Shown here piece by piece: positions 1-61,339 of a stretch of 61,339 nt of DNA (positions within the stretch are counted from its first letter, which is position 1; the number at the start of each line of letters is the position of its first letter). The DNA is taken from positions 1 through 61,339 of the forward strand of contig CAILQW010000061.1 of the NCBI GenBank assembly GCA_903836515.1, read 5' to 3'. The translations under genes and the position numbers were made by a program. Under the pieces are notes generated by a model. That model did not search any database and had not been told where the DNA came from. It saw only the letters and a program-made list of their open reading frames with translations. The DNA comes from Candidatus Omnitrophota bacterium (GTDB taxonomy: Bacteria > Omnitrophota > Gorgyraeia > Zapsychrales > Fredricksoniimonadaceae).

Positions 1-1
1 C

Positions 2-3000
2 TGGGAAGACCTGAACCTGATGAACAGCCTGGGGATCAACTGGAACGACCTGCAGACGATGACGAATGCGGGGGTCAACTGGGGCGACATGCAGGCGATG
101 AGCGGCGCGGGTGTCAACTGGCAGAATATTGAAGTGATGAGCGACACGGGCGTGAACTGGAGCGATATTCAGACGATGGCCGCCGCGGGCGTCAACTGGT
201 ATGACATGCAGATGATGACATCGACCGGGATCAACTGGTCGGATATGTCGGTGTACACCAACCAGGCGATCAACTGGTCGGATCTTCAGACCTTGACCGA
301 ACAGGGCGTGAACTGGATGGATATGTCGGTGTTCAGCAACCAGGGGATCAACTGGTCGGATATCCAGGTGTTGAGCCAGCAGGGTGTCAACTGGTCGGAT
401 GTTGATGTATTGGCGAAGACAGGGGTCAATTGGTCGGATATCCAGGCGATGAGCGGCGCGGGCGTCAATTGGCAAAATATCGGGGTCATGAGCGATGCCG
501 GGATCAACTGGTCGGATATGGATGTCCTGGCACAAACGGGGATCAATTGGTCGGATGTGGGCATATTGAGCACAACGGGCATCAACTGGTCGGATATGTC
601 AGTCTTCAGCCACCAGGGCGTGAACTGGTCGGATCTTCAGGTCATGACCGAGCAGGGTGTGAACTGGTCGGATATCGATGTGCTGGCCAAGGCCGGGATC
701 AACTGGTCGGATATGGAGGTGCTGAGCACCATCGGTTTAAACTGGGGCGATATGGCGGCGATGACCTCTTCGGCGGTTAACTGGAGCGATCTGCAGGTCA
801 TGAGCGATGTGGGTGTCAACTGGCAGGATGTCGAGGCCATGAGCGCGGCCGGAGTCAATTGGGATGATCTGGGCCATATGGCCGCCACAGGCATCAATTG
901 GTCGGACATGCAAGTGCTTAGCGAACAGGGTGTGAATTGGACGGATATGTCGGTATTCAGTAACCAGGGGATCAACTGGGCGGACATCCAGGTGCTGAGT
1001 CAGCAGGGCGTGAACTGGTCCGATATCGATGTGCTGGCCAAGGCCGGGATCAATTGGTCCGATATGGATGTGTTGAGTACGGCGGGGCTCAACTGGAGCG
1101 ATATGACCGTGATGTCTTCTTCCGGGTTGAACTGGAATGACATGCAGGTCATGAGTTCTTCGGGTGTCAATTGGGAAGATTTGAATCACATGAGTACCGT
1201 GGGCGTCAACTGGGAAGATTTGAACCTGATGAACAGCCTGGGCGTTAATTGGAACGATCTTGAGTCCATGACCAATGCCGGCATCAATTGGCATGACATG
1301 CAGGCGATGACCTCCACCGGGGTTAACTGGTCCGATATGTCGGTGTACACCAACCAGGCGATCAACTGGGCGGATCTTCAGGCCTTGACCGGGCAGGGCG
1401 TGAACTGGATGGATATGTCGGTCTTCAGCAACCAGGGGATCAACTGGTCGGATATCCAGGTGCTGAGTCAGCAGGGCGTGAACTGGTCCGATATCGATGT
1501 GCTGGCCAAGACGGGGATCAACTGGTCGGATATTCAGGTGTTAAGCCAGCAGGGCGTGAACTGGTCCGATATCGATGTCTTGGCCAAGACAGGGATCAAT
1601 TGGTCGGATATGGGTGTTTTGAGTGCGGCCGGGGTGAACTGGAGCGACATGCAGGCGATGAGCGGTGCGGGGGTGAACTGGCAGAATATCGAGGTGATGA
1701 GCGATGCCGGGATCAACTGGTCCGATATCGATACGATGACTACGGCGGGCGTCAATTGGTCCGACCTTCAGACGATGAGCATGACCGGTGTCAACTGGGT
1801 TGACATGTCGGTGTTCAGCAACCAGGGGATCAACTGGTCCGATGTTGAGGTGTTGAGCCAGCAGGGCGTGAATTGGTCAGACCTGGATGTATGGACGAAG
1901 ACCGGCATCAACTGGTCCGATATCCAGGTCATGAGTGCGCAGGGCGTGAACTGGTCGGATATGGATGTGCTGGCCAAGACCGGGATCAACTGGTCGGATA
2001 TCCAGGCGTTGAGCCAGCAGGGGATCAACTGGTCGGATTTCCAGGTGATGACCGGGCAAGGTGTGAACTGGACGGATATGTCGGTGTACACCAACCAGGG
2101 GATCAACTGGTCCGACATCCAGGTGTTAAGTCAGCAGGGTGTGAATTGGTCCGATATCGACGTTCTGGCCAAGACCGGGATCAACTGGTCCAACCTTGAA
2201 ACCATGACGGATGCGGGGGTCAATTGGTCGGATCTTGATATGCTGACAACCCGTGGCGTCAACTGGGACGATATCACGGTCATGAGTGCTTCCGGTGTGA
2301 ACTGGGAAGATTTGAATCATATGAGCACGGTGGGTGTGAACTGGGAAGACCTGAATTTGATGAACAGCCTGGGGGTAAACTGGAACGACCTGGAGGCTAT
2401 GACCAATGCCGGTGTCAACTGGGGCGACATGCAGGCCATGAGCAGCACGGGTGTCAACTGGCAGAATATCGAGGTGATGAGTGATGCGGGCGTCAACTGG
2501 GGCGACCTGCAGGCTCTGACCGCCGCCGGGGTGAACTGGTCCGACCTGCAGGCGATGACGGCGTCCGGGGTGAACTGGACCGATATGTCGGTCTACACCA
2601 ATCAGGCGATCAACTGGTCGGATCTAGAGGTGTTGAGCCAGCAGGGCGTGAACTGGTCGGATGTTCAGGTGTTGAGTCAGCAGGGCATCAACTGGTCGGA
2701 TATTGATGTGCTGGCCAAGACCGGGGTCAACTGGACGGATATTGATGTGCTGGCCAAGACCGGGATCAACTGGTCGGATATGGGTGTCCTGAGTGCGGCC
2801 GGAGTCAACTGGAGTGATATGCAGGCGATGACCCTGGCGGGGATCAACTGGAGCGACATGCAGGCGTTGAGCGCTTCGGGCGTCAACTGGTCCGATTTGA
2901 ATATCATGACAGATGCCGGGATCAACTGGTCTGACTGGAGTACCATGACCAATATCGGGGTCAACTGGTCGGATCTTCAGGCAATGGCCGGCATCGGCGT

Positions 3001-5686
3001 GAACTGGTCCGATCTTGAGGTGATGAGTGTTAATGGCGTGAACTGGTTTGACCTGGCGGCGATGACCACCAATGTCTTGAATTGGGCAGACCTTTCCACC
3101 ATGACACAGGCTTCTGTCAATTGGCAGGATATGGCGGTTTTCAGTGCATCCGGTGTCAACTGGGCAGACCTTTCCATGATGGCCACGGCGGGTATCAATT
3201 GGTCTGACATGCAGGCGATGAGCGACATGGCGATCAACTGGGCTGATTGGCAGGTTTTGTCGGGACAGGGTGTCAACTGGAGCGATATCGGGGTCATGTC
3301 TGCGGCCGGCATGAACTGGTCCGGCATGGCCTACATGACGACTACGGGTGTGAACTGGGATGATCTGGCGGGTCTTTCCAGGGCAGGGGCGAACTGGCAG
3401 GATTTTGAGGTGATGTCGGACATCGGGGTCAACTGGGACAGCTTCAGCGGCATGACCAATGCCGCTGTTAACTGGGATGATTTTGTGACCCTGACCCGAC
3501 TGGGGATCAACTGGCAGGATATCGATGCCATGTCGAATGCGCAGGTCAACTGGCAGGACATGAACCAGATGACGACCCGCGGCGTCAACTGGGATGACCT
3601 GACGGTCATGACCGATGCGGGTGTCAACTGGAACGATATTGTTACGATGTCGGCGGCAGGTGTCAATTGGGACGATATGACAGCCATGAGCGCGATGGGG
3701 GTCAACTGGTCCGACATGCAGGCCATGACCGATGCGGGTGTCAATTGGGATGATGTTTCCACGCTTACTAACCAGGGTGTCAACTGGTCGGATATCCAGG
3801 TGTTGAGCCAGCAGGGTATCAATTGGTCGGATATCGATGTGCTGGCCAAGACCGGCATTAACTGGTCGGATATCCAGGTGCTCAGCCAGGAAGGTGTCAA
3901 TTGGTCGGATATCGGGGTTTTAGCGGGGACCGGAATCAATTGGTCGGATATTGCGGCCATGGCAGGTACAGGTGTCAACTGGACGGACCTCGAGGCTTTG
4001 AGCGCGGCCGGGATCAACTGGTCGGACATGTCGGTTTTTACGGGCCAGGGGATCAATTGGGCGGATATGGAGACATTGAGTACCCAGGGGATCAACTGGT
4101 CTGATATCCAGGTATTGAGCGCCCAGGGCATCAATTGGTCGGATATCGATGTGCTGGCCAAGACGGGTATCAACTGGTCGGATATCCAGGCCTTCAGCCA
4201 GGAGGGGATCAACTGGTCTGACCTGCAGTTTATGACGGATGCGGGGGTCAACTGGTCGGACATCCAGGTCATGAGCCAGGGCGGGGTCAATTGGGATGAT
4301 CTGCAGCAGATGACCGTGACAGGCTTAAACTGGTCCGATCTCCAGGTGATGACTGATCTTGGCATCAACTGGGGCAATATGGAAGAAATGCTGGGCACGG
4401 GCGTCAACTGGTCTTCGCTGGCCGGGATGTCCCTGACAAGCGTCAACTGGGATGATATGGCCGCCATGACCACCGACGGCGTGAACTGGATGAGCCTTGC
4501 ACAAATGTCAGAGGCCGGGGTGAACTGGGCCAGCGTTGACGTGATGACAGCTTCCGGTGTGAACTGGGATGATGTGGCCCTGCTGACAACCACAGGGGTT
4601 AATTGGGACAGCCTGCAGTTTATGAGCAATGCGGGTGTGAACTGGGATGATATCCAGGCTATGTCCTCCACCGCTGTCAACTGGGACGGTTTGCAGACCG
4701 TCAGTGAAACAGGTGTCAACTGGAGCGATCTGGGGGTCATGACCAACCAGGGGATGAACTGGGAGAATCTTACGGTGATGACGGCCTCCGGCATGAATTG
4801 GGAAGATCTCCAGGCCTTGACCACGACGGGCGTGAACTGGGACAATTTCAGCGCCATGTCCAACGACGGCATCAACTGGTCGGCGTTGGGAGTTATGACG
4901 GAGAGTGCTGTCAATTGGGATGATCTGAGCGTTCTGACCGGCGCCGGGATGAACTGGGCCAATATGAATGATATGACAACGGTGGGGGTCAACTGGGCTA
5001 ATTTGAGCGAGCTGACGGTCGCGGCTGTGAATTGGGACGAGTTCGGGGCCATGTCGGCGGCAGGGATCAACTGGATCAATATCAGCGAGATGTCCGAGAA
5101 TGCGGTCAACTGGAGCGGTGTGGCGGATATGGCGGCGGCCGGGATCAACTGGGGAGAGATCGGTCATCTTTCGGAATCCAATGTCAACTGGTCCGATCTG
5201 GGGGCCATGACCGATGCTGGCATCAACTGGTATGATATCGGTGTGATGAGTGACACCGGTGTCAACTGGGAAGGGATATCGGTCTTCAGTGCCGCCACGA
5301 TCAACTGGGAAGGGATCGGGGATATGAGTAACGGCGGCGTCAACTGGGCCAATATCGGAGAGCTTTCTGCCGCCGGGATCAACTGGGATGAGATTGATCA
5401 TCTTTCCCGTCAGGGCCTTAACTGGGACGAGATCGGTGAGTTGACGACCAGCGGCATTAACTGGAATGACATCGCCCAGATGACGGCGAGCGGTATTAAT
5501 TGGGATGATGTCACGGCCATGACAACGAGCACGGTCAACTGGTCCGATTTCTCCAGCATGACGGGATCCAGCGTCAATTGGGATGAGCTTGCCGAGTCGA
5601 CCACCAGCAATGTGAATTGGGCGGACATGTCCAGCATGACCCACCAGAACATTGATTGGAGCGAGATGAGCTATTTCTCGAAGAAC
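2..5686 (+). repeat. Coding tandem repeat, 39-nt period, 145 full units
   Basis: Trp codons fall at 41+39n from 41 to 5657 with no indel (hand-checked at 41, 1211, 2342, 5657). Confidence 0.95.
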
Positions 5687-6376
5687 GCCCGCACGCTTAT
5701 CAGCGAGATGGATGCAGTGTACACCAGGATCGGGTCTGTCACGGATACCAGTTCTGCTAATACCCTTTTTGGCAGGATACAGAAAATACTGGATGCGGTG
5801 GGGTCAAGCGACCTGTCGACGATCATAGCGACGCTCGGGAAAGCCACGGATGCGGGCACGGCCGGAACGATCTTCGGGGACATCAACAATATCCAGTCGT
5901 CCCTCGGTACAAGCACCACGTCTTCCACCGTATTCTCCCAGATGGATACCATCCAGGGCTATGCCAAGAAAGGCAAAGACAGTGCGGATGCGGCGCTCGG
6001 TGTGGCCAAGAATATCCAGGAAGACCTGGGTGTCAACGGCGAAACGCCCAGTGCTTATCAGAAACTGAAAGATCTCGAAACGTATATCAAGGACATCCAG
6101 GCGTCGGCCCTGGCCATGGGCAACAAGCAGGATGTCACCGGTGATCTTGCCCAGCAGATGATCGACATGGTCAAGAATTTCATCAACCGCCAGGCCGAGC
6201 TGGCCGGTATCGCCACCAGCGGCCTTGCGGTGGAAGGCCTCTCCGGGAAAAATGCGGGCGATATGGATAAGGTCAACGAGAAGCTTGAAGAGATCGATGC
6301 CAAGATCCTGGCCCTGCGTGAAGCCATGAAGCTTGATGATGTGGTGGTGAAGACCTGGTTTGAAAGCGAGGAATAA
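2..6376 (+). CDS. Giant 13-aa tandem-repeat protein (G-[VI]-N-W-x-D), 5'-truncated by the window edge; non-repetitive C-terminal ~240 aa
   Basis: Frame is open from base 2 (WEDLNLMNSLG...), so the true start lies upstream. 145 units, then a helical/coiled-coil tail ending VVKTWFESEE. Next gene starts 3 nt after the stop. Confidence 0.9.
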   Translation, partial: WEDLNLMNSLGINWNDLQTMTNAGVNWGDMQAMSGAGVNWQNIEVMSDTGVNWSDIQTMAAAGVNWYDMQMMTSTGINWSDMSVYTNQAINWSDLQTLTEQGVNWMDMSVFSNQGINWSDIQVLSQQGVNWSDVDVLAKTGVNWSDIQAMSGAGVNWQNIGVMSDAGINWSDMDVLAQTGINWSDVGILSTTGINWSDMSVFSHQGVNWSDLQVMTEQGVNWSDIDVLAKAGINWSDMEVLSTIGLNWGDMAAMTSSAVNWSDLQVMSDVGVNWQDVEAMSAAGVNWDDLGHMAATGINWSDMQVLSEQGVNWTDMSVFSNQGINWADIQVLSQQGVNWSDIDVLAKAGINWSDMDVLSTAGLNWSDMTVMSSSGLNWNDMQVMSSSGVNWEDLNHMSTVGVNWEDLNLMNSLGVNWNDLESMTNAGINWHDMQAMTSTGVNWSDMSVYTNQAINWADLQALTGQGVNWMDMSVFSNQGINWSDIQVLSQQGVNWSDIDVLAKTGINWSDIQVLSQQGVNWSDIDVLAKTGINWSDMGVLSAAGVNWSDMQAMSGAGVNWQNIEVMSDAGINWSDIDTMTTAGVNWSDLQTMSMTGVNWVDMSVFSNQGINWSDVEVLSQQGVNWSDLDVWTKTGINWSDIQVMSAQGVNWSDMDVLAKTGINWSDIQALSQQGINWSDFQVMTGQGVNWTDMSVYTNQGINWSDIQVLSQQGVNWSDIDVLAKTGINWSNLETMTDAGVNWSDLDMLTTRGVNWDDITVMSASGVNWEDLNHMSTVGVNWEDLNLMNSLGVNWNDLEAMTNAGVNWGDMQAMSSTGVNWQNIEVMSDAGVNWGDLQALTAAGVNWSDLQAMTASGVNWTDMSVYTNQAINWSDLEVLSQQGVNWSDVQVLSQQGINWSDIDVLAKTGVNWTDIDVLAKTGINWSDMGVLSAAGVNWSDMQAMTLAGINWSDMQALSASGVNWSDLNIMTDAGINWSDWSTMTNIGVNWSDLQAMAGIGVNWSDLEVMSVNGVNWFDLAAMTTNVLNWADLSTMTQASVNWQDMAVFSASGVNWADLSMMATAGINWSDMQAMSDMAINWADWQVLSGQGVNWSDIGVMSAAGMNWSGMAYMTTTGVNWDDLAGLSRAGANWQDFEVMSDIGVNWDSFSGMTNAAVNWDDFVTLTRLGINWQDIDAMSNAQVNWQDMNQMTTRGVNWDDLTVMTDAGVNWNDIVTMSAAGVNWDDMTAMSAMGVNWSDMQAMTDAGVNWDDVSTLTNQGVNWSDIQVLSQQGINWSDIDVLAKTGINWSDIQVLSQEGVNWSDIGVLAGTGINWSDIAAMAGTGVNWTDLEALSAAGINWSDMSVFTGQGINWADMETLSTQGINWSDIQVLSAQGINWSDIDVLAKTGINWSDIQAFSQEGINWSDLQFMTDAGVNWSDIQVMSQGGVNWDDLQQMTVTGLNWSDLQVMTDLGINWGNMEEMLGTGVNWSSLAGMSLTSVNWDDMAAMTTDGVNWMSLAQMSEAGVNWASVDVMTASGVNWDDVALLTTTGVNWDSLQFMSNAGVNWDDIQAMSSTAVNWDGLQTVSETGVNWSDLGVMTNQGMNWENLTVMTASGMNWEDLQALTTTGVNWDNFSAMSNDGINWSALGVMTESAVNWDDLSVLTGAGMNWANMNDMTTVGVNWANLSELTVAAVNWDEFGAMSAAGINWINISEMSENAVNWSGVADMAAAGINWGEIGHLSESNVNWSDLGAMTDAGINWYDIGVMSDTGVNWEGISVFSAATINWEGIGDMSNGGVNWANIGELSAAGINWDEIDHLSRQGLNWDEIGELTTSGINWNDIAQMTASGINWDDVTAMTTSTVNWSDFSSMTGSSVNWDELAESTTSNVNWADMSSMTHQNIDWSEMSYFSKNARTLISEMDAVYTRIGSVTDTSSANTLFGRIQKILDAVGSSDLSTIIATLGKATDAGTAGTIFGDINNIQSSLGTSTTSSTVFSQMDTIQGYAKKGKDSADAALGVAKNIQEDLGVNGETPSAYQKLKDLETYIKDIQASALAMGNKQDVTGDLAQQMIDMVKNFINRQAELAGIATSGLAVEGLSGKNAGDMDKVNEKLEEIDAKILALREAMKLDDVVVKTWFESEE

Positions 6377-6379
6377 CCA

Positions 6380-7711
6380 ATGGGGCTGCGTACAGGGGTG
6401 TCCGGCAGGGGGTGGGGTATTCTTGCCGCTTCCTTTTGGGGGCTCGTCCTCCTTGTCCCTTTGGCGTATGCTGACATTGTGATCAATGTCCTGGCAGTCA
6501 ATGGGACGGACCAGCCTCAGAAAAAGAATATCGAATTCAGCCTCCCGGGAGAACTGAAGCCCGAGGATGTTGTTGATAATGCCGGGCTTCAGCTTGATTA
6601 TAATGTCAAGGATGCCGGGTATTTCCTGCACGGCGATGTTGATCTTCAGTCCAAGGAGACAAAGACCTTCCGGGTCCATGTGCGTGATGTCTGGCGTATC
6701 GGCGATACCGCAGTGGGCGCGCTGCGCGATGACATCGAGCGCGGGTACAGGGAAATGGGCGGCGAGCGCGATGCCGCCAATGCCGGGAAGCTCCGTCAGA
6801 AACTGATCGACAAGCTTGATTATATCCTTGCAGAACAGGACAGGTCTGCCGGCAACATCGATGCGCGCATCGATGCCTACCGCAATCATACCCAGACCAT
6901 TGCAGGGATCAGGGCCAAGGCCAAGCTCATCGACTACTGGCGCACCGATGCCGCCATTGCAGATCCGGCCAAGGTCATTAATTTTCTGGTCCAGGTCGAG
7001 AATCCGGGCGAGAAGACCAAGAAGGTCAAGCAGCAGCACTATCTTCCCGCCGAAGTCAGGCCCGAGTATATCACCGACCGCCAGGGTTTCGAGATCCGTT
7101 TCGATGAGAAAAAAGGACAGCCTTTCCTTTTCAGGGAGGATGATTTTGCTCCCGGTGAAAAACGGAAGGTTTCTATCGCCATCCAGGATGTCTGGTTTGT
7201 CCCGGAGAACGAGCTTCAATATGTCCGGGGGCACGCCAAGTACGCCATGGGTGACCTTCAGAAATCAAAGTACATTGATACCGCCAAGGCGCTTTTTAAT
7301 GATATCATCAATAATCTCGATCTGATCGATGCGCTTCAAAAGACGCTCCAGCCGGACATTGAACAGCATATCGGCGCCTACCGTCTTAATGCGGTCAGGT
7401 TCGAGCAGGCGAAGAAGGATCTTGACGCGCTGGAGAAGCTTTTGTCCAGGTTCCGTGCGGACAGGGAAAAAAGCAAGATCAAGAACGTGATGCAGAAGAT
7501 ACAGACCCTGAAGTCCCTGGCCAAGGTTTCCGAAGCGATCCTCGACAAGAAACCGACCGTGAACGCGGCCTGGAAACTGATCGGGTCCGTGATGCTCTTC
7601 CTCGCATTTTTCACGACCATTTATTTCATCACATGGTTTTTCCGCTCTTCCCGGGAGAAAAAACAGGAAGAGATCAAGTACGGCCAGAAGAAAGATGAAG
7701 CGCGCGGTTAA
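6380..7711 (+). CDS. Exported protein with signal peptide, two tandem ~167-aa domains and a C-terminal TM anchor; function unknown
   Basis: N-terminal hydrophobic stretch ending LAYA. Motifs LPxExxPE, DVW and AYR each recur 501 nt apart. TM LIGSVMLFLAFFTTIYFITWFF followed by a basic tail. Confidence 0.85.
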   Translation: MGLRTGVSGRGWGILAASFWGLVLLVPLAYADIVINVLAVNGTDQPQKKNIEFSLPGELKPEDVVDNAGLQLDYNVKDAGYFLHGDVDLQSKETKTFRVHVRDVWRIGDTAVGALRDDIERGYREMGGERDAANAGKLRQKLIDKLDYILAEQDRSAGNIDARIDAYRNHTQTIAGIRAKAKLIDYWRTDAAIADPAKVINFLVQVENPGEKTKKVKQQHYLPAEVRPEYITDRQGFEIRFDEKKGQPFLFREDDFAPGEKRKVSIAIQDVWFVPENELQYVRGHAKYAMGDLQKSKYIDTAKALFNDIINNLDLIDALQKTLQPDIEQHIGAYRLNAVRFEQAKKDLDALEKLLSRFRADREKSKIKNVMQKIQTLKSLAKVSEAILDKKPTVNAAWKLIGSVMLFLAFFTTIYFITWFFRSSREKKQEEIKYGQKKDEARG

Positions 7712-7729
7712 CGTCCAGGCGGGAATATT

Positions 7730-9214
7730 ATGAGCATTAAACTGCAGTATACGGAAGTCGGCGTGGTCAAGGCGATCAGGGGCTGTATTGTCATTGTGAC
7801 AGGGCTGTCCAATTGCATCAACGGCCAGCTCATCCGTTTCGGTTACGGCACGTTGGGGATGGTGGTCGGGTTCACGCAGGATGAGGCGCAGGTTCTTATC
7901 CTCAAGGAATCCTCCAAGATCCGTACCGGGGATGAAGCCAATGCGGCGATCGAGCCGCTGGTCACGCCGGCCGGCAAGAATTTTATCGGGCGTATCGTCA
8001 ATCCGCTGGGGGAACCCCTGGACGGGCTGGGCCCCATCGAGGCAGATGTCATGGTCCCGATATTTCCCGAGTCGCCGCCGATCCTCGACCGTCAGCCGTT
8101 GAACAAGACCCTGGAGACCGGCATCAAGGTGCTTGATGCCATGATCCCTATCGGACGGGGTCAGCGGGAGCTGATCCTGGGCGATAAAATGACCGGCAAG
8201 ACCACGTTTGTGACCGATACCATCGTGAACCAGAAGGGCAGCGGGGTCATTTGCATCTACTGTTCCATCGGCAAGGCCCGTGCTTCCATGGCCAAAGTCG
8301 TCCAGCTTTTCAAGGATCGCGGCTGTTTCGATTACAGTATCATCGTGTCTGCGGCGGCATCGTCCACACCGGGACAGCAGTATCTGTCGCCGTATGTCGC
8401 CTGTTCTCTGGGGGAGTATTTCATGCAGCGGGGCATGGACGTGTTCATCGGGTTTGACGATTTCACCAAACACGCCTGGTGTTACCGCGAGATTTCCCTG
8501 CTCCTGGGCCGTCCGCCGGGGCGCGATTCCTATCCGGGAGACATTTTTTATCTCCATTCCAAGATGATCGAGCGCTCCTGCTTTCTCAGCAAGGAGAAGG
8601 GCGGCGGATCCATGACGTTTTTTCCGATCGTCGAGATCCTCGAGGGCGACCTGACCGCCTTTGTGCCTTCGAACCTGGTGTCCATGACCGACGGCCAGAT
8701 CTACCTGAGTTCACAGTTATTCGGGGAGGGCCAGAAACCCGCGCTCGACCTGGGGCTTTCGGTTTCGCGTGTCGGATCCAAGGTCCAGTGGTCCGCGATC
8801 AAGTCCCTTTCGGGCCCGTTGCGCCTGGAATATCTCCAGTACCGCGAACTGCTGAGGCTTTCGAAACTGAAGACCTCCGGCCAGTCCGAGGAAATGAAAC
8901 AAAAACTCAAGCGCGGCGCGATCCTGACCGCCATTCTCCGGCAGGACAAGGACTCCCCGGTCTGCCAGGAGATGCAGGTCCTGATCTTTTATGCGTTCAA
9001 CAAGAAATACTTGAACGATCTCTCCATCGAGCAGGTCAATGCGTTCCAGGACACATGCCTGGATTATGTGGTCAGGAACAAGCCTGAGTTCATGGCGCTG
9101 ATGCGCGAACGGCGCAAACTGGACCCCGAGATCGAGAAAATGCTTGATGAGATGATCAAGGGGCTTGTCATGGGCATCGTGGAACAGACCATGGCCAAGT
9201 CCGACCGCGGTTAA
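7730..9214 (+). CDS. atpA: F-type ATPase alpha-like subunit (divergent, short N-terminus)
   Basis: ETGIKVLDAMIPIGRGQRELILGDKMTGKT, DDFTKHA..YREISLLLGRPPGRDSYPGDIFYLHS, TDGQIYL, SVSRVG (Arg finger). Confidence 0.93.
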   Translation: MSIKLQYTEVGVVKAIRGCIVIVTGLSNCINGQLIRFGYGTLGMVVGFTQDEAQVLILKESSKIRTGDEANAAIEPLVTPAGKNFIGRIVNPLGEPLDGLGPIEADVMVPIFPESPPILDRQPLNKTLETGIKVLDAMIPIGRGQRELILGDKMTGKTTFVTDTIVNQKGSGVICIYCSIGKARASMAKVVQLFKDRGCFDYSIIVSAAASSTPGQQYLSPYVACSLGEYFMQRGMDVFIGFDDFTKHAWCYREISLLLGRPPGRDSYPGDIFYLHSKMIERSCFLSKEKGGGSMTFFPIVEILEGDLTAFVPSNLVSMTDGQIYLSSQLFGEGQKPALDLGLSVSRVGSKVQWSAIKSLSGPLRLEYLQYRELLRLSKLKTSGQSEEMKQKLKRGAILTAILRQDKDSPVCQEMQVLIFYAFNKKYLNDLSIEQVNAFQDTCLDYVVRNKPEFMALMRERRKLDPEIEKMLDEMIKGLVMGIVEQTMAKSDRG

Positions 9215-9228
9215 GGAAAGGGGCCGGC

Positions 9229-9495
9229 ATGGCGTCATCGTATACCGGAACATTTCGCTGTGTGATCCTCAGCGCCAAACAATTGATCTTTGAGGGCGAG
9301 GTGAACAGCGTTTTTATTTCCGGCGACCGCGGCGAGTACGAGCTTTTAGCCTATCATTACCCCTTGATCGGGATCGTGGCCGGGGATGTGGTCCTGGACT
9401 GGGATAAACGCCTTGTGGTCAAGGGCGGTGTTGTCAGGTTTTTCGCGAACGAATGCACGATCATGATTGAAGAAAAACAGGTCGCATCCGAATGA
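9229..9495 (+). CDS. atpC: F-type ATPase epsilon-like subunit, N-terminal beta domain only
   Basis: FRCVILSAKQLIFEGEVNSVFISGDRGEYELLAYHYPLI matches the epsilon N-terminal pattern. 88 aa, no C-terminal helical hairpin. Confidence 0.8.
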   Translation: MASSYTGTFRCVILSAKQLIFEGEVNSVFISGDRGEYELLAYHYPLIGIVAGDVVLDWDKRLVVKGGVVRFFANECTIMIEEKQVASE

Positions 9496-9546
9496 AGAGG
9501 CGTTTCCCCGGCAGGGGATGCGGGCGATAACCAGAAAAGGGAAGGT

Positions 9547-9768
9547 ATGCTGGCAGAAACATTCATTATCCTGATGGTTATGTTCATCGCGGTCCTGGGT
9601 CCGTCTTTGGTTATTTCGGTGCTGGGGTACGCGGTCATCATGGCGTTAAGCCGCAACCCGTCCGCGGCGTCCAAGATTTTCATGGGCATGGCGATCATGC
9701 TGGTGTTCGTCGAGGCGATCTCGATCATTTCGATCCTGATCATTTTTCAGCTTTTTTCGGCAAAATAA
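9547..9768 (+). CDS. atpE: F-type ATPase c-like subunit
   Basis: 73 aa, two TM helices, loop SRNP, conserved carboxylate in FVEA. Confidence 0.85.
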   Translation: MLAETFIILMVMFIAVLGPSLVISVLGYAVIMALSRNPSAASKIFMGMAIMLVFVEAISIISILIIFQLFSAK

Positions 9769-9809
9769 GTTCTGCGGCCGGGGACAGGGCCTGCGGGAGG
9801 GCATGATAC

Positions 9810-10046
9810 ATGGGCGAGCGGTTCATCTATTGGAATGAAGGCCTGGTCTTTATAGGGCTCTTGACGTTCATCGTCGGTGTCCCTTGCCTGGCGGTGGCCA
9901 TTCTCGGGACCCGGCTTATCAACCATATCGGCCGTTATCCCACCAAAAGCGCACGGCTGCAGATGGGTATTTGCAGCCAGCTTCTGGTCATTGTGATCTT
10001 TTCCTTCTTTCTGTTGGCGTTATTTTTTCATGTTTTCTCAGATTAA
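9810..10046 (+). CDS. Second c-like subunit lacking the ion-binding Glu
   Basis: 78 aa, two TM helices, loop GRYP. Aligns without gaps to the preceding c subunit, with Val at the Glu position. Confidence 0.65.
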   Translation: MGERFIYWNEGLVFIGLLTFIVGVPCLAVAILGTRLINHIGRYPTKSARLQMGICSQLLVIVIFSFFLLALFFHVFSD

Positions 10047-10060
10047 CCAAGGAGTTTAAG

Positions 10061-10816
10061 ATGAACGTCCAGTTAATGGTTGGTTTTGTGCTCAGTCAGG
10101 TCGTCGTGTTCGGCGCTATCCTGGGGCTCCTTTATTATTTCTATGTTTCGCAGACGGACGGGGCCAAACAGCGCCTTGAGCGCGATGCGGAAGCCGCCCG
10201 CGCCCGCGAGGCTGAGCTTAACCGCAAGATCAAGGCTGCGGACGAGGAGCTTGCCGCCCGCCGGAAGGAGCTCGACCAGCTTGAACAGAAAATGAAGATC
10301 GAACTCGAGGCCGAGTCGGCCAAGCACCGGGAAGAGCTGGTCCAGAAGGCCCGCGCGGAAGCGGAAGAGATCATCACCAAGGCCCAGAACGCCGCTGACG
10401 GCATCAGGCGCGATATCGAGAAACAGATGGAACTGAAGATCATCGATCATTCCGTTAATATTCTGGGCGGGGTGTTGACCCGCGGGGCCAGGGTCTCCCT
10501 GGAGAAAGACCTTCTCGAGGAGTTCATCGAACAGTTGAAGAACGTGGACATGTCCCGGATCAGCCTGGACATCAAGAAAGCGGATGTGATCACGTCGGCC
10601 GGGCTGGGCGATACGGATGTCAAGCGCATCAGCGATATCATCAGGGCCAAGACCGGGCGGGACATTGCCCTTAACGCCAAGACCGATGACGCCCATGTGG
10701 CAGGGGTTGTGATCCACTTCGGGAGTCTGCAGCTTGACGGGAGCATTAAAGCGGCGGTCAGGGATGCGGCCTCTGCGCTCAAGGCCGATGTCGAGAAGTC
10801 TTCACAGAAAAAATAA
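10061..10816 (+). CDS. atpF: F-type ATPase b-delta fusion subunit
   Basis: RBS AAGGAG then ATG at 10061. N-terminal TM, long coiled coil, C-terminal delta-like segment (VITSAGL...VAGVVIHFGSLQLDGSI). Confidence 0.82.
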   Translation: MNVQLMVGFVLSQVVVFGAILGLLYYFYVSQTDGAKQRLERDAEAARAREAELNRKIKAADEELAARRKELDQLEQKMKIELEAESAKHREELVQKARAEAEEIITKAQNAADGIRRDIEKQMELKIIDHSVNILGGVLTRGARVSLEKDLLEEFIEQLKNVDMSRISLDIKKADVITSAGLGDTDVKRISDIIRAKTGRDIALNAKTDDAHVAGVVIHFGSLQLDGSIKAAVRDAASALKADVEKSSQKK

Positions 10817-10849
10817 CCATCCCTCCGCGCGGGGCGGGTAAGGTATTTT

Positions 10850-13175
<2,326 letters not shown>

Positions 13176-13177
13176 CC

Positions 13178-14899
13178 ATGCTGAAGCCCGCTGTCAACAA
13201 GACCGTCGGCGAGATCCTTGTCAAGCGTGCTCTTCTTGACGAGGACGGGATGAAGCAGGCCTGTGCGCAGGCCCGTCACGAGAATCTGCGCCTCACCGAC
13301 TACCTGGTCCGTGCCGGTATCCTTAAGGCCCGGGACATCCTTGATGCCCTGTGCGCCGGGATCCCCTGTGATGCTGTGGACTTAAAAGCGCTCGCCATCG
13401 ATAAAAGTGTCATTGAGCGCGTCCCCGTCAAGTTTGCTTCGTATTACCGGTTCATGCCCTTGGCCATCGAAGGGCAGAAGCTGACCCTGGCGGCTTCCGA
13501 GCCGCTCGATATCCATACCCAGGACGATATCCGCGCTCATCTGGGCCTCGAACCCAAGTGCGTTTTGGCCAGCGCCTGGGATGTGGAGGAAGCCCTGAAG
13601 AAATATTACGGGTTCGCTTCGGACACCATCGACAGGATATTGACCCGTGATCCCAAACGTTTCCGCGAACAATCCGGTGATCATGCGGCGATCGAGGATA
13701 TCGAGCGCCAGAGCGAGGACCCGACGGTCACGAAGCTCGTCAATGAGATCATCCTGGAAGCCTACCAGAAGCGCGCCACCGATATTCATATCGAGCCTTA
13801 CCGCAACAGGGTCCGTTTCCGTTACCGCATCGACGGGGTCCTGATCGATGCCAATCTGCCGCCGGAAGCGCGGCATTTTCTGGCCGCCATTCTTTCGCGC
13901 ATCAAGATCATGGCTGAACTGAGCATCACCGAAAAACGCAAGCCGCTCGACGGGAGCGCGGTGGTGCGCGTGGGCGGGCAGGCTTTGGACTTGAGGGTGT
14001 CGACCATTCCTGCCCTGCACGGGGAAAGCATGGTTATCCGCCTTCTGCCGACCACATCGGAGCTCCTTAACCTTGAGAAGCTCGGCTTTAACGCGGATAA
14101 TGCCCGGCGTTTCCGCGATCTTGTCCGGCGTCCCCACGGGGTGGTCTTTGTGACCGGGCCTACGGGCAGCGGCAAGACAACGACCCTTTACGCGTGCCTG
14201 AACGAGATCAACGACCCTTCCCGCAAGATCATCACCATCGAGGATCCCGTAGAGTACGAGATGGACGGCATCACGCAGATCCAGGTGAACGCGGATGTCA
14301 ATTTCAGCTTTGCCGACGGACTTCGCAGCGTCCTGCGTCATGACCCTGATATCCTGATGGTGGGTGAGGTGCGCGACACGGAGACCGCCAACATCGCCAT
14401 CCGTACGGCCCTCACCGGGCATCTTGTTTTTTCATCCCTTCATACCAACGATGCGGCCAGCGCCGTGACGCGCCTGGTGGACATGGGAGTTGAACCCTAC
14501 CTGGTCGCCTCGAGTGTCCAGGCGTTTGTGGCCCAGCGGCTCGTCCGGGTCATTTGCCCGCACTGCCGGGAAGAGGATGCCTCATCCCTGACGGATATCC
14601 GCCAGGAGATCGCCCGCAGCCTTGGCGATGTCGAGGCCTCCCGGGTTGTCATTTTTCGGGGTCGTGGCTGTGATGCCTGCAATAATACGGGGTATTACGG
14701 GCGGACAGCCATTTACGAGATATTGGAACTTGACGAGCAGATCCGGGCCGTTATCCTGGACAAGCCACGGGCCGAGGAGATCCGGCGTATCGCCATTGAG
14801 CGCGGTATGCGCACCCTGCGCCAGGACGGATGGAAGAATGTGGCCAACGGGGTGACCACTCCGGCGGAAGTCATGAACGTGACCATGAAAGAGGATTGA
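13178..14899 (+). CDS. gspE: T2SS/T4P assembly ATPase (GspE/PilB family)
   Basis: GPTGSGKTTT, TIEDPVEY, LRHDPDILMVGEVRD, TGHLVFSSLHTND, CPHC...CDAC zinc motif. Confidence 0.95.
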   Translation: MLKPAVNKTVGEILVKRALLDEDGMKQACAQARHENLRLTDYLVRAGILKARDILDALCAGIPCDAVDLKALAIDKSVIERVPVKFASYYRFMPLAIEGQKLTLAASEPLDIHTQDDIRAHLGLEPKCVLASAWDVEEALKKYYGFASDTIDRILTRDPKRFREQSGDHAAIEDIERQSEDPTVTKLVNEIILEAYQKRATDIHIEPYRNRVRFRYRIDGVLIDANLPPEARHFLAAILSRIKIMAELSITEKRKPLDGSAVVRVGGQALDLRVSTIPALHGESMVIRLLPTTSELLNLEKLGFNADNARRFRDLVRRPHGVVFVTGPTGSGKTTTLYACLNEINDPSRKIITIEDPVEYEMDGITQIQVNADVNFSFADGLRSVLRHDPDILMVGEVRDTETANIAIRTALTGHLVFSSLHTNDAASAVTRLVDMGVEPYLVASSVQAFVAQRLVRVICPHCREEDASSLTDIRQEIARSLGDVEASRVVIFRGRGCDACNNTGYYGRTAIYEILELDEQIRAVILDKPRAEEIRRIAIERGMRTLRQDGWKNVANGVTTPAEVMNVTMKED

Positions 14900-14904
14900 T
14901 CCCG

Positions 14905-16119
14905 GTGCCGGTATTTATTTATAAAGCCAAGAAAGAAGATGCCGTGACCGTGACGGGGGAAGTCACGGCGCGCGATGCCGACGAGGCCCTGGACATGGTG
15001 GTCCGCCAGGGCTTGCTGCCGGTCAGTGTCGATGAAAAGGGGGCCAATGCCCTTCCCGGTGCTGTCCGGGGGCAGGGGGTCAAGCCGCGCCAGATCCATG
15101 CCTTTACCCGTCAGCTGGGGAGCCTGCTCAGGTCGGGCGTTCCTCTGCTGAGGGCGCTTGAGGTCCTCGCACGCCAGATGCATGCGCCCCGTGACGCGCA
15201 TTTCGCGGGCATTGTCCGTGATGTGGCGCTCAATCTGCGCAACGGCCGTTCATTTTCAGCCTGTCTCGCCGAGCATCCCCGGGTGTTCGCGGATATTTAT
15301 GTCACCATGGTCCGCGCCGGTGAGGAAAGCGGGCGGTTGAAAGAAGTTCTCGAAAGCCTGGCCGTCTACGAACGCAAGCAGGATGAAATCGCCCGCCAGG
15401 TACGCGGCGCCCTGGTGTATCCGGCGTTCATGCTGATGGTGGGGGTGTGTACCGTTTTCTTTATCCTGAGTTTTGTGATGCCCAAGATCGCTGTTCTTTT
15501 TGAAGGTATGCGTGTCGCCCTGCCGTGGCCGACCCGGTTTGTCATGGGCTTAAGCCGGGCTGTCCGCGTGGCGTGGCCCGTATTGCTGGGCCTGGCCATG
15601 GCCGCGGCCGCGGGCGCGCGTTTTATGGCCCTGGCCCCGCAGATCCGCCGCAGGTTCATGGCGTTTGTGGCCGCGCTGCCCTTCATCCGTGAATTCACGG
15701 TCAAGACGGATATGGAACGTTTTGCCCGCACCCTGGCCCTGCTTTTGGGGAGCGGTGTCCCGATCCTCAAGGCCCTGGAGACGGCGGTGCCATCCCTGGC
15801 GTATGAGCCGTTGCGGCGGGAGCTTTCCCTTTGCCAGGAGCGTGTGGCGGGCGGCGCATCCCTGGGGGCGTGCCTGCGCGAATCGCCGCATATTCCCGAC
15901 ATCATGGTGCAGATCATCGCGATTGGCGAGGAAACCGGGGAACTGGCCGGGTCGCTTAAGGACGTTGCCGATACGTATGAACAGGAGATCGCCGAAACCA
16001 CCCGTTCGATGACGACGCTCCTGGAACCGCTCCTGATCCTGGCTGTGGGGCTTGTGGTGGGATTTATTGTCCTGGCGATGCTGCTGCCCATCTTCCGGAT
16101 GGACATGTTCGCTTCCTGA
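14905..16119 (+). CDS. gspF: T2SS/T4P inner-membrane platform protein (GspF/PilC)
   Basis: GTG start after GAGGA gives MPVFIYKAK. FTRQLGSLLRSGVPLLRAL, MVRAGEESG, IAIGEETGEL, three TM segments. Confidence 0.93.
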   Translation: MPVFIYKAKKEDAVTVTGEVTARDADEALDMVVRQGLLPVSVDEKGANALPGAVRGQGVKPRQIHAFTRQLGSLLRSGVPLLRALEVLARQMHAPRDAHFAGIVRDVALNLRNGRSFSACLAEHPRVFADIYVTMVRAGEESGRLKEVLESLAVYERKQDEIARQVRGALVYPAFMLMVGVCTVFFILSFVMPKIAVLFEGMRVALPWPTRFVMGLSRAVRVAWPVLLGLAMAAAAGARFMALAPQIRRRFMAFVAALPFIREFTVKTDMERFARTLALLLGSGVPILKALETAVPSLAYEPLRRELSLCQERVAGGASLGACLRESPHIPDIMVQIIAIGEETGELAGSLKDVADTYEQEIAETTRSMTTLLEPLLILAVGLVVGFIVLAMLLPIFRMDMFAS

Positions 16120-16217
16120 TTTATTATTTTTACACCCCGAATTTTTTCAGTTGTGGTATTTTTATTACATCAGCAGGGCGATGCCTTTGCTTGGGATAAC
16201 CATCAGGGAGGTTCGAT

Positions 16218-16643
16218 ATGATTGACGGCACAACCATGTTTCGGCGCCGGGGGTTCACGCTCATCGAGATCATGCTTGTGGTCATCATCATCGGGGCGCT
16301 GGCCGCGATGATCGTCCCGCGCCTGGCGGGGCGTTCCGAACAGGCCAAGGCCGCGGTCGCTAAAGCGGACCTGATGAACATCGCCACGGCGCTTAAGCTT
16401 TATGAGCTGGATAACGGGGGATTTCCTGCTACGGCCCAGGGGCTTGCTGCCTTGCGCGAACGACCTTCCGGTGCGCCCGTTCCCCGGAACTGGAACGGCC
16501 CTTACCTTGAAAAAGACCCTGTGGATCCGTGGGGGAATGCGTATATTTATGCCGCACCGGGAACGCACCGCCCGGATTATGACCTTTCATCCAGGGGCAA
16601 GGATGTGGCTTCAGCGGATGATGATGTTGTCAACTGGCAGTAG
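16218..16643 (+). CDS. gspG: Major pseudopilin GspG
   Basis: RBS GGAGG. G|FTLIEIMLVVIIIG prepilin motif, LKLYELDNGGFP, WNGPYL...DPWG. Confidence 0.93.
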   Translation: MIDGTTMFRRRGFTLIEIMLVVIIIGALAAMIVPRLAGRSEQAKAAVAKADLMNIATALKLYELDNGGFPATAQGLAALRERPSGAPVPRNWNGPYLEKDPVDPWGNAYIYAAPGTHRPDYDLSSRGKDVASADDDVVNWQ

Positions 16644-17064
16644 CCGTTCCCGGCGCCGGCAGGGCATCACCTTCATTGAAGTGATGCTGGCGGTGGTCAT
16701 CCTGTCGGGAGGGCTTGTGGCGCTTTACCGGTGTTTCTTTTCCGCCGTGGATTATCTGGACCGCCTGTCCACGCGGCTGTATGCGTTCAATCTCCTTGAA
16801 GGGCGTATGGCCGCGGTCGAGAAAGAGTTTCGTTCCCCGAAGGATTTTGATATCGGTCTGCTGGATGAAGAAGTCGTGATCAACAACCGTCCCGTGGCGT
16901 TCCATTATAATGTTAACCTGAAACCTGTGGGCACCCTCCTGTCGGTCTTTGAACTGGACATGGACCTTTCGTGGCAGGAGCGCGGGCGCCGTGTCACGCT
17001 TTCGCGCACGGCCTATGTTTCAGGTGTCACCGCCATATCCCCGGCGGAAGGGAAGGGAACCTGA
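16621..17064 (+). CDS. Minor pseudopilin, GspI-like
   Basis: RRQG|ITFIEVMLAVVIL prepilin motif. Start ambiguous among ATGs at 16618, 16621 and 16624. Confidence 0.78.
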   Translation: MMLSTGSSRSRRRQGITFIEVMLAVVILSGGLVALYRCFFSAVDYLDRLSTRLYAFNLLEGRMAAVEKEFRSPKDFDIGLLDEEVVINNRPVAFHYNVNLKPVGTLLSVFELDMDLSWQERGRRVTLSRTAYVSGVTAISPAEGKGT

Positions 17065-17651
17065 TGCGCCGGCGCGCCTTCACCTTTATCGAGATCATGC
17101 TGGTAGCGGCTCTTTTTGCCATTCTGTCGACCGCCATTTTTACGTGTCTGCTTAACGGGATCAGGCTCTCGGACCGGGCCCGCCAGATGATGTCCGGAGA
17201 GGATTCGCTTATTTTCTTCGACCGCATGGCCTCGGACCTGCGCAACACGTTTCATTTTGCCAACATCGATCTAGCCGGTGAAGAGGGGCGCATGGCATTC
17301 CCGTGCGTTGTCTGGACGCCGGCCGACCGTGTGAGCATGCGTGCCCCTGAAGGCGTTGTCGACCAGATCGGCCGTGTGGCGTATGATTATGATCCTGTGC
17401 GTGAAGCTGTGGTCCGCCGCCAGGCCAATTATTCCCAGGCGATGGCCGGGGGGTGGGGGGCTGACACGGTGCTGGTCAAGGGGGTCAAGGGGCTGCGCTT
17501 CCGTTATTTTCACGGCGTATCCGGCGAAGCGTCCACGCACCTGGAACCCACGGACGAGATACCTTCCGGTGTTGAGGTCGAACTCCATGTGATCCAGGCG
17601 GGAGAAGAACGGGTGCTCAAACGTTATATCGCTATTCCGGCGGGGGTGTAA
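17064..17651 (+). CDS. Minor pseudopilin, GspJ-like
   Basis: TGATG overlap with the upstream gene. MRRRA|FTFIEIMLVAAL, RMASDLRN. Confidence 0.8.
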   Translation: MRRRAFTFIEIMLVAALFAILSTAIFTCLLNGIRLSDRARQMMSGEDSLIFFDRMASDLRNTFHFANIDLAGEEGRMAFPCVVWTPADRVSMRAPEGVVDQIGRVAYDYDPVREAVVRRQANYSQAMAGGWGADTVLVKGVKGLRFRYFHGVSGEASTHLEPTDEIPSGVEVELHVIQAGEERVLKRYIAIPAGV

Positions 17652-18671
17652 ATGGCGGTCGTGAGGCGGCATGGTTTTATCCTGATCACCGCGTTATGGA
17701 CGCTGACCTTCTTGTCGGTTCTGGCGGTGATGCTGTTGGCCGGGGTCCGCCAGAGGATTGTTCTTTTTCAGCGCCTTGAGGACCGTGCCCGTGTGCAGGC
17801 TGCGGCAGAAGCCGGGGTCAAGAAGGCGGAGGCCATGACGCTTGATGCCCTGGAGGATCCCTCCGTGGCGGCCGTTGTGGTCAAACAGCGCCTGCACAAC
17901 AATCCTGCAGAATTCGCCGGCATGGATGTCGGAGGGGTTGCCGTCGAGGTTGTCCCTGATGCGCTGGATCCGGGCACGGGGGCCGTGGGCACGGCGTGGG
18001 GGGTGGCGGACGAGCAGTCAAAGATCAACTTAAACACGTCTTCCCGCGAGATCCTGGCCCGCCTGGTGACCGAGGCTCTCGGCTGGAACGGGGTCGAGGC
18101 ACGCGCCCTGGCTGATGCCATCGCCGACTGGCGGGATTACGGCCAGCATAGCACGGAGGGTTTTTTCAACGATGATTATTACAAAAGCCTCGAATTTCCT
18201 TATCCGATGAAAGATGCGGTGTTCGCACGGCCCGACGAGCTGCTGCTGGTGAAAGGGGTCAATGCAAAGATCTACGAAACATTACTGCCCTTCATCACCG
18301 TCTACGGGGACGGGCATGTCAATATCAATACAGCCTCGCGCCAGGCCCTTGTTGCCCTGGGACTTGATGTCCCGCTTGCCCAGAAGCTTGTGCGCTTCCG
18401 CCGGGGCGCAGACAACCTTGAGGCGACCGCCGATGATCATGTTTTTGCGCGGACATTCGATGTTGCCGCCGATATTGCCGGGAGTGTCAAGCTTGACCCG
18501 TCAGAGGTCCGCCAGATCGACGACCTTAACGCCCGCGACCTGTTGACGTCCGAGTCGGGTATTTATGCGTTTATCAGCCGTGTGCCCGCATCCGCCGGCG
18601 GGTACAAGCGGTCCATCGCGTGTGTTTTCAGTGTTTTTGAGAGCCGTGTCCTCTACTGGTATGAAAAATAA
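17652..18671 (+). CDS. gspK: Minor pseudopilin GspK
   Basis: RRHG|FILITALW (no E5), DEQSKINLNT, LLLVKGV, NINTAS. Confidence 0.88.
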   Translation: MAVVRRHGFILITALWTLTFLSVLAVMLLAGVRQRIVLFQRLEDRARVQAAAEAGVKKAEAMTLDALEDPSVAAVVVKQRLHNNPAEFAGMDVGGVAVEVVPDALDPGTGAVGTAWGVADEQSKINLNTSSREILARLVTEALGWNGVEARALADAIADWRDYGQHSTEGFFNDDYYKSLEFPYPMKDAVFARPDELLLVKGVNAKIYETLLPFITVYGDGHVNINTASRQALVALGLDVPLAQKLVRFRRGADNLEATADDHVFARTFDVAADIAGSVKLDPSEVRQIDDLNARDLLTSESGIYAFISRVPASAGGYKRSIACVFSVFESRVLYWYEK

Positions 18672-18682
18672 TCAATTTTATG

Positions 18683-18712
18683 TTGAAGCCCTTTAAAGAC
18701 ATAGTCTATAAT
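18683..18712 (+). promoter_or_regulatory. Putative sigma70 promoter internal to the T2SS cluster
   Basis: TTGAAG-18-TATAAT in the only AT-rich gap between gspK and the GspL-like gene. Confidence 0.55.
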
Positions 18713-18735
18713 GGTGCCATTAAAGATCGGATCTT

Positions 18736-20226
18736 ATGACGCTCAAATACCGCAAATACATAACAATCGCCATCACCCCGGCAAGCGTGAAGGTGGCTCA
18801 GGTCACCGCCGGAGGTGTGGTTGAGAAGCTTTCGCGCCGTGACATTTCAGGCGGTGCCGCGGATGCGGCCCTGCGCGATGCCCTGGCAGGGTTCCAGACC
18901 CGCAAGGCCGGCATCCTGTGCGTGATCCCGGGCGAAGTGGCCACCACCAAGTTCCTTGATGTCCCTTCGGTTGACAATGACGAAATAGATTCCATCCTCG
19001 GCCTGCAAGCGTCACGGCATACGCCCTTCACCAAGGATGAGATCCTTACCGGTTATGTCAAGATCCGTTCACCGCGTCCGAATTTCACAAGCGTCCTGTT
19101 GATCGTGGTCAAGCGACAGATCGTCAAGGATAAGATCGCCCTCATGCGCGCGGCAGGGCTTGATGTTGCCTCCGTGATATTTGTGCCCGAAGGTGTGGCC
19201 CGTTTTTATGCCCAGGCGCTTAACCTGCGCAAGGGGGGTTCCGCGGTCATCCTTGATATCGATGCGCAGAATACCAATTTCATCATCCTGGCCGAGGGGG
19301 CTGCGGTCATGGCGCGCAGCATTCCTGTTGGGATCGACCAGGTCAAGGCTGATCCGTCGGTTATTGCCCGGATCGTGGATGAAGCTAAAGCGTCGCTGGA
19401 AGCTTTTGAGCAGGAAGGCGGCACCCGTCCGACACGGCTCGTCGTGACATCGAATCATCCTTCCCTGGCTGGCCTGGAAGCGGCGCTGGCCGGGCCGTTG
19501 GCCATGAAACCGGAGTGCCTGCCGTATCAAAATTTTGTCAAGGGCTTTGCCGGGCTGAAGCAGCAGATTTCCAGGGATTTTATCGACGATTCTGCCCTGG
19601 ATGTCATTGCTGCGGGTGTGACGGCAGCGCGATGCGGGGCGGAACTCCTGCCCCAGGAGCTCAAAGACCAGCGCATGGTCGCGGAAAAGGGCGGGGAGAC
19701 CATGAAAGCGGGGATCTTTGTCCTGATGGCTTTTCTTTTTATCGGGGCGGCGCTCCTCAGCCGGGTTTATTTCGAGGATCTTTTCTTCAGGCAGAACCTG
19801 GTTGAAAAATACGCGGGCCAGAAAAAAGAGGTCGGGCTTCTCGAGAAGATGATCGTCAAGACGGGGCTCCTGCGCGATTACCTTCAGGCCAGGCAGATGC
19901 CCCTGGAGGCCATTACGGAACTTTACAGGATCATCCCCCAGGAGATATATCTTTCGGGTGTCACCATGGACGACAAGGGCGAGGTGTCCATCCAGGGCAT
20001 TTCCGAATCCATGTCGCGTGTTTTTGCCTTGGTCACGGCGCTGGAGGATTCGCCTCTTTTCGAGAATGTCAAGACCCGCTCCACCACGGCGAAAAAAGAA
20101 CGCGGCAAGGATGTGGCGGCCTTTGAGATCGTCCTGAAGCTTTCCGCGCCATCTGCCGCGGCTGCCGGTGTCCAAGACCTTAAAACCGCAGGGCAGGGCA
20201 ACCAAGGAGCAGGCCTTGATCAGTAA
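18736..20226 (+). CDS. GspL-like protein (PilM-PilN fusion architecture)
   Basis: Actin-like N-terminus (ITIAITPASVKVAQ; ILDIDAQNTN), single TM, PilN-like periplasmic part (IPQEIYLSGVT...VSIQG). Confidence 0.82.
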   Translation: MTLKYRKYITIAITPASVKVAQVTAGGVVEKLSRRDISGGAADAALRDALAGFQTRKAGILCVIPGEVATTKFLDVPSVDNDEIDSILGLQASRHTPFTKDEILTGYVKIRSPRPNFTSVLLIVVKRQIVKDKIALMRAAGLDVASVIFVPEGVARFYAQALNLRKGGSAVILDIDAQNTNFIILAEGAAVMARSIPVGIDQVKADPSVIARIVDEAKASLEAFEQEGGTRPTRLVVTSNHPSLAGLEAALAGPLAMKPECLPYQNFVKGFAGLKQQISRDFIDDSALDVIAAGVTAARCGAELLPQELKDQRMVAEKGGETMKAGIFVLMAFLFIGAALLSRVYFEDLFFRQNLVEKYAGQKKEVGLLEKMIVKTGLLRDYLQARQMPLEAITELYRIIPQEIYLSGVTMDDKGEVSIQGISESMSRVFALVTALEDSPLFENVKTRSTTAKKERGKDVAAFEIVLKLSAPSAAAAGVQDLKTAGQGNQGAGLDQ

Positions 20227-20842
20227 ATTTATTTCCGGGCTTTCCGCCAATGAGCGCAAGATTCTTATCGTGGCGTCCTTGTTCGTCCTGTTTGCGCTTT
20301 TCGACAGGCTTCTGGTCGGGCCATCGTTTAACCGCATGAAAGAGCTTGACGAGAGTATTGCCAAGGAAGAGGATACGATCCGCCATAACCTGAGGTTCCT
20401 CGATTATAAAAAACGCATTGTGGGTGAAGCGGCCGCCTTCCGTGATTTTTATACGCAGGAGGTCCGCAGCGAGGACGAGGTCATCGCCGATTTCCTGAAG
20501 AAAATGGAACTGCTGGCATCGCAGGCTCAGGTGACCCTCTCGAAGATATCTCCGGCGGGGCAGGACGCCCAGAAAGATTATGTCAAGTATTTCGTGACCA
20601 TGGATTGTTCCGGGAAACTGGAGAGTATCACCAGCCTTGTTTACGCGATCAACAATGCGAAGGCATTGATCAAGGTCGAGAAAATGAGCCTTTCCAGCAA
20701 TGCCCGCAGCGCGGATACGGTCCAGGCGAGCCTTACGGTATCAAAGATGATCGTGGGTGCGGATCCTTCTGTCGAGGCCAAGGATCTTGTCCGGGTGAAG
20801 GAGTCCGACAAGCCCGAGGCCAAGACGGATACAGGTAAATGA
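20216..20842 (+). CDS. GspM/PilO-like protein
   Basis: TTG start after AAGGAG. LSANERKILI-TM-coiled coil-ferredoxin-like segment. Confidence 0.75.
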   Translation: MISKFISGLSANERKILIVASLFVLFALFDRLLVGPSFNRMKELDESIAKEEDTIRHNLRFLDYKKRIVGEAAAFRDFYTQEVRSEDEVIADFLKKMELLASQAQVTLSKISPAGQDAQKDYVKYFVTMDCSGKLESITSLVYAINNAKALIKVEKMSLSSNARSADTVQASLTVSKMIVGADPSVEAKDLVRVKESDKPEAKTDTGK

Positions 20843-21633
20843 TCCCCTTCTGGCACAGGACGCTGGTCCCGTGCATGCTTATTTCTCTTCTATCCGCAGC
20901 GCAGGTTTCTGCCGCCCCCGTGAGCCGGGAGCAGTTGTTCCAGCTCGCCACCATTGCGGCCGGAGACCATCAGTTTGAACGTGCCATTGAACTTTTCCAG
21001 AAGATCATCGAAGTGGATCCCAAGTTTGCCCCGGCTTATAACGGGATCGGGCTTGTCCATCAGTCGGATGAAAATGGTTCGCCGCTGGAAGCGCTGCGTT
21101 ATTTCAGGCTTGCCGTTGACATTGACCCTGAATATGCCGAAGGCTGGAACAATCTGGGAAGGGCTTATTATACCCAGGCCCGTTTTGTGAACGCGGAACA
21201 GGCGTTCTTGACATCCTTGCGCCTTAAGCCCGGGCAGACAGATATCGAGTTCGCCCTGGCGTGGGACTATCTTTTGGGGCAGTCGCGCCCCGATGAGGCG
21301 ATTACCTATTTTGAGAAAGTCAGGGCCCGCCAGGATAATCCCATGATCTATTACGGGATCGGGCTGGCGAGCCTCCTGCAGGGCAACCGCATGAGGGTCA
21401 TGGAGGCTGTCACGCAGCTGCGCCATCATCAGAGGGAAGAACAGGCCCTGGGGCTTGAGAAAATGTTGAAGGAGAATGTCCTGATCAATTCAAAGCCGGG
21501 GACTCCGCTGGTGACAGGTGCGCCGCAGGCGGAATCATTATTCGATCATCAACTCAGGGAACTTAACGCGTCGGGGTATACGGTTCCCGGCAAAGAAGGC
21601 ATCAAGGTCAGATTAAAGGGGCCCTTGCTGTGA
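20839..21633 (+). CDS. Exported TPR protein
   Basis: Signal peptide. TPR motifs (DPKFAPAYNGIG, DPEYAEGWNNLGRAY). Confidence 0.85.
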   Translation: MIPFWHRTLVPCMLISLLSAAQVSAAPVSREQLFQLATIAAGDHQFERAIELFQKIIEVDPKFAPAYNGIGLVHQSDENGSPLEALRYFRLAVDIDPEYAEGWNNLGRAYYTQARFVNAEQAFLTSLRLKPGQTDIEFALAWDYLLGQSRPDEAITYFEKVRARQDNPMIYYGIGLASLLQGNRMRVMEAVTQLRHHQREEQALGLEKMLKENVLINSKPGTPLVTGAPQAESLFDHQLRELNASGYTVPGKEGIKVRLKGPLL

Positions 21634-22769
21634 CAAATAAATTTACGGTCTGTGTTGCGCTGGGGACACGTCCCGAGGCCATCAAGCTGGCACCGGTGAT
21701 CCGCGCGCTGCGCACGCTTCCCGGGGTGACGGTCAGGGTCCTGGTGACGGGCCAGCATCGTGGCATGATGGATGAGGCGCTTGACGTGTTTGGCATCACG
21801 CCGGATTATGACCTGGATATCATGCGCAAAGGCCAGGCGCTTTTTGATGTGACGGCCCGCATCCTTAAGGGGATGCCGCGCGTGCTGGCGCAGGAAACCG
21901 TTGACCTGATGGTGGTTCAGGGAGATACCGCGACCACCTTTGCCTGCGCCCTGGCCGCGTACTATCACCGTATCCCGGTAGCGCATGTCGAGGCCGGCCT
22001 GCGTACGGGCGACAAGTACCGCCCGTTTCCCGAGGAGGGCAACCGGCGGCTGACCGGCGTGTTGGCTGACCTTCATTTTCCGCCCACCCCGCAGGCAGAA
22101 CGTGCGCTGCTGCAGGAAGGCGTGTCCCGCCAGAGCGTCCTGATGACCGGGAATACCGTGGTGGATGCGCTTCGGCTGGCCGGAGGACAGGACAGGGCCT
22201 TCACAGATCCTTTACTGCGGGAGTTGGCGGCAAGCCGGCGCAAGATTGTTCTGGCGACACTTCACCGCCGGGAAAGTTTTGGCGATGGCCTGCGTCAGGT
22301 GCTCTTGGCCCTGCGGGATATCAGCATGCTGCCGGGAGTGGATGTGGTTTATCCCGTGCACCTTAATCCGCAGGTCCGCTCTCAGGTGAAAGAGACGCTT
22401 TCTGGCGGGCGGGTTCATCTCCTGGAGCCTTTGGCGTATGACCAGTTTGTCGTGCTCATGAAGAAGGCGCGTGTGATCGTGACGGACTCGGGCGGCATTC
22501 AGGAAGAAGCCTGTGCCCTCAGGAAGCCTGTGATCATCACGCGTGAGATGACCGAGCGGCCCGAGGCCGTTGCCGCCGGGTTTGCCCAGCTTTTGGGGTT
22601 CGACCGAAAGCGTATTGCCGCGGCCGTGCAGCGCCTGGTGCAGGATGATGCCTGGTACCGTCAATGTACGTGCCACAAGAATCCTTTTGGAGACGGCAAG
22701 GCATCGGCCCGTATTGCCCGTGCCTGCCTGCGTTATCTCCAGGCCCATCAACCGCGAGGCAAGAGATGA
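21630..22769 (+). CDS. wecB: UDP-N-acetylglucosamine 2-epimerase (non-hydrolysing)
   Basis: GTRPEAIK, TGQH, VQGDT, HVEAGLRT, FPEE.NR, TDSGGIQEEA. Confidence 0.95.
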   Translation: MTNKFTVCVALGTRPEAIKLAPVIRALRTLPGVTVRVLVTGQHRGMMDEALDVFGITPDYDLDIMRKGQALFDVTARILKGMPRVLAQETVDLMVVQGDTATTFACALAAYYHRIPVAHVEAGLRTGDKYRPFPEEGNRRLTGVLADLHFPPTPQAERALLQEGVSRQSVLMTGNTVVDALRLAGGQDRAFTDPLLRELAASRRKIVLATLHRRESFGDGLRQVLLALRDISMLPGVDVVYPVHLNPQVRSQVKETLSGGRVHLLEPLAYDQFVVLMKKARVIVTDSGGIQEEACALRKPVIITREMTERPEAVAAGFAQLLGFDRKRIAAAVQRLVQDDAWYRQCTCHKNPFGDGKASARIARACLRYLQAHQPRGKR

Positions 22770-23461
22770 TATCTGTTGTAGTTCCTGCTTATAACGAAGA
22801 AGAGGTCATCGGCCGTTTTCTGGAGGCCTGCGTCCGGGATATCCGCCGGGATGTGCCGCTGGAGATCGTGGTGGTCAATGATGGCAGCCGTGATGCCACG
22901 CGGGATCTGGTGCAAGGGTTCACGGCACAATATCCCTTTATCCGCCTGGTCAACCATGAGGTCAACCGCGGCCTGGGCAAGGCGTTGGAGACAGGGATTG
23001 CCGCGGCCCGGGGCGAGGTCATTGTCACCATGGATGCGGACCTGACCCATCCTCCCGCCATGATCCGGGAGCTTGCCGCCGGGCTCAAGGACGCGGACAT
23101 TTGCATCGCGTCGCGTTATGTCAAAGGCGGCGGGATGCAGGATGTGCCGGCCTGGCGCATTGGGGTCAGCCGCATGGCCAATCTTGTCTTTGATCTGATC
23201 TTCTGGACGCATATCCACGACCTTTCTTCGGGGTTCAAGGCTTACCGCGCGGAGCACCTCAAGAAGGCGCCGATTATATCGAACGGGTTTGAATGCCAGA
23301 TGGAGATCATGCTGTATTTCATCAAGCACCATTTGCGTTCCCGTGAGATCCCGCTCATGCTCAAGAACCGTCAGTTCGGCACCTCCAAGTTCCAGGTCGT
23401 GCGGATGGGGATGAAGTATGTGCGCAGCCTGGCGCGTTTTCTGGCATACCGCTGGTCATGA
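22766..23461 (+). CDS. GT2 polyprenol-phosphate glycosyltransferase (DPM1-like)
   Basis: MISVVVPAYNE, VVNDGSRD, NRGLG, MDADLTHPP, IASRYVKGG. Confidence 0.9.
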   Translation: MISVVVPAYNEEEVIGRFLEACVRDIRRDVPLEIVVVNDGSRDATRDLVQGFTAQYPFIRLVNHEVNRGLGKALETGIAAARGEVIVTMDADLTHPPAMIRELAAGLKDADICIASRYVKGGGMQDVPAWRIGVSRMANLVFDLIFWTHIHDLSSGFKAYRAEHLKKAPIISNGFECQMEIMLYFIKHHLRSREIPLMLKNRQFGTSKFQVVRMGMKYVRSLARFLAYRWS

Positions 23462-23462
23462 T

Positions 23463-25115
23463 ATGAACTCTCTGGTCTGGCGATGGCTTACAGCGGGATA
23501 CGTTCAAGCGGGGCTTGTTTCCCTCGGTATTTTGCTGCGCACCATCCATTATCTCGAGAACCGTTCCTTCTGGCAGGATGAGATATGCCTGGCGTTGAGC
23601 ATTGTCAACCGTTCCTTCACGGCAATAGTCCACAACGTCCTTTTGTTCCCTGATTTTGCCCAGGCCCCTCTCTTATTCCAGCTTGTCGAGAAATCTGCTG
23701 TGGTTGTGCTGGGCAATACCGAGATGGCGCTGCGGCTGTTCCCTTTCCTGGCGGGTGTGGCCGCACTTTTTCTGGCGCGTCGTTTTTTTAACCGCCTCCT
23801 GGGCCCTGCCGCGGCGACCCTGGCGCTTGCTCTTTTTGTCCTGGCGGAACCGTTGGTTTATTTTGCAGCGGAACTGAAGCCTTACGGGATAGACGTCTTT
23901 GCCGTATTCCTTGTTTATGAGATGTTCTTCGCCCTGAAGGATCGCTGGACGCCGGGCCGGCTTGTGATATTTATGGCGGGCGGAGCCGTGGTGATATGGC
24001 TGTCCAATGCCATGCTCTTCATTCTAGGCGGGGCCGGGCTTGTGCTGGGGCTGGATCAGCTGCGGCGGCGAGAATGGCACAGGTGCCTGGGACTGGGTAT
24101 TGCCTACGGTGTCTGGCTCATCAGTTTTCTGCTGTTGTACAAGTTGTCTTTAAGCGGGATGCTCAATCCCGAGTTGTTGAAGAACTGGCGTCTGGCCGGA
24201 GGTTTTTCTCCGGATCCGCTTTGGACATGGGGTTGGCTGGTCTGGATGGGGAAGGCGTGCCTTGCGTTGTTCCGTGTGCCGCTGGGTCTGGCGTGGCCGT
24301 ATCTTATGGCGGTGTTTTTTGCCGCAGGGTGCTGGTCATTCTTCCGCCGGGACAGGTTTCTTTTGTGGCTGTTGACAGTGCCCCTGGGGCTGGCGCTTCT
24401 GGCCGGGGTGCTCGACAAGTATCCTTTCTTTGAGCGGCTTGTTATTTTCCTCGTTCCCGGGATGCTGGTGCTTCTGGCGGCGGGGATGCAGGCTGCCGCG
24501 TCAGCCGTGACTGGACGCGGCCAGGCATGGGCCGCCGGAGTCATCATCGCGGCGGTGTTCTGGTTCCCGGTGTCTGCCGCGGCATGGCATGCGGTCCATC
24601 CCCGGGGGAATGAGGATAACCGCGCGGCGATGCGTTATATGGCCGACCATTACCGTCCCGGCGATCTGGTGGCCTTGAGTTCCCAGGCGCAATATCCTTT
24701 CTGGTATTACGGCGAGCGTTTCGGCCTTAACAGCCGTCTGGTGACAAGTCCTGTAGGGACATCGGGCGAGAGGGCCACGTTGGTGATCCAGTTGTTTCCC
24801 AACATGGTGACCCAGGCCGGACGGAATATGCTGGCGTTGCGCCAGACCTTAAGCATTTATGATGCCCGGGGTTTTTATCGTTCGTTCAGGCTGGCGGCCC
24901 GTTCCAGCACCCCGATGTTCGTCCCGGCGGATGCGCCCGCGGCCCTGCAGGGCATGGGGCGGGTGTGGGTCTTTTTGTCCCATCACAATGATGCGCATTT
25001 TCCCGGATTTGTGAACCAGGTTTTTGCGCGGGCCGGAGAGCGGCTGGAATACCTTGAACGCCCGGGTGTGTGCGTGGCCCTTTATAATATCCCTCCTGAT
25101 GACAGAAAGAACTGA
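23463..25115 (+). CDS. GT-C fold membrane glycosyltransferase (PMT/ArnT-like)
   Basis: About 11-13 TM segments. First loop RSFWQDE, LRLFP, ELKPYG.D. Confidence 0.8.
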   Translation: MNSLVWRWLTAGYVQAGLVSLGILLRTIHYLENRSFWQDEICLALSIVNRSFTAIVHNVLLFPDFAQAPLLFQLVEKSAVVVLGNTEMALRLFPFLAGVAALFLARRFFNRLLGPAAATLALALFVLAEPLVYFAAELKPYGIDVFAVFLVYEMFFALKDRWTPGRLVIFMAGGAVVIWLSNAMLFILGGAGLVLGLDQLRRREWHRCLGLGIAYGVWLISFLLLYKLSLSGMLNPELLKNWRLAGGFSPDPLWTWGWLVWMGKACLALFRVPLGLAWPYLMAVFFAAGCWSFFRRDRFLLWLLTVPLGLALLAGVLDKYPFFERLVIFLVPGMLVLLAAGMQAAASAVTGRGQAWAAGVIIAAVFWFPVSAAAWHAVHPRGNEDNRAAMRYMADHYRPGDLVALSSQAQYPFWYYGERFGLNSRLVTSPVGTSGERATLVIQLFPNMVTQAGRNMLALRQTLSIYDARGFYRSFRLAARSSTPMFVPADAPAALQGMGRVWVFLSHHNDAHFPGFVNQVFARAGERLEYLERPGVCVALYNIPPDDRKN

Positions 25116-25116
25116 T

Positions 25117-25458
25117 ATGGAACGATCAGATCGAATGGCTGTGATTGTTATGCCGCGCGAGCCGCTGGTTGACTGGATCAACAGTGTGGCCCCGGATGAC
25201 CCGGTGTGGGTGGATGATTTCGCCGACCGGGCGAACGTGTATTTCATCCCGCAGTACGAGACCCTGGACGAAGCCGAGGAGTATGTGCGCGCCAATTTCG
25301 ACGAAATATTCCGCACTGAACTGGCCGAGTGGTTCGAGGATGAAGCCTCCTGGCCCGGCGAACGAACCTTCGAGATGTTCAGCGAATGGTTCGATGTGCT
25401 CTACGATGTCATGGTCTTCGACTCCCGCTCCTCCCGCCATCCGCATCATCGGAATTGA
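25117..25458 (+). CDS. Conserved acidic hypothetical protein
   Basis: ATG 1 nt after the upstream stop. Trp/acid-rich pattern (PLVDWIN...VYFIP...ELAEW...WP..RTFEMFSEWF). Confidence 0.75.
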   Translation: MERSDRMAVIVMPREPLVDWINSVAPDDPVWVDDFADRANVYFIPQYETLDEAEEYVRANFDEIFRTELAEWFEDEASWPGERTFEMFSEWFDVLYDVMVFDSRSSRHPHHRN

Positions 25459-25480
25459 AGGAATTTCTGTTGGCTATCGC

Positions 25481-25509
25481 TTGACAACCGGGCGTGTACG
25501 TAGTACATT
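25481..25509 (+). promoter_or_regulatory. Sigma70 promoter with overlapping inverted repeat (probable antitoxin operator)
   Basis: TTGACA-17-TACATT. TGTAC-gta-GTACA at 25495-25507. Confidence 0.65.
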
Positions 25510-25530
25510 GTCTTACAGGAGGGTGGAACA

Positions 25531-25755
25531 ATGTCAGTATCAAAGTTGATTAATATCCGGGTGCCGGTCATGATCCAGAAAGAACTGGAAGATATAAGCC
25601 GGAGCGAGCACGTTTCCATCAGTGATCTTGTGCGCGATTCATTGCGTGAATTCCTGGCTGTACGGAAGTTCCGTCGGTTAAGCAAGAATGTGCGTGGGTA
25701 TGCGCGCAGGTCAGGTTTTGTTACGGATGATGATATCCTTGGGTTGAAGGCGTGA
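25531..25755 (+). CDS. Ribbon-helix-helix (CopG-like) antitoxin
   Basis: 74 aa. INIRVP beta strand then helices (VSISDLVRDSLREFL). GTGA overlap with the PIN gene. Confidence 0.8.
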   Translation: MSVSKLINIRVPVMIQKELEDISRSEHVSISDLVRDSLREFLAVRKFRRLSKNVRGYARRSGFVTDDDILGLKA

Positions 25756-26153
25756 GAGTCGTTCTTGACTCGAATGTTCTTGTGGCTGCCTTTGCGACAC
25801 ACGGCGTTTGTCATGACCTTTTAGAGCATTGTTTAAGAAATACCACGATTATTTGCAGCGACTTCATCGCCGTCGAAGTGGAGCGGATCTTGATCACAAA
25901 GATTAAAACATCTCGCCCAACCGCATTGGAAATCATTGGTTATCTCAAGAGCCAGGCTGAGTGGGTAGCGCCGGATTGTCAGGACATTGAGAATCTGCGT
26001 GATCCCAATGATCGATTGGTGATGGCAACGGCTTTATCCGGCAACGCTGATTTCTTGATTACCGGGGACAAGGATTTACTTGTTTTAAAACAAGTTAAAG
26101 ATACTCTTGTCATTCTCCCCAGAGACTTCTGGCTCAAGTGCCAGGCTGTTTAA
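25752..26153 (+). CDS. PIN-domain toxin (VapC-like)
   Basis: MRVVLDSNVLVAA, DPND, ATALSGNADFLITGDKDLL. Confidence 0.9.
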   Translation: MRVVLDSNVLVAAFATHGVCHDLLEHCLRNTTIICSDFIAVEVERILITKIKTSRPTALEIIGYLKSQAEWVAPDCQDIENLRDPNDRLVMATALSGNADFLITGDKDLLVLKQVKDTLVILPRDFWLKCQAV

Positions 26154-26520
26154 TCCGCATCATCATTGAAATAATAAGTTCTCTGCCTGTGCATTGAGCG
26201 GGTTGTTCGTTTCTCCCTTCCGACTGGCATCCAATAATTTATATATGTTATCCAGAATGAACCGGTCATTGTGTCGTTGGGTTCGTGCGGCGGGTCCCGT
26301 TATGTTGTCAAAGTGCTTGAGCATGCACCCCAGGCGCATATTATTTCGACTAAAGGGATGGGATTTATGGCAGCTAATGACGCGGTATATCGCGAGTTAA
26401 ATGGCGATATATTGAAAGGAGAAGATATTTTGTGGAGTGATCTTTGGAAGAGGGCTCGTTGCTGATTTGTCAGGGTTTTTGGGAGTCCACGATTGATTTT
26501 CGTATGCTTCTGTATTGTAC

Positions 26521-26566
26521 CAAGCTAAAAGACCTTGTCCCGTACGGAACAAGGTCTTTTAGCTTG
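26521..26566 (-). terminator. 18-bp perfect hairpin just 3' of the tRNA (terminator-like, possibly bidirectional)
   Basis: CAAGCTAAAAGACCTTGT / ACAAGGTCTTTTAGCTTG, with T-tracts inside both arms. Confidence 0.65.
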
Positions 26567-26573
26567 TATCAAA

Positions 26574-26649
26574 TGGTGGATCGGATGGGAGTTGAACCCA
26601 CGGCCTCCTCATTGCGAACGAGGCGCTCTCCCAACTGAGCTACCGACCC
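26574..26649 (-). tRNA. tRNA-Ala(CGC)
   Basis: 76 nt cloverleaf. Acceptor GGGTCGG/CCGATCC with G3:U70, anticodon loop TTCGCAA, GTTCAA T-loop, encoded CCA. Confidence 0.96.
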
Positions 26650-26766
26650 GAGAAAGTTCTAGAGAACAGGAAGTATATTAACAAAAAAAAATTAAAAAAC
26701 AAGAATTTATCCCAAGAGCTTTGTGGCGATGCCTTGTTCATCCGGGCTTAGCATGACAGCCATAGG

Positions 26767-29262
26767 TCAGAATGACGCGGGCCACTTGACTTTGTACACA
26801 AATATTTTGGTGCGGCCTGTCAGGTCTTGTTCTTTGGCAAAGGGCTTGAAATAGTCGAGGCCTTTGCCGTCAAAGTAATACAATTTCATGATGATCGCGC
26901 CGGCCAGCATCTGATCCATCAAAATGCAGTGCGGGGTGTTCTGCTGGTCGCGAAAAATAACCGCCGCGTAACCGAGTGTGGCGTTGGTAAGCGGCTTTTC
27001 CACCACATGGCCCGAGGCTTCATCAAGATAGACCACAGCCGCCGGGATCCCGTGCCCGAATTTAGGCGAGTTGACCACAACCGACATCTCCGCGGTATCA
27101 AGCATCACGCCCTGGTCAAAGAGGATCCTGGACCCGTTGCGCCCCGCCGGGGAAAGGGTTTCGCTTTGCCGCAGCTGCCCGCCCACAAGGCTCCAGAGAA
27201 AATCAATATAGCCGCGGGAACTGCGGGAGGGGATCTTCTTTAACTGTGCGGGATCGGCGTTGAGGTGCTCGATCCTGGCGAAATCCCATTTGCCCACATA
27301 ACCCAAAAGGACATTGCCTTCCACGATCTCGTTGTAAATAAGGAGATAGGAAGGCGGCGGGGCGGCGTGGGTCAGTTTGAGCAGGGCATCGGCGTGAGCG
27401 GGGCCAAGGATGCCGTTTAAGTAACGGGCGGCTTGTGCGCGTGAGAGAGGTGTGATCTGTTCCAACAGCGGCACAGCCCGTGACAGGGGCCAGCCCAGAC
27501 CTTGGAGGAATTCACAGGCCTGGTTGGAGCTGGTGTTGAGCATACGCAGGAACCCCAGGGCCTCCTGTTCGCTGCGGCTTAAGTAAATCCTGGTCAGCCA
27601 ATAAGCCTGTTCGCCTTTGATCGAGGCGCCGTCAAAGGTCACCTCACGCCGTGCGATGGCCTTGACAAAGTGCCCGGGGGCCCACCAGGTGTCGATCACG
27701 CTGTTGGCCGGGGTTTTGTCGTGCAGGGCGGTGAGGGCGCGATCCCAGGCTGAATTAAAGATGGGGTGAAGGAACGAGGCGATGTTCCGGTTTGTCGCGG
27801 CGATGGGGATCACGGATACCACAAGGAAGGCCGCGATCAGTCCTCCCGTGCTTGTTGAGACCGGGAGTTTCAACCGCACGGCCCATGATGGGCGCGCCTG
27901 CCAGAGTTGTTCCAGGCCAAGGGCAAAGGCTAAAGCGAGCGGGGTCACCAGAAGCAGGGCGAAGCGTTCCGCACTCAAGGCGAGGACAAATGTCACGGCG
28001 GTAAAGAGCGCCAAAAGCAGGATATGATCCGGCGGGCTTTTACGTTTGATGACTGCGTCACGGCCATACATGAAAAACGCCGCGGCAGCGCCCCAGAAAA
28101 CAATGGGCCCACCCGTCAGCATGATAGATTCGGCGGTGGTGCCATGACGGAGTTCACCCACAACAATGAAAAGATCCGGCCAGTCCTTGATGCGCGGCGC
28201 AATGAATTTGCCAAGTTCCGCGCAGGCCAGCGGGATAAGCGCAAGGAACTGGTTTATGCCGATCATGATGGTCAGGCAACCTAAGGCCATAGCGCCTGTG
28301 ATGAGGAGGATGAGGGCCAGATTGGCGCGCCGGGGTTCCTTGAAGATGAAGGCACGCGTTGTCATGAGCGCGAGCGCGGCCATGGTGATGCCCCAGGAAA
28401 AACTCCACCCTGTCCAGAACCGTGCAAAGAGGGCGAAGGAAAGCCCGGCGAGGAGGCTCCAGATGATCGTTTTCCGGGTGTTGTCCAAAGACCTCAGGGC
28501 AAAGGCCGTGAGTCCCAGGTTGAGGGCAGGGAAAAGAACGCTGTAAGAATCGTTGTCGTACCAGGCGTAGGTGCTGCGCTGGAGGTAAATGGGCGCCAGG
28601 GTAAAAAAGATCGACGCGGTGAACGCGGCCGGCCATTGACAGCCCAGCGCGCGGCAGGCCAGCAGGAACGCGGCCAGAACAAACGGGAACAGGACAAGCG
28701 GCGTGAAGGCGACCCCTCGCATCACATCGATCGAGGGATCCAGGAATCTTGCGGCCTTGTAGACCCAGGCGCCGATGTAGGGGTGCCATGTCTGCGGCTC
28801 CCAGTAGCCCAGGGGAGCCAGCATCTTGTTGTTAAAATATTGACTGCCGTTCACCTTGGAACTTACGTCGCCTTGTTCCAGGATGTTCTGGGTCAGATCC
28901 AGAAAGTAATAGGAGTCCGATTCTTGGAGGTAGTGACGGGTTTCGCCGGTCTTTTGAAGCAGCTGCAGGCCGACTTTGTCAAAGGTGTCGCGCAGTTTGG
29001 CGTTTTGGGTACGGACGACCTGATTGAACTGTTCCTGGATGATGCGCTGGCGCTGGGCGGGCGGCATGTCGGGGTAGCGCCGGGCGATCTGTTCGGTGAT
29101 GCTGGCGCGCACTTTGGCCAAGACGAGCATGGTTGCCGATTCATAGGAATCTGCCGCGACATTGTGGGCCAAAGGATAGAGCCGGAAATAAAGTCCGATC
29201 ACCAGCGTGATGAGCCCGCCCATGATCCACGGCACAAGGGGAAGCCAATTGTTTTTTTTCAT
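26767..29262 (-). CDS. STT3/AglB/PglB-family oligosaccharyltransferase with variant WWAPG motif
   Basis: ESDSYY, RSTYAWYDND, VGEL, AERF, about 13 TM segments, soluble domain with TWWAPG and FDGAS. Start placed at MKKNN after the upstream stop. Confidence 0.85.
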   Translation of the reverse strand: MKKNNWLPLVPWIMGGLITLVIGLYFRLYPLAHNVAADSYESATMLVLAKVRASITEQIARRYPDMPPAQRQRIIQEQFNQVVRTQNAKLRDTFDKVGLQLLQKTGETRHYLQESDSYYFLDLTQNILEQGDVSSKVNGSQYFNNKMLAPLGYWEPQTWHPYIGAWVYKAARFLDPSIDVMRGVAFTPLVLFPFVLAAFLLACRALGCQWPAAFTASIFFTLAPIYLQRSTYAWYDNDSYSVLFPALNLGLTAFALRSLDNTRKTIIWSLLAGLSFALFARFWTGWSFSWGITMAALALMTTRAFIFKEPRRANLALILLITGAMALGCLTIMIGINQFLALIPLACAELGKFIAPRIKDWPDLFIVVGELRHGTTAESIMLTGGPIVFWGAAAAFFMYGRDAVIKRKSPPDHILLLALFTAVTFVLALSAERFALLLVTPLALAFALGLEQLWQARPSWAVRLKLPVSTSTGGLIAAFLVVSVIPIAATNRNIASFLHPIFNSAWDRALTALHDKTPANSVIDTWWAPGHFVKAIARREVTFDGASIKGEQAYWLTRIYLSRSEQEALGFLRMLNTSSNQACEFLQGLGWPLSRAVPLLEQITPLSRAQAARYLNGILGPAHADALLKLTHAAPPPSYLLIYNEIVEGNVLLGYVGKWDFARIEHLNADPAQLKKIPSRSSRGYIDFLWSLVGGQLRQSETLSPAGRNGSRILFDQGVMLDTAEMSVVVNSPKFGHGIPAAVVYLDEASGHVVEKPLTNATLGYAAVIFRDQQNTPHCILMDQMLAGAIIMKLYYFDGKGLDYFKPFAKEQDLTGRTKIFVYKVKWPASF

Positions 29263-29267
29263 ATCCG

Positions 29268-30059
29268 TTACTGTATCGGTTTTGCGGCGTCTGCGCAAGG
29301 CATAAGGGGCGTTTTCCTGCGCGAGGCATGCAGCATCAGGAATATCTTGAGAAGATCCAGGCCGCTGGTGACAAAGTCTTTCAAACGGAGTTTGGAGCCT
29401 TTCTTATCGATCCAGATCCGCAGGGGATATTCCATGCAGATGGTGTCTACCGGCGGAAAGCCTTGATGTTGAGTGATAATAAAACGCGCCAGGATCTCGA
29501 CGTCGAATATCCAGTGTGTGGTAAAAGGGGCGGCAAAAATCTGCTTGAGCCTGGTGTTGACACGGAAGAGCTTGGCCCCGCATTGGGTGTCATAAACGCG
29601 CAAGCCCAGGATCATGGAGGTGGCTGTGGCAAAGGCGCGTCCGGCATAGTGCCGCACAGGGTTGCGTTCGATCTTGTAGCCCAGCAAGGCGACGCGCGAG
29701 GCCATGGCGATGTCTTTATGGCCTTGGGTGAGGGCGTTTTCAAGTTCCAGCATGCTTGCGATGGGCGCGGCCAGATCTGCGTCGAGAAACCCGATCAGGG
29801 CGGGGTTCATGGTAAAGCCTTTGAGAAATCCCAGGCGGACCGCTTCCGCCTTGCCGCTGTTATGCGGCAGGTGCAACACGCTGATGTGTCCAGGGGCCTT
29901 GGCCTGAAGATCATCGAGCATCGCGGATGTTTTGTCCGTGGAGCCGTCGTCCACGAAAAGAAGATGAATCGCGGCGTGTTGTCCGGCAAAAGCCAAAAAC
30001 ACGTCAGGCATCAGGCGCTCGGCTTCGTTGTAACAGGGGATGACAATGAGGATGCGCAT
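29268..30059 (-). CDS. GT2 polyprenol-phosphate glycosyltransferase (ALG5/DPG synthase-like)
   Basis: IVIPCYNEAERL, FVDDGSTD, NSGKAEAVRLG, FLDADLA, DTQCGAKLF, WIFDVEIL. Confidence 0.9.
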   Translation of the reverse strand: MRILIVIPCYNEAERLMPDVFLAFAGQHAAIHLLFVDDGSTDKTSAMLDDLQAKAPGHISVLHLPHNSGKAEAVRLGFLKGFTMNPALIGFLDADLAAPIASMLELENALTQGHKDIAMASRVALLGYKIERNPVRHYAGRAFATATSMILGLRVYDTQCGAKLFRVNTRLKQIFAAPFTTHWIFDVEILARFIITQHQGFPPVDTICMEYPLRIWIDKKGSKLRLKDFVTSGLDLLKIFLMLHASRRKTPLMPCADAAKPIQ

Positions 30060-31510
30060 CAGGGCTGGTTCTTGGCTTCTTTGGCTATTTTACTGAAGAC
30101 GGGATAGAGCTTTTCCCAGATGAGCCTGGCCTGGGTGCAGTTATCCCCGTGGTAGCGCATCAGGTAGTAACGTGACAAGAGCATGTGGTAATGGTAGCGG
30201 TAGAGGAAATTCATCCACGCCTGGTCGGTTTTGGCATGGCTGGCTTCTTCCCGTGTCCAGACGCTGAACCAGCCGCGGCTATCCTTGGCGTAATCGTAGA
30301 AATACTGCCGCAGAAAAACACAGGCGAAGGCGCCGGCCAGGGCCAGGGCGAGGAGGCCGGACCATGGCCATTTTTCGGTTGTCTTGTGCAGGATGATGCC
30401 CGTGGCCAGCATGGCGAAAGGCCAGGCGCCGATGGAGCGCAGCGGGTGAGGGTTTTCGATCCATACGAGCGTGGCCGGGAAAATGCCGATGATGATATTG
30501 ATCCCCAGGAAGCCAAGGAATAGAAGTGTTGCTGTGGCAGCGGCCGGTTTGCGCTGGATAAAGCGCAACGCCATCCAGCCAAGCCCTGCCACAAGCGCGG
30601 TCACGTCGATCCAGCTCAGCATGCCCTGGTGCCCGGTCGAAAGGGTAAGATTTTTGGGAGTTCCTTTAAAGAATAGATAATCAGGGTGCAGGTGGGCGAT
30701 AAAATTCTGGATGACGATTTTAAAAAGCTCCAGCATTGTTCCGGAACTGCCGATGTCGCGCAAGTGCTCAGGGTTGGTGATGGCGACTTCCTTAAATCGT
30801 GCGGACAAAGAGGGGTGGGTGAGATAAAACCATACCAGGGGAGTGCTGGTGAGGAGAAACGCCGCGGCTAAGGCGACGAGGTGGCGGATGCGCCATTGGC
30901 GCCAGATAAGGCCGTAACACGTCATGATGAGAATGAAAAGCGGGACCTGCAGCCTGGCGGTTGGATACGAATAGGCCGCGCCCGACAAGAGCATCCCGGC
31001 CAGGATGAAGTGCCAGGATCGTTTGGCTTTCAGGCAGAAAAAAAGTCCCCAGATCAGGAAGGGGAGCATGAGCAAGGATTCCCATGAGACGCGCGAGATA
31101 GACCATATCCAGGGCGATAGGCTGGCCGCCAAAAGGATCCATAGGCCGCAGCGCAGGCCGGCGAGGTAGTACCCGATGGCAAAAAGTCCCAGCAAGCCGA
31201 TGACAACGGCAAAAGCCGTGAATCCGCGCAATGCGCCTTGGGAAAAGCCAAAGGCTTTGACCCAGAGCATGCCCGGGTACATATAGGTCGGCGGGGAGGG
31301 CGTGGCAAAGCTGTTTTCGCCGAAAAGCGGATAATGGGTATCGCCCAGCGGAGAGGCGCCTTCCTGGGCCATACAGCTTAAGGTGACACCGGCCGTCAAT
31401 TCATCGATCTGAAACCCGTCGGGCACATCACCCAGGCCGACAAAACGCAGCACATTGACACTCAGGATCAGGCTGATGAGGAGGGCAGGAAGAATGTATT
31501 TCTTTAACAT
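30059..31510 (-). CDS. GT-C fold membrane glycosyltransferase (ArnT/PMT-like)
   Basis: First loop VPDGFQIDE, multiple TM segments, SRVSWES, YSYPTAR. Confidence 0.8.
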   Translation of the reverse strand: MLKKYILPALLISLILSVNVLRFVGLGDVPDGFQIDELTAGVTLSCMAQEGASPLGDTHYPLFGENSFATPSPPTYMYPGMLWVKAFGFSQGALRGFTAFAVVIGLLGLFAIGYYLAGLRCGLWILLAASLSPWIWSISRVSWESLLMLPFLIWGLFFCLKAKRSWHFILAGMLLSGAAYSYPTARLQVPLFILIMTCYGLIWRQWRIRHLVALAAAFLLTSTPLVWFYLTHPSLSARFKEVAITNPEHLRDIGSSGTMLELFKIVIQNFIAHLHPDYLFFKGTPKNLTLSTGHQGMLSWIDVTALVAGLGWMALRFIQRKPAAATATLLFLGFLGINIIIGIFPATLVWIENPHPLRSIGAWPFAMLATGIILHKTTEKWPWSGLLALALAGAFACVFLRQYFYDYAKDSRGWFSVWTREEASHAKTDQAWMNFLYRYHYHMLLSRYYLMRYHGDNCTQARLIWEKLYPVFSKIAKEAKNQP

Positions 31511-31641
31511 ACCCTAGGGTTTTTCAAGGATGTTTTTTTGTTTATGTCTGGATGAAGTCCCATTATAAATAGAGAAGTGCCATGTGCAAGCGATTTCTGT
31601 TCAGTTCTGGCCGGGCTTCCAGGATCATCCGCAGAAAACCT

Positions 31642-31670
31642 TTGGTGATGCGCTCTCCGGCGTGTACAAT
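31642..31670 (+). promoter_or_regulatory. Putative sigma70 promoter giving a leaderless helicase mRNA
   Basis: TTGGTG-17-TACAAT, with the ATG at 31677 six nt after the -10 and no SD. Confidence 0.45.
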
Positions 31671-31676
31671 GTCCCG

Positions 31677-33023
31677 ATGGACATTGATTCCAACCGTATC
31701 CACAAGACCCCTGAGTTCATCCGCGCTTTCGGGATGTTCGAAGAAACATCGAAGCATATCTTCCTGACCGGCCGCGCCGGGACCGGGAAGTCGACGCTCC
31801 TGCAGTATTTTCGTGCCAGCACCAGGAAGAACGTCGCGGTGCTCGCCCCCACAGGGGTGGCCGCGGTCAATATCAAGGGACAGACGATCCATTCGTTCTT
31901 CAATTTCAGGCCCGACATCACGCCCGAAAGCGCCAAGACCATCCGCTTGCGCCGGGGCCAGCGCGACCTTTACCGCGGCCTGGACGCGGTGGTCATTGAC
32001 GAGGTGTCCATGGTGCGTGCGGATCTCCTCGATTGTGTGGATGCTTTTTTGCGGCATAACGGCCCGGACAAGAAGAAGCCTTTTGGCGGCATACAGATGG
32101 TCCTGGTCGGCGACCTGCACCAGCTGCCGCCCGTGGTGACCAGTGCCGAGCGCGAAATATTTGCCGAACATTATCCCAGCCCTTATTTCTTCGATGCCCG
32201 TGTTTTCATGGAGTGCGGCTTCGAACTGCTGGAACTTGAAAAAGTCTACCGGCAGACCGAGGACAGGTTTATCCGGCTGTTGAACGCTGTGCGCGATAAT
32301 ACAGTGGATGGGGAGGATATGACCCTTTTGAACGCGCGCTGTCACCCGGACTTTGAGCCGTCCCACGGGGATTTTTATGTGTACCTGACCACGACCAATG
32401 ACCTGGCGGATAATATCAACCGCGTGCGCCTGGCCGCGACCAGGGGCAAGGCCTATACTTACGGCGGCGAGGTGAGCGGGGCGTTTGAGAAAAAGAACTT
32501 GCCGACGCATGAAGAGCTTCAGCTGAAGTCCGGGGCCCAGGTCATGCTGTTAAACAACGACCCTTTGGGCCGCTGGGTGAACGGGTCGATCGGACAGGTC
32601 CTGAGTGTGATCCATGGTGTTAGCGACGGCGAGGATGCGGTGTGCGTGCGCCTGGCGGACGGGCAGGAGGTGGAGGTGACCCCCTTTACCTGGGAGATGT
32701 TCCGTTTTGTGTATGACAAGGAGCTGGCGCGTGTAGATTCCCAAAGCGTGGGGTCATTCCGGCAGTACCCTCTGCGTCTGGCCTGGGCAGTTACCATTCA
32801 CAAGTCGCAGGGCAAGACGTTTCCGAAAGTTATCATTGATGTCGGGAGAGGTACATTTTCTCACGGGCAGACCTATGTGGCCCTGTCTCGCTGTACCACC
32901 CTGGAAGGCATTGTGCTCAAGCGGCCGATCCTGCGGCATCATATCATCCTTGATCCGCGTATCAGGGGGTTTGTGGAAAACTTTAAAAAAAAGATGCGGA
33001 ATCAGCATCTTGTTCTAGAATAA
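31677..33023 (+). CDS. PIF1-family (SF1B) DNA helicase
   Basis: TGRAGTGKST, APTGVAA, TIHSFF, IDEVSMV, GDLHQLPPV, VYRQ, AWAVTIHKSQG, YVALSR. Alternative GTG start at 31584. Confidence 0.92.
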   Translation: MDIDSNRIHKTPEFIRAFGMFEETSKHIFLTGRAGTGKSTLLQYFRASTRKNVAVLAPTGVAAVNIKGQTIHSFFNFRPDITPESAKTIRLRRGQRDLYRGLDAVVIDEVSMVRADLLDCVDAFLRHNGPDKKKPFGGIQMVLVGDLHQLPPVVTSAEREIFAEHYPSPYFFDARVFMECGFELLELEKVYRQTEDRFIRLLNAVRDNTVDGEDMTLLNARCHPDFEPSHGDFYVYLTTTNDLADNINRVRLAATRGKAYTYGGEVSGAFEKKNLPTHEELQLKSGAQVMLLNNDPLGRWVNGSIGQVLSVIHGVSDGEDAVCVRLADGQEVEVTPFTWEMFRFVYDKELARVDSQSVGSFRQYPLRLAWAVTIHKSQGKTFPKVIIDVGRGTFSHGQTYVALSRCTTLEGIVLKRPILRHHIILDPRIRGFVENFKKKMRNQHLVLE

Positions 33024-33052
33024 ATGAGACGTATTATAAATAAGTCAGTAAC

Positions 33053-33841
33053 ATGGAGATGTTTATGCCCAAGAAAATACTTATAGCCGACGACGAGCCC
33101 ACAGTCGTTGCCTTGGCCCGCCAGAAACTCGAAGAGCAGGGGTATGAGGTGAAGACCGCGCGTAATGGCAAAGAGGCCTGGGATATCATGCAGAACGGAC
33201 CGGTGGACCTGGTCGTGACGGACGTTGTCATGCCGGTCATGGACGGCGTTGATCTTTACAAGGAGATCAAGAAGGACCCGCGCCTGGCGGATATCCCCAT
33301 CGTGATCATTACGGATAACCGGATCTTCCGGGAATCTTTCCAGACGCTGGGGGTTGAGCACTTTCTGCCCAAGCCGCTTGATTCGGAAAAACTTGTCCAT
33401 AAAGTGGAATACATCTTCACTTGCGCGGAACTGGAGCGCAAAAACAAGCAGGCCCTTATTCTTGGCGCCAATCCGGACGTCAACAAGGACATGGTCCGTA
33501 TCTTTCAGGAACAGGGCTGTATTGTCGGTACCAGCACGGATCCTATCGAGTTCATTTCCAACTGCCTCATCCTTCTGCCCAGGGCGGTGATGATCGATGT
33601 CCTGGTGAAAGGCGATGTGCCAAGCCGTGATATTATCCGGGCCTTGCGCTGTTTTACACGCCTGAGCAGTATGGATATCCTGGTCTTTACCCAATTTGCC
33701 CCTGAAGATATCGGGAGCATGCAGGGCATCGAGGAGCTTCGTCAGGCCAAGAACGATTGCATGGAAGCGGGGGCGACCAAGTATATCGGACGCTTTACGC
33801 CCGCTACATTCTGGGAGATGGTCAAGGACAAAATTAACTGA
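33053..33841 (+). CDS. Response regulator with a canonical receiver and a second degenerate receiver, no output domain
   Basis: ILIADDE, VVTDVVMPVMDG, FLPKP. Second alpha/beta unit with VMIDVL and GATKYI. Start may be 33065. Confidence 0.8.
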   Translation: MEMFMPKKILIADDEPTVVALARQKLEEQGYEVKTARNGKEAWDIMQNGPVDLVVTDVVMPVMDGVDLYKEIKKDPRLADIPIVIITDNRIFRESFQTLGVEHFLPKPLDSEKLVHKVEYIFTCAELERKNKQALILGANPDVNKDMVRIFQEQGCIVGTSTDPIEFISNCLILLPRAVMIDVLVKGDVPSRDIIRALRCFTRLSSMDILVFTQFAPEDIGSMQGIEELRQAKNDCMEAGATKYIGRFTPATFWEMVKDKIN

Positions 33842-34946
33842 GTTCTTCGCACACAACCAGGGCCGCGCGGCGGCTGGCTCCGGGGGCGCCCAGCAGGTCT
33901 TTGACGCGGGATAGTTCCCGGCGGAGGGTGTCTGAGGGATCAAGTGTTTTTAATGTTTCCCAGGCGATTTGCCGGGGGGACGCGTTATTCTGCAGCAATT
34001 CTTCCACGATCTTTTTTCCCGCCACAATGTTTACCAGGGCAATGCAGGGGATCCTGACCAGGAGCCGGGCCAGAAACCAGGTGAGCCAGGACGTTTTGTA
34101 TACAACCACCATAGGCTTGCCCATGAGCGCGGTTTCGAGCGTGGCGGTTCCTGAGCAGACGATCCCGCTGTCACAGGCACCCAGCGCATTGTAATAATCT
34201 TCGGATATTTTGAGCCCTTCAGGAGCGCGGGGCATCCAGGGGGTGAAAATGCCCTGGGCAAGGCTCTTGGCCTTGAGGAGGATGAACTGTGTTTCCGGGC
34301 GTTGCTGTTGGATGAGGCGGGCTGCATCCAGCATGACAGGCAGGTGCCGCGAGATTTCCTTGGCGCGCGATCCGGGCAGAAGGGCAATGACAGGCTTTTG
34401 GGTATCAAGGCCGCTCTGTGCCAGGAAGGCGTCGCGGGGGGTGTCGCTGTGGACTTCATCCACCAGGGGATGGCCGACAATGTCAGCGGCATAGCCATGG
34501 CGGGCGTAAAGATCCTTTTCAAAAGGGAAGAGCACCATCATCCGGTCGACCGAGCGTTTCACCGCCTCGACACGGGATTCTTTCCAGGCCCACACCTGGG
34601 GGCTGATGTAATAGATGACCTTGATCCCGTCTTTTTTGAGTTCCCTGGCCAGGCGGAGGTTGAAGCCCGGATAATCCACAAGGATCGCCGCGTTCGGGCG
34701 TTCCGTGCGGGCGTGTTCCAGGGTCAGGTCGAACACGCGTTTCAGGCGGGCAAGGTTCTTGATGACTTCGCTGAAGCCGATGACCGCAAGTTCCGTGATG
34801 TCCGTAAATGTGGCCACACCGGCGCGCCGGCATCGCTCGCCGCCGATACCGATGAAACGGGTGCCGGGGCACAGCGCCGTGATCTCGCGCACAAGAGCTG
34901 CCGCGCGCATGTCGCCGGATTCCTCGCCGGCAACGATCAGGATCAT
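33834..34946 (-). CDS. lpxB: Lipid-A-disaccharide synthase
   Basis: IVAGEESGD, LVDYPGFNLRLA, YYISPQVWAW, VGHPL, LLPGSR.KE, SGTATLE. Start 34946 (ATGA overlap) or 34964. Confidence 0.93.
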   Translation of the reverse strand: MILIVAGEESGDMRAAALVREITALCPGTRFIGIGGERCRRAGVATFTDITELAVIGFSEVIKNLARLKRVFDLTLEHARTERPNAAILVDYPGFNLRLARELKKDGIKVIYYISPQVWAWKESRVEAVKRSVDRMMVLFPFEKDLYARHGYAADIVGHPLVDEVHSDTPRDAFLAQSGLDTQKPVIALLPGSRAKEISRHLPVMLDAARLIQQQRPETQFILLKAKSLAQGIFTPWMPRAPEGLKISEDYYNALGACDSGIVCSGTATLETALMGKPMVVVYKTSWLTWFLARLLVRIPCIALVNIVAGKKIVEELLQNNASPRQIAWETLKTLDPSDTLRRELSRVKDLLGAPGASRRAALVVCEELS

Positions 34947-35872
34947 TTGAGGTGCTCGGACCATATGATGTTCTGGATGTCGAGGGCTGTTTTGAGGGCG
35001 TCCCGGCCTTCCGTTCCGGAAACCAGGGGTTTTTTGTCTTCGCGGATACATTCAAGGAAATGCGCGAGTTCGCGCCGCAGAGGTTCTTCTTTTTCAATGG
35101 GCAAAGCTGTGCGGGTGATCGTCGTGCCGTCCTTGCGATAGATGAACGCTTCCTGCTTGACGTAGTCGAGGGAAATGTAGGCATTAGGGATAAAGATGCG
35201 TATCTTGCGCATCACTTCCGGAGAAACGCGGCTGGCGGTCAGGTTGCACACCGAGCGGTTGGCAAAGGTCAGGCGCACGTTGGCGATGTCGTCCTTGGAT
35301 GTCAGGACATTGATGCCGATGGCCTGGATATCGGCCAAAGGCGCGTTGATGAGCCCCTGGACAATGTCGATATCATGGATCATCAGGTCCATCACAACCC
35401 CGATGTCGAGCGAACGGTTGGGGAATTTATTCAGGCGGTGGCATTCGATGAACAGGGCGTCGCGCGCAATGTCCTTGATGGCCTGGAAGGCGCTGTTGAA
35501 GCGTTCGATATGCCCGACCTGGAGCTTGACGTTGTGCTCGCGAGCGGCGTTAACAAGGAGGTCGGCCTCGTCAATGTTCATGGCGATGGGCTTTTCAATG
35601 AGCGTATGGATACCTGCGTTAAGGCATAAAAGGCCTGTGGCGCCATGGTTGGTGGTGGGCGTGCAGATGCTGACCGCTTCCGCCTTGCCGATCAGATCCC
35701 TGGCATCCGGGAAGAATGTGGTGTGGTATTCGCGCGCGAGTTTTTGCCCGGCGTCTTTGTCGAGATCCGAGATCCCGACGAGCTCAGCCTGGTCCCGCAT
35801 TTGGTGGTACGTTTTGAGGTGACGGGAACCCAGATGGCCCACACCGATCACAGCGACTTTTATTTTTTTCAT
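34943..35872 (-). CDS. Gfo/Idh/MocA oxidoreductase (GnnA-like by context)
   Basis: VAVIGVGHLG, LIEKPIA, VGHIERFN, DLMIHDID. Translationally coupled to lpxB. Confidence 0.88.
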   Translation of the reverse strand: MKKIKVAVIGVGHLGSRHLKTYHQMRDQAELVGISDLDKDAGQKLAREYHTTFFPDARDLIGKAEAVSICTPTTNHGATGLLCLNAGIHTLIEKPIAMNIDEADLLVNAAREHNVKLQVGHIERFNSAFQAIKDIARDALFIECHRLNKFPNRSLDIGVVMDLMIHDIDIVQGLINAPLADIQAIGINVLTSKDDIANVRLTFANRSVCNLTASRVSPEVMRKIRIFIPNAYISLDYVKQEAFIYRKDGTTITRTALPIEKEEPLRRELAHFLECIREDKKPLVSGTEGRDALKTALDIQNIIWSEHLK

Positions 35873-35880
35873 AGGTTTTC

Positions 35881-35909
35881 AGGATAACAAAGCCCCCCTT
35901 AAAAGTCAA
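35881..35909 (-). promoter_or_regulatory. Putative sigma70 promoter, near-leaderless
   Basis: Minus strand TTGACT-17-TATCCT, with the ATG 8 nt after the -10. Confidence 0.55.
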
Positions 35910-35941
35910 ACCCCGTGGGGGAATGTTTTAAATGAAACTTC

Positions 35942-36054
35942 CCCAAGGTCGGCGGTATATCTTGCTGCTCAGACAGCAGAAACAGCTTTTTCAAAAAGAT
36001 ATTGGGGTAAGCTTGGTTTCTGAACTCGCATCAAGACATGCCGCCAACCTTGGG
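35942..36054. repeat. Structured palindromic intergenic element, copy A
   Basis: Shares identical 32-nt and 22-nt arms with 38068-38137, separated by a different 16-nt loop. Outer stem CCCAAGGT..GGCGG / CCGCC..ACCTTGGG. Confidence 0.85.
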
Positions 36055-36106
36055 TTGTTATGTTCTATGGCATGGCAGCTTTCATCAACATGTTAAGTTT
36101 TTTTAT

Positions 36107-36150
36107 TTGACTTGAGAATGCCGGGTGCTATTATGAACCATGGTTCATAA
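36107..36150 (+). promoter_or_regulatory. Promoter plus perfect 20-bp palindromic operator for the DUF134-acr3-arsC operon
   Basis: TTGACT-16-TATTAT with extended TG. TTATGAACCATGGTTCATAA at 36131-36150 overlaps the -10 and start site. Confidence 0.7.
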
Positions 36151-36164
36151 AAGGAAGGGCCGTC

Positions 36165-36479
36165 ATGAGACCCCAAAAGACCAGATGGGTGAAGTGCCTG
36201 CCGGGGGAGAGATGTTTTCGTCCCAAAGGCAGGAAGTCCGTTGATCCGCAAGATGTGTGTCTGACCATCGATGAATTCGAGGCGCTGCGCCTGTCTGACC
36301 TTGAGGGGCTGACACATGCCCAGGCGGCCGGGTTGATGAAGGTGTCGCGCCCGACGTTTACCCGCATTCTTATGGCGGCGCATCACAAGGTTGCTGACAG
36401 TCTTGTCAATATCAAGTCGATACGTATCGAGGGCGGCTGTTGCAGCATCGGCACAGCCTCCGTCAAGGGGAGGTTATGA
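36165..36479 (+). CDS. DUF134-family HTH protein
   Basis: MRP.K.R.V...P...[19 protein letters not shown]...AA..M.VSRPTF.RIL..A..KVA..LV....IRIEGG. Confidence 0.88.
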
Positions 36480-37537
36480 TGAAAGGGAAGAAAGAATTGT
36501 CGTTCCTGGACCGGTATTTGACGCTATGGATTTTTTTGGCCATGGGGGTCGGGGTGGGGGTTGGTTTCTGGTTCCCAGGCACGGCGGGCTTTTGGAATCA
36601 GTTTGATTCCGGGTCTACGAATATTCCTATTGCCATCGGGCTGGTCCTCATGATGTATCCGCCGTTGGCCAAGGTGAAATATGAGGAATTGGGGGATGTG
36701 TTTCGGGATTACAAGGTTCTTTTCCTTTCCCTTGTCCAGAACTGGGTGATAGGCCCGGTATTCATGTTTATTCTGGCCATCGTATTTCTGCGCGGTTACC
36801 CGGAATATATGGTGGGCCTGATCCTGATCGGGCTTGCCCGCTGTATTGCCATGGTCATTGTATGGAATGATCTTGCCGACGGGGACGGTGAATATTGCGC
36901 GGGGCTTGTGGCGTTCAATGCCGTTTTTCAGGTGCTGTTCTTCTCGGTTTATGCCTGGGTATTCATCACCATCCTGCCGGCCTGGTTTGGCTTGAAGGGG
37001 GTTGTGGTGCCTGTAACGATCCTTGAGATCGCCCAGAGTGTTTTTATTTATTTGGGGATCCCTTTTCTGGCAGGGATGTTCTCCAGGTTTGTCCTGCTCA
37101 AGATCAAGGGACGGGGGTGGTATGAGGATGTTTTTATCCCGCGCATCAGTCCGATCACCTTGACCGCACTTCTTTTTACGATCTTCGTCATGTTCTCTAT
37201 TAAAGGCGAATATATTGTGAAGATCCCCATGGATGTCTTTCGTATCGCGGTGCCATTATTGATCTATTTTCTGGTGATGTTTTTTGTTTCTTTCTGGATG
37301 AGCCTTAAAGCCGGGGCGCATTACGGCAGATGCGTGACATTGTCTTTCACGGCGGCCAGCAATAATTTTGAACTGGCCATAGCCGTGGCCATCGCCGTGT
37401 TCGGGATTAATTCGGGGGTGGCGTTTGCGGCCGTCATCGGGCCATTGATCGAGGTGCCGGTGATGCTGCTTTTGGTCAATGTGGCCATGAAACTCAAGAA
37501 AAGTGTCAAAGAGATTCAATCTTCTACCGGTTCTTAA
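36476..37537 (+). CDS. acr3: ACR3-family arsenite efflux permease
   Basis: [60 protein letters not shown]. Confidence 0.95.
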
Positions 37538-37556
37538 GGCTTGCGGCATGCCTTGC
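37519..37556. repeat. Truncated left end of the palindromic element, supplying the acr3 stop
   Basis: 34/38 nt identical to 38035-38072. Confidence 0.75.
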
Positions 37557-37615
37557 GGCATAGACAGCGGGAAAGATATTTTTAAACCAGGGATCTGTTA
37601 CAGAAAGGGTATGTT

Positions 37616-38053
37616 ATGTCCAGGCAGAAAGTTTTATTTGTGTGCATCCATAATTCGGCGCGCAGTCAGATGGCCGAGGAAATGCTGCGGCAGCTCGGCG
37701 GCGACAGATTTGATGTGGAGAGCGCCGGGATCGAGCCGGGGAAGCTTAATCCTGTTGTTGTCGAAGTCTTAAAGGAAGTCGACATAGATATCGCCGGCAA
37801 GAAGACGCAGGCTGTTATGGATCTTTTGAAACAAGGACGGCTTTACAGTTATGTCATCACGGTGTGTGATGAAACCAGCGCCGAACGCTGTCCTGTATTC
37901 CCGGGCCATGCCAAGCGCCTGCATTGGGGGTTTACGGATCCATCCAAATTTGAAGGGACATGGGACGAGAAGTTAAAGCAAACACGCGCGGTCCGCGATC
38001 AGATCAGGGACAAGATCCAGGCATGGCTGGGGGTATCTTCTACTGGTTCTTAA
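37616..38053 (+). CDS. arsC: Arsenate reductase, LMW-PTP/thioredoxin type
   Basis: FVCIHNSARSQMAE, ITVCD...CPVFPG, HWGFTDP. Confidence 0.93.
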   Translation: MSRQKVLFVCIHNSARSQMAEEMLRQLGGDRFDVESAGIEPGKLNPVVVEVLKEVDIDIAGKKTQAVMDLLKQGRLYSYVITVCDETSAERCPVFPGHAKRLHWGFTDPSKFEGTWDEKLKQTRAVRDQIRDKIQAWLGVSSTGS

Positions 38054-38168
38054 GTCTTCCGGCATACCTTGCTGCTCAGACAGCAGAAACAGCTTTTTCT
38101 AGAAAGAAGCAAAGAAAGCTTGGTTTCTGAACTCGCAGTCAAGGTATGCCTTCAGCCTTAAACCAGTA
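38035..38168. repeat. Structured palindromic intergenic element, copy C, supplying the arsC stop
   Basis: Nested stems TACTGGTT/AACCAGTA, GGCATACCTTG/CAAGGTATGCC, CAGAAAC/GTTTCTG, AGCTT/AAGCT. Confidence 0.85.
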
Positions 38169-38255
38169 AAAACTTTTCAAGTCATGGATATGCTAAATGC
38201 TTTTGACGGGAGCCCCTTGTTTCTGGTAATATGACGGCTAGTTACAGGTAAATAT

Positions 38256-38945
38256 ATGAAAAAAAGAATATTGATTGTCGAGGATGAGAAGGATATCGCC
38301 CGGTTGATCCAGTACAATCTGGATAAGGCCGGCTTTATGTGCGACACGGCGGGTTCGGGCGAGGATGCTCTGGCCGCCCTGGCGCGCAAGGGGTTTGATC
38401 TTCTCCTGCTCGATGTCATGCTGCCGGGACTTGACGGGCTTGAGGTGTGCCGCCGTATCCGGCAGGACGCGCGTCTGGCAGCCCTTCCGGTCATCATGCT
38501 GACAGCCAAAGGCGAAGAAGTGGATCGTATTGTCGGCCTTGAATTGGGGGCTGAGGATTATATTGTCAAGCCGTTCAGCCCGCGCGAACTCGTGCTGCGT
38601 GTCAAGGCTGTCCTCCGGCGGCAGGCGTCTGTGGGAAACGCGGATGTGCTGCGCTCCGGGGAGTTGATACTGGACAAGGCGCGGCACAAGGTTACGGTGG
38701 AGGGGCGTGAGATCGTGCTCACGGCCATGGAGTTTAGATTTTTGGCGCTTTTGATGGGGCGGCCGGGCCGTATCCAGTCCCGGGAGGTCCTGTTGAATGA
38801 TGTCTGGGGCATTGACGCGGATGTCTATACACGCACGGTGGATACCCATGTCCGCCGCCTGCGTTCCAAACTGGGGACTGCCGGAGCCATGATCGAAACG
38901 GTCATTGGCGCAGGCTACCGTTTCAGGCAGGATGATGAAAATTAA
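38256..38945 (+). CDS. phoB: PhoB/PhoP-type OmpR-family response regulator
   Basis: Receiver (VEDE, LDVMLPG, KPFSPREL) plus winged helix (RTVDTHVRRLRSKL). Coupled to a PhoR-type kinase, with pst genes nearby. Confidence 0.85.
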   Translation: MKKRILIVEDEKDIARLIQYNLDKAGFMCDTAGSGEDALAALARKGFDLLLLDVMLPGLDGLEVCRRIRQDARLAALPVIMLTAKGEEVDRIVGLELGAEDYIVKPFSPRELVLRVKAVLRRQASVGNADVLRSGELILDKARHKVTVEGREIVLTAMEFRFLALLMGRPGRIQSREVLLNDVWGIDADVYTRTVDTHVRRLRSKLGTAGAMIETVIGAGYRFRQDDEN

Positions 38946-40719
38946 TCTCCACTGGAAGCTCACGGCATTCTTCTGTTCGGCGGTCATGGCCGGACTTCTT
39001 TTGGGGTATTTCTACCTTTCTTCCCATCTCACAGCGTATCTTGAACGCGATCTGCACGCGGACATGAAACACCAGATAGCCCTCACCCGGGATTTCCTTG
39101 AAACGCATATCAGCGACCGCATGGGCTTGCCCGATGCGCAGGCCATCGCGCACCGCATGGGCCGGGAACTCGGCCTGCGTGTGACCATTGTGGCTGTTGA
39201 TGGAAAGGTGCTGGGGGATTCTGACCTGGATGATGCGGCGCTCAAGGCGGTGGAAAATCACGCCGGGCGTCTGGAGATCAAAAAGGCCCTGGACACAGGC
39301 TGGGGCGTAAGCAAGCGTTATAGCTATACTTTAAAGAAGTATCTGGTGTATGTGGCGGCGCCTTTTAGCAGCGGGCATATGGCCGGTGTCATCCGCCTGG
39401 CCATGCCGCTGGCGGATGTTGAAGTCTTTGAGGCTGGCCCGGTCAAGATCGCGGCGGCCGCCCTTTTGCTTGTTTTTATCCTCAGCCTGGGGTTCACGCT
39501 TTTGGTGGCTGTGATCGTTTCGAGGCCCTTGCGGGAGATGTCGGTCGTTGCCCGTGCCATGGCCGCCGGTGATTTTTCCCGCAAGCCGTCCATCCGTTCT
39601 CGCGATGAACTGGGCGATCTGGCCCGGGCGCTCACGCATATGTCCGAGGAGGTGCGCGACAAATTGAGGACCATTGCGCGGGAAGGGGCCAGGCTGGATG
39701 CGGTCCTGGAGAGCATGTCGGAAGGGCTGATGGTGGTGGATGAAAAAGGGGCGATTCTTCTGATGAACGCTTCCCTGCGTAAATTCTTCCTGATCTCGGG
39801 TAAGGTTGACGGACGCCAGGTTGCCGAGATTATCCGTAACAGTGCGGTTGTTGATATGGTGACCCGCCTGGTATCGGGCGGGGAGCGTCTGGTCAGCCGC
39901 GAGGTATTGGCAGGACTTCCGGAAGAGAAAGTGTTCAGGGTCAATGCGGTTCAGGTCAGGGTGGCAGACAAGCTTGAAGGCGCGGTGCTGGTGTTCCACG
40001 ATATCAGCGAACTGCGCCGTCTTGAAAAAGTCCGGCAGGATTTTGTGGCCAACGTGTCGCACGAATTGCGCACGCCGGTGGCCAGCATTAAAGGCTATGC
40101 GGAAACCCTCTTAAGCGGGGCCATGGATGATCCCCAGGCCCTGAAAGAATTCCTGGGGACCATCCATCACAACAGCGACCGGCTGGTCAACCTGATCAAT
40201 GATTTGCTTGATTTGGCCAGGATAGAGTCCGGCAAGATGAAAATGACGCTGTTGCCCATGGATGCCGTGTTGGTGGTGCGCAAGTGCCTGGATATATTGG
40301 AGAATGCTATAGAAGCCAAGCGTTTGTCCGTTACACTGGATTTCCTGGGTATTTTGCCCAAGGTTTTGGCGGATGAGGCGCGGCTTTCCCAGGTATTTTT
40401 GAACCTGCTCGACAATGCCGTGAAATACACGCCTGAGGGTGGGCGGGTTGTCATCAAGGCGATCCCGGGAGAAAAAAATATCCGTTTTGAAGTATCGGAT
40501 TCCGGCATCGGTATTCCTGAGGAAGACCTGCCGCGGATCTTTGAGCGTTTTTACCGCGTGGACAAGGCCCGAGCCCGCGATGTGGGCGGCACCGGTCTTG
40601 GCCTTTCCATTGTCAAACATATCGTTGCGGCCCATGGCGGCGACGTGGCGGTCCATTCCAAGGTAGGCCAGGGCACGACCTTCAGTTTTACCCTTCCATC
40701 ATCAGCTGATTTCTTCTGA
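38932..40719 (+). CDS. phoR: PhoR-type sensor kinase (TM, HAMP, PAS, HisKA, HATPase)
   Basis: DFVANVSHELRTP, NLLDNAVKY, DSGIGI, FERFYRVDKAR, GGTGLGLSIVKH. Confidence 0.88.
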   Translation: MMKINLHWKLTAFFCSAVMAGLLLGYFYLSSHLTAYLERDLHADMKHQIALTRDFLETHISDRMGLPDAQAIAHRMGRELGLRVTIVAVDGKVLGDSDLDDAALKAVENHAGRLEIKKALDTGWGVSKRYSYTLKKYLVYVAAPFSSGHMAGVIRLAMPLADVEVFEAGPVKIAAAALLLVFILSLGFTLLVAVIVSRPLREMSVVARAMAAGDFSRKPSIRSRDELGDLARALTHMSEEVRDKLRTIAREGARLDAVLESMSEGLMVVDEKGAILLMNASLRKFFLISGKVDGRQVAEIIRNSAVVDMVTRLVSGGERLVSREVLAGLPEEKVFRVNAVQVRVADKLEGAVLVFHDISELRRLEKVRQDFVANVSHELRTPVASIKGYAETLLSGAMDDPQALKEFLGTIHHNSDRLVNLINDLLDLARIESGKMKMTLLPMDAVLVVRKCLDILENAIEAKRLSVTLDFLGILPKVLADEARLSQVFLNLLDNAVKYTPEGGRVVIKAIPGEKNIRFEVSDSGIGIPEEDLPRIFERFYRVDKARARDVGGTGLGLSIVKHIVAAHGGDVAVHSKVGQGTTFSFTLPSSADFF

Positions 40720-40735
40720 AGAAGGAATCCCTTGA

Positions 40736-41001
40736 TAGTAAATCTTTAGTGAGTCGAGAGGATTTCCTTAATTGATACCCGCTCTCTCTGTGGGGCGGGC
40801 ATGGGTGGGGGGTTTTAAATGGCCCTCGATGTGCTGATACACACCATCCAGGTTGCTAAGCACTTCATTATTCTAAAAGCGTATCACTTTAAATGCTTGC
40901 GCCTTTAACCATTTATCTCGCAGAGCATCTTTCCGGTTCTGATTGTGTTGTCCGCCGCTAAACATGTTCGGAAATCCTCTCGATTATCTGAACATTTACT
41001 A
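40736..41001. repeat. Pair of 32-bp inverted repeats (40736-40767 and 40970-41001) bracketing a nuclease remnant
   Basis: 27/32 identity between one copy and the reverse complement of the other. Inner 14 bp (TCGAGAGGATTTCC) perfect. Confidence 0.7.
40780..40959 (-). pseudogene. DUF559 (Vsr-like endonuclease) C-terminal remnant
   Basis: SGGQHNQNRKDALRDKWLKAQAFKVIRF*NNEVLSNLDGVYQHI. The usual RFWN Trp is TAG and the N-terminal half is missing. Confidence 0.72.
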
Positions 41002-41041
41002 GGAGCGCAATTCATTGCGCCCTTTAACGCGAACCTATTCA

Positions 41042-41075
41042 TTGACGAATACAGAAGAATATACTATATTCTTCT
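41042..41075 (+). promoter_or_regulatory. Promoter with perfect 23-bp palindromic operator
   Basis: TTGACG-17-TATATT. AGAAGAATATA-C-TATATTCTTCT at 41053-41075 covers the -10. Confidence 0.72.
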
Positions 41076-41091
41076 AAGAAGGAGAATATTT

Positions 41092-41334
41092 ATGTCCAAG
41101 ACAGTTACTATTAGACTTTCCGATGAAGATTACCGGGTGATTTCAAGTGTCGCCGAGCACGAAAGGCGGCCGATCTCGAATTTCATCACGCACAGGGTCA
41201 TGGCAGCGATCGCCGATATGAACACTGTTGATGATGCAGAGATGAAGGAGATATTATCTGACGAGAAGGTCATGCATAGCATCGACCGTGGCCAAAAGCA
41301 GTTTGTTCAGGGGAAGGGCCGCTTCGTTGTTTAA
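41092..41334 (+). CDS. RHH-type antitoxin
   Basis: RBS AAGGAG. MSKTVTIRLSDEDY...ISNFI, acidic C-terminus, overlaps the toxin start. Confidence 0.8.
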   Translation: MSKTVTIRLSDEDYRVISSVAEHERRPISNFITHRVMAAIADMNTVDDAEMKEILSDEKVMHSIDRGQKQFVQGKGRFVV

Positions 41335-41614
41335 TTTTAAGATCTTCGAAACACAGGATTATCTCGACCATCTTGAAGCGCTCTTGGAGAAGAAGCAAGA
41401 AGCGTTTAATAAGAAGCTTCAGGATTATGTTTACCCTCAGCTCAGAAATCAGCCGTATTTCCGAAAGAACATTAAGAAGTTGAAGGCCTGTTCGCATCCG
41501 ATGTGGCGGTATCGAGTCGGAGATATCCGCCTTTTTTACCAGGTTGACTCCTGCGGAAACGTTGTCCTCATGACAGTGGCCATGTTGCGTAAAGATTCCT
41601 ACCGTAGTTCTTAA
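41327..41614 (+). CDS. RelE/ParE-family toxin
   Basis: TTG start overlapping the antitoxin end. NIKKLK...WRYRVGDIRLFYQVD. Confidence 0.82.
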   Translation: MFNFKIFETQDYLDHLEALLEKKQEAFNKKLQDYVYPQLRNQPYFRKNIKKLKACSHPMWRYRVGDIRLFYQVDSCGNVVLMTVAMLRKDSYRSS

Positions 41615-41621
41615 TTTAAAT

Positions 41622-44279
41622 ATGCCAGCAATCTATCTTTCGCCGCACCAGCGGCTTTATGTTGAGGGGGACGGCCTGGATCCGGACCTGGAGGCGGCTT
41701 TTGCCAGGGGGGCCGGGCACGGGTTGTTGTGCCTTGACGCGGCCAGCGGCGGGTTCAGCGAGGAGCCGGCATTTGCTTTCTGGAAGGATTTTGTCCGACT
41801 GTACCTGTCGTTATTTACGGCCGTTCCTGATCTGGACAGCCGCGATCTTTCAAGAAATCCTGTGGGCATTGCTATGCCTGCCGATGACCTGAGCCGGATG
41901 CTTTTGACGCTCCCTCCGATGAAAGGGGCGGAGTATGCCGATGAGGCTTGTTTGCGAGGCTTGTGGGGCGGGATCGAAGAGGCCCTTGGCCGCGAGATCC
42001 TGGAGTCCGGGAAGACGGCAGGGCTTTATTTTGCCGCCCGCCATTCGCATTGGAGCTTGCTGGGGCGGGTGTGTTTTCATCTGGCGGAAAACAAGAAATC
42101 CCAAAGCCAGCCGTTTGCTTTCTTGGCGACCTACGCGCACGCGGTGGGCCATCATGGCCGGGTGCAGCACATTCTTTTGGGAAAAGCCCTGGAGGAATAC
42201 GGTGGCGCGGGCAATAGAAATTTGCTGTTGCGACTACTGGCGCCTGTTTACAAGGCGTCGGAAAAGAGTGCCTATCTTAAAACCATTGTTGATTCGGGCG
42301 ATATTTACCGCCCCTTGGCATGGACCCCGCAGGAAACTTACCGTTTCTTAAAAGACATCCCTTTTTTTACCGAGTCGGGTATTTTTGTCAAGGTTCCCGA
42401 CTGGTGGAAGCCCAAACAGCCGCGGCGCCCGCAGGTGGCTGTGCGTATCGGCGAGAAGGATCCCGGAGTGATGGGCCTGGACACCTTGCTTGATTTCAGG
42501 TTGTCGGTGATGCTCGATGAGCAGGAGCTGGATGAAGGTGAAGTGCGAGATCTTGTGGCGCACAGTGAACAGCTGGTATTCTTCAGAGGGCAATGGGTCG
42601 AGATCAACAGGGATAAGCTTGGCGAAGTCCTGGCGCAATGGAAATCGGTGGCTAAATCAGCCAAGGTGGGTGATGTGACGTTTGCCGAGGGGATGCGCTG
42701 GCTGGCGGGCCTGGGGCGCGCTGGAACCGGTATGGACAGGACGGATATCCAGGCGTATACCCGGGTGATCTCGGGCCAGTGGCTCACCAAGGTGCTTGAC
42801 ATGATGCGCGCACCTGGCGAGGATGCGCGCGTGGATGCCGCGCTTAAAACAAAATTAAAGGCTTCCTTGCGGCCGTATCAGCGGCAGGGTGTCGCGTGGC
42901 TGAATACGGTCAATCGGATGGGGCTTGGGGCGGTGCTTGCTGATGACATGGGGCTTGGGAAAACAATCCAGGTGCTGGCTTTGCTCCTGTTGAGGCAGGG
43001 CGAAGGCAAGAAAAACCATTCCTTGTTGATCGTGCCGGTGTCGCTCATGGGCAACTGGCTGGCGGAGATCCGCCGGTTCGCGCCTTCGTTGACGGTATGG
43101 ACAGCGCACACCGCTGGTGATGGCCTGGATGCGCCCCCGAATGATGTTGATCTTGTGATCACAACGTATGGTTCAACTGGAAGGCTGGCATGGATAACTT
43201 CCCGGGGGTGGGATATTGTGATCGCCGATGAGGCCCAGGCGATCAAGAATCCCGCCGCCAAACAGACCAAGGCGCTGAAGGCCATCAGGAGTTCCCATCG
43301 TCTGGCCTTGACCGGGACGCCGGTGGAGAATCACCTGTCGGATCTGTGGTCTTTGTTTGATTTTGTCGCGCCGGGCCTCTTGGGGTCCATGAAGGAGTTT
43401 GATACGTTTCTCAGGCGGACGCCTGTCTCCGGTGGCAGCCCTTATGCCGCACTGCGGTCGCTGGTGCGGCCATATATTCTGCGGCGGTTGAAGACCGACA
43501 GGAGTGTTATTGCTGATCTTCCGGACAAGACAGAGGCCAAGGCTTATTGCGCGCTTTCCAAAGGGCAGATGGCGCTTTACCAGAAGTCTGTGGAAGCGCT
43601 GACCAAAGATATTGCCGCGGCGGAAGGGATTAAGCGGCGCGGGATTATTTTATCGTATTTGATGCGATTCAAACAGATATGTAATCATCCCTCGCATTTT
43701 GTCAAGGACGGGATTTTTGCCGCCGGCGACAGCGGGAAATTCCTGAGGCTCAAAGAGATCTGTGACGTGATCGCGGAAAAACAGGAGAAGGTGCTTGTGT
43801 TTTCCCAGTTCAAGGAAATGATGCTGCCGCTGGCTGATTTCCTTGGAACCGTATTTGGGAAACCGGGGCTTGTTCTTGACGGGGATACACCGGTCAAGCG
43901 GCGTGCGGCGATGGTGGCGGCGTTTCAGGAAGATGATGGCCCGCCGTTCTTTGTGTTGTCCCTGAAAGCCGGTGGTACAGGGCTTAACCTGACCGCGGCA
44001 GCACATGTTATTCATTTTGACCGCTGGTGGAACCCGGCGGTGGAAAACCAGGCCACGGACCGGGCGTACCGTATCGGCCAGAAACGCAATGTCCTTGTGC
44101 ACAAGTTTATTTGCAAAGGGACACTGGAAGAGAAGATCGATGCCATGATAGAGTCAAAGAAGTCGATGTCGCGCGAGATCCTTGAAGGCGCTGACACGGC
44201 GATCCTGACGGAATTGTCCAATGAGGACCTGATCAAGATCGTTTCGCTCGATATTAAATCCGCGGAGAATGCCGCGTAA
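41622..44279 (+). CDS. SNF2-family helicase/ATPase
   Basis: LRPYQRQG, LADDMGLGKT, DEAQAIKN, LTGTPVEN, LRRLK, SLKAGGTGLNL, WWNPAVENQATDRAYRIGQ. Confidence 0.95.
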   Translation: MPAIYLSPHQRLYVEGDGLDPDLEAAFARGAGHGLLCLDAASGGFSEEPAFAFWKDFVRLYLSLFTAVPDLDSRDLSRNPVGIAMPADDLSRMLLTLPPMKGAEYADEACLRGLWGGIEEALGREILESGKTAGLYFAARHSHWSLLGRVCFHLAENKKSQSQPFAFLATYAHAVGHHGRVQHILLGKALEEYGGAGNRNLLLRLLAPVYKASEKSAYLKTIVDSGDIYRPLAWTPQETYRFLKDIPFFTESGIFVKVPDWWKPKQPRRPQVAVRIGEKDPGVMGLDTLLDFRLSVMLDEQELDEGEVRDLVAHSEQLVFFRGQWVEINRDKLGEVLAQWKSVAKSAKVGDVTFAEGMRWLAGLGRAGTGMDRTDIQAYTRVISGQWLTKVLDMMRAPGEDARVDAALKTKLKASLRPYQRQGVAWLNTVNRMGLGAVLADDMGLGKTIQVLALLLLRQGEGKKNHSLLIVPVSLMGNWLAEIRRFAPSLTVWTAHTAGDGLDAPPNDVDLVITTYGSTGRLAWITSRGWDIVIADEAQAIKNPAAKQTKALKAIRSSHRLALTGTPVENHLSDLWSLFDFVAPGLLGSMKEFDTFLRRTPVSGGSPYAALRSLVRPYILRRLKTDRSVIADLPDKTEAKAYCALSKGQMALYQKSVEALTKDIAAAEGIKRRGIILSYLMRFKQICNHPSHFVKDGIFAAGDSGKFLRLKEICDVIAEKQEKVLVFSQFKEMMLPLADFLGTVFGKPGLVLDGDTPVKRRAAMVAAFQEDDGPPFFVLSLKAGGTGLNLTAAAHVIHFDRWWNPAVENQATDRAYRIGQKRNVLVHKFICKGTLEEKIDAMIESKKSMSREILEGADTAILTELSNEDLIKIVSLDIKSAENAA

Positions 44280-44292
44280 ACGGGGAGTGGTT

Positions 44293-45075
44293 ATGTACAG
44301 ATACTGGAAGCCTTATGTTTCGGTTGCCAGACGGCGGTCGCAAGCGGTCAAAGCGACAGCGAAGATGGTGAAGAAGGGCGCTAAAATGACGCCGATCCAG
44401 ATCAACGGACGGGCGATCGCTCAAACGTTCTGGGGGAAAGCCTGGTGTGTGCATCTGGAGTCTTTCAGTGATTATGACAACCGCCTCCCGCGCGGGCGCA
44501 CCTATATTCGCAACGGCTCTGTGATCCATCTGGCCGTCAGCAATGCGAAAGTCGAGGCACTGGTCCAGGGTTCGAGCCTTTACAAGGTCAAGGTTGATGT
44601 TGAGGCCATCGCAGAGGGGCACTGGAAGCGGATCGTCAGTTCCTGTTCGGGCGAGATAGGTTCTGTGATCGAACTGCTGCAGGGGAAGTTGTCGGCGGGT
44701 GTGATGAAGATCATTGTCGATCGGCACAAGGGGCTTTTCCCGGAGCCTAAAGAAATATCTTTTTCATGCTCTTGTCCCGATTGGGCCGGGATGTGCAAAC
44801 ATGTGGCCGCTGTTTTGTATGGTCTAGGGCATCGCCTTGACCAGGAACCGGAGCTTCTTTTCAAGCTTCGGGGTGTTAATCATCTGGATTTGATCAGCAG
44901 TGCCGCCATTAAATTACCCACAGCGAAATCCCGACGTTCCAAAGGGGTGTCTTCCGGGGATCTGGCTGAAGTGTTTGGTATCGATATCGCCGACACTGGT
45001 GTCAGGCCTCCCTCTGTTAAGAAGTCAAAGCCTCCTGAGCGGCGGTCAAAGGTTGTCCGCAAGAAGCGGGCATAG
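44293..45075 (+). CDS. SWIM zinc-finger protein
   Basis: RLPRGRTY, FSCSCPDWAGMCKHVAAVLY (CxC...CxH). RBS GGGGAG before 44293. Confidence 0.9.
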   Translation: MYRYWKPYVSVARRRSQAVKATAKMVKKGAKMTPIQINGRAIAQTFWGKAWCVHLESFSDYDNRLPRGRTYIRNGSVIHLAVSNAKVEALVQGSSLYKVKVDVEAIAEGHWKRIVSSCSGEIGSVIELLQGKLSAGVMKIIVDRHKGLFPEPKEISFSCSCPDWAGMCKHVAAVLYGLGHRLDQEPELLFKLRGVNHLDLISSAAIKLPTAKSRRSKGVSSGDLAEVFGIDIADTGVRPPSVKKSKPPERRSKVVRKKRA

Positions 45076-45083
45076 CAATAGGA

Positions 45084-45105
45084 AGGGGCGTGATGAATCA
45101 CGCCC
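45084..45105. repeat. REP-like hairpin
   Basis: AGGGGCGTGA-TGAA-TCACGCCC. Same AGGGGCG...CGCCC frame as 59811-59837. Confidence 0.5.
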
Positions 45106-45250
45106 GTGCAGCCCCAGTACAACAATGCTGATCCAGCGCAAGAGACCCCGGACCTCGCTATCGATTAAGATTGGGTGAGGAGCAGGTGTTCTAAAGTACT
45201 AATATTAAGGATAATCCATATGATACTATTATTATCCTCTTTTATTATTC

Positions 45251-45403
45251 AATGATGCCAGCGAAAAGACGGGTGGTATTGATCTGAGTGCCAAGAACAT
45301 GGGTTTGGATGTCGCCATGGATCCCCGTCCGGCCGAAATGCCTGGCGGGGGCTTTCTATTTCTGAACTTTTCCAGAATCAAGCGTCATTTTGACATTATC
45401 TGA
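45251..45403 (+). pseudogene. Orphan GGIDL-type C-terminal fragment of a giant protein
   Basis: NDASEKTGGIDLSAKNMGLDVAMDP...II*. In-frame stop upstream at 45221 and no start codon before the motif. Resembles DNGGLDLS at the end of 45509-53860. Confidence 0.55.
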
Positions 45404-45508
45404 CATTATGGGTCGATAGTTAACAACGATTTCACATGGACGTCACTTCCCGGTCATACGCCAAGGATATACTCTGGCAGGCATCATTCATTGGCCTGAA
45501 AGGTATCC

Positions 45509-48500
45509 ATGCATCAATTTCTGCGTCAGGGGAGTTTGCGTCATCTCAAGCAACGGGCATGGTTTCGCCTGTTGTGTCTTACTGTGTTGGTTACTTATTG
45601 CATTGATTTGGTCGGTATGGACCTGCTTCGGACCCGTGAGGCGTATGCGCAAAGCGTGGTTGTGGCTCCCGTGCCAGGTGTGTTGCTGCCTTCTTCCGCT
45701 CCCGGATCCAGTCCGCTTCTTAAGGCCATATCCCTTGACCCGGCGGATCCGTTCAAGATCAATTTTCTCGTTGATGCCGGTGATCACGCGCGTGTCGATG
45801 AGAAGGAATCCAGCCGGCTTATAAAGTATTTTCTTACCTGTCTGACTATTCCTGAGAAAGATCTTTGGGTTAATTTGTCTCCCTCCGAACCCGGCCGTAT
45901 TGTGGATAAGAGGTTAGGTGCCACTACGGTGGGCGCGGATATGCTCAGAGAAGATTATCTGCTTAAACAATTGGCCGCGTCCATGACATTCCCCGACCGA
46001 GAGCCAGGCAAGGCATTCTGGAAACAGGTGTATGTCAGGATCAAGAAAAAATATGGTGATCTTGACCTTCCGGTGGACACCTTCAGCAAGGTATGGGTGG
46101 TGCCGGCAAAAGCTGTTGTGTACGAACAGGCAGGCAAGGCGTTTATTGCTGAAAGCCGGTTGAAGGTCATGCTGGATGAAGATTATCTGACCAACAAGAG
46201 CCATGTGACGCCTGATCAGGCACACCGTGATGATGCCGGCAAGGCCGATGATGTGTACCGGACGATCGCGCGCGAGATCATTATTCCGGAACTTGAGCGG
46301 GAAGTGAACGACGGCCAGTATTTTGCCCCGCTGCGCCAGATCTTCAGTGCGCTGATCCTGGCGATATGGTTTAAACGGAAATTGCGCCACAATATCATGA
46401 ACCGGGTATATGCCGATCAAAAGAAAACATCCGGTATCCAGACGGATGACAGGCAGGTGAGCCAGAAGGTCTATGCCCAGTATATGCTCGCGCTCAAGAA
46501 GGGGGTTTATGATGTGATCCGTGAGGATTATGACACGGATCAACAGGAGACCGTTGCACGCCATTATTTCTCCGGAGGATTTTCTTTTGAGAAAGCCGCC
46601 GGGAAGATTGATTTTGCCCAACTGTCTTCTTCGCGGGTTGACCGTTTGAAGTTACTCAAGGAAATCGGCAGTAATCTTGTCACGCTGGGTGTTTCGTTTA
46701 TCCCCAGAGGGATGCCCAAAAAGATGCTTCTGGCGTTGGCCATGGTTTCTCTTTCTTCTTCCGTTGTCCCTGCACCAGGGTTAGCTCCCAGGCAAGCCGT
46801 TGTCGCGCCTAAAGCCGTAGTTGTCAGCACAATACCCAGAGCAACACCACCACCGGTTATTGCAACAACAACGCCGGAGGCTGTTTCCGAGGCTATCATC
46901 AAAAGGGGCGACAAGATACCGGAAGCGGATCAGAAGTATCTTACTTATATGAAGGAAATGCTCACATTGAAGGATGTCCAGGATCTTCATGGAACGGTCA
47001 ACGCGTCGCTGCACATGACGTATGCGTTTGATATGACGCCGATAGAAAATAATTGGGACGCTATTTTCACGGCATCCACCATGGGCTGGCGGCAGGAAGT
47101 TGTGGTGATGACAGTCCAACAGAAGCTGGGGATTACAGCAGACGGCATCATGGGCCCAGAGACGCGTCGTGCGTTGAACGCTAAAATAGGGACGAAGGCA
47201 GCAGCTCCTGCTGGATCAGTATCTTCCCAGGTGTCGTTGCCGCAGGCCTCTAGAGGATTTTCTGTTGTGTCTGATAAAGCACCTTTTTCGATAGAGCCGG
47301 TCTCTCTGACCGCACCGAGCGGAGGTGTGGTGAATGGGTTTGATGTGCATAAGACAAAATATCGTAAGGGAGAGCCTATTCTTAAGGTATTGGATCCTGG
47401 CCTTGCGCAACAAATAGCTGCGTTAAAAGGGCAATTAAGTCCACTGCAGCAGCGGCTCAAGCGATTAAAGGCGTTGCAAGCGGCGCATCCGGGGGCCATT
47501 ACAGACATTGAGATCACAACAGCGGGTCTTGAGGTTCAAAATATCTCGCAGCAGTTGGCGCCGTTGATCCAGATCGAACAGGCAGGAGTTCTCAGGGCGC
47601 CTTATGATTTTCTTATCAAAGAGATCCGTGTGGGTAATGGACAAACGGTGTCCTCCAAGACAGTTTTGCTCGATTATCTTTCCGGGCAAATGCCAAGCTT
47701 TACGCTCAGGATGACTCGGGAAGAATCCCAAAACCTGGATCATAAGCGCATCACCATTGACGGCCAGCCTGTCACCTCGAACCCCAAGCTGGATATCCGC
47801 ATTGATCCCTTGAAGCCTAGCGAGGCGCTTGTTACATTCGTTGTGACGACAGCGTTGGATATTCAGGCCGGGAGTGTGCATCAGGTGAAGGTGGAGGTGC
47901 CGGCTTCTGTGGCGGATGACGGACTTGCGCTGGTGAAGGGAGTGGCTCATACAACCGCCAAAGTCGGATCATCCCCGGAGATACCGGTTGTTACTCTTGG
48001 AGCAGGTCCTGTCAACATCCTTGTCAGGCCCGGGCAAGAGGTTTTTCAGGGGCAGGTGGCGGCTATTCAACCTGGGGCCGCACAAGCCTGGCATGCGACC
48101 AAACTTTTGTATGACCAGGTGGATGTTCAGCTCAAGGAGAGGACTTCCGGCAATGGGGTCTATTTTACAACCACTCAAACGATGCCGCTGGAAACAAGAA
48201 GGGCTTCCTTGAAGGCGCAATTGCAGGCACAAGGTGAGGCTGTTGGCCGTTCTTTCATTAAAGCGCCTTGCAACGGTACGGTGACGACGGTGTCGTTATC
48301 AGGCGCTTTTACGCCGGGGAGCGAAATCTTCCGTTTAAATGGCCCTGTCCGTATCGGTGATCTGAATGATCCCAAAGGGGCGATCTTTGTGTCGGGCCTA
48401 TTGGATATCAAGAACGGTGATCCTGTCCTTGTGCGGACAGGATCGGGAAGGAATATCCCTGCCAGGATCACGAATATCAATAAGATGCCTGTAAGCCCGG

Positions 48501-51500
48501 GCATGGATCTTCAGGGCCTTCAGTCCCTTGAGGTGACGGCTATGGATCCGGATCATTATTTAGGCCTTAATATGCGGGTCACGGTCATTGTGCTCACAGA
48601 TGCCGAGAAATTACTTGTTGCGAAGAAGTTGGTGCCAGCCATGAAAGGGCAGCCCAGCCAGCGCACGGTCGCCGCGATGACGCCGGTGCCAGGATCAGAG
48701 CCACCCAGGAAAAAGACCGTTCCGATGCCGGAACCTGTAGACCTTGTTGGGCCGATTCAGACGGCCGCTTTATCGCCTGCCGCGATGGCCTCCGTCCCGC
48801 CAGCAGCGCCCCAGGTTCCATCGGTTTCAAACATGGCATTCTTTCAGAATATGCCTGTAGAATTTACTCCATCAACGGAGCAGGAAGTCGAGATCGGCAA
48901 AGTGGGACGTAATATTGAGGCATTGAAGAAGCTGGTGGGTGACCTCCAGGACGCCAGTCGCGTGCTTGCGGCCAGAGAGGCGGTAGCGCTTGCGCTTACG
49001 TCCGAAAAGGATGGGTTGAATCTGAAGATCCAGCATGTCGGTCAACGGCTTGCTGATGCAGAGGATCATAAGCGCCTTCTCATGGATAATATGGGTCAGA
49101 CTGATGTTGAAAAGAAAGATTCACGTTTCCACTGGGATGGCCAGTTCCCCCGTTTTTACACCGACAAGAAAGGCGCCTTTGATCCTCCATCCTCGTATTT
49201 AAATTGGAATATGTCCTTTGCTGAAAGGAGGGCGGTCAATGACATGAAGGCTTTGAGCGTGCTCATCAGACAGCAGAACAGTACATGTGATTCCAATCGT
49301 CGGGCTTTGGAGGAACAAAGCCGGATTTTACGGAAGGATCAACTGGTTGATCTGCGCGAGAAAGTGACGGATAGCGTCCTTAGATTGAACGAGCTCAAGG
49401 CGCAATATTTTAAGGCATGCTTGTTGGTTAGAGGGCACCTTTGGGACAGTAATAACTGGGGGGCCCCCCGCGTGCCGGCAGAGGCGGGACAACAGGTAAC
49501 GGAGCCCCGGCAACAGGCACCGGTCGTCCAGGCTGTGCTGGCCGCGGTTACAGAAGCGGTGGGTGCACCGCGACCTGCACCAGTGTATCATCCGAAAACA
49601 TCAGTCAGGCATCCTGATGAAGGTATTTCGTTGGCACAGCCGCGCATGTCATCGACGGTCAAGCCGCCTGGCGACGGTTTTATGGGTACGGGAGTTGTGT
49701 CGTATGATGAAAGCCCGTTGGCGGGGGCAACAGGCGCGGACGGCGAAGTTAATCTGGCACTTTTTGTCCATGACCCCAATCCTCTGGTGCGGATGGAGGG
49801 ACTGGATCTTTTCTTACAGCAAGGGCAGGGTTTGAATTTTATCGCCAATGCCCGGCAGGCTGTCCTGACGAGTCCGTTTCCTGATGTCCAGGCCAGGATA
49901 TTAGGTTATATGGTCGAGAGGAAGGATGCGGGCCTGCGTTTTGTGGTGAGCGTCCTTGATGAGGCGATCAGGAAGAAGCAATGGCCTCTCGTTGAAATTG
50001 GCTTCCAGTCCCTGTCGGACATTCTGGCCCAGGACCCGGCGTTGAAGCAACATGTGTCCGATCTGAATTATGCCTCAGGAACGCCGCTGAGCTCTTTGGT
50101 TCCTGTTGCACCGGAAGGGGCGCGCAAGGTTTTGCTGACGTTCTTGTCCCGTGACGGTGGACGTTCAAAGGCCGGGATAAATTTGTTGCGTCATATGCCC
50201 TCAGATCAGCTGGATCAGATATGTCATACGCTGGAATCATCCGGGGATCCGCGTTGGGGCCAACTTAAGGGGCTTCTCTTGAGCGAGATCATGCGCCAGG
50301 AAGCTGGCCACGGGATCGAGGATATCCAACCAGGTCCTTTCCAGGAGTATTCAACCGCTTACACCTGGGCGGATCAGATGACTTTTTTCCTGTATCATTC
50401 ACCGGAAGGGTTAAAACATATTAACGAGGATTTCCTCAAGGCATCACCGCACGGGGCTGATCCGCAAGGATATCTCCCTCAATGGTTGCGGGATAGGGCG
50501 TTAAAAGGTGTGCAAAAGCGTCTGGCATCAGCGCCTCCGTTGGCGGCGTCTTCCTTGATATATGATCTTCCTCCCGGGTTCGGGAATGCTGTCAATGCAC
50601 TGGCTGATTTTAACAGCCTTCTTGTCGATGCCCGGCAAAAAGATATTTTGCAAACCCAGAATATTGAAAAGCTTGGGCGTATCTTCGCGTCGTCGACTGT
50701 GCACAGCCGCTTGGCGCTTGACAAGTTGATGAAGACACCGGCAGGCATTATTCGGGCCCTGCAGGCTTATGCCGGATCAAAAGACCCGGAAGTGCGTAAA
50801 CTGATGAAAAACCACGCGGCCGATGTTCTGGCCATGAATAATGTCATTAATCCCTTGGATTGCCTTTCCATGCCGATCCGTAATATCCCGGATCCCGTTT
50901 CCATGGGGATCCTGCGCCATGCGTTGGAGCAATTGTATCAGGAGACCAACGACCCTGAGTTTTTGAATCTTCGCCTAAAGACGTTTGGCTTCATTGAACT
51001 GAGCACCGCAAAGGATCCCCGCGGGCAACACAAAGTCGGTGAGCAGATCGAGGCGGAGGCGATACGGCTGTCCTTGGCGTTGCTGGACATGATCAAGCCG
51101 TATTATGTGCCTTTGAGTTCTATTATCAGTGGCCAACATACCTACGACTCTGGCGTGCAGTCGGTTATCGATGACCTGGGCAACAGGATCAATGCGGGAG
51201 ATCCCCGGGAAGTGTCGCGTTATCTGGAAGAGGTCCAAAGAAATGGCGGCGGGGACAAGAAACAATTCGCTAACGATATCAATTCCTGGGAAAAGGCGTT
51301 TGTTTCGAGGATTTCAAGGAATGATCAGGGTGTCCAGGGTATGCCTCTCTGGAATGTTGTTGCTGCGCTTGGCGCTATCGGCTTTGTCCTTAGCACCATG
51401 AAGAAGAATTTGTACAATATGTTTTTCCTGAAGTGGACAAGCATCGCAGGCCTTCGCAGAATGGTGGAGAAAGATTTAATGAAGCCTGAATATTGGATCA

Positions 51501-53860
51501 AGGCAGGCAAGAAGACTGACGCTAGCATGCGAAATCAGCTGTCTTTGTTTGAGGTCCGTAAGATTCCCGATGAGAAGGGCTTCTTTTATAAGGATACGGG
51601 TGATTCTTTGAAACAGTGGGCCGGGATCCTGGGTGGATGGAGCAAGCCCGGTCAGACAACACCGCAAAGTCTTATCCAGGGGTTCAATGATATCCTTAAC
51701 AATGTGGCAAAGATCCTTTATCAGTTGCCGTATACTCCGCAACTCATGGGTGTCCCTGATGCACATGGGGCTTACCTTGATAGAACGTATATCAATGCCT
51801 TGAGTTTTTTTATCACGCTGACAGAGGACACGTTAACAAATCTTGACACTCTCATGCAGCCTGAAATTCTACACGCATTGAGCCCTTCTCAACGGCAGGT
51901 ACTTTCCCGGGACAGGGGTATTCTGGTGGAAAAGGTGGGGTATGCTATCGAGTTTCTGGCTATCCTTGAATTGCGCGGGGTTATGGACAAATGGATCGGC
52001 GAGAAACGTGCGAATGATCACAAGCTGGAAAAGGGAGGTTTTTTCCCGTTCCTGCGAACGTTGCTTTTTCGCGGTACGGGATTGTTAGAGAAAAAATTGT
52101 TCAAGAGATTGCCAGGCCTTTTGGAAAAGGGTGAGGCGTTGATGCCAGGATTGTATCCAGCTGATACGCAGGAAGCCATGGTTTTGCGTAGTCAGGAAAT
52201 ATTTGACGCGATGGAAGCGAATGGAACTACTATGGGGGGGCATGTGCTGCCAGGAACATCCGACACGTTGACACAGAACAGTACGTGGCGGCAGGCACGT
52301 ACAGCCATAGTGTCTCTTGCGGTCGTGGCGGGGGTTGTCTTGTCCTTCGGCAGGTCGTCTACGTTGCCCGCTATTGTGGTTGCGTTTTTGGGCCTGTTCC
52401 TTTATATGATACCGAATATCAAGCTTGCGTCATTGGGCTGGGAGACGGTCTCGCATGTTCTTATCAGGAAACTTGACGCCGCTTTGACCATGTCACTGGG
52501 GCCGGCGCCCAGGGAGAGCAATGGTGACGCTAAAGCCGTGATCATCAAGGCCGCGTTGCAGGAAGCTGATGAACGGCTTAAGGAGGCGTTGGCGGCACAA
52601 AAGCCGTACGTGGATATGGTCGTGATCGTTCCGCAAGACGGTAGCCTTGTGAACAATCTGGATACTTATGTGGCTGCCCGCCGCGGGAAGATCTTCAGGC
52701 ACGATGTGCCGGTTGAAGTGATGGCGCCACAAAGGACAGGCAGTGCGAATCTCAATTTTGAGGTCATGCAGCTGGTGGAGGAGAAATTAAGGGACACTAA
52801 ATTTCTGGAAGAATATCCTTACCTTAAGGACCGCGCGTTGGAGGATATACGGGTGATGGTGGTGTTGCATGGCAACAATGAGGTTCAGCATGACAAGATC
52901 CTGGATCTGGCTATTGTGAACGGGTATCGCATTTTTGCGGTGATGCCTCAAGGGCAAGGCGGGTATGTGCTCATGTACAGCCGGGACGCCTATCTTGGCC
53001 CCGTGCCTGAAGCCATCGATCAGCCGTTAAGTGTGTTTGGTCATTGGGTGGGCGAGGATGGGTTGATGACATTGGGCCTGTTGGACCTGATCAAGAAAAG
53101 AGTCCTCGAAAAACTGAATATCAAGAAGTTGAAAAAGACCGCAGGCGATGCTGATTCTTATGGCGGTTCAGTACTGAAATATCTGGGTGCTCATTTTGAT
53201 TTGTCTAAAGAGCAGTTAGAGCAGTATCCCGGAGGGATCGGCATAACGGTTTTTAATCCTTCAACAGTTTCGATCCTTGCAAAGATTTTGCATCAATTGC
53301 AAAAAGATCCTGATCTTTGGGATAAGTTAAATCTGCAGATGACCCTGGATATTATCGATGTTCTCAAAATATCTTCGCAAGCCGAACGGCAAAAATATAT
53401 TAACAAACGGATCACGCTTCCAGATATTGAGCAAGAATATGCCGTTAAAGATCCAGAAAGGGTGCGGCTTCTTTTGTCTGCGTTTTATGGGATGTTCAAT
53501 GGGCCTTCGATTCCCTTTACTGATTTCCTTCCGCATCCCGGCGCCGCGGTGGTGAAGCATCTTAAAACAGCTGAAGATCGGGACGCCATCCTGCGCTTGT
53601 TGCAAGGCTGGCGCGATGACGCCGCCGCGCTTGTCCCTGTCCAGGCAAGTGTCCCTGTGCAAATCGATAATGGCGGGCTTGACCTTTCACGGGCGCAGGA
53701 CCAGATTGAATGGCGTGGCGGTCACGCGCCTGAGGCCCCCTCATTGGATCCGGTTTATTCCGGGCATGCGGTCCAATTCCTTCAGCTTTTCCGTGGTTTT
53801 GATTTTCGCATCACAGCCTCCCAGCCGCTTGAAGATCCCAAGGTATTTTTAGGCTTTTAA
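45509..53860 (+). CDS. Giant 2783-aa mosaic protein (conserved leader domain, PG-binding-like motif, two MFP-like modules, helical repeats, TM segments, GGLDL tail)
   Basis: Uninterrupted 8.35-kb ORF. LWVNLSP...DYLLKQLAAS...FWKQVY...TFSKVWVVP leader, QQKLGITADGIMGPETRRAL, two lipoyl-hairpin-lipoyl patterns. Confidence 0.9.
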   Translation: MHQFLRQGSLRHLKQRAWFRLLCLTVLVTYCIDLVGMDLLRTREAYAQSVVVAPVPGVLLPSSAPGSSPLLKAISLDPADPFKINFLVDAGDHARVDEKESSRLIKYFLTCLTIPEKDLWVNLSPSEPGRIVDKRLGATTVGADMLREDYLLKQLAASMTFPDREPGKAFWKQVYVRIKKKYGDLDLPVDTFSKVWVVPAKAVVYEQAGKAFIAESRLKVMLDEDYLTNKSHVTPDQAHRDDAGKADDVYRTIAREIIIPELEREVNDGQYFAPLRQIFSALILAIWFKRKLRHNIMNRVYADQKKTSGIQTDDRQVSQKVYAQYMLALKKGVYDVIREDYDTDQQETVARHYFSGGFSFEKAAGKIDFAQLSSSRVDRLKLLKEIGSNLVTLGVSFIPRGMPKKMLLALAMVSLSSSVVPAPGLAPRQAVVAPKAVVVSTIPRATPPPVIATTTPEAVSEAIIKRGDKIPEADQKYLTYMKEMLTLKDVQDLHGTVNASLHMTYAFDMTPIENNWDAIFTASTMGWRQEVVVMTVQQKLGITADGIMGPETRRALNAKIGTKAAAPAGSVSSQVSLPQASRGFSVVSDKAPFSIEPVSLTAPSGGVVNGFDVHKTKYRKGEPILKVLDPGLAQQIAALKGQLSPLQQRLKRLKALQAAHPGAITDIEITTAGLEVQNISQQLAPLIQIEQAGVLRAPYDFLIKEIRVGNGQTVSSKTVLLDYLSGQMPSFTLRMTREESQNLDHKRITIDGQPVTSNPKLDIRIDPLKPSEALVTFVVTTALDIQAGSVHQVKVEVPASVADDGLALVKGVAHTTAKVGSSPEIPVVTLGAGPVNILVRPGQEVFQGQVAAIQPGAAQAWHATKLLYDQVDVQLKERTSGNGVYFTTTQTMPLETRRASLKAQLQAQGEAVGRSFIKAPCNGTVTTVSLSGAFTPGSEIFRLNGPVRIGDLNDPKGAIFVSGLLDIKNGDPVLVRTGSGRNIPARITNINKMPVSPGMDLQGLQSLEVTAMDPDHYLGLNMRVTVIVLTDAEKLLVAKKLVPAMKGQPSQRTVAAMTPVPGSEPPRKKTVPMPEPVDLVGPIQTAALSPAAMASVPPAAPQVPSVSNMAFFQNMPVEFTPSTEQEVEIGKVGRNIEALKKLVGDLQDASRVLAAREAVALALTSEKDGLNLKIQHVGQRLADAEDHKRLLMDNMGQTDVEKKDSRFHWDGQFPRFYTDKKGAFDPPSSYLNWNMSFAERRAVNDMKALSVLIRQQNSTCDSNRRALEEQSRILRKDQLVDLREKVTDSVLRLNELKAQYFKACLLVRGHLWDSNNWGAPRVPAEAGQQVTEPRQQAPVVQAVLAAVTEAVGAPRPAPVYHPKTSVRHPDEGISLAQPRMSSTVKPPGDGFMGTGVVSYDESPLAGATGADGEVNLALFVHDPNPLVRMEGLDLFLQQGQGLNFIANARQAVLTSPFPDVQARILGYMVERKDAGLRFVVSVLDEAIRKKQWPLVEIGFQSLSDILAQDPALKQHVSDLNYASGTPLSSLVPVAPEGARKVLLTFLSRDGGRSKAGINLLRHMPSDQLDQICHTLESSGDPRWGQLKGLLLSEIMRQEAGHGIEDIQPGPFQEYSTAYTWADQMTFFLYHSPEGLKHINEDFLKASPHGADPQGYLPQWLRDRALKGVQKRLASAPPLAASSLIYDLPPGFGNAVNALADFNSLLVDARQKDILQTQNIEKLGRIFASSTVHSRLALDKLMKTPAGIIRALQAYAGSKDPEVRKLMKNHAADVLAMNNVINPLDCLSMPIRNIPDPVSMGILRHALEQLYQETNDPEFLNLRLKTFGFIELSTAKDPRGQHKVGEQIEAEAIRLSLALLDMIKPYYVPLSSIISGQHTYDSGVQSVIDDLGNRINAGDPREVSRYLEEVQRNGGGDKKQFANDINSWEKAFVSRISRNDQGVQGMPLWNVVAALGAIGFVLSTMKKNLYNMFFLKWTSIAGLRRMVEKDLMKPEYWIKAGKKTDASMRNQLSLFEVRKIPDEKGFFYKDTGDSLKQWAGILGGWSKPGQTTPQSLIQGFNDILNNVAKILYQLPYTPQLMGVPDAHGAYLDRTYINALSFFITLTEDTLTNLDTLMQPEILHALSPSQRQVLSRDRGILVEKVGYAIEFLAILELRGVMDKWIGEKRANDHKLEKGGFFPFLRTLLFRGTGLLEKKLFKRLPGLLEKGEALMPGLYPADTQEAMVLRSQEIFDAMEANGTTMGGHVLPGTSDTLTQNSTWRQARTAIVSLAVVAGVVLSFGRSSTLPAIVVAFLGLFLYMIPNIKLASLGWETVSHVLIRKLDAALTMSLGPAPRESNGDAKAVIIKAALQEADERLKEALAAQKPYVDMVVIVPQDGSLVNNLDTYVAARRGKIFRHDVPVEVMAPQRTGSANLNFEVMQLVEEKLRDTKFLEEYPYLKDRALEDIRVMVVLHGNNEVQHDKILDLAIVNGYRIFAVMPQGQGGYVLMYSRDAYLGPVPEAIDQPLSVFGHWVGEDGLMTLGLLDLIKKRVLEKLNIKKLKKTAGDADSYGGSVLKYLGAHFDLSKEQLEQYPGGIGITVFNPSTVSILAKILHQLQKDPDLWDKLNLQMTLDIIDVLKISSQAERQKYINKRITLPDIEQEYAVKDPERVRLLLSAFYGMFNGPSIPFTDFLPHPGAAVVKHLKTAEDRDAILRLLQGWRDDAAALVPVQASVPVQIDNGGLDLSRAQDQIEWRGGHAPEAPSLDPVYSGHAVQFLQLFRGFDFRITASQPLEDPKVFLGF

Positions 53861-54178
53861 ATCAGTAGTTTATTTTCGTCATAGGTCAGCGCTTAAAAGT
53901 TGAGTGCGGCTTAATATTATTTGTTTTCACAAGAAATTCACTTTAAGGTCACGCGCTGTTCATATCGGGCGGGTAGACTTGTTGTTAAGAAAGGAGTGTG
54001 CGTTATGGGTACCAACAGGATGATCAAAAGCAGGTTGAACAGGTTTTTTGACGGCGGATCGATTTCAGAGTGGCATGCTGACAGGCCCGTTGATTCGTGG
54101 CCGACGGTGGCGCGGATACCACACAGTCGTTTTTGTTCCGACACGCAACGGGGTGGGGTTAATATGCAGGGAGAAGTT

Positions 54179-54388
54179 ATGCTGAAAAAATCTGATGCTG
54201 ATCTGTTGGGGGATCCTCGTGTCAGGAAGGAGATTGAGCGTTACAAGTGGGTTGAGAGCGAGAAGGCTGGTTACGATATCGGCATGGCCAGGGCGAACCG
54301 CGAATGGTTGACCTCATGTGCTGAAGCCTGGAAGAAGATGAACCAGCCACGCAAACGCGTGGTGCGCAAGGCTGCTAAAGTCAATTAG
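54179..54388 (+). CDS. Small protein, DUF4032-like motif
   Basis: EIERYKWVESEKAGYDIG...EW. Alternative in-frame starts at 54164 and 54005 (AAGGAG RBS). Confidence 0.6.
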   Translation: MLKKSDADLLGDPRVRKEIERYKWVESEKAGYDIGMARANREWLTSCAEAWKKMNQPRKRVVRKAAKVN

Positions 54389-54427
54389 CGAGCGAGAATA
54401 TCTCTATGAGGATGTCGATTTGTAAAA

Positions 54428-54480
54428 GTTCACACGTTTGTCACATGGATGCCATCATTTTGACAAATGTTTTCTATATT
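54428..54480 (+). promoter_or_regulatory. Putative Pho-box array and -10 element
   Basis: 11-bp-spaced units GTTCACA (54428), TGTCACA (54439), TGCCATC (54450), TGACAAA (54461), then TATATT at 54475, upstream of the porin-pst genes. Confidence 0.6.
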
Positions 54481-54537
54481 CTTGTGTAGAAAGATCCGTG
54501 TGGGTCTTTGGAAAAGCGGGATAAAAAAGGAGAATGT

Positions 54538-55863
54538 ATGCGAAAAGGATTGTGGGCAAGTGTGGTGTTGTGGGGGGCGGCATTGTTGTGCGCTATGCCG
54601 ACAGCCTATGCGGGGGAAGTGGATCTTCTTGTTCAGAAATTGGTCGAGAAAGGTGTCCTCTCGGCGAATGAGGGTCAGATCCTATTGGATGAGACCAAGC
54701 AGGATGTGGCCAAGCAAAATGCCAAGGGCACCAATGACGCGATCCCAGCCTGGGTACAGACCACGAAACTCAAGGGTGATTTTCGTTTCCGGTATCAGCA
54801 TGATCATGCCAAGAGGCTGGCCACGACCAGCAATAACCCTGATACGGACCGCACCCGCATCCGTATGCGCCTGGGGTTGGAAACAAAGCCTAATGACAAG
54901 CTGCTCGTTGGCATTGGGTTGTCGACTGGCAAGGATGATTTGACCACAGAGTCTGCAGACCAGTCGCGTTCCACCAATCAAACGTTGACCGATGGGTTTT
55001 CCAAGTATGCCCTGGCGCTGGATTATGCTTTTGCCCAGTATACGCCTGTTTCGTGGGCTACACTTTATGCGGGTAAATTCAAGAGCCCCTTGTGGGAACC
55101 GGGCGACCTTATCTGGGATACGGATATCAATCCTGCGGGCGGAGCGCTTAAGCTTGATTATCAGCTGGCACCCAGCCTGGATGTATTCCTTAATACAGGT
55201 GTTTTGACCATCGCGGAAGTAACAAGCGCGTCCACCAAGAAATGGGCGAGTCCCACCATGTATGTGGCTCAGCCGGGAGTTGTTGTTGATTTGTCCGATA
55301 CGGTGAGCTTGAAGAGTGCCGTTGCTTATTACACCCACACAGGGATCAATAATAAACAGTTGTATGGTTCTGCGGGAACCAATACCAATACGACAGGAGC
55401 CTCTACCGGGTTGTTGTTGTACAAATATACAGAAGTCAATCCTTCGGCTGAGTTGAGTTTCAAGGAGCCGTTGAAGGCTTTTGGGATAGGTCTTCCGTAT
55501 TTTAGTTTATTTGGGGAGTATGTGGAGAATATCGCCGTGAAAGACCGTAATACAGGGTATATGGGCGGGTTTAAGGTGGGTGCTGAAAAAATCGCGGCTT
55601 TTGGCGATTGGCAGTTTAGGTATAATTATGCCATGCTGGGCCGGGACGCCGTCCTGGACATCCTGCCTGATTCTGATCGTTACAGCGGGAAGACAGGTAT
55701 GAGGTCGCATGAAGGCATGCTGGATTTCGGCCTGGGAAAGAATACCTGGCTGGGGCTTGATTATTACTATGGATGGCAGTTGCCCGGTAGTGTTCAGCCC
55801 AGCGGTGCGACTCAGACCAAGCCGGCCAGTGAGTATCAGGTTGATTGGAATATGAAGTTCTAA
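54538..55863 (+). CDS. Putative outer-membrane porin
   Basis: RBS AAGGAG, signal peptide, KLKGDFRFRYQ...RIRMRLG, alternating beta strands, C-terminal aromatic WNMKF. Confidence 0.82.
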   Translation: MRKGLWASVVLWGAALLCAMPTAYAGEVDLLVQKLVEKGVLSANEGQILLDETKQDVAKQNAKGTNDAIPAWVQTTKLKGDFRFRYQHDHAKRLATTSNNPDTDRTRIRMRLGLETKPNDKLLVGIGLSTGKDDLTTESADQSRSTNQTLTDGFSKYALALDYAFAQYTPVSWATLYAGKFKSPLWEPGDLIWDTDINPAGGALKLDYQLAPSLDVFLNTGVLTIAEVTSASTKKWASPTMYVAQPGVVVDLSDTVSLKSAVAYYTHTGINNKQLYGSAGTNTNTTGASTGLLLYKYTEVNPSAELSFKEPLKAFGIGLPYFSLFGEYVENIAVKDRNTGYMGGFKVGAEKIAAFGDWQFRYNYAMLGRDAVLDILPDSDRYSGKTGMRSHEGMLDFGLGKNTWLGLDYYYGWQLPGSVQPSGATQTKPASEYQVDWNMKF

Positions 55864-55871
55864 CGCAGGTG

Positions 55872-55909
55872 TGCCGGGGCGGCTCTGTGGGGCCGCTCCG
55901 GCATCTTTT
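55872..55909 (+). terminator. GC-rich hairpin between the porin and pstS (weak terminator or mRNA stabiliser)
   Basis: TGCCGGGGCGGC / GCCGCTCCGGCA followed by TCTTTT. Confidence 0.45.
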
Positions 55910-55934
55910 CCCAATGGAATCTGAAGGAGAAAAT

Positions 55935-56807
55935 ATGAAATTATTATCGAAATTTACAATGATCTTGTCGGGTCTTGTGGTGATGACGACGGCGGCATCA
56001 GCGGAAATGATCCAGATCAAAGGGTCGGATACGATCATCAACCTGGTCCAGAAAGAGGCCGAGGTTTACATGCAGGAAAATCCTGGCGTCAAGATATCTG
56101 TCACGGGTGGCGGCTCCGGGACAGGGCTTGCGGCGCTGGTGAACAAGAAATGTGCGATCGCCGATGCTTCCCGTGCGATCAATGCGAAGGAACTCGAGGC
56201 AGCTACGACCAATGGCGTCAACCCCAGCCGTATTGTGATCGCGTTCGACGCGCTGAGCATCATTGTGAATTCCGGCAATCCTGTGAAAGTATTGACTAAG
56301 GACCAGGTCGGCGCCATTTATCGTGGCGAGATCAAGAATTGGTCTGAAGTGGGTGGCAGCGACATGCCGATCAACCTGTATGGCCGCCAGTCCAATTCAG
56401 GGACGTATGGCTTTCTGCAGGAAATGGTTTTGAAAGGCAATTATTCATCCAAAATGAATACCATGAATGGCAATTCACAGATCGTGGAAGCTGTCAAAGC
56501 GGATCCGTCGGGCATCGGTTATATCGGTGTTGGTTATGCCAAACAGGCCACAGGGGTGAACATCCTTGATATTAACGTCAGTAACGGCCAGCCGGCTGTT
56601 AGTCCTGTTGACAAACCTGCTGTCATGTCCGGGAAATATCCGATCGCGCGTCCTTTGTATCAGTATGTTAATGGTAGTCCCGCTGGGACTGTCAAGGCGT
56701 TCATCCAGTTCGAGTTGAGCGCTGAAGGCCAGAAGATCGTCGAAGAAGAAGGGTTCTATGAGATCCCTGCCGAGTATAAAGAAGCCAATGCCAGGTTTGG
56801 GCTTTGA
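55935..56807 (+). CDS. pstS: Phosphate ABC transporter substrate-binding protein
   Basis: RBS GAAGGAG, signal peptide, IKGSDT, GGGSGTG, ASR, GRQSNSGTY, YPIARPLY. Confidence 0.94.
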   Translation: MKLLSKFTMILSGLVVMTTAASAEMIQIKGSDTIINLVQKEAEVYMQENPGVKISVTGGGSGTGLAALVNKKCAIADASRAINAKELEAATTNGVNPSRIVIAFDALSIIVNSGNPVKVLTKDQVGAIYRGEIKNWSEVGGSDMPINLYGRQSNSGTYGFLQEMVLKGNYSSKMNTMNGNSQIVEAVKADPSGIGYIGVGYAKQATGVNILDINVSNGQPAVSPVDKPAVMSGKYPIARPLYQYVNGSPAGTVKAFIQFELSAEGQKIVEEEGFYEIPAEYKEANARFGL

Positions 56808-56827
56808 GCGTTTTTGATAATGATGCG

Positions 56828-56865
56828 AAAACGGGCAGGCTCGAATATCAGCCTGCCCGTTTTTT
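56828..56865 (+). terminator. Intrinsic terminator after pstS
   Basis: AAAACGGGCAGGCT / AGCCTGCCCGTTTT 14-bp stem followed by a T run. Confidence 0.8.
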
Positions 56866-56937
56866 AATACAGCACATTGCTAGTCTTACGATAAGGTTCT
56901 TTGAAGAAATTGAGTGCAAAGAAGGTGCGATGTTAAT

Positions 56938-57126
56938 ATGTCGGAGAGAAATAAAGAAGCATGGGCTACGCCGCAGTTGATCCTCCTGGTGAGGGGTGGA
57001 AACAGTGGGGCAGAGCGCGTTTTATCTGGATGCAAGTTTCAATCATGGATTATTGCGGGGAATGCGGTTGATTGGGATGGTTGTGAGACGAGTTGCCAGC
57101 TTTGCCTTGATAGGACGCCATCGTAA
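56938..57126 (+). CDS. 62-aa Cys-rich RiPP-precursor-like peptide
   Basis: MSERNKEAWATPQLILLVRG...ERVLSGCK...C-x3-C-x2-C...PS. AAGGTG upstream, AT-rich insert. Confidence 0.62.
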   Translation: MSERNKEAWATPQLILLVRGGNSGAERVLSGCKFQSWIIAGNAVDWDGCETSCQLCLDRTPS

Positions 57127-57295
57127 GATAATCTGAAAGAGAAAAGTTCTCCATAGACCGATGGTGTCAAAGATGTTCAGTGGTAGTTCGTTCAATACGG
57201 CCTCCTGCGCGCAATAGTGCTTGATATGGTTTTAAATAGCAGAACATCCTGATAAAATCGGGTAGCAATAATACTGTTTCAAAATAAGAGGTTTC

Positions 57296-58174
57296 ATGAA
57301 TCGTAGGATCAAGGAAAAGATCATTGAAGGGTTCTTTTTTTTGAACGGGATCATCGTTATCGGTATCCTGGTGGGGATCTTTGTGATCCTTGTCAGGAAT
57401 GCCTGGCCCGCGTTCCATGATGTCAGCATCGGGGACATGATCAGGTGGCCCAACTGGAATCCTGATGCCTATACCACCCCGACCTACGGTGTTTTGCCCA
57501 TGCTTATGAGTACGCTCATGGTGACGCTGGGGTCACTGGCGGTGGCGGTTCCTGTCGGGATCGGCGCGGCCGCGTACCTTTCGGATGTCGCCAGCCCCCG
57601 CGTGCGTGAGATCGCCAAGCCTGTTGTCGAGATACTGGCCGGTATCCCGTCGGTTGTGCTGGGGTTCCTGGGGATTGTCCTGGTGGGTCCTATGATCTGC
57701 AAATTAACGGGAAGATACAATGGCCTCAATGCGGTTAACGGCTCGATCCTTCTGGCCGTGATGGCCTTGCCCACCATCATCAGCCTATCCGAGGACGCTT
57801 TGGGCAGTGTCCCGCGTTCTTATGAGGAAGCTTCCCTGGCTTTGGGTGCCAATAAATGGCAGACCGTGATCAACGTCAAGATCCCGGCCGCGGCATCGGG
57901 GATCCTGGCCGCGTGCATGCTGGGCATGGGGCGGGCTATTGGCGAGACCATGACTGTCCTGATGGCGACGGGGAATGCCGCCGAGTTCCCGGGGAGTTTT
58001 CTGGGGCCGGTTAAGACCATGACCGCCACCATTGCGATCGAACTTGGCGAGGTCGCCTATCACACGACCCATTATTACATGCTCTTCGTGGTCGGGTTGA
58101 TGCTCTTCATTATCACGTTCTTTATCAACCTTGCTGCGGATGTTTTCTTTCACAAGCATACGAGGGCGCACTGA
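57296..58174 (+). CDS. pstC: Phosphate ABC transporter permease
   Basis: YGVLPMLMSTL, VEILAGIPSVVLG, EEASLALGA, GMGRAIGETM. Confidence 0.95.
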   Translation: MNRRIKEKIIEGFFFLNGIIVIGILVGIFVILVRNAWPAFHDVSIGDMIRWPNWNPDAYTTPTYGVLPMLMSTLMVTLGSLAVAVPVGIGAAAYLSDVASPRVREIAKPVVEILAGIPSVVLGFLGIVLVGPMICKLTGRYNGLNAVNGSILLAVMALPTIISLSEDALGSVPRSYEEASLALGANKWQTVINVKIPAAASGILAACMLGMGRAIGETMTVLMATGNAAEFPGSFLGPVKTMTATIAIELGEVAYHTTHYYMLFVVGLMLFIITFFINLAADVFFHKHTRAH

Positions 58175-59043
58175 TGAAGGCCGGCTCGTTGCGTGTCATC
58201 GAATGGTTGGGGTTCATGGCCTTGCGGGCTTGCATGTGTTTCGTGGTGCTCATTCTTGTTGTTGTTTTTTACGATATTATCACTAAGGGAATCGGGATCA
58301 TATCCTGGGAATTCCTGACACAGCCGCCTTTGGACGGGATGACCAAGGGCGGTATTTTTCCGGCGATCATCGGGACACTTTTTGTCACGATCATCGCAGG
58401 CCTTCTGGCTGTTCCGCTGGGCATGGGTTGCGCGATCCATCTTAACGAATATGCCCGTGATAACGGCCTGACGCGGTTCATCCGCATGGCCATTCGCAAC
58501 CTTTCCGGCGTGCCGTCGATCGTTTACGGGCTTTTCGGGGTGGCGTTGTTCGTCGAAGCGGCCCATTTTGGCACATCTATTTTGGCTGCGGGATGCACGC
58601 TGGGATTGATGACACTGCCGGTCACGATCACAGCGAGTGAAGAGGCGTTAAAGACAGTACCGCGTGCTTACCGTGAAGGGGCGCTGGCGCTGGGCGCGAC
58701 CAAGTGGCAGTCGATCTGGGGCAATGTGCTGCCGTACGCGGTGCCCGGAATGCTGACGGGCGCGATTCTGGGAATATCCCGCGCGGCGGGAGAGACAGCG
58801 CCGATCCTGTTCACGGGGGCGGCGTTCTTTTTGCCAGATATACCAAATTCGCTGTTTAGTCAGTTCATGGCCTTGCCGTATCATTTGTATATCATGTCCA
58901 CCCAGCATCATAATATCGTGCTGGTGAGGCCCATCGCCTATGGTACGGCGCTGGTCCTGATCGTCCTGGTCTTTACGTTGAATTTGGCGGCGGTAATGTT
59001 GCGTTATCATTTGAGAAAAAAAGGGATCGCTCATGGACAATAA
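58174..59043 (+). CDS. pstA: Phosphate ABC transporter permease
   Basis: [46 protein letters not shown]. Confidence 0.95.
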
Positions 59044-59794
59044 GATCAGGATGAAAGCCAGGGATGTTAATTTTTATTATGGGACAGCGCAGATCCTAAA
59101 CGGGATTAACCTGGATATCTTTGCCAACAATGTCACGGCGATCATTGGCCCCTCGGGCTGCGGGAAATCCACGTTCATACGCCTCTTGAATCGCATGCAC
59201 GAACTTGTGCCCAATGCCAGGCTGGAGGGAAGCATCACGCTGGACGGATCTGATATTATGGCGGATGCGGTTGATCCTGTGGAGATCCGGCGGAAAGTGG
59301 GGATGGTCTTTCAGAAACCCAACCCCTTCCCCAAAAGTATTTTCGAGAACATTGCTTACGGGCTTGAGATCAACGGGACCAGGAACAAGCAGTTCATCGA
59401 GGACAAGGTCGTGGAATCGCTCAAGAAGGCGGTGCTCTGGCACGAGGTTGAAAAGAGGCTGCATGACAGCGCCCTGCGACTGTCGGGCGGGCAGCAGCAG
59501 CGGCTGTGCATTGCCCGTTGCCTGGCCATTGAGCCGGAGGTGATCCTTTTTGACGAGCCGTGTGCTTCGCTGGATCCTATATCGACCCACAAGGTTGAGG
59601 AACTGATCCTGGAATTAAAGAAGGTTTATACCATTGTGATCGTGACGCATAACATGCAGCAGGCTGCGCGTGTTTCCGACCATACGGGTTTCTTTTACAT
59701 GGGCAAGCTGGTGGAGTTCGGGCGCACCGAGGACATCTTCACCCGTCCCCGGGAGAAGCGCACCGAGGACTACATCACGGGTCGATTTGGTTAA
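59033..59794 (+). CDS. pstB: Phosphate ABC transporter ATPase
   Basis: [48 protein letters not shown]. Confidence 0.96.
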
Positions 59795-59810
59795 AGTTTC
59801 TGTATTACAT

Positions 59811-59837
59811 GTAGGGGCGGGTCTTAGACCCGCCCTA
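59811..59837. repeat. GTAG-type REP-like element
   Basis: GTAG followed by the stem GGGCGGGTCT-T-AGACCCGCCC, between pstB and phoU. Confidence 0.65.
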
Positions 59838-59879
59838 TTGTTCCAATTAGACATTAATTTCAATGCAAGGAGAACGAAG

Positions 59880-60545
59880 ATGGGACGGCATTTCCGTGAG
59901 GAGCTGGAACAACTTAACAGTGATCTTTTGAAAATGGATGCGCTGGCGGAAGAAGCGGTGGCCAAGGCGGTGGCGGCGCTCCGTGACCGCGATCCTGTGG
60001 CCGCACGGGCCGTGATCGACAATGACAGCCGTGTGGATGAGCTTGAGCTTGTGATCGACGAGCGGTGCCTGGACCTTATTGCCCGGTACCAGCCCATGGC
60101 CAGCGACCTTCGGTTCATCACCACAGGGATGCGCCTGAATGGGGAGCTGGAGCGTATTGCGGATATTGCGGTCGATATTGCCGAACGGGTTATTGTGATG
60201 GCCAGGGATCCGTTTGTAAAGCCGCTGGTGGATATCCCGCGCCTGACGGCCGTGGCCCAGAAAATGGTCAAGATGGCCATTGATGCTTTTATCGCGCGTG
60301 ACAGCGAGATCGCCAAGCAGGTGTTATTTCTGGATCCCGAAGCCGATAGCTTGCGGGATGCCATTCATAAGGAGCTCGTCGAAGAGCACATGATGAAGGA
60401 TCCGGCTACGGCGGAGCGTGCGGTCCAGCTTCTGTTGATCGCCCGGTTTCTGGAGCGTGTTTGTGATCACGCCACGTATATTGCCGAAGACGTGATCTAT
60501 ATGATCAAGGCCGAAGTCGTCAAGCACCATCCGGAACGGCTCTGA
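59880..60545 (+). CDS. phoU: Phosphate uptake regulator
   Basis: RBS AAGGAG. IARYQPMASDLR, ELERIADIA, RFLERVCDHATYIAE. Confidence 0.94.
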   Translation: MGRHFREELEQLNSDLLKMDALAEEAVAKAVAALRDRDPVAARAVIDNDSRVDELELVIDERCLDLIARYQPMASDLRFITTGMRLNGELERIADIAVDIAERVIVMARDPFVKPLVDIPRLTAVAQKMVKMAIDAFIARDSEIAKQVLFLDPEADSLRDAIHKELVEEHMMKDPATAERAVQLLLIARFLERVCDHATYIAEDVIYMIKAEVVKHHPERL

Positions 60546-61135
60546 TGGGACGGGTCTGGTTTATCATCGTAGTGGCTGTTGTCATGGCTGTGGTGTTGGC
60601 AGGTGTTTATGGATACCGTTTTTGTCAAGAGCAGCGCCTGACCCGGGAGGATGCATTCCTCAGGATTGAGAAACAGCGTATGGCTCTCGAATTTCTTCAG
60701 AAGGATGTGGAAGGGTTCCATGGGCAGTTCAATGACGCTTTGGCCGCACAGGATAAGAGGCTTATTTCCATTGAATCTGAAACGCGTGAGGTCAGGGATC
60801 TGTTGCCGCAGATGAAGGAGAGTATCGAAAAGATCAAGGCTGTGATCGCGCAGAGCCAGGCGCAAGCCTTTGCCATCAAGGAAGACGCCAAACAATGGCA
60901 AAAGGATTATGTATCTGTTCTGCTGGAGCTCGATGGACGCTTGAATGCCGCTGATACCAGGTTCAAAGCTTTCCAGGAAAGGTTACCTGAAGGGGCTTTG
61001 GAAAAGCTGCGGCAAGAAATGGAATCTTTAAAGGACAGTATCAAGAAGACAGATGCACAGCCCCAGCCACAGGAATCAGAGAAGAAACCTTCATTAGACG
61101 CCGCATTCTCGTCCTTGCCCCGTTATTATCCCTGA
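60545..61135 (+). CDS. Membrane-anchored coiled-coil hypothetical protein
   Basis: TGATG overlap with phoU. N-terminal TM followed by heptad-rich helix. Confidence 0.75.
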   Translation: MGRVWFIIVVAVVMAVVLAGVYGYRFCQEQRLTREDAFLRIEKQRMALEFLQKDVEGFHGQFNDALAAQDKRLISIESETREVRDLLPQMKESIEKIKAVIAQSQAQAFAIKEDAKQWQKDYVSVLLELDGRLNAADTRFKAFQERLPEGALEKLRQEMESLKDSIKKTDAQPQPQESEKKPSLDAAFSSLPRYYP

Positions 61136-61339
61136 TCACACGGCTTCCCAGCCTCCGTTGACGTGTACCCACGTATATAGCAATTTTAATAAATATATTT
61201 TATCCCGCATTTTGCAATAGGCACAGAGGAACGCGGGATAACCCCGGCTTTTCTGGACGAGAAAAGATATGGAAGCCGACGATTTTGCATCCGCATCATT
61301 TTGTGCGCAGGGACACGTCGATAAAATTGGCGCAATGCC

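Follow-up and report, generated by a model that had tools for sequence, protein, structure and literature searches.

In Candidatus Omnitrophota, genes for a giant secreted repeat protein, a membrane-anchored partner protein, an F-type ATPase with no subunit a gene beside it and a T2SS-like pseudopilus follow one another in an arrangement that is far beyond chance: each related locus examined that offers enough sequence has the genes in this order. We read this locus tentatively as an Omnitrophota-specific envelope machine of four obligately linked modules, which would act as an ATP-driven mechanical actuator on a surface fibre anchored in the inner membrane; we regard this as quite possible, if short of probable. 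The window, that is, the whole stretch of DNA that was analysed, comprises 61,339 nucleotides.

The identities of the genes were assigned from the ORF map, the translations and scans against Pfam and NCBIfam. A sequence-only reading of the window had placed every gene from the left edge to a TPR gene on one strand, and the ORF map and translations agreed that all genes from 2 to 21633 are on the plus strand; the run does not stop at the TPR gene, however, but goes on to 25115 with epimerase and GT2 genes and the gene for a membrane protein of 565 aa. The tiny junctions given in that reading proved exact (3 nt between giant and partner, 18 nt between partner and alpha and 2 nt between beta and gspE), and the remaining junctions of the run measure -4 to 98 nt. 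Its a-less F-type ATPase was likewise upheld, with alpha, a short epsilon, c, c', b-delta, gamma and beta present and no subunit a at the locus. Terminator-like hairpins between the genes of the window's run were sought and none was found. The giant, ATPase and pilus modules may be co-transcribed; consensus promoter-like sites occur upstream of gspG and gspL only, a point against this.

In about 130 related Omnitrophota loci, the giant ORF is followed by the 443-aa partner, the a-less ATPase, GspE/F and the pseudopilins, in this order. In the species-representative genomes, 32/32 distinct complete clusters were in the same order with GspE next, and of the gamma-seeded metagenome loci that extend 5' of alpha, 41/41 contained the partner, preceded by a long ORF wherever room exists. 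Within the standard arrangement the order is still kept when partner identity to the window falls to ~31%, and the association is retained in two further operon types, which are rearranged and have more diverged partners, making three in all. The distance from giant end to partner start is -98 to +100 nt in nearly all loci (-44 to +61 nt in L001-L050), the exceptions being the type C loci L052/L053, with 244 nt, and the frameshifted L049. The earlier reading was to be given up if synteny was lost in related genomes; this objection clearly fails, as the giant, partner, a-less ATPase and GspE/F were contiguous in all related loci examined. The named relatives are nearly all Omnitrophota MAGs, and the labels of the few others are probably mis-assigned.

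The first gene of the window (2..6376, +) encodes the C-terminal 2124 aa of the giant secreted protein, its N-terminus lying off the left window edge. This part consists largely of ~140 tandem repeats with a period of 13 aa (G-[VI]-N-W-[ST]-D), contains 7% Trp and has no TM segment. The full-length relatives in L002 (868 aa) and L004 (2819 aa) have N-terminal Sec-type signal peptides, and our data show that the giant is a Sec-exported protein whose variable head is followed by a long 13-aa repeat array and then by a conserved C-terminal domain. This non-repeat domain (5681..6373, +) carries helical 'TLFG' motifs and the terminal DVVVKTWFESEE, and was modelled by AF2 as all-helical with low confidence (pLDDT 55). 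With the last 330 aa (final repeats and C-terminal domain) as query, 36 of 37 related giants were matched at 31-70% identity, and the domain also occurs on the type C giant of L052, itself without NW repeats. We read it as a docking domain for the partner, and as it is kept although the rest of the giant differs, it counts for a link between giant and partner in the actuator reading.

The partner gene (6380..7711, +) encodes 443 aa. According to the alignment and an AF2 model (pLDDT 80), the protein has a cleavable signal peptide, two units of a beta-sandwich plus a 3-helix bundle and a long helix, and ends in a single TM helix with a short tail in the cytoplasm; the data show it to be a type I inner-membrane protein with its ectodomain in the periplasm. 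No relatives were found by Pfam, PDB sequence or fold comparison, and the NCBIfam scan returned nothing relevant. The partner family itself gave 86 word-index matches, and 976 clusters at 50% identity in an exhaustive search. In some lineages the partner forms the C-terminus of the giant: P0188 (3365 aa) is such a fusion, followed directly by eps-c-bdelta-alpha-gamma-beta-GspE, and L034 is a second example. These fusions are independent evidence for a physical link between giant and partner, and because of them the partner is presumably the membrane anchor of the giant in the window as well. In addition, one partner subfamily has a cytoplasmic GGDEF domain fused to it.

The head of the ATPase is well preserved. 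Alpha (7730..9214, +; Pfam ATP-synt_ab and ATP-synt_ab_C) and the catalytic beta (11733..13175, +) scored 530 bits each with NCBIfam atpA (cut-off 484) and atpD (cut-off 463), respectively; the Arg finger of alpha was found in 85/86 relatives, and the Walker A and GERxREG motifs of beta in 83/86 and 86/86. The window subunits scored 360-485 bits against F1 chains in the PDB, and beta reached 400-454 bits with ordinary F1 beta chains versus 329 bits with the beta of the M. mobile G1-ATPase; in sequence, alpha and beta resemble ordinary F1 more closely than they do the gliding ATPase of Mycoplasma. The next-best NCBIfam models for the ATPase were FliI and SctN. Gamma (10850..11704, +; 284 aa) is divergent, with 90 bits for Pfam ATP-synt and 66 bits for NCBIfam gamma (cut-off 194), and gamma, epsilon, c and b/delta all reached the Pfam gathering scores, yet were under the NCBIfam equivalog cut-offs. 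At the level of sequence, these data show a catalytically intact alpha3-beta3-gamma-epsilon head. Epsilon (9229..9495, +; 88 aa) consists of the beta-sandwich domain only (Pfam ATP-synt_DE_N, residues 9-81) and has no inhibitory C-terminal helices, a truncation found throughout the family, whose ORFs have a median of 100 aa and a maximum of 133 aa.

Subunit c (9547..9768, +; 73 aa, Pfam ATP-synt_C) is the best-conserved protein of the set, with a median identity to the window of 78% and an almost invariant RNP loop and ring glutamate (FVEA; the glutamate in 95/98 relatives). It is followed by its paralogue c' (9810..10046, +), a 78-aa two-helix hairpin that had no Pfam match and was aligned over 40 loci, with a median identity of 38%; in the window, c' has Ile where most orthologues have the ring Glu, and type B and type C clusters have no c'. 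Together, c and c' should form a membrane ring. The b-delta fusion (10061..10816, +; Pfam OSCP, residues 100-240) has a single TM helix at its N-terminus, together with a coiled coil and an OSCP/delta domain, and makes up the peripheral stalk; it matched NCBIfam alt_F1F0_F0_B (TIGR03321, long b subunit) over its full length with E = 1e-14, under the cut-off. Its TM helix has no conserved charge.

With respect to subunit a, no match to ATP-synt_A (PF00119) was obtained among the scanned genes of the window. The ATPase clusters of L001-L050 contain no gap >350 nt, and thus subunit a has no room in them, while no extra ORF family breaks the order in ~80 further loci. The signature motif of subunit a was also absent from 1.54 Mb of related loci plus the window. 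As subunit a is in none of these loci, the ion path is not encoded there. Three lines of evidence favour a non-chemiosmotic role for the ATPase: a is consistently missing from the loci, epsilon has lost its inhibitory C-terminal domain, and the published genome surveys point the same way.

The pilus module begins with a GspE/PilB-type assembly ATPase (13178..14899, +), which has Pfam T2SSE (430 bits) and an N-terminal MshEN domain of the c-di-GMP-binding type, and which scored 579 bits with NCBIfam GspE and 561 bits with PilB, both slightly under the cut-offs; the GspE of relatives often has PilZ domains besides MshEN. The platform protein GspF/PilC (14830..16119, +; Pfam T2SSF twice, NCBIfam GspF 335 bits) probably starts downstream of 14830. 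Next are the major pseudopilin GspG (16218..16643, +; Pfam T2SSG and N_methyl) and three minor pseudopilins: an unclassified one with the prepilin motif GITFIE and an uncertain start (~16618-17064, +), a GspJ-like one assigned from the ORF map and Pfam scan (17061-17651, +) and a GspK-like one (17652..18671, +; Pfam T2SSK_1st and HHH_3). A PilM-PilN fusion of GspL architecture (18736..20226, +; Pfam PilM_2 and PilN, NCBIfam pilM), a PilO/GspM-like protein (20168..20842, +; Pfam T2SSM_b and PilO) and a TPR protein of the PilW/Tgl type (20839..21633, +; Pfam TPR; NCBIfam type_IV_pilW 57 bits and Tgl 38 bits, both under the cut-offs) complete the module. Proteins of the PilW/Tgl type are secretin-assembly lipoproteins; in relatives, a TPR gene is also found upstream of the giant, and in L002 and L004 a secretin is located 5' of the giant, a point before which the window is cut off. 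The window thus holds the T2SS set E, F, G, J-like, K, L-like PilMN and M, while GspC and the prepilin peptidase GspO are absent from 2-26153, though possibly encoded in another part of the genome, and no retraction ATPase (PilT) is present at the locus.

In the actuator reading, the T2SS-like pseudopilus and the secretin would take the fibre across the outer membrane, while the partner would keep its base at the inner membrane. The ATPase would be a rotary motor that only burns ATP, and the motion of the c/c' ring against the stalk would be passed within the membrane to the TM helix of the partner and then to the base of the fibre, which may be moved, tensioned or retracted so that the bacterium can attach to a host or prey cell or move on it. 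Partner-GGDEF variants might additionally let the anchor signal by c-di-GMP to the MshEN/PilZ-bearing GspE. Order and spacing kept over the 32 complete clusters and 41/41 metagenome loci argue for this reading, as do the giant-partner fusions (P0188, L034) with the conserved docking domain, and catalytic motifs in 83-86 of 86 relatives combined with a truncated epsilon and no a motif at the loci. It is also consistent with the name 'non-respiratory' given to the clade in the searchable text of Seymour et al. 2023 (PMC10066038), and with the precedent of the Mycoplasma type 2/3 systems, in which a cluster protein has a topology like that of the partner (PMC12994834). Several observations weigh against it, however. 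Contact between partner and ATPase is not backed by fusions, as no partner-ATPase or giant-ATPase fusion was found among the related proteins. The ring glutamate and the high conservation of c are as expected if ion binding still matters, and would be needless for a purely mechanical ring. The partner-GGDEF fusions suit a role in sensing or signalling at least equally well, a single b-delta TM helix would have to serve as the membrane stator against torque, and subunit a, absent from the loci, may be encoded elsewhere in the genome. A specific form of the actuator, in which torque of the c/c' ring passes through the partner TM helix to a giant fibre that has its anchor in the inner membrane, passes through the secretin and, as a winch or drill, reels in or works on host or prey cells, seems to us unlikely.

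An alternative hypothesis is that the a-less ATPase, instead of moving a finished fibre, provides the power, or a check, for exporting, unfolding, threading or assembling the giant or the pseudopilus, in a FliI/FliH/FliJ-like manner with the c/c' ring as a mere membrane dock. F1 relatives are the export ATPases of flagella and injectisomes, where the F1-related FliI/FliH/FliJ serve type III export, and the next-best matches to FliI and SctN fit such a role; moreover, the ATPase is firmly enclosed by a secreted substrate of great length on one side and a T2SS-like machine on the other, in a system without retraction ATPase and GspC. However, the full-length giants have an ordinary Sec signal peptide and GspE already provides the ATPase for assembly; a dock would not need a full rotor, ring and stalk, and nothing puts F1 at an export gate. 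We consider this explanation somewhat doubtful.

It is rather improbable, in our view, that giant and partner sense contact mechanically at the surface and report to GspE by c-di-GMP or a conformational signal, with the ATPase as an accessory of unrelated role that, for example, resets or regulates the sensor. The GGDEF-bearing partner subfamily and the MshEN and frequent PilZ domains of GspE would fit this proposal, and partner and c' are fast-evolving, as surface-facing parts would be. On the other hand, most partners, including that of the window, have only ~25 cytoplasmic residues and no output domain, and sensing by itself gives no reason for a rotary ATPase whose seven genes are strictly conserved.

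An ordinary ion-translocating F1Fo with subunit a encoded elsewhere, which pumps ions or makes ATP and is linked to the pilus for co-regulation or local energy supply, also appears improbable. It would account for alpha and beta above the curated atpA and atpD cut-offs, for the F1-like scores against solved structures and for the nearly invariant glutamate and RNP loop of c. Nevertheless, a is never among the seven subunits that stay together in ~130 loci, and we know of no operon pattern in which a alone is split away. Epsilon has no regulatory domain, gamma, b-delta and epsilon are far under the canonical cut-offs, and the obligate partner and giant would stay unexplained. Furthermore, surveys, including the searchable text of PMC10066038, treat the clade as non-respiratory and find no full F1Fo, but a V/A-ATPase, in most complete genomes. 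In a published survey of 176 complete Omnitrophota genomes, alpha and beta were found in 125 and a recognisable gamma in 30, with V/A-ATPase common, and one stored KO list has alpha and beta alongside V-type subunits, without K02108. Finally, that the modules are independent and their adjacency meaningless is very improbable, given an order intact to such low partner identity, an association in three operon arrangements, gene fusions and tiny or overlapping junctions.

Rotary ATPases are textbook energy converters, and to our knowledge a role for repurposed F1 relatives is shown or strongly supported only in the flagellar/injectisome export ATPases and two Mycoplasma systems. Here, a near-complete F1Fo retains ring, stalk and head, the channel subunit gene is in none of the loci examined, and the ATPase is tied, phylum-wide in ultra-small host-dependent bacteria, to a giant surface fibre, an anchor and a secretion/pilus machine. 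If the ring motion serves mechanically, this would be a new route for force across the bacterial envelope and might plausibly lie at the heart of how Omnitrophota attach or prey. The winch or drill, if true, would be the first F-type motor with extracellular mechanical output and a second kind of diderm rotary surface organelle, independent of the flagellum. The parts list (partner family, docking domain, fusions and three operon types) turns a note of co-location into a system open to structural biology and to cryo-ET on the Velamenicoccus enrichment culture.

The locus class itself has been described. According to the searchable text and supplements of Seymour et al. 2023 (Nat Microbiol, PMC10066038), a 'symbiotic' non-respiratory F-ATPase alpha clade occurs in all classes of Omnitrophota, with type-4 pilus genes within 10 kb in 57/66 contigs; the alpha tree groups this clade with Mycoplasma type 2 / type 3 F1-like ATPases, and a Mycoplasma-like role in attachment to, or motility on, hosts was proposed. 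The window is a member of this class, its Omnitrophota F-ATPase cluster being <10 kb from type-4-filament genes (2 nt from beta stop to gspE start), and the core idea of an ATPase-pilus link with a Mycoplasma-like role was published in 2023. The machine was thus not undescribed, as the sequence-only reading had put forward as a candidate view, and its suspicion that the cluster had been seen before in Omnitrophota genomics was right; its interpretation as a whole is partly supported. The searchable text and supplements deal with alpha/beta phylogeny and co-location only, and do not contain the missing a, the c/c'/b-delta make-up, the partner family, the obligate giant upstream and its docking domain, or the fusions. 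They name a type 4a pilus, whereas the window has a T2SS/T4P mix with GspK and without a retraction ATPase. The conserved docking domain of the giant, the large partner family without known relatives and the giant-partner and partner-GGDEF fusion proteins appear to be new findings.

Very long Omnitrophota proteins beside T2SS/T4P-like genes, with a proposed role in prey adhesion, were reported in the West-Roberts et al. 2023 preprint (10.1101/2023.11.21.568195), which does not mention ATP synthase. Those giants are >25 kb, with many TM segments, SecA-like domains and a Tad-like secretion locus upstream, whereas the giant of the window is repeat-built, has no TM segment and is followed by partner and ATPase. 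With T2SS and type IVa pili, the window shares GspE, F, G, J, K, the GspL-like PilMN, GspM/PilO and the PilW/Tgl-like TPR protein, with a secretin in relatives; it differs from them by the lack of GspC, prepilin peptidase and PilT at the locus. We know of no T2SS or T4P operon in which an F-type ATPase is embedded.

Compared to canonical F1Fo, the window has homologues of alpha, beta, gamma, epsilon, c, b and delta; the catalytic residues and the c-ring carboxylate are alike, and in type B the gene order (c, b-delta, alpha, gamma, beta) is similar to atpEFHAGD. It differs in having neither a nor atpI, an extra c', b and delta in one stalk protein, an epsilon without C-terminal domain, and the partner gene in the atpB position. 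The N-ATPase (atpDCQRBEFAG) has subunit a, AtpQ and AtpR and another gene order, and this assignment was rejected for the window, where the order is alpha-eps-c-c'-bdelta-gamma-beta, AtpR, AtpQ and a were not found, and the alt_F1F0 alpha, beta, gamma and b models scored far under their cut-offs.

Membership in the Mycoplasma type 2/3 families was also rejected, as the scores were 393, 404, 290 and 370 bits against cut-offs of 600, 850, 520 and 570, the last two pairs being those of alpha/beta with the type 3 families, and beta reached the 329 bits given above against G1; the cut-offs of NCBIfam MMOB1660 and MMOB1670 were not reached. In the type 2 G1-ATPase of Mycoplasma mobile with Gli349/Gli521, an intracellular F1-like ATPase is thought to act through the membrane and drive giant surface proteins; that motor has no c-ring and is made up of dimeric F1-like units arranged, with PGK, in chains in the cytoplasm. 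The type 3 cluster has no c, b or delta and instead a 12-TM protein and a small cytoplasmic protein, whereas the window has c, c' and b-delta and no 12-TM protein; the host of the type 3 cluster is a monoderm, and giant fibre and T2SS are not involved. Both the type 2 and the type 3 ATPases work for surface machinery, and each comes with a protein of signal peptide, ectodomain and C-terminal TM helices (PMC12994834); compared by topology alone, the partner of the window is similar, with one TM helix versus two. In the type 3 'F1-like X0' (Beven 2012, PMC3369863; Berlureau 2026, PMC12994834), alpha, beta, gamma and epsilon are likewise locked genetically to a surface protein system, and there the ATPase is required for MIB-MIP function and works in the direction of ATP hydrolysis, not synthesis (PMC12994834).

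The gene map of the window, drawn from the ORF list and translations together with Pfam and NCBIfam scans, opens with a giant repeat protein that runs off the left edge (2-6376). Behind it lies a 443-aa partner protein (6380-7711), hydrophobic at both termini and without a family match. Next come alpha (7730-9214), an 88-aa epsilon with the beta-sandwich domain only (9229-9495), c (9547-9768), a 78-aa c-like hairpin named c' (9810-10046), a b-delta fusion (10061-10816), gamma (10850-11704), beta (11733-13175) and GspE with an MshEN domain (13178-14899), with alpha, epsilon, c, b-delta, gamma, beta and GspE assigned by Pfam/NCBIfam models. GspE precedes GspF, GspG, two minor pseudopilins and GspK, in that order, then a PilM-PilN fusion with GspL architecture, a PilO/GspM-like protein and a PilW/Tgl-like TPR protein ending at 21633. 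The sequence-only reading had described a single-strand run from the giant to the TPR gene, with junctions of 3 nt (giant to partner), 18 nt (partner to alpha) and 2 nt (beta to gspE); in the ORF map all of these genes lie on the plus strand, and the three junctions are exactly as stated. The remaining junctions range from -4 to 98 nt, no intergenic terminator-like sites were found within the run, and consensus promoter-like sites occur before gspG and gspL only. The plus-strand run goes on to 25115 with epimerase, GT2 and 565-aa membrane protein genes.

Adjoining the cluster is a glycosylation gene set (21630-25115, plus strand; 26767-30059, minus strand), composed of a UDP-GlcNAc 2-epimerase, two GT2 genes, the 565-aa protein with at least eight hydrophobic TM-like segments and an STT3/PglB-like GT-C protein. 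Beside the cluster of a related locus, L004, there is likewise an STT3-like gene (20373-21284, minus strand). The N-W-S/T sequon is present in 73 of the 140 repeats of the giant; in the STT3-like protein the WWDxG motif was not found, and OST models score very weakly. N-glycosylation of the fibre repeats by this neighbour is therefore no more than a lead. The same-strand run ends with a PIN-domain protein (25752-26153, plus strand), probably the toxin of a toxin-antitoxin pair. Farther along the plus strand lie an SNF2-family helicase with DUF3670 and an overlapping 268-aa ORF without family match (together 41622-45075), and then a second very large ORF (45509-53860; 2783 aa). Its product is hydrophobic at the N-terminus, lacks repeats and any Pfam match, and is unrelated in sequence to the first giant; downstream of it come a Porin_5 gene and genes of the solute-binding and ABC permease type. 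The window also carries an LpxB gene, indicating a diderm envelope.

Loss of synteny in relatives would have spoken against a single machine, and the related loci keep the modules together. Diverse partner homologues, of which those with names are almost all from Omnitrophota MAGs, were looked up individually as a first set, and a scan of one genome per GTDB species with an alignment of nine partner sequences yielded 44 loci; HMMs derived from the window and from the relatives found first served to annotate all loci. The arrangement of the window (type A: partner, alpha, epsilon, c, c', b-delta, gamma, beta, GspE, GspF and, further on, GspG) was observed in every sufficiently long locus, giving 32 distinct complete clusters. 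In nearly all loci the stop of the upstream ORF lies about -98 to +61 nt from the partner start; in most, this ORF reaches the end of the retrieved sequence at more than 3300 aa, and gene calls extend to 5949 and 6910 aa. Conversely, a metagenome scan seeded with the divergent gamma returned 80 loci, and the partner was present in all 41 having sequence upstream of alpha, one of them with a 43-aa partner tail only, recognised by eye. Where there was room, these loci also had a long ORF 5' of the partner and GspE 3' of beta.

Two further arrangements were recognised. In type B the genes run short partner, epsilon, c, b-delta, alpha, gamma, beta, GspE; this resembles the canonical order atpEFHAGD, and the partner occupies the position of atpB. 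Type C reads partner, alpha, alpha', epsilon, c, b-delta, gamma, beta, GspE-PilZ, with two tandem alpha-like genes 5' of epsilon and c' absent (L050, 7163-10164; L052/L053, 10001-18390). Among other related loci, L025 has two tandem c genes, one without the Glu (5905-6381), and the whole cluster of L049 (10016-19907) is broken by many frameshifts, reflecting either long-read assembly errors or a decaying copy. A Peptidase_MA_2 gene lies 3' of gspF in two loci of different operon type (L001, 17691-18437; L051, 19795-20131).

The head of the complex is F1 by sequence. Window alpha and beta pass the curated NCBIfam cut-offs for canonical atpA/atpD and fall under those of the N-ATPase, Mycoplasma gliding MMOB1660/1670 and MSC_0618/0619 families. 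Against solved F1 structures from bacteria, mitochondria and chloroplasts beta scores 400-454 bits, compared with 329 bits against the M. mobile G1-ATPase beta, and alpha follows the same pattern. Gamma, epsilon, c and b-delta are recognisable, yet well under equivalog cut-offs. Conservation was counted over 86-120 relatives, protein by protein: the Walker A of beta is retained in 83 of 86, its catalytic GERxREG in all 86, the Arg finger of alpha in 85 of 86 and the c-ring glutamate in 95 of 98, and epsilon is short in every relative examined. The proteins differ in how close they stay to the window: by median identity, beta and c lie at 77-78%, alpha at 73%, epsilon at 60%, gamma at 54% and b-delta at 48%. 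The fastest-evolving proteins of the module are c' and the partner, at 38-39%. At the ring-glutamate position, c' of the window has Ile, and roughly 70% of aligned orthologues have Glu.

That the cluster lacks subunit a, as first read from the window, holds across the related loci and in all three arrangements. The largest unannotated gap within any ATPase cluster examined is 347 nt, leaving no room for a subunit-a gene, and a crude search of 1.54 Mb of related loci plus the window gave zero matches to R-[LF]-x-[GA]-N-x-x-[AG]-G, which we take to be the conserved subunit-a motif. A hidden stand-in was also considered and rejected, as c', the partner TM helix and the b-delta TM helix have no conserved membrane-embedded Arg/Lys.

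The giant repeats with a unit of 13 aa and not longer, in about 140 copies, and contains 7% Trp. Pfam Lysostaphin_N gives a strong match (2-5650, 210 bits), which in our judgement seems to reflect a shared 13-residue periodicity, and homology was set aside. Full-length relatives begin with Sec-type signal peptides, and secretin and TPR genes lie upstream of the giant in L002 and L004. Head domains and repeat types vary, with NW repeats in type A giants and Ser/Thr-rich, Ig-like ones in types B and C. Of 37 related giants, 36 share the C-terminal ~230-330 aa at 31-70% identity, a region that ends in a hydrophobic strand-like motif, DVVVKTWFESEE; the same domain is present on type C giants, and type B giants carry an analogous terminal motif, VVHV[IL]YQ. 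The AF2 model of this C-terminus (pLDDT 55) was too poor for a fold search, and that of the repeats gave short helices only, at low confidence. Profiles of the giant C-terminus and the partner, searched against PDB sequences, matched only a FliL TM segment, by chance, and designed coiled coils. Two distant loci have a pair of FGE-sulfatase-domain genes between the TPR gene and the giant (L002, 4187-7382; L052, 491-3969), perhaps a conserved accessory. The TPR gene of L002 is directly preceded by a secretin gene; the DNA retrieved for L052 stops inside its TPR gene.

The partner was modelled with AF2 at pLDDT 80. Its signal peptide has a conserved A|D cleavage-type site and is followed by two units of a beta-sandwich with a three-helix bundle (one in short forms), a ~60-residue helix, a single TM helix in which Trp, Phe and Arg are invariant, and ~25 cytoplasmic residues. 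A fold search against the PDB returned nothing significant (best E = 0.075, TM-scores near 0.1-0.2), and no relatives by sequence or fold were found among solved structures. An exhaustive profile search extended the family to 976 clusters at 50% identity, many of which have the partner module at the C-terminal end of a longer protein of 1000-3700 aa. P0188 is a fusion of this kind, with a type B ATPase and GspE directly downstream; L034 has another. These fusions suggest that giant and partner act as one functional chain, of which the partner would be the inner-membrane anchor.

Taken by sequence, the system comprises a predicted Sec-exported giant, a type I membrane anchor, an F1 with intact catalytic motifs and a T2SS/T4P-like machine, and its ATPase has a ring and stalk with no ion path encoded at the examined loci. 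We tentatively favour, at somewhat less than even odds, a mechanical actuator of the partner-anchored fibre. The fibre would be passed across the outer membrane by the pseudopilus and secretin; the ATPase would work in the hydrolysis direction only, because it has neither subunit a nor an inhibitory epsilon domain; and ring-versus-stalk motion would be handed within the membrane to the partner helix and hence to the fibre base, so that the fibre is moved, tensioned or retracted. The anchoring of the stator is a weak point of this mechanism, and it also counts against it that among the fusions found none joins the partner to the ATPase, nor does any model. The ATPase might instead energise export or assembly in the manner of FliI/FliH/FliJ, a role we regard as less likely. 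It is improbable that the system is a contact sensor to which the ATPase is an accessory; one partner subfamily does have a GGDEF domain following the TM helix, as in the type C loci L052/L053 (P0127, P0168; cytoplasmic GGDEF, GspE also with PilZ), and many loci have GspE with MshEN and PilZ domains. These partner-GGDEF fusions suggest signalling and count against the actuator.

The near-invariant c glutamate also counts against the actuator, since it suggests that ion binding still matters, and would suit an ordinary ion-translocating enzyme whose subunit a is encoded at another site in the genome. We consider such an enzyme quite improbable. Seymour et al. (PMC10066038) termed the F-ATPase clade non-respiratory and set it apart from a respiratory clade. 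Among 176 complete Omnitrophota genomes (2026 preprint), alpha and beta occur in 125 and a recognisable gamma in only 30, and V/A-ATPase is common. Per-genome atpB data came from two usable KO lists in the supplements of these two studies; one contains alpha, beta and V-type subunits without K02108, K02109, K02110, K02113 and K02115. That the modules adjoin without meaning is hardly credible beside the conserved clusters.

The window had been put forward as a candidate undescribed machine, together with the caution that such F-ATPase clusters near pilus and giant genes may have been seen before in Omnitrophota. In Seymour et al. 2023 (PMC10066038) a non-respiratory F-ATPase clade adjoins type-4a pilus genes; the two co-locate in 56 of the 111 Velamenicoccia species and on 57 of the 66 contigs that were informative, in all classes. 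Thus the locus class is published and the machine is not undescribed. West-Roberts et al. 2023 reported another class of giants (SecA-like, with many TM segments) with upstream T2SS/Tad-like loci, and did not mention an ATPase with them. Functional or structural work on the Omnitrophota system did not turn up in our literature search, nor did any account of the missing subunit a, of c', of the partner family, of the obligate giant and its C-terminal, putative docking domain, or of the fusions. In Mycoplasma, the type 3 F1-like X0 ATPase is needed for the surface MIB-MIP system, and a protein of the type 3 cluster combines a signal peptide and an ectodomain with two TM helices at its C-terminus (Berlureau et al. 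2026, PMC12994834). The 565-aa multi-TM protein (23418-25115) was considered as an analogue of the Mycoplasma 12-TM X0 protein and set aside; it has no family match, and the related loci stop short of its position.

At the loci examined, the Omnitrophota complex falls by composition outside the F1Fo ATP synthases because subunit a is absent, and by family cut-offs and composition its ATPase belongs neither to the Mycoplasma type 2/3 families nor to the N-ATPase family. As far as can be told, the system varies the theme of a repurposed F1 and its anatomy is set out here for the first time, which is of relevance to research on rotary motors and on predatory or symbiotic nanobacteria. Its working mode would be most like that of the Mycoplasma F1-like systems; unlike them, the Omnitrophota ATPase retains a c-type ring and peripheral stalk, belongs to a diderm, and is linked with a giant fibre as well as a T2SS-like machine.

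What the first reader, a model, noticed from the sequence alone, without database searches (positions are those of the whole stretch)
2..5686. 145 perfectly phased 13-aa Asn-Trp repeats, a repeat type I do not recognise
Seen: the consensus G-[VI]-N-W-x-D-phi-x-x-phi-x-x-x is kept over 5.6 kb with no indel. N-W is invariant in 144 of 145 units (the last is D-W). The array is acidic and Met/Ser/Thr-rich, with no Pro or Cys and very few basic residues. It continues beyond the window edge. Inference: strict length conservation and an invariant Asn/Trp ladder imply a rigid solenoid rod (short amphipathic helix plus turn), possibly a long spacer or surface fibre.
Basis: partly seen in the sequence, partly recalled or inferred. 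Interest (0 to 1): 0.85.

Follow-up and report, generated by a model that had tools for sequence, protein, structure and literature searches.

The report
Giant Asn-Trp helix-repeat fibre of Omnitrophota
The window opens inside a real gene whose product strings together at least 145 (over 260 in relatives) identical-length 13-residue mini-helices, an undescribed repeat. In ultra-small Omnitrophota bacteria this gene always sits directly in front of an unusual ATP-synthase-like motor and a secretion/pilus machine, so it is probably their long surface fibre.

Summary
Synonymous codons vary at the invariant residues, and four independent assemblies agree base for base. The Pfam hit to Lysostaphin_N (209 bits) is a period-13 artefact: single stretches score 24-35 bits against a cut-off of 60, and a column-scrambled array still scores 190. 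No Pfam, NCBIfam, PHROG, PDB or literature entry describes the repeat.

Covariation over 2,212 distinct units (i,i+3/i+4 pairs, D/E-K salt bridges) and AlphaFold secondary structure support one short capped alpha-helix per unit joined by a Gly-hydrophobic corner. Tertiary packing was not predicted (pLDDT 45), so "rigid solenoid" remains unproven.

Full-length homologues have a signal peptide, variable adhesin-like heads, the array and a conserved coiled-coil-like tail. In about 27 Omnitrophota species the gene is invariably followed by a 440-aa bitopic membrane protein, an F-type ATPase operon without subunit a, and T2SS/T4aP genes. That ATPase/pilus locus is the published "symbiotic" locus, but the repeat protein was not described there. 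Most likely it is the fibre or stalk of that host-contact apparatus.

The parts
2..31 (+). Last 10 residues (WEDLNLMNSL) of a further repeat unit cut by the window edge; the gene continues upstream
   Evidence: the source contig adds only 90 nt and is also open
32..5686 (+). 145 in-phase 13-aa units, consensus G-[VI]-N-W-x-D-[ILM]-x-x-[ML]-[ST]-x-x; each read as one capped short alpha-helix plus a Gly-hydrophobic corner
5687..6376 (+). Conserved 229-aa C-terminal tail plus stop. It has three [IL]G-x-x-[TS]D-x(5)-[LIV]FG motifs, a coiled-coil-like region, and ends in VV[VM]KT[WY]FE. Proposed anchoring/oligomerisation end
   Evidence: alignments; found in 30 Omnitrophota loci; weak PDB profile matches to coiled-coil necks
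6380..7711 (+). Invariant neighbour, 443 aa. N-terminal signal/TM helix, two copies of (beta-sandwich + three-helix bundle), C-terminal TM helix and a basic cytoplasmic tail. No known family or fold match. Proposed membrane anchor/adaptor
   Evidence: (pLDDT 80); follows the repeat gene in every locus
7730..9214 (+). F-type ATPase alpha subunit
   Evidence: TIGR00962 530 bits, cut-off 484
9229..9495 (+). Short, divergent epsilon subunit (88 aa)
9547..9768 (+). c subunit (73 aa) that keeps the membrane carboxylate (FVEAIS)
9810..10046 (+). Conserved 78-aa protein with two hydrophobic segments, unknown role
10061..10816 (+). b/delta (OSCP) fusion stalk subunit
10850..11704 (+). Divergent gamma subunit
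   Evidence: 66 bits, cut-off 194
11733..13175 (+). F-type ATPase beta subunit
   Evidence: TIGR01039 530 bits, cut-off 463
13178..21633 (+). T2SS/T4aP-like genes: GspE/PilB with MshEN domain, GspF, GspG-type major pseudopilin, minor pseudopilins, GspK, PilM-PilN fusion, PilO/GspM, TPR protein
   Evidence: GspE/GspF are syntenic in the related loci. Secretin, GspC-like and AAA genes lie upstream of the repeat gene in L005-L007

Best explanation
Nt 2-6376 is the 3' part of a real gene for a very long secreted fibrous protein, so far found almost only in Candidatus Omnitrophota.

Structure of the unit. Each 13-residue unit is most likely one short alpha-helix that carries its own start and stop signals.
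- Asn3 is the N-cap, and Asp6 completes a capping box.
- The hydrophobic residues at positions 2 and 7 form a hydrophobic staple.
- Gly1 of the next unit is the C' residue of a Schellman motif, whose hydrophobic contact joins position 10 to position 2 of the next unit.
- Successive helices are therefore joined by a two-residue Gly-hydrophobic corner of fixed geometry. This would explain why unit length never changes.
- The invariant Trp4, with positions 7 and 10, would supply a continuous hydrophobic seam between units or between chains.

Shape and role. Hundreds of such units would give an acidic rod roughly 0.1-0.5 micrometre long, comparable to the cell itself. The rod separates a lineage-variable N-terminal binding head (LamG, Ig-like, beta-helix-like) from a conserved C-terminal coiled-coil-like tail.

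Context. The gene always lies between the outer-membrane secretin module and a 440-aa bitopic membrane protein, a subunit-a-less F-type ATPase, and T2SS/T4aP assembly genes. I therefore propose it is the fibre of this 'symbiotic ATPase/pilus' apparatus. It would be exported by Sec, passed through or held at the secretin system, and anchored by its tail (possibly to the 440-aa protein). It would be used to reach and hold host or prey cells.

Status of the steps.
- Shown: the repeat, selection on it, the family, the synteny and the helical signal.
- Inferred: the capping assignment, rod shape and length, orientation, anchoring, export route and adhesive role.
For: - Real coding repeat under protein-level selection.
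- Family-wide length constancy: 99% of 2,494 spacings are exactly 13; runs reach 259-264 units.
- Helix per unit: AlphaFold DSSP gives helices at residues 4-13, 17-25 and so on.
- Covariation: the top pairs are 6-9, 8-12, 5-9, 5-8, 9-12 and 9-13.
- Charge pairs at positions 8 and 12 are enriched: K-E 4.0x, E-K 3.7x, D-K 2.8x. The acidic residue swaps between positions 6 and 9.
- The unit has no Pro or Cys, and about a third of its positions are hydrophobic.
- Architecture of full-length homologues (P0001 at 2,809 aa, P0010 at 900 aa, P0006-P0014): signal peptide, variable head, array, conserved tail.
- The tail is conserved in 30 loci, almost all Omnitrophota MAGs. Its profile weakly resembles coiled-coil necks.
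- The gene order tail - 443-aa protein - alpha - epsilon - c - 78 aa - b/delta - gamma - beta - GspE - GspF is kept in about 27 species-level loci. Tail identity falls as low as 24-36%.
- Secretin, GspC-like and AAA genes lie just upstream in L005-L007.
- Seymour et al. [quoted passage not shown] They propose attachment and motility on host cells.
- Looser N-W units occur in phage tail-fibre-like and other surface proteins, so the unit behaves as a fibre module.
Against: - AlphaFold gives no confident tertiary structure for 16 units (pLDDT 45, pTM 0.22). Rigidity and shape are therefore unproven.
- The N-terminus of this particular protein is missing, so its head and signal peptide are inferred from homologues at 35-45% identity.
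- There is no direct evidence of export, surface location, anchoring to the 443-aa protein, or any coupling to the ATPase. Conserved gene order can persist without physical interaction.
- The ATPase alpha and beta subunits score as ordinary atpA/atpD. The operon might simply be the cell's ATP synthase, with subunit a encoded elsewhere.
- A folded rod far longer than the periplasm is an awkward substrate for a classical T2SS.
Confidence: 0.55

Rival explanations
1. The role is the same, but the array is not a monomeric solenoid. Several chains (for example three) run in parallel. The short helices form successive bundle layers separated by non-helical corners. This would be a segmented or alpha/beta coiled-coil-like fibre, as in trimeric autotransporter stalks and phage tail fibres.
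For: - The monomer prediction fails.
- The conserved tail looks coiled-coil-like.
- Loose N-W units occur in proteins with PHROG tail-fibre hits; tail fibres are trimers by general knowledge.
- A period of 13 equals 9+4 or 7+6, the arithmetic of beta-layer insertions. Beta-layers also use an N-capping residue followed by an acidic residue three positions on (Hartmann et al. 2016, PMC4786415).
Against: - The canonical beta-layer motif [aliphatic]-A-T-K-polar-[DE] is not matched. Here Gly precedes the hydrophobic residue, and the cap follows it directly.
- No oligomer prediction could be run.
- The covariation seen is all within one helix.
Confidence: 0.3
2. The array is chiefly a multivalent binding surface rather than a passive stalk. 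Each unit would offer Trp (stacking) plus Asn/Asp (hydrogen bonds) to a repeating polymer. Candidates are a host cell-wall glycan, the cell's own envelope polysaccharide, or the pseudopilus. This would resemble choline-binding or cell-wall-binding repeats.
For: - Trp and Asn are invariant and the acid is near-invariant in every unit. Trp is not explained by helix capping.
- Glycosyltransferase genes flank the locus in relatives and in the window.
Against: - No similarity to any known carbohydrate-binding repeat.
- Trp is needed as core in a unit with only 4-5 hydrophobic residues.
- Separate lectin-like heads (LamG) already exist in homologues.
Confidence: 0.15
3. The array is a flexible, largely disordered acidic tether or coat (an entropic brush), possibly heavily N-glycosylated on the N-W-S/T sequons. 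It would not be an ordered rod.
For: - The model has low pLDDT.
- Net charge is about -1.4 per unit.
- N-x-S/T occurs in 75/145 units, and an STT3/PglB-like oligosaccharyltransferase is encoded at 26767-29298.
Against: - Disordered linkers tolerate indels and Pro. Here 99% of spacings are exact and Pro is 0.01%.
- Capping-type motifs and helical covariation are present.
- The sequon is present in only 35% of units family-wide while Asn is invariant, so glycosylation cannot explain the conservation.
Confidence: 0.1
4. The repeat is a member of the described Pfam family Lysostaphin_N (PF25533), the 13-residue propeptide repeat of prolysostaphin.
For: The whole-protein score is 209.6 bits against a cut-off of 60. 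The hit is also precomputed for P0001 and P0002.
Against: - A genuine prolysostaphin repeat (sequence recalled from memory) gives 137 bits per 117 aa. The N-W consensus gives 23.7 bits and a native 130-aa piece gives 34.5 bits.
- One of three arrays with scrambled column order, which destroys the N-W motif, still scores 189.7 bits. A full shuffle scores nothing.
- Other period-13 repeats cross-hit in the same way, including tandem Myc tags in PDB and a eukaryotic 13-mer (P0037).
- No invariant residue is shared with prolysostaphin.
Confidence: 0.01

Closest known systems
'Symbiotic' (non-respiratory) F-type ATPase / type-4a pilus loci of Omnitrophota (Seymour et al. 2023, Nat Microbiol, PMC10066038)
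   Same: The window carries exactly this arrangement: F-type ATPase genes immediately next to T2SS/T4aP genes. It comes from the same phylum.
   Different: The paper does not mention the repeat protein or the 440-aa neighbour; the word 'repeat' is absent from the text. Here they are shown to be invariant first genes of the ATPase block. By NCBIfam, alpha and beta pass the ordinary atpA/atpD cut-offs and fail the Mycoplasma type-2/3 models.
Giant proteins of Omnitrophota next to T2SS-like loci (West-Roberts et al. 2023, bioRxiv 10.1101/2023.11.21.568195; 2026 preprint 10.64898/2026.06.07.730766)
   Same: A very long, poorly annotated protein beside a secretion/pilus cluster, proposed to act in prey or host contact.
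   Different: Those giants are over 10,000-30,000 aa, have many transmembrane helices and SecA-like or multi-enzyme content, and their repeats are known Pfam domains. This protein has no transmembrane helix, is at least 2,124 aa here (at least 3,832 aa in a relative), and is built from a 13-aa unit that neither paper describes.
Mycoplasma mobile gliding machinery (F1-like ATPase motor with giant surface 'leg' proteins Gli349/Gli521); general knowledge, and cited in PMC10066038
   Same: An F1-type ATPase associated with very large surface proteins used on host surfaces. This is the functional analogy behind the novel reading.
   Different: There is no sequence similarity. The envelope is Gram-negative, with a secretin and pseudopilins. 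The ATPase here keeps c, epsilon and b/delta subunits. The NCBIfam gliding models are not met. Mechanical coupling is untested.
Extender regions of giant repetitive adhesins (e.g. the ~104-aa Ig-like repeats of Marinomonas MpIBP, SiiE, LapA); general knowledge
   Same: A long tandem array of equal-length units that projects a binding head away from the cell, with copy number varying between lineages (about 33 to over 260 units here).
   Different: The unit is a 13-residue single helix rather than a ~100-residue beta-sandwich domain.
alpha/beta coiled coils and beta-layer fibres of trimeric autotransporters and phage tail fibres (Hartmann et al. 2016, eLife, PMC4786415)
   Same: Short helical segments separated by very short non-helical elements, each with an N-capping residue and an acidic residue three positions later. 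They form fibrous surface proteins.
   Different: The period there is 9 (or 6), the motif is [aliphatic]-A-T-K-polar-[DE], and the trimer is proven. Here the period is 13, the motif is G-[IV]-N-W-x-D, and the oligomeric state is unknown.
Prolysostaphin propeptide repeats (Pfam PF25533 Lysostaphin_N)
   Same: A tandem period of exactly 13 residues.
   Different: The sequence is unrelated (AEVETSKAPVENT, with Pro and without Trp; recalled from memory). The array is short (about 14-15 copies, from memory). The Pfam score is a periodicity artefact.

Membership tests
Pfam PF25533 Lysostaphin_N | A single matched stretch reaching family-level score, as a true member does | tested here: not met
   True repeat: 137 bits per 117 aa. 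N-W consensus: 23.7 bits. Native piece: 34.5 bits. The cut-off is 60.
Pfam PF25533 Lysostaphin_N | The score depends on the residue order within the unit (homology) rather than on period and composition | tested here: not met
   A column-permuted array scores 189.7 bits against 212.6 for the real one. Two other permutations and a full shuffle score nothing.
Omnitrophota 'symbiotic' F-type ATPase/T4aP locus (PMC10066038) | F-type ATPase genes within 10 kb of T4aP/T2SS genes in an Omnitrophota genome | tested here: met
   ATPase at 7730-13175 and GspE at 13178. Relatives are Omnitrophota MAGs.
Omnitrophota 'symbiotic' F-type ATPase/T4aP locus (PMC10066038) | The alpha subunit groups with Mycoplasma type-2/3 F1-like ATPases rather than with respiratory ones | tested here: inconclusive
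   No tree was built. By NCBIfam, alpha reaches the atpA cut-off (530 vs 484). It fails glide_MMOB1660 (393 vs 600) and MSC_0619_alpha (290 vs 520). No subunit a was found in six annotated loci.
alpha-helical tandem-repeat (solenoid) proteins | A helix-turn unit repeated in tandem | tested here: met
   DSSP of the model; i,i+3/i+4 covariation and salt-bridge pairs.
alpha-helical tandem-repeat (solenoid) proteins | Regular packing of neighbouring units into one continuous superhelical core | tested here: inconclusive
   pLDDT 45 and pTM 0.22. Foldseek on this weak model returns designed helical repeats and TALE-like proteins, all with E > 0.001.
alpha/beta coiled coil (beta-layer fibres) | Beta-layer motif [aliphatic]-A-T-K-polar-[DE] in a nonad/hexad register | tested here: not met
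   The unit profile is G-[IV]-N-W-x-D with period 13, compared with the motif as given in PMC4786415.
alpha/beta coiled coil (beta-layer fibres) | A parallel homotrimer | not testable with these tools
   Only monomer prediction is available.
Type II secretion substrate / secretin-dependent surface protein | A Sec signal peptide, and a gene inside the secretion cluster | tested here: met
   N-terminal hydrophobic signal-like segments in P0001, P0002 and P0006-P0014. The gene lies between the secretin/GspC-like genes and GspE/F. The N-terminus of the window protein itself is missing.
Type II secretion substrate / secretin-dependent surface protein | Secretion that depends on the system | not testable with these tools
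   Needs experiment.
Omnitrophota 'giant genes' (West-Roberts et al.) | Over 30,000 aa, numerous transmembrane regions, divergent SecA DEAD domain | tested here: not met
   No transmembrane segment or SecA hit in the 2,124 aa present or in P0001. The largest relative seen is at least 3,832 aa. Full length is unknown.

The most novel reading that the evidence does not exclude
The N-W fibre, the 440-aa bitopic protein and the subunit-a-less F-type ATPase form one machine. A rotary ATPase, instead of making ATP, would drive or tension a sub-micrometre extracellular fibre, moving it or pulling on it. This would be a Gram-negative counterpart of the Mycoplasma mobile F1-driven leg system, coupled to a T2SS/T4aP-like export channel and used by nanobacteria to hold or crawl on host cells. 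The 13-residue capped-helix array would then be a new kind of mechanical protein element (spring or ratchet) rather than a passive spacer.
Probability: 0.15. Interest if true: 0.92.

Novelty: new variant of a known kind. Interest (0 to 1): 0.72.

Why it matters
Omnitrophota are widespread, uncultured, ultra-small bacteria thought to live on or prey on other cells. How they make contact is unknown.

This finding adds two invariant and previously unremarked components to their published ATPase/pilus locus. One is a secreted protein built from hundreds of equal-length mini-helices. The other is a bitopic membrane partner. Together they give a concrete, expressible candidate for the contact fibre and make the attachment question testable.

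For protein science, a 13-residue unit that seems to consist almost entirely of helix start and stop signals is notable. It is repeated more than 260 times without a single indel and conserved across a phylum. It would be among the shortest structured repeats known and a natural model for minimal helical-repeat design.

In practice, the array breaks short-read assemblies at this locus and draws a false Pfam label (Lysostaphin_N). Annotators should know both.

Tried and rejected
1. Sliding overlapping slices as an alignment for structure prediction. MAFFT re-aligned them by offset into 416 columns, so the alignment was discarded.
2. A deeper in-register alignment of 137 slices from 19 loci. I used it only for my own statistics.
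3. Recovering the N-terminus.
   - All 16 contigs carrying the neighbour gene break inside the array.
   - The closest MAG contig and a 535-kb contig also start inside or at the gene.
   - The complete chromosome OY759724.1 holds at least 259 units within the 10-kb flank, but further sequence could not be fetched.
4. Fold search of the 443-aa neighbour. There was no match with E <= 0.001.
5. Fold search of the low-confidence repeat model. It returned only weak hits to designed helical repeats and TALEs, which I did not use as evidence.
6. Tail alignment with four sequences. It was too divergent for the locus scan, so the three-sequence version was used.
7. Literature search for the motif strings GINWSD, GVNWSD, INWSD, VNWSD and INWTD. 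There were zero occurrences.
8. N-glycosylation as the reason for the invariant Asn. I rejected this because the sequon is present in only 35% of units.
9. Leucine-rich-repeat and beta-solenoid readings. I set these aside because the spacing of hydrophobic and Asn positions does not fit the LRR core (inspection) and the covariation is helical.
10. Long ORFs on other frames and strands inside the array (e.g. 3331-5148 minus, 605 aa). These are by-products of the repeat. Codon-position entropy identifies frame +2 as coding.

Full report
**1. The observation**

Translation of frame +2 from nt 2 gives one open frame ending at the stop at 6374-6376.

- After ten residues of a truncated unit, there are exactly 145 complete 13-residue units at nt 32-5686.
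- Every in-phase Trp is 13 residues from the next. The five extra Trp are internal to units.
- Asn-Trp is present in 144 of 145 units; the last unit has Asp-Trp.
- The other conserved columns are Gly1 (125/145), Val/Ile2 (134), Asp6 (116), an aliphatic residue at 7, Met/Leu10 (128) and Ser/Thr11 (123).
- The array contains no Pro and no Cys. It has 26 basic against 222 acidic residues.
- Tandem Repeats Finder sees only fragmentary 39-, 78-, 117- and 156-nt arrays at 63-83% match, because the DNA copies have diverged.

**2. It is a real, selected coding sequence**

- Units are on average 45% identical in protein and 58% in DNA.
- The invariant residues are written with mixed synonymous codons: Gly GGG 51 / GGC 40 / GGT 31, Asn AAC 111 / AAT 33, Asp GAT 84 / GAC 32.
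- Variability is lowest at codon position 2 and highest at position 3. Conservation therefore acts on the protein, and frame +2 is the coding frame. The long ORFs in other frames and strands inside the array are by-products.
- Four contigs assembled independently from other samples are identical to the window wherever they overlap, including 3.9 kb of array.
- The array is hard to assemble. All 16 contigs that carry the downstream gene end inside it. The window's own source contig starts only 90 nt upstream of the window.

**3. The Pfam hit**

Pfam reports Lysostaphin_N (PF25533) at 209.6 bits against a cut-off of 60. It is not homology, for four reasons.

Nine copies of the N-W consensus score 23.7 bits, and a native 130-residue piece scores 34.5. 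The large total is therefore a sum of many weak period-13 alignments.
- I permuted the 13 columns identically in all units, which destroys the N-W motif but keeps period and composition. One of three permutations still scored 189.7 bits. A full shuffle scored nothing.
- The same cross-talk shows up elsewhere. A profile of the N-W array picks up tandem Myc tags (also 13 residues) as its only PDB 'hit'.
- In the large protein library the profile also picks up unrelated repeats, including a eukaryotic period-13 repeat (P0037).

NCBIfam, PHROGs and the rest of Pfam have nothing for the repeat. The motif strings do not occur in the searchable literature.

**4. The family**

A word-indexed search found only five relatives. 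An exhaustive profile search of 1.84 billion representatives found more:

| E-value threshold | Hits |
|---|---|
| <= 1e-3 | 523 |
| <= 1e-10 | 157 |
| <= 1e-30 | 34 |

I read 28 of these. Eight weaker ones (E >= 3e-29) are unrelated repeats. The genuine members fall into four groups.

- **(i) Long proteins like the window's.** P0001 (2,809 aa, full length) has a signal peptide, a roughly 1,550-aa head with Ig_Rha78A_N domains, 78 units and a tail. P0003 comes from an Omnitrophota MAG and has a LamG head.
- **(ii) Shorter proteins with the same plan.** P0006-P0014 and P0020 belong here. P0010 (900 aa) is full length with about 33 units.
- **(iii) Surface proteins with an M26_N/GLUG-like head** and about ten looser units.
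- **(iv) Phage tail-fibre-like proteins** with 13-16-residue INW units. These have PHROG tail-fibre hits outside the repeat.

Heads differ between lineages. The C-terminal tail is conserved and ends in VV[VM]KT[WY]FE.

A scan of species-representative genomes with the tail found 30 loci, almost all labelled Candidatus Omnitrophota/Omnitrophica.

- In these loci, 2,469 of 2,494 spacings between successive N-W are exactly 13, and 11 are 26.
- Pro makes up 0.01% of 2,602 units.
- Uninterrupted runs reach 259 units in the complete chromosome OY759724.1, still open at the edge of the fetched DNA. They reach 264 units in L033.
- The closest relative (tail 75% identical) has at least 260 units in a gene of at least 3,832 aa that is cut by the contig end.

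The window's 145 units are therefore a lower bound.

**5. What a unit is**

AlphaFold2 on 16 units, with a gapless 17-row in-register alignment, places one 8-10-residue helix in every unit (Trp4 to about residue 13), separated by 3-5 residues. It gives no confident packing: pLDDT 44.9, pTM 0.22.

Independent of that model, I computed mutual information over 2,395 distinct unit triples.

- The strongest pairs are 6-9, 8-12, 5-9, 5-8, 9-12 and 9-13. These separations of three and four residues are the signature of an alpha-helix across positions 5-13.
- Opposite charges are enriched at positions 8 and 12: K-E 4.0x, E-K 3.7x, D-K 2.8x.
- The acidic residue is exchangeable between positions 6 and 9. 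S6-D9 is enriched 5.8x and N6-E9 5.3x, while D6-E9 falls to 0.23x. In all, 89% of units have an acid at one of the two positions.

Reading the consensus against the established rules of helix capping is my inference from that literature. Every conserved position but one then has a role.

| Position | Residue | Proposed role |
|---|---|---|
| 3 | Asn | N-cap |
| 6 | Asp | N3 partner of a capping box |
| 2 and 7 | hydrophobic | N'-N4 hydrophobic staple |
| 1 | Gly | C' residue of a Schellman motif |
| 10 to next 2 | hydrophobic | C3 to C'' contact of that motif |

The connector between helices is thus just Gly-hydrophobic. This resembles an alpha-alpha corner, and any indel would change the geometry. 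That explains the absolute length constancy.

The exception is the invariant Trp4, which capping does not explain. It presumably forms the seam between units, between chains, or with a ligand. Several lineages show an even-lag (two-unit) super-period at the variable positions (L025, L033, P0001, and weakly the window). This hints at two alternating helix environments, though block duplication could also produce it.

**6. Context**

Downstream on the same strand lie the following genes.

- **A 443-aa protein with no family.** It has a signal/TM helix, two copies of (beta-sandwich plus three-helix bundle), and a C-terminal TM helix. The model has pLDDT 80 and no PDB fold match.
- **An F-type ATPase operon:** alpha, a short epsilon, c (carboxylate retained), a 78-aa two-segment membrane protein, a b/delta fusion, gamma and beta.
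- **T2SS/T4aP-type genes:** GspE/PilB, GspF, GspG, minor pseudopilins, GspK, PilMN, PilO and a TPR protein.

No subunit a is annotated in any of six loci.

In L005-L007 the genes just upstream of the repeat gene are an AAA ATPase, a GspC-like protein, a secretin and a TPR protein. These are preceded by glycosyltransferases.

tblastn of the window's proteins against all fetched loci shows the order tail - 443 - alpha - epsilon - c - 78 - b/delta - gamma - beta - GspE - GspF in about 27 species-level loci. Tail identity falls as low as 24-36%. The distant P0010 has a different upstream neighbour, yet it is still followed by the 466-aa homologue and the ATPase.

Seymour et al. [quoted passage not shown] They proposed attachment and motility on host cells. 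They mention neither the repeat protein nor its neighbour. West-Roberts et al. and a 2026 preprint note secretion/pilus loci beside giant genes, but of a different, transmembrane, multi-domain kind. [quoted passage not shown]

**7. Best explanation and rivals**

I conclude that the array is the stalk of a secreted fibrous protein that belongs to this apparatus. The variable head is distal. The conserved coiled-coil-like tail is proximal and perhaps held by the bitopic 443-aa protein. The length estimate of 0.1-0.5 micrometre, the orientation, the anchoring and the export route are all inferences.

The rivals are as follows.

- **Multi-chain fibre.** This is the main structural rival, favoured by the failed monomer model, the tail, and the tail-fibre relatives. 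The canonical beta-layer motif is not matched.
- **Binding-array role for Trp/Asn/Asp.** This remains possible.
- **Disordered tether.** This is unlikely given the absence of indels and Pro and the helical covariation.
- **N-glycosylation.** N-W-S/T sequons occur in 75/145 units and an STT3-like gene is nearby, so glycosylation may occur. It cannot explain the invariant Asn.

The most novel reading not excluded is that the a-less F-type ATPase mechanically works this fibre, by analogy with Mycoplasma mobile. Nothing here tests it. The alpha and beta subunits look canonical by NCBIfam.

**8. Verdict**

The feature is real and strongly selected. It is not described in any curated family or in the searchable literature. 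It is a new repeat class within the known kind 'tandem-repeat fibrous surface proteins'. It is also a newly recognised invariant component of a published but mechanistically unexplained locus. The three-dimensional shape and the function remain to be shown.

Noticed in passing
window 7730-13175; also L005, L006, L038 and the contigs: The F-type ATPase operon has alpha, epsilon, c, a 78-aa two-segment membrane protein, a b/delta fusion, gamma and beta, but no subunit a in any annotated locus. Alpha and beta pass the NCBIfam atpA/atpD cut-offs, while gamma, epsilon, c and b/delta are far below theirs.
   Followed up: partly
window 32-5686 and 26767-29298 (-): N3-W4-[S/T]5 is an N-x-S/T sequon in 75 of 145 units (35% family-wide). 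An STT3/PglB-like oligosaccharyltransferase, GT2 glycosyltransferases and a UDP-GlcNAc 2-epimerase are encoded 15-24 kb downstream. The fibre might be N-glycosylated.
   Followed up: partly
window 6380-7711: The invariant 443-aa neighbour is an internally duplicated (beta-sandwich + three-helix bundle) x2 protein with a C-terminal membrane anchor. It has 86 homologues, all 'hypothetical', and no PDB fold match (E > 0.1).
   Followed up: yes
window 45509-53860: A second large ORF (2,783 aa) is non-repetitive, with an N-terminal hydrophobic segment and a few internal ones. It has only sub-threshold peptidoglycan-binding hits. Its function is unknown.
   Followed up: partly
window 1-6376; contigs; L008, L038: Every assembly that reaches this gene breaks inside the array, including a 190-kb and a 535-kb contig that begin in or at it. 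Gene lengths in databases are therefore systematic underestimates, and truncated products are often missing from protein collections.
   Followed up: yes
P0001-P0003, P0006-P0014 (not in the window): Homologues share one conserved irregularity inside the array, AYM[ST]G[AS]GVNW[DTA]ETINWDNLA (a 7-residue partial unit). They also share a few 15-residue IKAKTDTINW units before the 13-mers. The 145 units in the window lie C-terminal to any such element.
   Followed up: no
L006 1-165, L007 1297-1674: A stand-alone 125-128-aa OSCP/delta-like gene sits upstream of a conserved GT2 - DUF2304 - methyltransferase - GT2 block that precedes the secretin genes.
   Followed up: no
L040 (P0005), P0062, P0052; L039 (P0004): Short, looser runs of G-[IV]-N-W-x-D units (13-16 residues) occur in phage tail-fibre-like proteins and in GLUG/M26_N-head surface proteins that are not next to any ATPase. 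The unit therefore seems to be a general fibre module outside Omnitrophota-type loci.
   Followed up: partly
window 32-5686; L025, L033, L005: Units two apart are more alike at variable positions than neighbours in several lineages (very strongly in L025). The window also shows weak super-periods near 29-31 and 60 units, suggesting old block duplications.
   Followed up: partly
window 41622-45075 and 54508-60545: Ordinary chromosomal genes: an SNF2 helicase with a SWIM-domain partner, and a porin plus a phosphate-type ABC transporter (binding protein, two permeases, ATPase) followed by a PhoU-domain protein.
   Followed up: no

What the first reader, a model, noticed from the sequence alone, without database searches (positions are those of the whole stretch)
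32..5660. About half of the repeats carry an N-W-S/T sequon, with an oligosaccharyltransferase 21 kb away
Seen: by hand count 74 of the 144 N-W units read N-W-S or N-W-T, the N-X-S/T glycosylation sequon. An STT3-type OST, two GT2/GT-C pairs and wecB lie in the same window. Established: Campylobacter PglB also needs D/E at -2 (here G/A), whereas archaeal AglB does not. Trp at X is a poor sequon for eukaryotic OST. Inference: the protein may be a densely and regularly glycosylated surface rod. The sequons could instead be a by-product of an N-W-S-D helix cap.
Basis: partly seen in the sequence, partly recalled or inferred. Interest (0 to 1): 0.72.

Follow-up and report, generated by a model that had tools for sequence, protein, structure and literature searches.

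The report
Giant Asn-Trp repeat fibre, incidental sequons
The 13-residue Asn-Trp repeats belong to a huge secreted fibre protein that, with an unusual oligosaccharyltransferase, flanks a secretion and rotary-ATPase gene cluster conserved across the phylum Omnitrophota, but the N-W-S/T glycosylation motifs look like a side effect of a variable repeat position rather than a conserved glycosylation code.

Summary
The count is right: 144 N-W units at exactly 13-residue spacing, 74 of them N-W-S/T. The gene is cut by the window's 5' end.

The repeat protein and the STT3-type enzyme are not chance neighbours. In 40 metagenomic loci the repeat gene is followed by a 443-aa partner, an F-type ATPase-like set and T2SS/T4P-like genes. 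In 52 of 63 informative Omnitrophota species loci the enzyme sits convergently at the other end of those genes.

The sequon itself is not conserved:
- S/T after N-W ranges from 3% to 78% between loci, and that position is among the least conserved in the unit.
- One genome keeps an intact enzyme in the same locus although only 2 of its 88 units carry S.
- In the window, S/T units are concentrated in recently amplified blocks.
- All 80 enzymes read WW[P/S/A/T]PG instead of WWDYG, so they lack the Asp of the Ser/Thr pocket.

Two structure models were low-confidence. Both place Asn just before a short helix with Asp three residues later, a capping-box pattern.

Best reading: a structural helix-loop stalk with incidental sequons. 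Glycosylation of this protein is not excluded. The enzyme's conserved linkage and odd motif are the more interesting result.

The parts
2..5647 (+). Array of 13-residue Asn-Trp repeats: a partial unit at 2-31, then 144 complete units from 32. Consensus G-[VI]-N-W-x-D-[ILM]-x-[VA]-[ML]-[ST]-x-x. 74 units read N-W-S/T. Open at the window's 5' end.
5648..6376 (+). One degenerate unit (NIDW) and a ~240-aa non-repeat C-terminal domain. It has three TDTSxxxxLFG-like motifs and a helical tail ending VVVKTWFESEE. This is the most conserved part of the family.
6380..7711 (+). 443-aa protein of unknown family with an N-terminal signal/TM segment and a C-terminal TM segment. It follows the repeat gene in 40 related loci.
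7730..13175 (+). F-type ATPase-like gene set: alpha 7730-9214, epsilon 9229-9495, c 9547-9768, 78-aa 2-TM protein 9810-10046, b/delta (OSCP) 10061-10816, gamma 10850-11704, beta 11733-13175.
   Evidence: locus type described in PMC10066038
13178..21633 (+). T2SS/T4aP-like genes: GspE/PilB ATPase 13178-14899, GspF/PilC 14905-16119, GspG-like major pseudopilin 16218-16643, two minor pseudopilins 16603-17651, GspK-like 17652-18671, PilM-PilN fusion 18736-20226, PilO/GspM-like 20168-20842, TPR protein 20839-21633.
21630..25115 (+). UDP-GlcNAc 2-epimerase (wecB) 21630-22769, GT2 resembling polyprenyl-phosphate sugar synthases 22664-23461, and a polytopic membrane protein (at least 8 TM, no family match) 23418-25115. 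This block is present only in the window's clade.
26767..29262 (-). STT3/AglB/PglB-family oligosaccharyltransferase homologue (831 aa) with WWAPG in place of WWDYG. It is convergent with the T2SS-like genes.
29268..31510 (-). Second GT2 (29268-30059) and a second polytopic membrane protein (30059-31510, at least 6 TM, no family match), upstream of the oligosaccharyltransferase gene on the same strand.

Best explanation
Window 2-6376 encodes the C-terminal >=2,100 residues of a very large secreted protein.

The Asn-Trp repeats most likely form a long helix-loop stalk. Each 13-residue unit is a short amphipathic helix running from W to about position 12, joined by a 4-5 residue loop x-G-[VI]-N. 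The invariant Asn caps the helix N-terminus and pairs with the conserved Asp three residues later as a capping box. The invariant Trp anchors the hydrophobic face.

The residue between them is a tolerant position that drifts between S, T, D, N, A and even L/V in different lineages. The 74 N-W-S/T sequons are therefore a by-product of that position, inflated here by recent amplification of N-W-S-D units. They are not a conserved glycosylation code.

The protein is the conserved first gene of the Omnitrophota locus that combines a T2SS/T4aP-like apparatus with an F-type ATPase-like complex. It probably acts as the fibre or adhesin that this apparatus exports or anchors. Its conserved C-terminal domain likely docks to the machinery or to the 443-aa partner, and in homologues lectin- and Ig-like domains sit at the far N-terminal end.

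The STT3-type enzyme at the other end of the locus is a real, conserved member. Its acceptor is unknown.

Shown: repeat anatomy, synteny, non-conservation of the sequon, and the enzyme's motifs. Inferred: the fold, export, role as a fibre, and lack of dependence on glycosylation.
For: Repeat anatomy. There are 144/144 N and W at 13-residue spacing. The family-wide profile from 7,162 units is G86 [V/I]97 N W x D76 [I/L]77 x V44 [L/M]94 [S/T]92 x A49 (percent). The +2 position reads S32 A12 D12 T11 N10 L7.

Secondary structure. Two AlphaFold runs place a helix from W (or the next residue) to about position 12 in every unit. Asn directly precedes the helix in 8 of 10 units.

Sequon not conserved.
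- S/T share is 0.51 in the window, 0.59, 0.18 and 0.31 in P0001-P0003, and 0.03-0.78 in 50+ metagenomic arrays.
- The L106 array (+2 = L41 V24 A8 I8, S2) overlaps the enzyme locus L031 over 2,462 bp at 100% identity. L031 carries an intact WWPPG enzyme.
- In the window, S/T units are enriched among recently duplicated units: 19 of 23, against 28 of 76 units with no twin >=80% identical.

Locus.
- Repeat gene -> 443-aa partner -> F-ATPase genes -> GspE/F is seen in 40 loci and in L001-L003.
- Upstream in L001-L003 lie GT2, DUF2304, methyltransferase, GT2, an AAA ATPase, a secretin and a TPR protein; a T2SSC domain is called between the ATPase and the secretin in L001 and L002, and L003 has an unannotated 250-aa gene there.
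- P0001 and P0002 begin with signal-peptide-like sequences and carry LamG/Ig-like domains.

Family size. 148 representative proteins at E<=1e-3 among 1.84 billion. Arrays reach about 1,240 units.
Against: Both structure models are low-confidence (mean pLDDT 43.6 and 45.7). The fold, and whether Asn is buried, are therefore not established.

S and T together are still the commonest residues at +2 family-wide: 43% against about 17% S+T in the window protein overall.

The oligosaccharyltransferase is conserved in the same locus. No other locus protein shows a sequon excess, so the fibre remains the most sequon-rich candidate acceptor in this organism.

Export by the T2SS-like system is inferred from gene order only.
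Confidence: 0.55

Rival explanations
1. In this organism the locus-encoded STT3-type enzyme N-glycosylates many of the 74 N-W-S/T Asn as the fibre crosses the periplasm, giving a densely and periodically glycosylated rod.
For: The enzyme is a conserved convergent neighbour of the same locus in 52 of 63 informative species loci, with a median gap of about 300 bp. It keeps the acidic catalytic motifs (ESDSYY, YDNDxY, invariant E370 and R433).

Homologues of the fibre have signal-peptide-like N-termini. Asn lies in a loop, not inside the helix. The fibre has about 37 sequons per 1,000 aa against 3-7 in other locus proteins.

wecB and GT2 genes that could build a lipid-linked donor lie between the two genes. 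A sequon (LNTS) is conserved in 93% of the enzymes' own periplasmic domains, which hints that N-X-S/T may still be read.
Against: The sequon share falls to 3-8% in several lineages. One of these demonstrably keeps the enzyme in the locus.

All 80 enzymes lack the Asp of WWD, which forms the Ser/Thr pocket (PMC8342417). D/E at -2, required by Campylobacter PglB, occurs in 0.6% of units. Trp at the X position is a poor sequon for eukaryotic enzymes (established knowledge, not tested here).

The S excess in the window is partly due to recent unit amplification.
Confidence: 0.25
2. The enzyme's altered pocket (WW[P/S/A/T]PG) has relaxed or changed acceptor specificity. It modifies the invariant Asn of G-[VI]-N-W whatever follows, so that N-W itself is the acceptor motif.
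For: An N-W array and this enzyme lie in one locus in the window and in the stitched L106/L031 locus; elsewhere each was seen separately at its own end of the same locus type. The Asp that reads the +2 hydroxyl is replaced in 80 of 80 enzymes. N and W are invariant where +2 is not. The enzyme is retained with a sequon-free array.
Against: There is no direct evidence. Invariance of N and W is fully explained by a structural role. No STT3-family enzyme is known to work without a +2 hydroxy residue. The enzyme family (at least 133 species genomes) appears more widespread than detectable repeat genes, although repeat genes assemble poorly.
Confidence: 0.07
3. The invariant Asn and Trp are ligand-binding residues. 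The array is a polyvalent carbohydrate-binding surface that grips prey or host cell-wall glycans. The enzyme serves other targets, such as general periplasmic or surface proteins or pseudopilins.
For: Trp and Asn are typical sugar-contacting residues (established knowledge). Homologues carry LamG and Ig-like carbohydrate-associated domains. The literature proposes adhesion roles for giant Omnitrophota proteins (PMC10066038; 10.1101/2023.11.21.568195).
Against: No similarity to any carbohydrate-binding family was found. The hydrophobic pattern (V/I, W, I/L, V, L/M) looks like a buried helix face. The pseudopilins and other locus proteins show no conserved extracytoplasmic sequon.
Confidence: 0.15

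Closest known systems
STT3 / AglB / PglB oligosaccharyltransferases (GT-C fold)
   Same: It scores above the Pfam STT3 threshold. A profile of the family hits human STT3A (5e-16), A. fulgidus AglB (1e-12) and C. lari PglB (4e-11). ESDSYY aligns with EFDPYF, YDNDxY with YDNEGI, and WWsPG exactly with WWDYG.
   Different: The Asp and Tyr of WWDYG are replaced (WWPPG 52, WWSPG 19, WWAPG 8, WWTPG 1 of 80). DGGK reads DGA[S/T]. The family is restricted to Omnitrophota MAGs and is syntenic with a T2SS/T4aP-like cluster. Neither WWSPG nor WWAPG occurs in any paper of the library searched.
'Symbiotic' type-2/3 F-type ATPase / type-4a pilus loci of Omnitrophota (Seymour et al. 2023, PMC10066038)
   Same: The window has the same arrangement of F-type ATPase-like genes next to T4aP/T2SS-like genes, in the same phylum.
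   Different: Term searches of that paper's text found no mention of glycosylation or an oligosaccharyltransferase, and the passages on the F-ATPase/T4aP loci name no adjacent repeat protein or 443-aa partner. Here these are shown to be conserved flanking members.
Giant proteins of Omnitrophota next to T2SS-like loci (West-Roberts et al. 2023, bioRxiv 10.1101/2023.11.21.568195)
   Same: A very large, repeat-rich, presumably extracellular protein is encoded beside T2SS-like genes. Related arrays reach about 48 kb.
   Different: Their two classes, Archaeovorins and Dockerin-type proteins, are defined by other domains. A 13-residue Asn-Trp repeat is not described there.
Mycoplasma mobile gliding machinery (F1-like ATPase with giant surface proteins Gli349/Gli521)
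   Same: An F1-like ATPase is encoded with very large surface proteins. Seymour et al. place the Omnitrophota alpha subunit with these type-2/3 ATPases.
   Different: There is no sequence relation between the repeat protein and the Gli proteins, so this is an analogy only. Omnitrophota are diderm, and their locus has secretin and pseudopilin genes.
Archaeal AglB-dependent N-glycosylation of archaellins, type IV pilins and S-layer proteins
   Same: An STT3-family enzyme is functionally tied to type IV filament or surface structures, and no acidic -2 residue is required.
   Different: Here the major pseudopilin has no sequon, and no conserved extracytoplasmic sequon was found in the locus proteins. 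The WWD Asp is absent.
Helix N-capping box (N-cap S/T/D/N ... N3 E/D)
   Same: Asn lies immediately before each predicted helix and Asp sits three residues later in 76-80% of units.
   Different: This rests on low-confidence models and sequence logic, not on a solved structure.

Membership tests
STT3/AglB/PglB oligosaccharyltransferase | Significant match to the STT3 family model and to solved family members | tested here: met
   Pfam PF02516 scores 61.5 bits against a cut-off of 24.5. The profile hits STT3A at 5e-16, AglB at 1.4e-12 and PglB at 4.2e-11.
STT3/AglB/PglB oligosaccharyltransferase | Two acidic DXD-type catalytic motifs in the first two external loops | tested here: met
   The invariant D116 in ESDSYY aligns with STT3A EFDPYF. 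YDNDxY aligns with YDNEGI.
STT3/AglB/PglB oligosaccharyltransferase | TIXE/SVSE motif in external loop 5 | tested here: inconclusive
   An invariant E370-L371 in VVGEL is a candidate, but HMMER did not align it to SVSE.
STT3/AglB/PglB oligosaccharyltransferase | WWDYG motif forming the Ser/Thr-binding pocket | tested here: not met
   All 80 species sequences read WW[P/S/A/T]PG, and this aligns on WWDYG of STT3A. The only distant hit with WWD is P0052. The role of the motif is from PMC8342417.
STT3/AglB/PglB oligosaccharyltransferase | DGGK (or DNXT) motif after WWDYG, and a DK/MI motif | tested here: inconclusive
   An invariant D544-G545-A546 (TFDGA[S/T]) aligns with STT3A VDNNT. The DK/MI motif could not be located.
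STT3/AglB/PglB oligosaccharyltransferase | Transfers a lipid-linked glycan to Asn | not testable with these tools
   This needs biochemistry or glycoproteomics.
Campylobacter-type PglB acceptor site (D/E-X-N-X-S/T) | Acidic residue at -2 of the sequon | tested here: not met
   The -2 residue is G in 125 and A in 10 of 144 units. D/E at -2 occurs in 0.6% of 7,162 units.
N-X-S/T sequon as a conserved feature of the Asn-Trp repeat family | S/T retained at +2 across related arrays | tested here: not met
   The share ranges from 0.03 to 0.78 per locus and is 0.18-0.59 in P0001-P0003. +2 is among the least conserved positions in the unit.
Pfam PF25533 'Lysostaphin, N-terminal domain' | Homology to the 13-residue repeats of prolysostaphin | tested here: inconclusive
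   The window protein scores 209.6 bits against a cut-off of 60. P0001 scores 31.9 and P0003 13.3, both below the cut-off. BLASTP against the lysostaphin repeat consensus, recalled from memory, finds nothing. The match probably reflects shared 13-residue periodicity.
Omnitrophota 'symbiotic' F-type ATPase / T4aP locus | F-type ATPase-like genes within 10 kb of T4aP/T2SS-like genes | tested here: met
   The beta subunit gene ends at 13175 and GspE starts at 13178. The same order is seen in related loci.
Type II secretion system (Gsp) | E, F, G, minor pseudopilins, K, L/M-like, C and secretin D | tested here: inconclusive
   E, F, G, two minor pseudopilins, K, PilMN and PilO/M-like genes are in the window. 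A secretin lies upstream of the repeat gene in L001-L003 and a T2SSC-domain gene in L001 and L002. That region lies beyond the window's 5' end.

The most novel reading that the evidence does not exclude
A phylum-specific STT3 clade has lost the Asp that reads the +2 hydroxyl (WWDYG to WW[P/S/A/T]PG). It co-evolves, inside one conserved secretion/rotary-ATPase locus, with a fibre carrying hundreds to more than a thousand invariant G-[VI]-N-W motifs. The enzyme would glycosylate the Asn of N-W independently of Ser/Thr. That would be a new N-glycosylation acceptor rule, producing a periodically glycosylated giant fibre.
Probability: 0.07. Interest if true: 0.85.

Novelty: new variant of a known kind. 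Interest (0 to 1): 0.5.

Why it matters
Protein N-glycosylation by membrane oligosaccharyltransferases is documented in bacteria mainly for Campylobacterota and some Desulfobacterota. Here an STT3 clade with a rewritten acceptor-pocket motif is found in at least 133 Omnitrophota species genomes. It is fixed at the end of the locus thought to mediate attachment of these ultra-small, possibly predatory cells.

Knowing what this enzyme modifies would do three things. It would test how essential the WWD pocket is. It could supply a single-subunit enzyme with new specificity for glyco-engineering. It would also clarify how the F-ATPase/T2SS-like apparatus and its giant Asn-Trp fibre work.

For the finding as written the result is a caution. 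A periodic sequon in a repeat protein beside a glycosylation gene is not evidence of glycosylation when the sequon position drifts freely among relatives.

Tried and rejected
- Structure of the repeat. Two AlphaFold runs were made, one of 14 units with 27 rows and one of 10 units with 82 rows. Both gave pLDDT of about 44-46. Only the secondary structure was used, and no fold search was run on such models.
- Direct hit of the enzyme to solved structures. A single sequence found nothing. Only the family profile did.
- Co-occurrence on the contigs of P0001-P0003. An exact 51-mer from the end of L002 was not in the metagenome collection. A third protein-database search with a 48-sequence profile returned the same 47 enzymes and none on those contigs. 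That search is not exhaustive, because the genome scan found 133 species. The enzyme loci with 10-kb flanks do not reach the repeat gene. Co-occurrence was finally shown by overlapping synteny and by one stitched pair, L106/L031.
- N-terminus of the window's protein. All 16 public contigs of this organism break inside the array.
- The pseudopilin or another locus protein as the conserved acceptor. Sequon densities are ordinary. The only strongly conserved sequon columns are in the cytoplasmic PilM part and in the enzyme itself.
- Sequon excess in the N-terminal domains of homologues. The excess is weak, with z of 1.9, 2.8 and -0.05.
- Pfam label 'Lysostaphin_N'. It was not accepted as homology.
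- ORFs 31563-32510(-) and 33002-33943(-). I first listed these as unknown genes. They are shadow ORFs of a PIF1-like helicase and a response regulator on the + strand.
- GT-C identity of the two polytopic proteins. No Pfam or NCBIfam match was found.

Full report
**Observation**

Window 20-6376 (+) translates without stops into 2,118 residues. It contains 144 N-W dipeptides, and every one of the 143 spacings is 13 residues. The unit consensus is G-[VI]-N-W-x-D-[ILM]-x-[VA]-[ML]-[ST]-x-x. N and W are invariant.

The -2 residue is G in 125 units and A in 10.

The reading frame is open to base 2. Bases 2-19 read WEDLNL, a repeat continuation. All 16 public contigs that carry the neighbouring gene begin inside the array. 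The gene is therefore 5'-truncated and the unit number is a minimum.

**Is it more than chance?**

Composition alone predicts about 36 sequons against 78 observed. The units are copies of one another, so this comparison is weak. The array has higher-order repeats of 78, 117 and 156 nt.

S/T units are concentrated in the recently amplified blocks:
- 19 of the 23 units with a DNA twin at >=90% identity are S/T.
- 28 of the 76 units with no twin at >=80% are S/T.
- 8 of the last 36 units are S/T.

**What the protein is**

A word-indexed database search found only five relatives. Three of these (P0001-P0003) are close relatives sharing the long array, and P0001 and P0003 also the C-terminal domain. 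One is from an Omnitrophota MAG.

P0001 and P0002 start with signal-peptide-like sequences. P0001-P0003 all have large N-terminal globular regions (LamG, Ig-like) before the Asn-Trp array. P0001 and P0003 end in the same ~240-aa C-terminal domain, VVVKTWFE.

A metagenome scan with that C-terminal region returned 62 loci. Arrays in these loci hold up to more than 500 units per 21 kb. One contig has an uninterrupted array of about 48 kb, roughly 1,240 units.

An exhaustive HMMER search of 1.84 billion representative proteins gave 148 hits at E<=1e-3, mostly fragments.

Pfam labels the window protein 'Lysostaphin_N'. The homologues score below that model's cut-off, and there is no BLASTP similarity to the lysostaphin repeat as I recall it. 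I treat the label as a match of 13-residue periodicity.

**Structure**

Two AlphaFold runs on alignments of repeat segments were low-confidence, with pLDDT 43.6 and 45.7. Nothing can be said about the tertiary fold or about burial of Asn.

Both runs agree on secondary structure. Each unit has a helix from W (or the next residue) to about position 12, followed by a 4-5 residue loop x-G-[VI]-N. Asn is the residue just before the helix in 8 of 10 units.

Asp follows three residues later in 80% of the window's units and 76% of units family-wide. This N...D arrangement is the classical capping-box pattern, which is established knowledge of helix N-caps. Its application here is an inference.

**Gene context**

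Downstream of the repeat gene the window encodes, in order:
- a 443-aa bitopic protein;
- an F-type ATPase-like set (alpha, epsilon, c, a 78-aa 2-TM protein, b/delta, gamma, beta);
- GspE, GspF, a GspG-like pseudopilin, two minor pseudopilins, GspK, a PilM-PilN fusion, PilO/GspM and a TPR protein;
- wecB, a GT2 and a polytopic membrane protein;
- a PIN toxin;
- the convergent STT3-type gene, preceded on its own strand by a second GT2 and a second polytopic protein.

LpxB shows that the organism is diderm. The F-ATPase/T4aP arrangement is the 'symbiotic' locus described for Omnitrophota by Seymour et al. (PMC10066038). Term searches of that paper found no mention of glycosylation or an oligosaccharyltransferase, and its passages on these loci name no adjacent repeat protein.

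**Synteny on the repeat-gene side**

The order repeat gene, 443-aa partner, F-ATPase genes, GspE/F is kept in L001. L002 keeps it through the F-ATPase genes and continues with a PilZ protein and PilMN. L003 ends at the repeat gene. Forty of the 62 metagenomic loci, essentially those that extend past the gene's 3' end, show the 443-aa partner directly after the repeat gene, followed by F-ATPase genes and GspE/F wherever the contig reaches that far.

Upstream in L001-L003 lie GT2, DUF2304, a methyltransferase, GT2, an AAA ATPase, a secretin and a TPR protein. A T2SSC domain is called between the ATPase and the secretin in L001 and L002, where L003 has an unannotated 250-aa gene.

**Synteny on the enzyme side**

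The enzyme family was found in 133 species-level genomes, almost all labelled Omnitrophota. Eighty loci were retrieved.

Of the 63 loci with at least 3 kb of sequence downstream of the gene, 52 (83%) carry the TPR, PilO, PilMN, GspK, pseudopilin and GspF/E genes directly downstream. These genes are always convergent, with a median gap of about 300 bp. An F-ATPase beta gene follows in 6 of the 8 loci that extend past GspE.

The wecB-GT2-membrane-protein insertion is specific to the window's clade.

The repeat gene and the enzyme are thus the two ends of one conserved locus. Their 21-kb separation is not a chance neighbourhood.

**The enzyme**

It passes the Pfam STT3 threshold. A family profile hits STT3A, AglB and PglB structures.

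Motif by motif:
- ESDSYY aligns with EFDPYF.
- YDNDxY aligns with YDNEGI.
- WWsPG aligns exactly with WWDYG.
- TFDGA[S/T] aligns with VDNNT.

In 80 of 80 sequences the WWD Asp is replaced: WWPPG 52, WWSPG 19, WWAPG 8, WWTPG 1. [quoted passage not shown]

Neither WWSPG nor WWAPG occurs in any paper of the library searched. The enzyme is a clear family member by homology, but it fails one defining motif. Its acceptor rule cannot be assumed.

**Does the sequon matter?**

Five observations argue that it does not.

1. The S/T share at +2 is 0.51 in the window and 0.59, 0.18 and 0.31 in P0001-P0003. It ranges from 0.03 to 0.78 among metagenomic arrays. Whole lineages use L, V, A or I at this position.
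2. Over 7,162 units, +2 reads S32 A12 D12 T11 N10 L7 (percent). It is one of the least conserved positions in the unit, while the +3 Asp stays at 76%.
3. L106, whose 88 units have only 2 S at +2, overlaps the enzyme locus L031 by 2,462 bp at 100% identity (MHGP01000076.1). L031 carries an intact WWPPG enzyme. The enzyme is therefore kept in the locus where the fibre has essentially no sequons.
5. No other extracytoplasmic locus protein shows a conserved sequon or a sequon excess.

In the other direction, S and T together remain the commonest residues at +2. The fibre is the most sequon-dense protein of the locus in this organism. A sequon in the enzyme's own periplasmic domain is conserved in 93% of sequences.

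**Conclusion**

The repeats are best read as a structural helix-loop stalk of a giant secreted fibre. That fibre belongs to the Omnitrophota F-ATPase/T2SS-like apparatus. The N-W-S/T sequons arise at a tolerant position next to a capping Asn and are amplified here by recent unit duplication.

N-glycosylation of these sites in this organism remains possible; I put it at about 0.25. The more novel possibility, that the variant enzyme modifies N-W Asn regardless of +2, is not excluded; I put it at about 0.07.

The conserved placement of a WWD-less STT3 enzyme in this locus is the most interesting by-product of the check.

Noticed in passing
window 26767-29262 (-); loci L007-L086: The whole Omnitrophota STT3 clade has WW[P/S/A/T]PG instead of WWDYG (WWPPG 52, WWSPG 19, WWAPG 8, WWTPG 1 of 80). 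It sits convergently about 300 bp from the end of the T2SS/T4aP-like operon in 52 of 63 informative species loci.
   Followed up: yes
L128, L132, L144, L143, L122 (contig Ga0163146_10000109, about 26.8-75.2 kb): One Asn-Trp array spans about 48 kb, roughly 1,240 units or about 16,000 aa, with no stop in the sampled parts. The family therefore includes true giant genes.
   Followed up: partly
window 7730-13175: The F-type ATPase-like set has alpha, epsilon, c, a 78-aa 2-TM protein, b/delta, gamma and beta. No recognisable a subunit is present in this stretch, so it may not work as a normal proton-driven synthase.
   Followed up: no
window 6380-7711 (+): A 443-aa protein of unknown family has an N-terminal signal/TM segment, a long helical middle and a C-terminal TM segment. 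It always follows the repeat gene (40 loci), so it is a candidate anchor or chaperone for the fibre.
   Followed up: partly
L001-L003, upstream of the repeat gene: A conserved block of GT2, DUF2304, methyltransferase and GT2 precedes an AAA ATPase, a secretin and a TPR protein (a T2SSC domain is called before the secretin in L001 and L002). This is a second glycan-related gene set tied to the locus. It lies beyond the window's 5' end.
   Followed up: no
window 25752-26153 (+): A PIN-domain toxin gene (TIGR00305, 3e-18) is inserted between the glycosyltransferase block and the STT3-type gene. The ORF at 25145-25549 upstream has no family match.
   Followed up: no
window 31563-32510 (-) and 33002-33943 (-): These long ORFs are shadow frames. 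The real genes are a PIF1-like helicase (31584-33023, +) and a response regulator (33053-33841, +). The antisense frames still gave tblastn hits in related loci.
   Followed up: yes
window 45509-53860 (+): A second large ORF (2,783 aa) has no Asn-Trp repeats and only sub-threshold HlyD and PG-binding hits. It has a signal-like N-terminus and internal hydrophobic segments, and its function is unknown.
   Followed up: no
P0004, P0005: Short runs of 12-19 Asn-Trp units occur inside otherwise unrelated multi-domain proteins with no recognisable common domains. The 13-residue module may therefore be a portable spacer.
   Followed up: no
enzyme alignment, window residue about 576 (LNTSSN): A sequon in the periplasmic domain of the enzyme itself is conserved in 74 of 80 sequences. 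It is a possible self-glycosylation site, as is known for some family members.
   Followed up: no
L003 16915-18654: Asn-Trp repeats continue in another frame after the called stop of P0002. That gene therefore has a frameshift or sequencing error and runs to the contig end.
   Followed up: partly

What the first reader, a model, noticed from the sequence alone, without database searches (positions are those of the whole stretch)
9547..10046. Two c-like subunits, one lacking the carboxylate
Seen: gap-free alignment PSLVISVLGYAVIMALSRNPSAASKIFMGMAIMLVFVE versus PCLAVAILGTRLINHIGRYPTKSARLQMGICSQLLVIV, so Glu is replaced by Val. Both lack the GxGxGxG packing motif of helix 1, and c1 has E-A rather than the E-S/T of Na+-binding rings. 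Inference: a heteromeric ring of unusual diameter or with an asymmetric landmark, possibly enclosing or gripping another protein.
Basis: partly seen in the sequence, partly recalled or inferred. Interest (0 to 1): 0.68.

Follow-up and report, generated by a model that had tools for sequence, protein, structure and literature searches.

The report
Two c-subunit paralogues, a-less rotary ATPase
Two small neighbouring genes both encode ATP-synthase c-type membrane hairpins in an Omnitrophota rotary-ATPase operon that has no a subunit and is joined to a pilus/secretion gene cluster. The missing acidic residue in the second one is a private change of this strain, not a feature of the family.

Summary
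9547-9768 (c1, 73 aa) and 9810-10046 (c2, 78 aa) align without gaps, and c1 Glu56 lies opposite c2 Val62 (Smith-Waterman 83 against 28±5 for shuffles; BLASTP E 1e-6).

c2 is a true c-subunit paralogue. hhalign of the c2 family against the c1 family gives 97.8% probability and E 8e-13. The AlphaFold hairpin's 50 PDB fold matches are all F-type c subunits. Nothing matches AtpI, AtpQ or AtpR.

The Glu is ancestral in c2: 63 E and 3 D in 80 species-level loci, and E in all four close homologues. The window's GTG is one base from GAG. It is real (identical in four independent assemblies), and it is one of at least 9 shallow, independent losses.

The wider context is more interesting. All 80 loci keep the order p443-α-ε-c1-c2-bδ-γ-β-GspE-GspF-GspG. 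None encodes an a subunit. c1 is the best-conserved protein of the operon (80% median identity, Glu 81/82), whereas c2 evolves as fast as the stalk (39%).

This is the published Omnitrophota 'symbiotic' F-ATPase/pilus locus, whose membrane sector has not been described in the papers I found. My best reading is a c1-dominated ring with a minor, symmetry-breaking c2, turned by ATP hydrolysis rather than by ions. The ring itself is untested.

The parts
1..6376 (+). 3' part of a giant repeat protein built from about 13-aa 'G-V/I-N-W-S-D' units. The reading frame runs off the window's 5' end, and its stop lies 3 nt before the next gene.
   Evidence: 39-nt period. (PF25533 Lysostaphin_N, 209 bits). 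The syntenic upstream gene exceeds 3832 aa in a relative.
6380..7711 (+). p443: a conserved protein of unknown function. It has a signal or N-terminal TM helix, two repeats of β-sandwich plus 3-helix bundle, a long helix and a C-terminal TM helix. It always lies immediately upstream of α.
   Evidence: No Pfam family. AF2 pLDDT 84. No PDB fold match. Present in all loci that reach that far.
7730..9214 (+). F1 α subunit (Walker A GDKMTGKT)
   Evidence: TIGR00962 530 bits, above its cut-off of 484. Pfam ATP-synt_ab.
9229..9495 (+). ε subunit, β-sandwich domain only (88 aa); no C-terminal helical domain
   Evidence: PF02823 covers residues 9-81 of 88.
9547..9768 (+). c1: F-type c subunit with an R-N-P loop and Glu56. 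It is the most conserved protein of the operon.
   Evidence: PF00137 28.8 bits, above the gathering score of 24. Glu in 81/82. Median identity 80%.
9810..10046 (+). c2: a divergent c-subunit paralogue with Pro25-Cys26 in TM1, an x-Y-P loop, and Val62 where the family has Glu
   Evidence: hhalign against c1: 97.8%, E 7.8e-13. AF2 hairpin, and 50/50 Foldseek hits are c subunits. The two best PDB profile hits are c subunits.
9993..9995 (+). GTG codon (Val62 of c2) at the family's Glu position, one transversion from GAG
   Evidence: Identical in four independent assemblies.
10061..10816 (+). b-δ fusion: an N-terminal TM helix, a coiled coil and an OSCP/δ-like C-terminal domain. This is the peripheral stalk.
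   Evidence: PF00213, residues 99-239. TIGR03321 and delta models lie below their cut-offs. No conserved intramembrane Arg.
10850..11704 (+). γ subunit
   Evidence: PF00231 90 bits.
11733..13175 (+). F1 β subunit with intact Walker A (GGAGCGKT), GERIREGN and Walker B
   Evidence: TIGR01039 530 bits, above its cut-off of 463. Sequence.
13178..14899 (+). GspE/PilB-type secretion ATPase; it starts 2 nt after the β stop
   Evidence: PF00437 430 bits and MshEN.
14905..16119 (+). GspF/PilC platform protein
   Evidence: PF00482 210 bits.
16218..20842 (+). GspG major pseudopilin, minor pseudopilins (N_methyl, GspJ-like), GspK, a PilM-PilN fusion, and PilO/GspM

Best explanation
Shown. The two genes are paralogous F-type c subunits in the Omnitrophota 'symbiotic' F-type ATPase operon. 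The gene order p443-α-ε-c1-c2-bδ-γ-β, followed directly by GspE-GspF-GspG, is fixed across about 80 species. No a subunit is encoded in the window or within ±10 kb of any locus. c2 ancestrally carries the TM2 Glu. The window's c2 has a private, real Glu62-to-Val change (GAG to GTG), one of at least 9 independent shallow losses. c1 keeps its Glu almost without exception.

Inferred. c1 builds the bulk of a c-ring. Its many homotypic contacts would explain why it is the slowest-evolving protein of the operon. c2 is a low-copy, symmetry-breaking member or adaptor of that ring, and its own carboxylate is dispensable. Its polar loop is its best-conserved part and probably docks on γ/ε or on the stalk. 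Three features point to a machine that burns ATP to turn γε and the ring against the bδ stalk: β is catalytically intact, ε lacks its inhibitory C-terminal domain, and there is no a subunit and no conserved intramembrane Arg in any operon-encoded helix. On this reading the torque goes to the adjoining pilus/secretion apparatus or to p443, and the ring is not an ion turbine.
For: c-like identity of c2:
- BLASTP E 1e-6.
- Shuffle z = 11.
- hhalign 97.8%, E 7.8e-13, 74 gap-free columns with coincident Glu columns.
- The two best PDB profile hits are c subunits with the Glu aligned.
- AF2 hairpin with pLDDT 80, and all 50 Foldseek hits are F-type c subunits.
- No AtpI/Q/R hit.

Glu is ancestral in c2 and its loss is private:
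-.
- Fitch root state is acidic, with 9 changes, on the α+β tree.
- The sister loci L002 and L003 carry E and Q.
- The variant is real.

Fixed synteny and no a subunit:
- (80 loci).
- no R-L-x-G-N-type motif in six frames of the window or the loci.
- no PF00119 in the window.
- Tight spacing and no intergenic terminator.

Rate asymmetry: c1 80% median identity, c2 39%, bδ 42%, p443 38%.

ATP-driven direction:
- ε is 88 aa with the N-domain only.
- β and α motifs are intact.
- No conserved membrane Arg in bδ. c2 and p443 show no conserved basic residue inside a TM helix.

Literature:
- The ATPase/type-4 pilus co-location in Omnitrophota is published from α/β trees only (PMC10066038).
Against: - No tool here can show that c1 and c2 co-assemble, in what ratio, or that any ring forms.
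- The near-invariant c1 Glu (81/82) is hard to explain if no ions are translocated. It hints at an unidentified stator partner or an a subunit encoded elsewhere in the genome. Whole genomes could not be searched.
- c2 evolves at the rate of the stalk proteins, which fits a stator-side role as well as it fits a minor ring member.
- Distance-residual correlation gave no partner for c2.
- No transcript data were found.
Confidence: 0.55

Rival explanations
1. c2 is not a ring member. It is a stator-side membrane piece: a c-like hairpin that sits beside the c1 ring with the single TM helix of bδ, filling the place left by the missing a subunit and holding the peripheral stalk against the rotor.
For: No a subunit in 80 loci. 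The c2 gene always lies directly upstream of bδ. c2 evolves at the rate of bδ and p443, not of c1. Its carboxylate is dispensable.
Against: Nothing in c2 resembles a subunit a, and it has no conserved intramembrane Arg. Its most conserved stretch is the cytoplasmic x-Y-P loop, which in c subunits contacts γ/ε. Its Glu is still kept in about 80% of lineages at exactly the c-ring position. There is no residual co-variation with bδ (-0.09; a weak test).
Confidence: 0.25
2. One reading: a carboxylate-less c2 is the designed, conserved asymmetric landmark of a heteromeric ring. It would resemble the Glu-less hairpin of Acetobacterium woodii subunit c1 or the V-ATPase c'' subunit.
For: The window's c2 truly lacks the Glu. 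14 of 80 lineages have also lost it. Both paralogues lack the Gly motif.
Against: 66 of 80 loci keep Glu or Asp, including all close relatives. The ancestral state is acidic, and all losses are shallow tips or two-member clades.
Confidence: 0.05
3. The complex is a normal ion-coupled F1Fo whose a subunit is encoded elsewhere in the genome (or is shared with a housekeeping enzyme). On this reading c2 is merely a redundant duplicate drifting towards loss.
For: The invariant c1 Glu and the canonical R-N-P loop. α and β pass the canonical atpA/atpD cut-offs. Some Omnitrophota have a separate 'respiratory' F-ATPase (PMC10066038).
Against: c2 is retained as an intact ORF, with conserved motifs, at the same position in 77 of the 79 loci that cover it. 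The two exceptions look like indel errors in error-prone assemblies, so c2 is not drifting to loss. In every other known F-type operon the a subunit is co-encoded (established knowledge). ε lacks its regulatory domain. Most complete Omnitrophota genomes are reported to lack a complete F1Fo.
Confidence: 0.12
4. The Val codon is a sequencing or assembly error, or c2 is a pseudogene in this strain.
For: A single-base difference from GAG.
Against: Zero differences in contigs from four runs, two studies and two years. The ORF is intact, with a conserved N-terminus and C-terminus.
Confidence: 0.03

Closest known systems
Omnitrophota 'symbiotic' (sF) F-type ATPase / type-4a pilus loci (Seymour et al. 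2023, PMC10066038)
   Same: This is the same locus type: Omnitrophota, with divergent F-type α/β genes directly adjoining a GspE/F/G-PilM/N/O cluster, and giant ORFs nearby.
   Different: That paper rests on α/β phylogeny and co-location. Its main text has no occurrence of the c subunit, c-ring, subunit a or proton. Not described there: the two c paralogues, the bδ fusion, the short ε, the conserved p443 and the absence of a.
Acetobacterium woodii Na+ F1Fo heteromeric c-ring (c2/3 hairpins plus one 4-helix c1 that has lost one carboxylate; PDB 4bem) - from established knowledge; 4bem appears among the fold hits
   Same: An F-type enzyme with more than one c gene in the operon, and one ion-binding site missing in the minor component.
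   Different: In A. woodii the odd subunit is a duplicated 4-helix protein, its carboxylate loss is fixed, the ring binds Na+, and an a subunit is present. Here both are single hairpins, the loss is sporadic, there is no Na+ motif and there is no a.
Eukaryotic V-ATPase c/c'/c'' proteolipid ring (established knowledge)
   Same: Paralogous proteolipids in one ring, with a single-copy symmetry-breaking member and TM helices of other proteins enclosed in the ring lumen.
   Different: These are V-type 4- or 5-helix proteolipids driven against subunit a. There is no sequence relationship closer than the general c family.
Mycoplasma type 2 / type 3 F1-like ATPases (gliding motor MMOB1660/1670; MSC_0618/0619)
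   Same: F1-derived α/β used for something other than ATP synthesis, and embedded in a surface-machinery gene cluster.
   Different: The NCBIfam models for these score below their cut-offs and below canonical atpA/atpD. The Mycoplasma clusters have no c, ε or b/δ (established knowledge), whereas this one has all three.
N-ATPase (alternate F1Fo, atpDCQRBEFAG)
   Same: A b subunit with a δ-like C-terminal half (best NCBIfam hit TIGR03321). It is a second, divergent F-type operon.
   Different: All alt_F1F0 models are far below their cut-offs. There is no AtpQ/AtpR, no a subunit and no Na+-binding c motif, and the gene order differs.

Membership tests
ATP synthase subunit c (PF00137) - c1, 9547-9768 | Matches the family profile above the curated threshold | tested here: met
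   28.8 bits against a gathering score of 24, E 1.5e-6. PDB profile hits are c subunits, E 1.8e-4.
ATP synthase subunit c (PF00137) - c1, 9547-9768 | Polar R-x-P loop and a mid-TM2 carboxylate | tested here: met
   R36-N37-P38 and E56 are invariant in 49 sequences. E in 81/82 loci.
ATP synthase subunit c (PF00137) - c1, 9547-9768 | GxGxGxG (or AxAxAxA) packing motif in TM1 | tested here: not met
   GPSvViA aligned to GPGVGIG of Chloroflexus c.
ATP synthase subunit c (PF00137) - c2, 9810-10046 | Matches the family profile above the curated threshold | tested here: not met
   No PF00137 hit for the window protein at E ≤ 1. Only 2 of 60 family members give weak hits (best E 0.0094).
ATP synthase subunit c (PF00137) - c2, 9810-10046 | Homology to a bona fide c subunit by profile-profile comparison | tested here: met
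   hhalign against the c1 family: probability 97.8%, E 7.8e-13, 74 columns. The two best PDB hits are c subunits.
ATP synthase subunit c (PF00137) - c2, 9810-10046 | Two-helix hairpin fold | tested here: met
   AF2 helices 8-42 and 44-77, pLDDT 80. All 50 Foldseek PDB matches are F-type c subunits, TM 0.35-0.72. Individual E-values are weak (≥1.1), as expected for a small hairpin.
ATP synthase subunit c (PF00137) - c2, 9810-10046 | Mid-TM2 carboxylate | tested here: not met
   Val62 in the window. The family itself meets this feature: E 63 and D 3 of 80.
AtpI / AtpQ / AtpR small membrane proteins of F- and N-ATPase operons | Profile match to PF03899, PF12966 or the related NCBIfam models | tested here: not met
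   None listed at E ≤ 1 for c2 or among the 25 most-matched of the 44 families hit by its 60 relatives.
Canonical ion-coupled F1Fo ATP synthase operon | Subunit a (PF00119, conserved Arg in R-L-x-G-N) encoded with the other subunits | tested here: not met
   No such gene among the window ORFs scanned. No motif in six frames of the window or of 80 loci ±10 kb. The gene order leaves no room for it. Whole genomes were not searchable.
Canonical ion-coupled F1Fo ATP synthase operon | α and β pass the equivalog cut-offs | tested here: met
   TIGR00962 530.3 against 484.45. TIGR01039 530.1 against 462.85.
Canonical ion-coupled F1Fo ATP synthase operon | Full-length ε with a C-terminal helical domain; separate b and δ | tested here: not met
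   ε is 88 aa with the N-domain only. b and δ are fused in one 251-aa protein.
Mycoplasma type 2/3 F1-like ATPases | α/β reach the MMOB1660/1670 or MSC_0619/0618 model cut-offs; the cluster lacks Fo and ε | tested here: not met
   393 against 600, 404 against 850, 290 against 520, and 370 against 570 bits. c1, c2, ε and bδ are present.
N-ATPase | The alt_F1F0 models reach their cut-offs; atpQ/atpR and a are present | tested here: not met
   497 against 750, 446 against 752, 55 against 225, and 16 against 282 bits. No Q, R or a.
Heteromeric c-ring (A. woodii type / V-ATPase type) | Two c-type proteins physically co-assembled in one ring at a defined ratio | not testable with these tools
   Only strict co-occurrence and adjacency of c1 and c2 in 79 of 79 loci covering the site.

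The most novel reading that the evidence does not exclude
A rotary F-type ATPase that has permanently lost its a subunit and works as an ATP-driven mechanical rotor. It would be built into a type-II-secretion/type-4-pilus-like machine that handles a giant repeat adhesin. The fast-evolving c2 hairpin (near-invariant Pro-Cys, conserved loop) would act as the adaptor that breaks ring symmetry and couples the c1 ring to a non-ATPase partner, such as p443's TM helix or the GspF platform. This would be a third use of the F/V rotary scaffold, beside ATP synthesis and ion pumping.
Probability: 0.2. Interest if true: 0.85.

Novelty: new variant of a known kind. Interest (0 to 1): 0.58.

Why it matters
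Every characterised c-ring works against an a subunit. Here an operon conserved across about 80 species keeps a c subunit with a near-invariant Glu, a second c paralogue, a stalk and a full F1, yet never encodes a subunit a. It is welded to a pilus/secretion cluster and a giant surface protein. If the ring turns without ion flow, it is a new mechanical use of the rotary ATPase. If ions do flow, an unknown stator replaces subunit a. Either answer bears on how F-type motors evolve new functions and on how the largely uncultivated Omnitrophota attach to or attack other cells. It mainly shows that c2's carboxylate is dispensable while c1's is not.

Tried and rejected
- **Pfam and NCBIfam scans of c2 and of its 60 relatives.** No AtpI, AtpQ or AtpR hit, and only two sub-threshold PF00137 hits. 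Single-profile libraries are too insensitive for c2; profile-profile comparison was needed.
- **p443.** It has no Pfam or NCBIfam family. A confident AF2 model (pLDDT 84) gave no PDB fold match: best E 0.12, TM below 0.2. Its function remains open.
- **Distance-matrix (mirror-tree) residual correlation across 42 sequences (the window plus 41 loci), to find c2's partner.** c2 correlates with nothing (|r| ≤ 0.10), probably because of saturation. The p443-γ (0.55) and p443-ε (0.44) values are exploratory only.
- **Transcript evidence.** No RNA runs hold the operon.
- **Promoter and terminator scan.** Nothing intergenic within the operon, and terminator-like sites are not above expectation.
- **Assembly error as an explanation of Val62.** Rejected.
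- **Lipoprotein reading of c2's 'VPC'.** Rejected by inspection: Pro at position -1 does not fit a lipobox.

Full report
**What is at the coordinates**

The + strand carries two small ORFs: 9547-9768 (73 aa, 'c1') and 9810-10046 (78 aa, 'c2'). They sit inside a tightly spaced, same-strand gene string:

| Coordinates | Gene |
|---|---|
| 1-6376 | giant 13-aa-repeat protein, running in from the window's 5' end |
| 6380-7711 | conserved 443-aa protein without a family ('p443') |
| 7730-9214 | F1 α |
| 9229-9495 | 88-aa ε with only the β-sandwich domain |
| 9547-9768 | c1 |
| 9810-10046 | c2 |
| 10061-10816 | 251-aa b-δ fusion |
| 10850-11704 | γ |
| 11733-13175 | β |
| from 13178 | GspE, two bases after the β stop |
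| downstream to 20842 | GspF, GspG, minor pseudopilins, GspK, PilM-N, PilO/GspM |

Gaps between genes are 2-51 nt. No terminator-like site falls between genes.

**Checking the observation**

c1 residues 19-56 lie against c2 residues 25-62, with 10 identities and 23 positives of 38. It ends with c1 Glu56 opposite c2 Val62.

The similarity is not a by-product of hydrophobic composition. The Smith-Waterman score is 83. For 5000 shuffles of c2 it is 28.2±4.9, with a maximum of 57. BLASTP with composition adjustment gives E 1e-6.

Both proteins lack the GxGxGxG motif. Against the Chloroflexus c subunit GPGVGIG, c1 reads GPSvViA and c2 reads vPCvLvA. c1 has Glu-Ala.

**Is c2 a c subunit?**

The window's c2 matches no Pfam or NCBIfam family. 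It matches neither ATP-synt_C nor AtpI/AtpQ/AtpR.

An exhaustive HMMER search found only 55 cluster representatives. The profile built from them behaves as follows:

- It aligns to the c1 family profile with 97.8% probability and E 7.8e-13. The alignment covers 74 gap-free columns, and the Glu columns coincide.
- Its two best hits in the PDB sequence set are ATP synthase c subunits, again with the Glu aligned. These hits are marginal, at E 0.6-0.7.
- It yields an AlphaFold hairpin (helices 8-42 and 44-77, pLDDT 80). All 50 of its Foldseek PDB matches are F-type c subunits.

c2 is therefore a divergent c paralogue.

**Is the Glu loss conserved?**

It is not.

- All four close homologues (61-92% identity) have Glu at column 62: LLVLEIFSF against the window's LLVIVIFSF.
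- Among the 50%-identity representatives, 44 of 56 full-length sequences have Glu.
- In 80 species-level genomic loci, c2 has E 63, D 3, Q 3, M 5, F 3, G 2 and V 1. The single V is the window. c1 has E in 81 of 82.
- On an α+β neighbour-joining tree of 59 taxa, the inferred root state is acidic. The carboxylate was lost at least 9 times, always in single tips or two-member clades. The window's nearest relatives carry E (L002) and Q (L003).

The window's GTG (9993-9995) is one transversion from GAG. It is a genuine fixed variant, because contigs from four runs of two studies cover it without a single difference.

The carboxylate-less state is strain-level variation. It shows that c2's carboxylate is dispensable, in sharp contrast with c1's.

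**What the surroundings add**

The organism is an Omnitrophota bacterium from lake water.

All 80 loci recovered with c1 show the same order: p443-α-ε-c1-c2-bδ-γ-β-GspE-GspF-GspG. c2 is present in every locus that covers its position. The two apparent disruptions lie in assemblies in which neighbouring genes are also split.

None of these loci, and nothing in the 61-kb window, encodes an a subunit:

- No PF00119 hit in the window ORFs scanned.
- No R-L-x-G-N-type motif in any frame of the window or of the loci ±10 kb.
- No conserved intramembrane Arg in bδ. c2 and p443 show no conserved basic residue inside a TM helix.

β carries intact Walker A, GERxxEGN and Walker B motifs, and α has its P-loop and VSRVG. 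Both pass the canonical atpA/atpD cut-offs. They fail those of the N-ATPase and of the Mycoplasma type 2/3 F1-like enzymes.

c1 is the most conserved protein of the whole operon, with a median of 80% identity to the window across 67 loci. c2 (39%) evolves like the stalk protein bδ (42%) and p443 (38%).

**How it most likely works**

What is shown:

- two paralogous c hairpins, always together
- an F1 that looks catalytically competent
- a stalk with a single TM anchor
- an ε without its inhibitory domain
- no a subunit nearby
- physical linkage to a pilus/secretion cluster and a giant surface protein

What I infer, with about 55% confidence in the whole picture: c1 forms the bulk of a ring, because homotypic packing constrains nearly every residue. 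c2 is a low-copy, symmetry-breaking member or adaptor. Its cytoplasmic loop (G-x-Y/F-P-S/T-K) and its Pro-Cys in TM1 are its best-kept features. The complex hydrolyses ATP to turn γε and the ring against bδ, and it is not an ion turbine.

The main rival (about 25%) places c2 outside the ring, next to the bδ helix, as a stand-in for the missing a subunit.

A third possibility (about 12%) is an a subunit encoded elsewhere. The near-invariant c1 Glu is the strongest argument for some ion-handling partner. I record it as unexplained.

One locus (L039) has Val in c1, Leu in an extra c1-like copy, and Glu only in c2. Every locus keeps at least one carboxylate-bearing c type.

**Comparison with what is known**

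The co-location of a divergent F-type ATPase with type-4a pilus genes in Omnitrophota has been published. It was interpreted as a 'symbiotic' motor by analogy with Mycoplasma (PMC10066038). That paper's main text never mentions c subunits, a c-ring, subunit a or protons.

The giant-gene preprint notes T2SS-like loci next to giant genes but says nothing about the ATPase. A 2026 preprint notes that most complete Omnitrophota genomes lack a complete F1Fo, and it reports V/A-type ATPase subunits in 70-99% of most Gorgyraeia. That is consistent with a truly a-less complex.

Heteromeric c-rings with a carboxylate-less element are known from A. woodii and from V-ATPases (established knowledge; 4bem is among the fold hits). 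Those rings work against an a subunit, and the loss there is fixed.

The locus is thus a known kind of system whose membrane sector appears undescribed and unusual: a new variant of a known kind.

**Verdict**

c2 is c-like and the pair is conserved, but the Glu loss is not a family trait.
- Interest is moderate to fairly high (0.58). This is mainly because of the conserved a-less architecture with two c paralogues, not because of the Val.

Noticed in passing
window 1-6376 (+): A giant protein made of more than 150 copies of a 13-aa unit (G-V/I-N-W-S/D-D-x-x-x-L/M-S/T-x-x; 39-nt period). Its frame runs off the window's 5' end. It scores 209 bits on PF25533 (Lysostaphin_N, itself a 13-aa-repeat region) and ends in a non-repeat helical tail. 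Its stop is 3 nt before p443, so it is probably co-transcribed with the ATPase.
   Followed up: partly
window 6380-7711 (+): p443 is conserved upstream of α in all loci and has no family. The AF2 model (pLDDT 84) shows an N-terminal signal/TM helix, two repeats of β-sandwich plus 3-helix bundle, a 60-residue helix and a C-terminal TM helix. It has no PDB fold match. Its distance residuals correlate with γ (0.55), ε (0.44) and GspF (0.41), which is exploratory only.
   Followed up: partly
window 9882-9887 (c2 Pro25-Cys26): A near-invariant Pro-Cys (53/60 and 57/60) in TM1 of c2 lies exactly where c subunits have the Gly motif; c1 has Gly-Pro-Ser there. A conserved membrane-embedded Cys is unusual for a c subunit.
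   Followed up: no
L039 7125-7833 (CAYZPQ010000085.1): This locus has three c-type genes. c1 has Val in place of Glu, an extra divergent c1-like copy has Leu there, and c2 has Glu. It is the only locus in which c1 lacks the carboxylate.
   Followed up: partly
window 9229-9495 and 10061-10816 (+): ε is reduced to its β-sandwich domain (88 aa). b and δ are fused into one 251-aa protein with a single TM helix. Both features recur in the syntenic loci.
   Followed up: partly
window 45509-53860 (+): A second very long ORF (2783 aa) has no significant Pfam domain; the only hit is a sub-threshold HlyD_3 match.
   Followed up: no
window 21630-35872 (both strands): An envelope-glycan neighbourhood: UDP-GlcNAc 2-epimerase, two GT2 glycosyltransferases, an 842-aa STT3-like oligosaccharyltransferase (26767-29298, -), LpxB and a GFO/IDH/MocA oxidoreductase. 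Several ORFs of 300-565 aa have no family.
   Followed up: no
window 54508-60545 (+): A putative porin (Porin_5) followed by a Pst-type phosphate ABC transporter (PBP_like_2, two permeases, an ATPase) and PhoU. A SNF2-family helicase lies at 41622-44279 and a HAMP-PAS histidine kinase at 38905-40719.
   Followed up: no
window 13178-21633 (+): No secretin (GspD/PilQ) domain was detected among the scanned ORFs of the pilus/secretion cluster that follows the ATPase. The 565-aa ORF at 23418-25115 has no Pfam hit.
   Followed up: no
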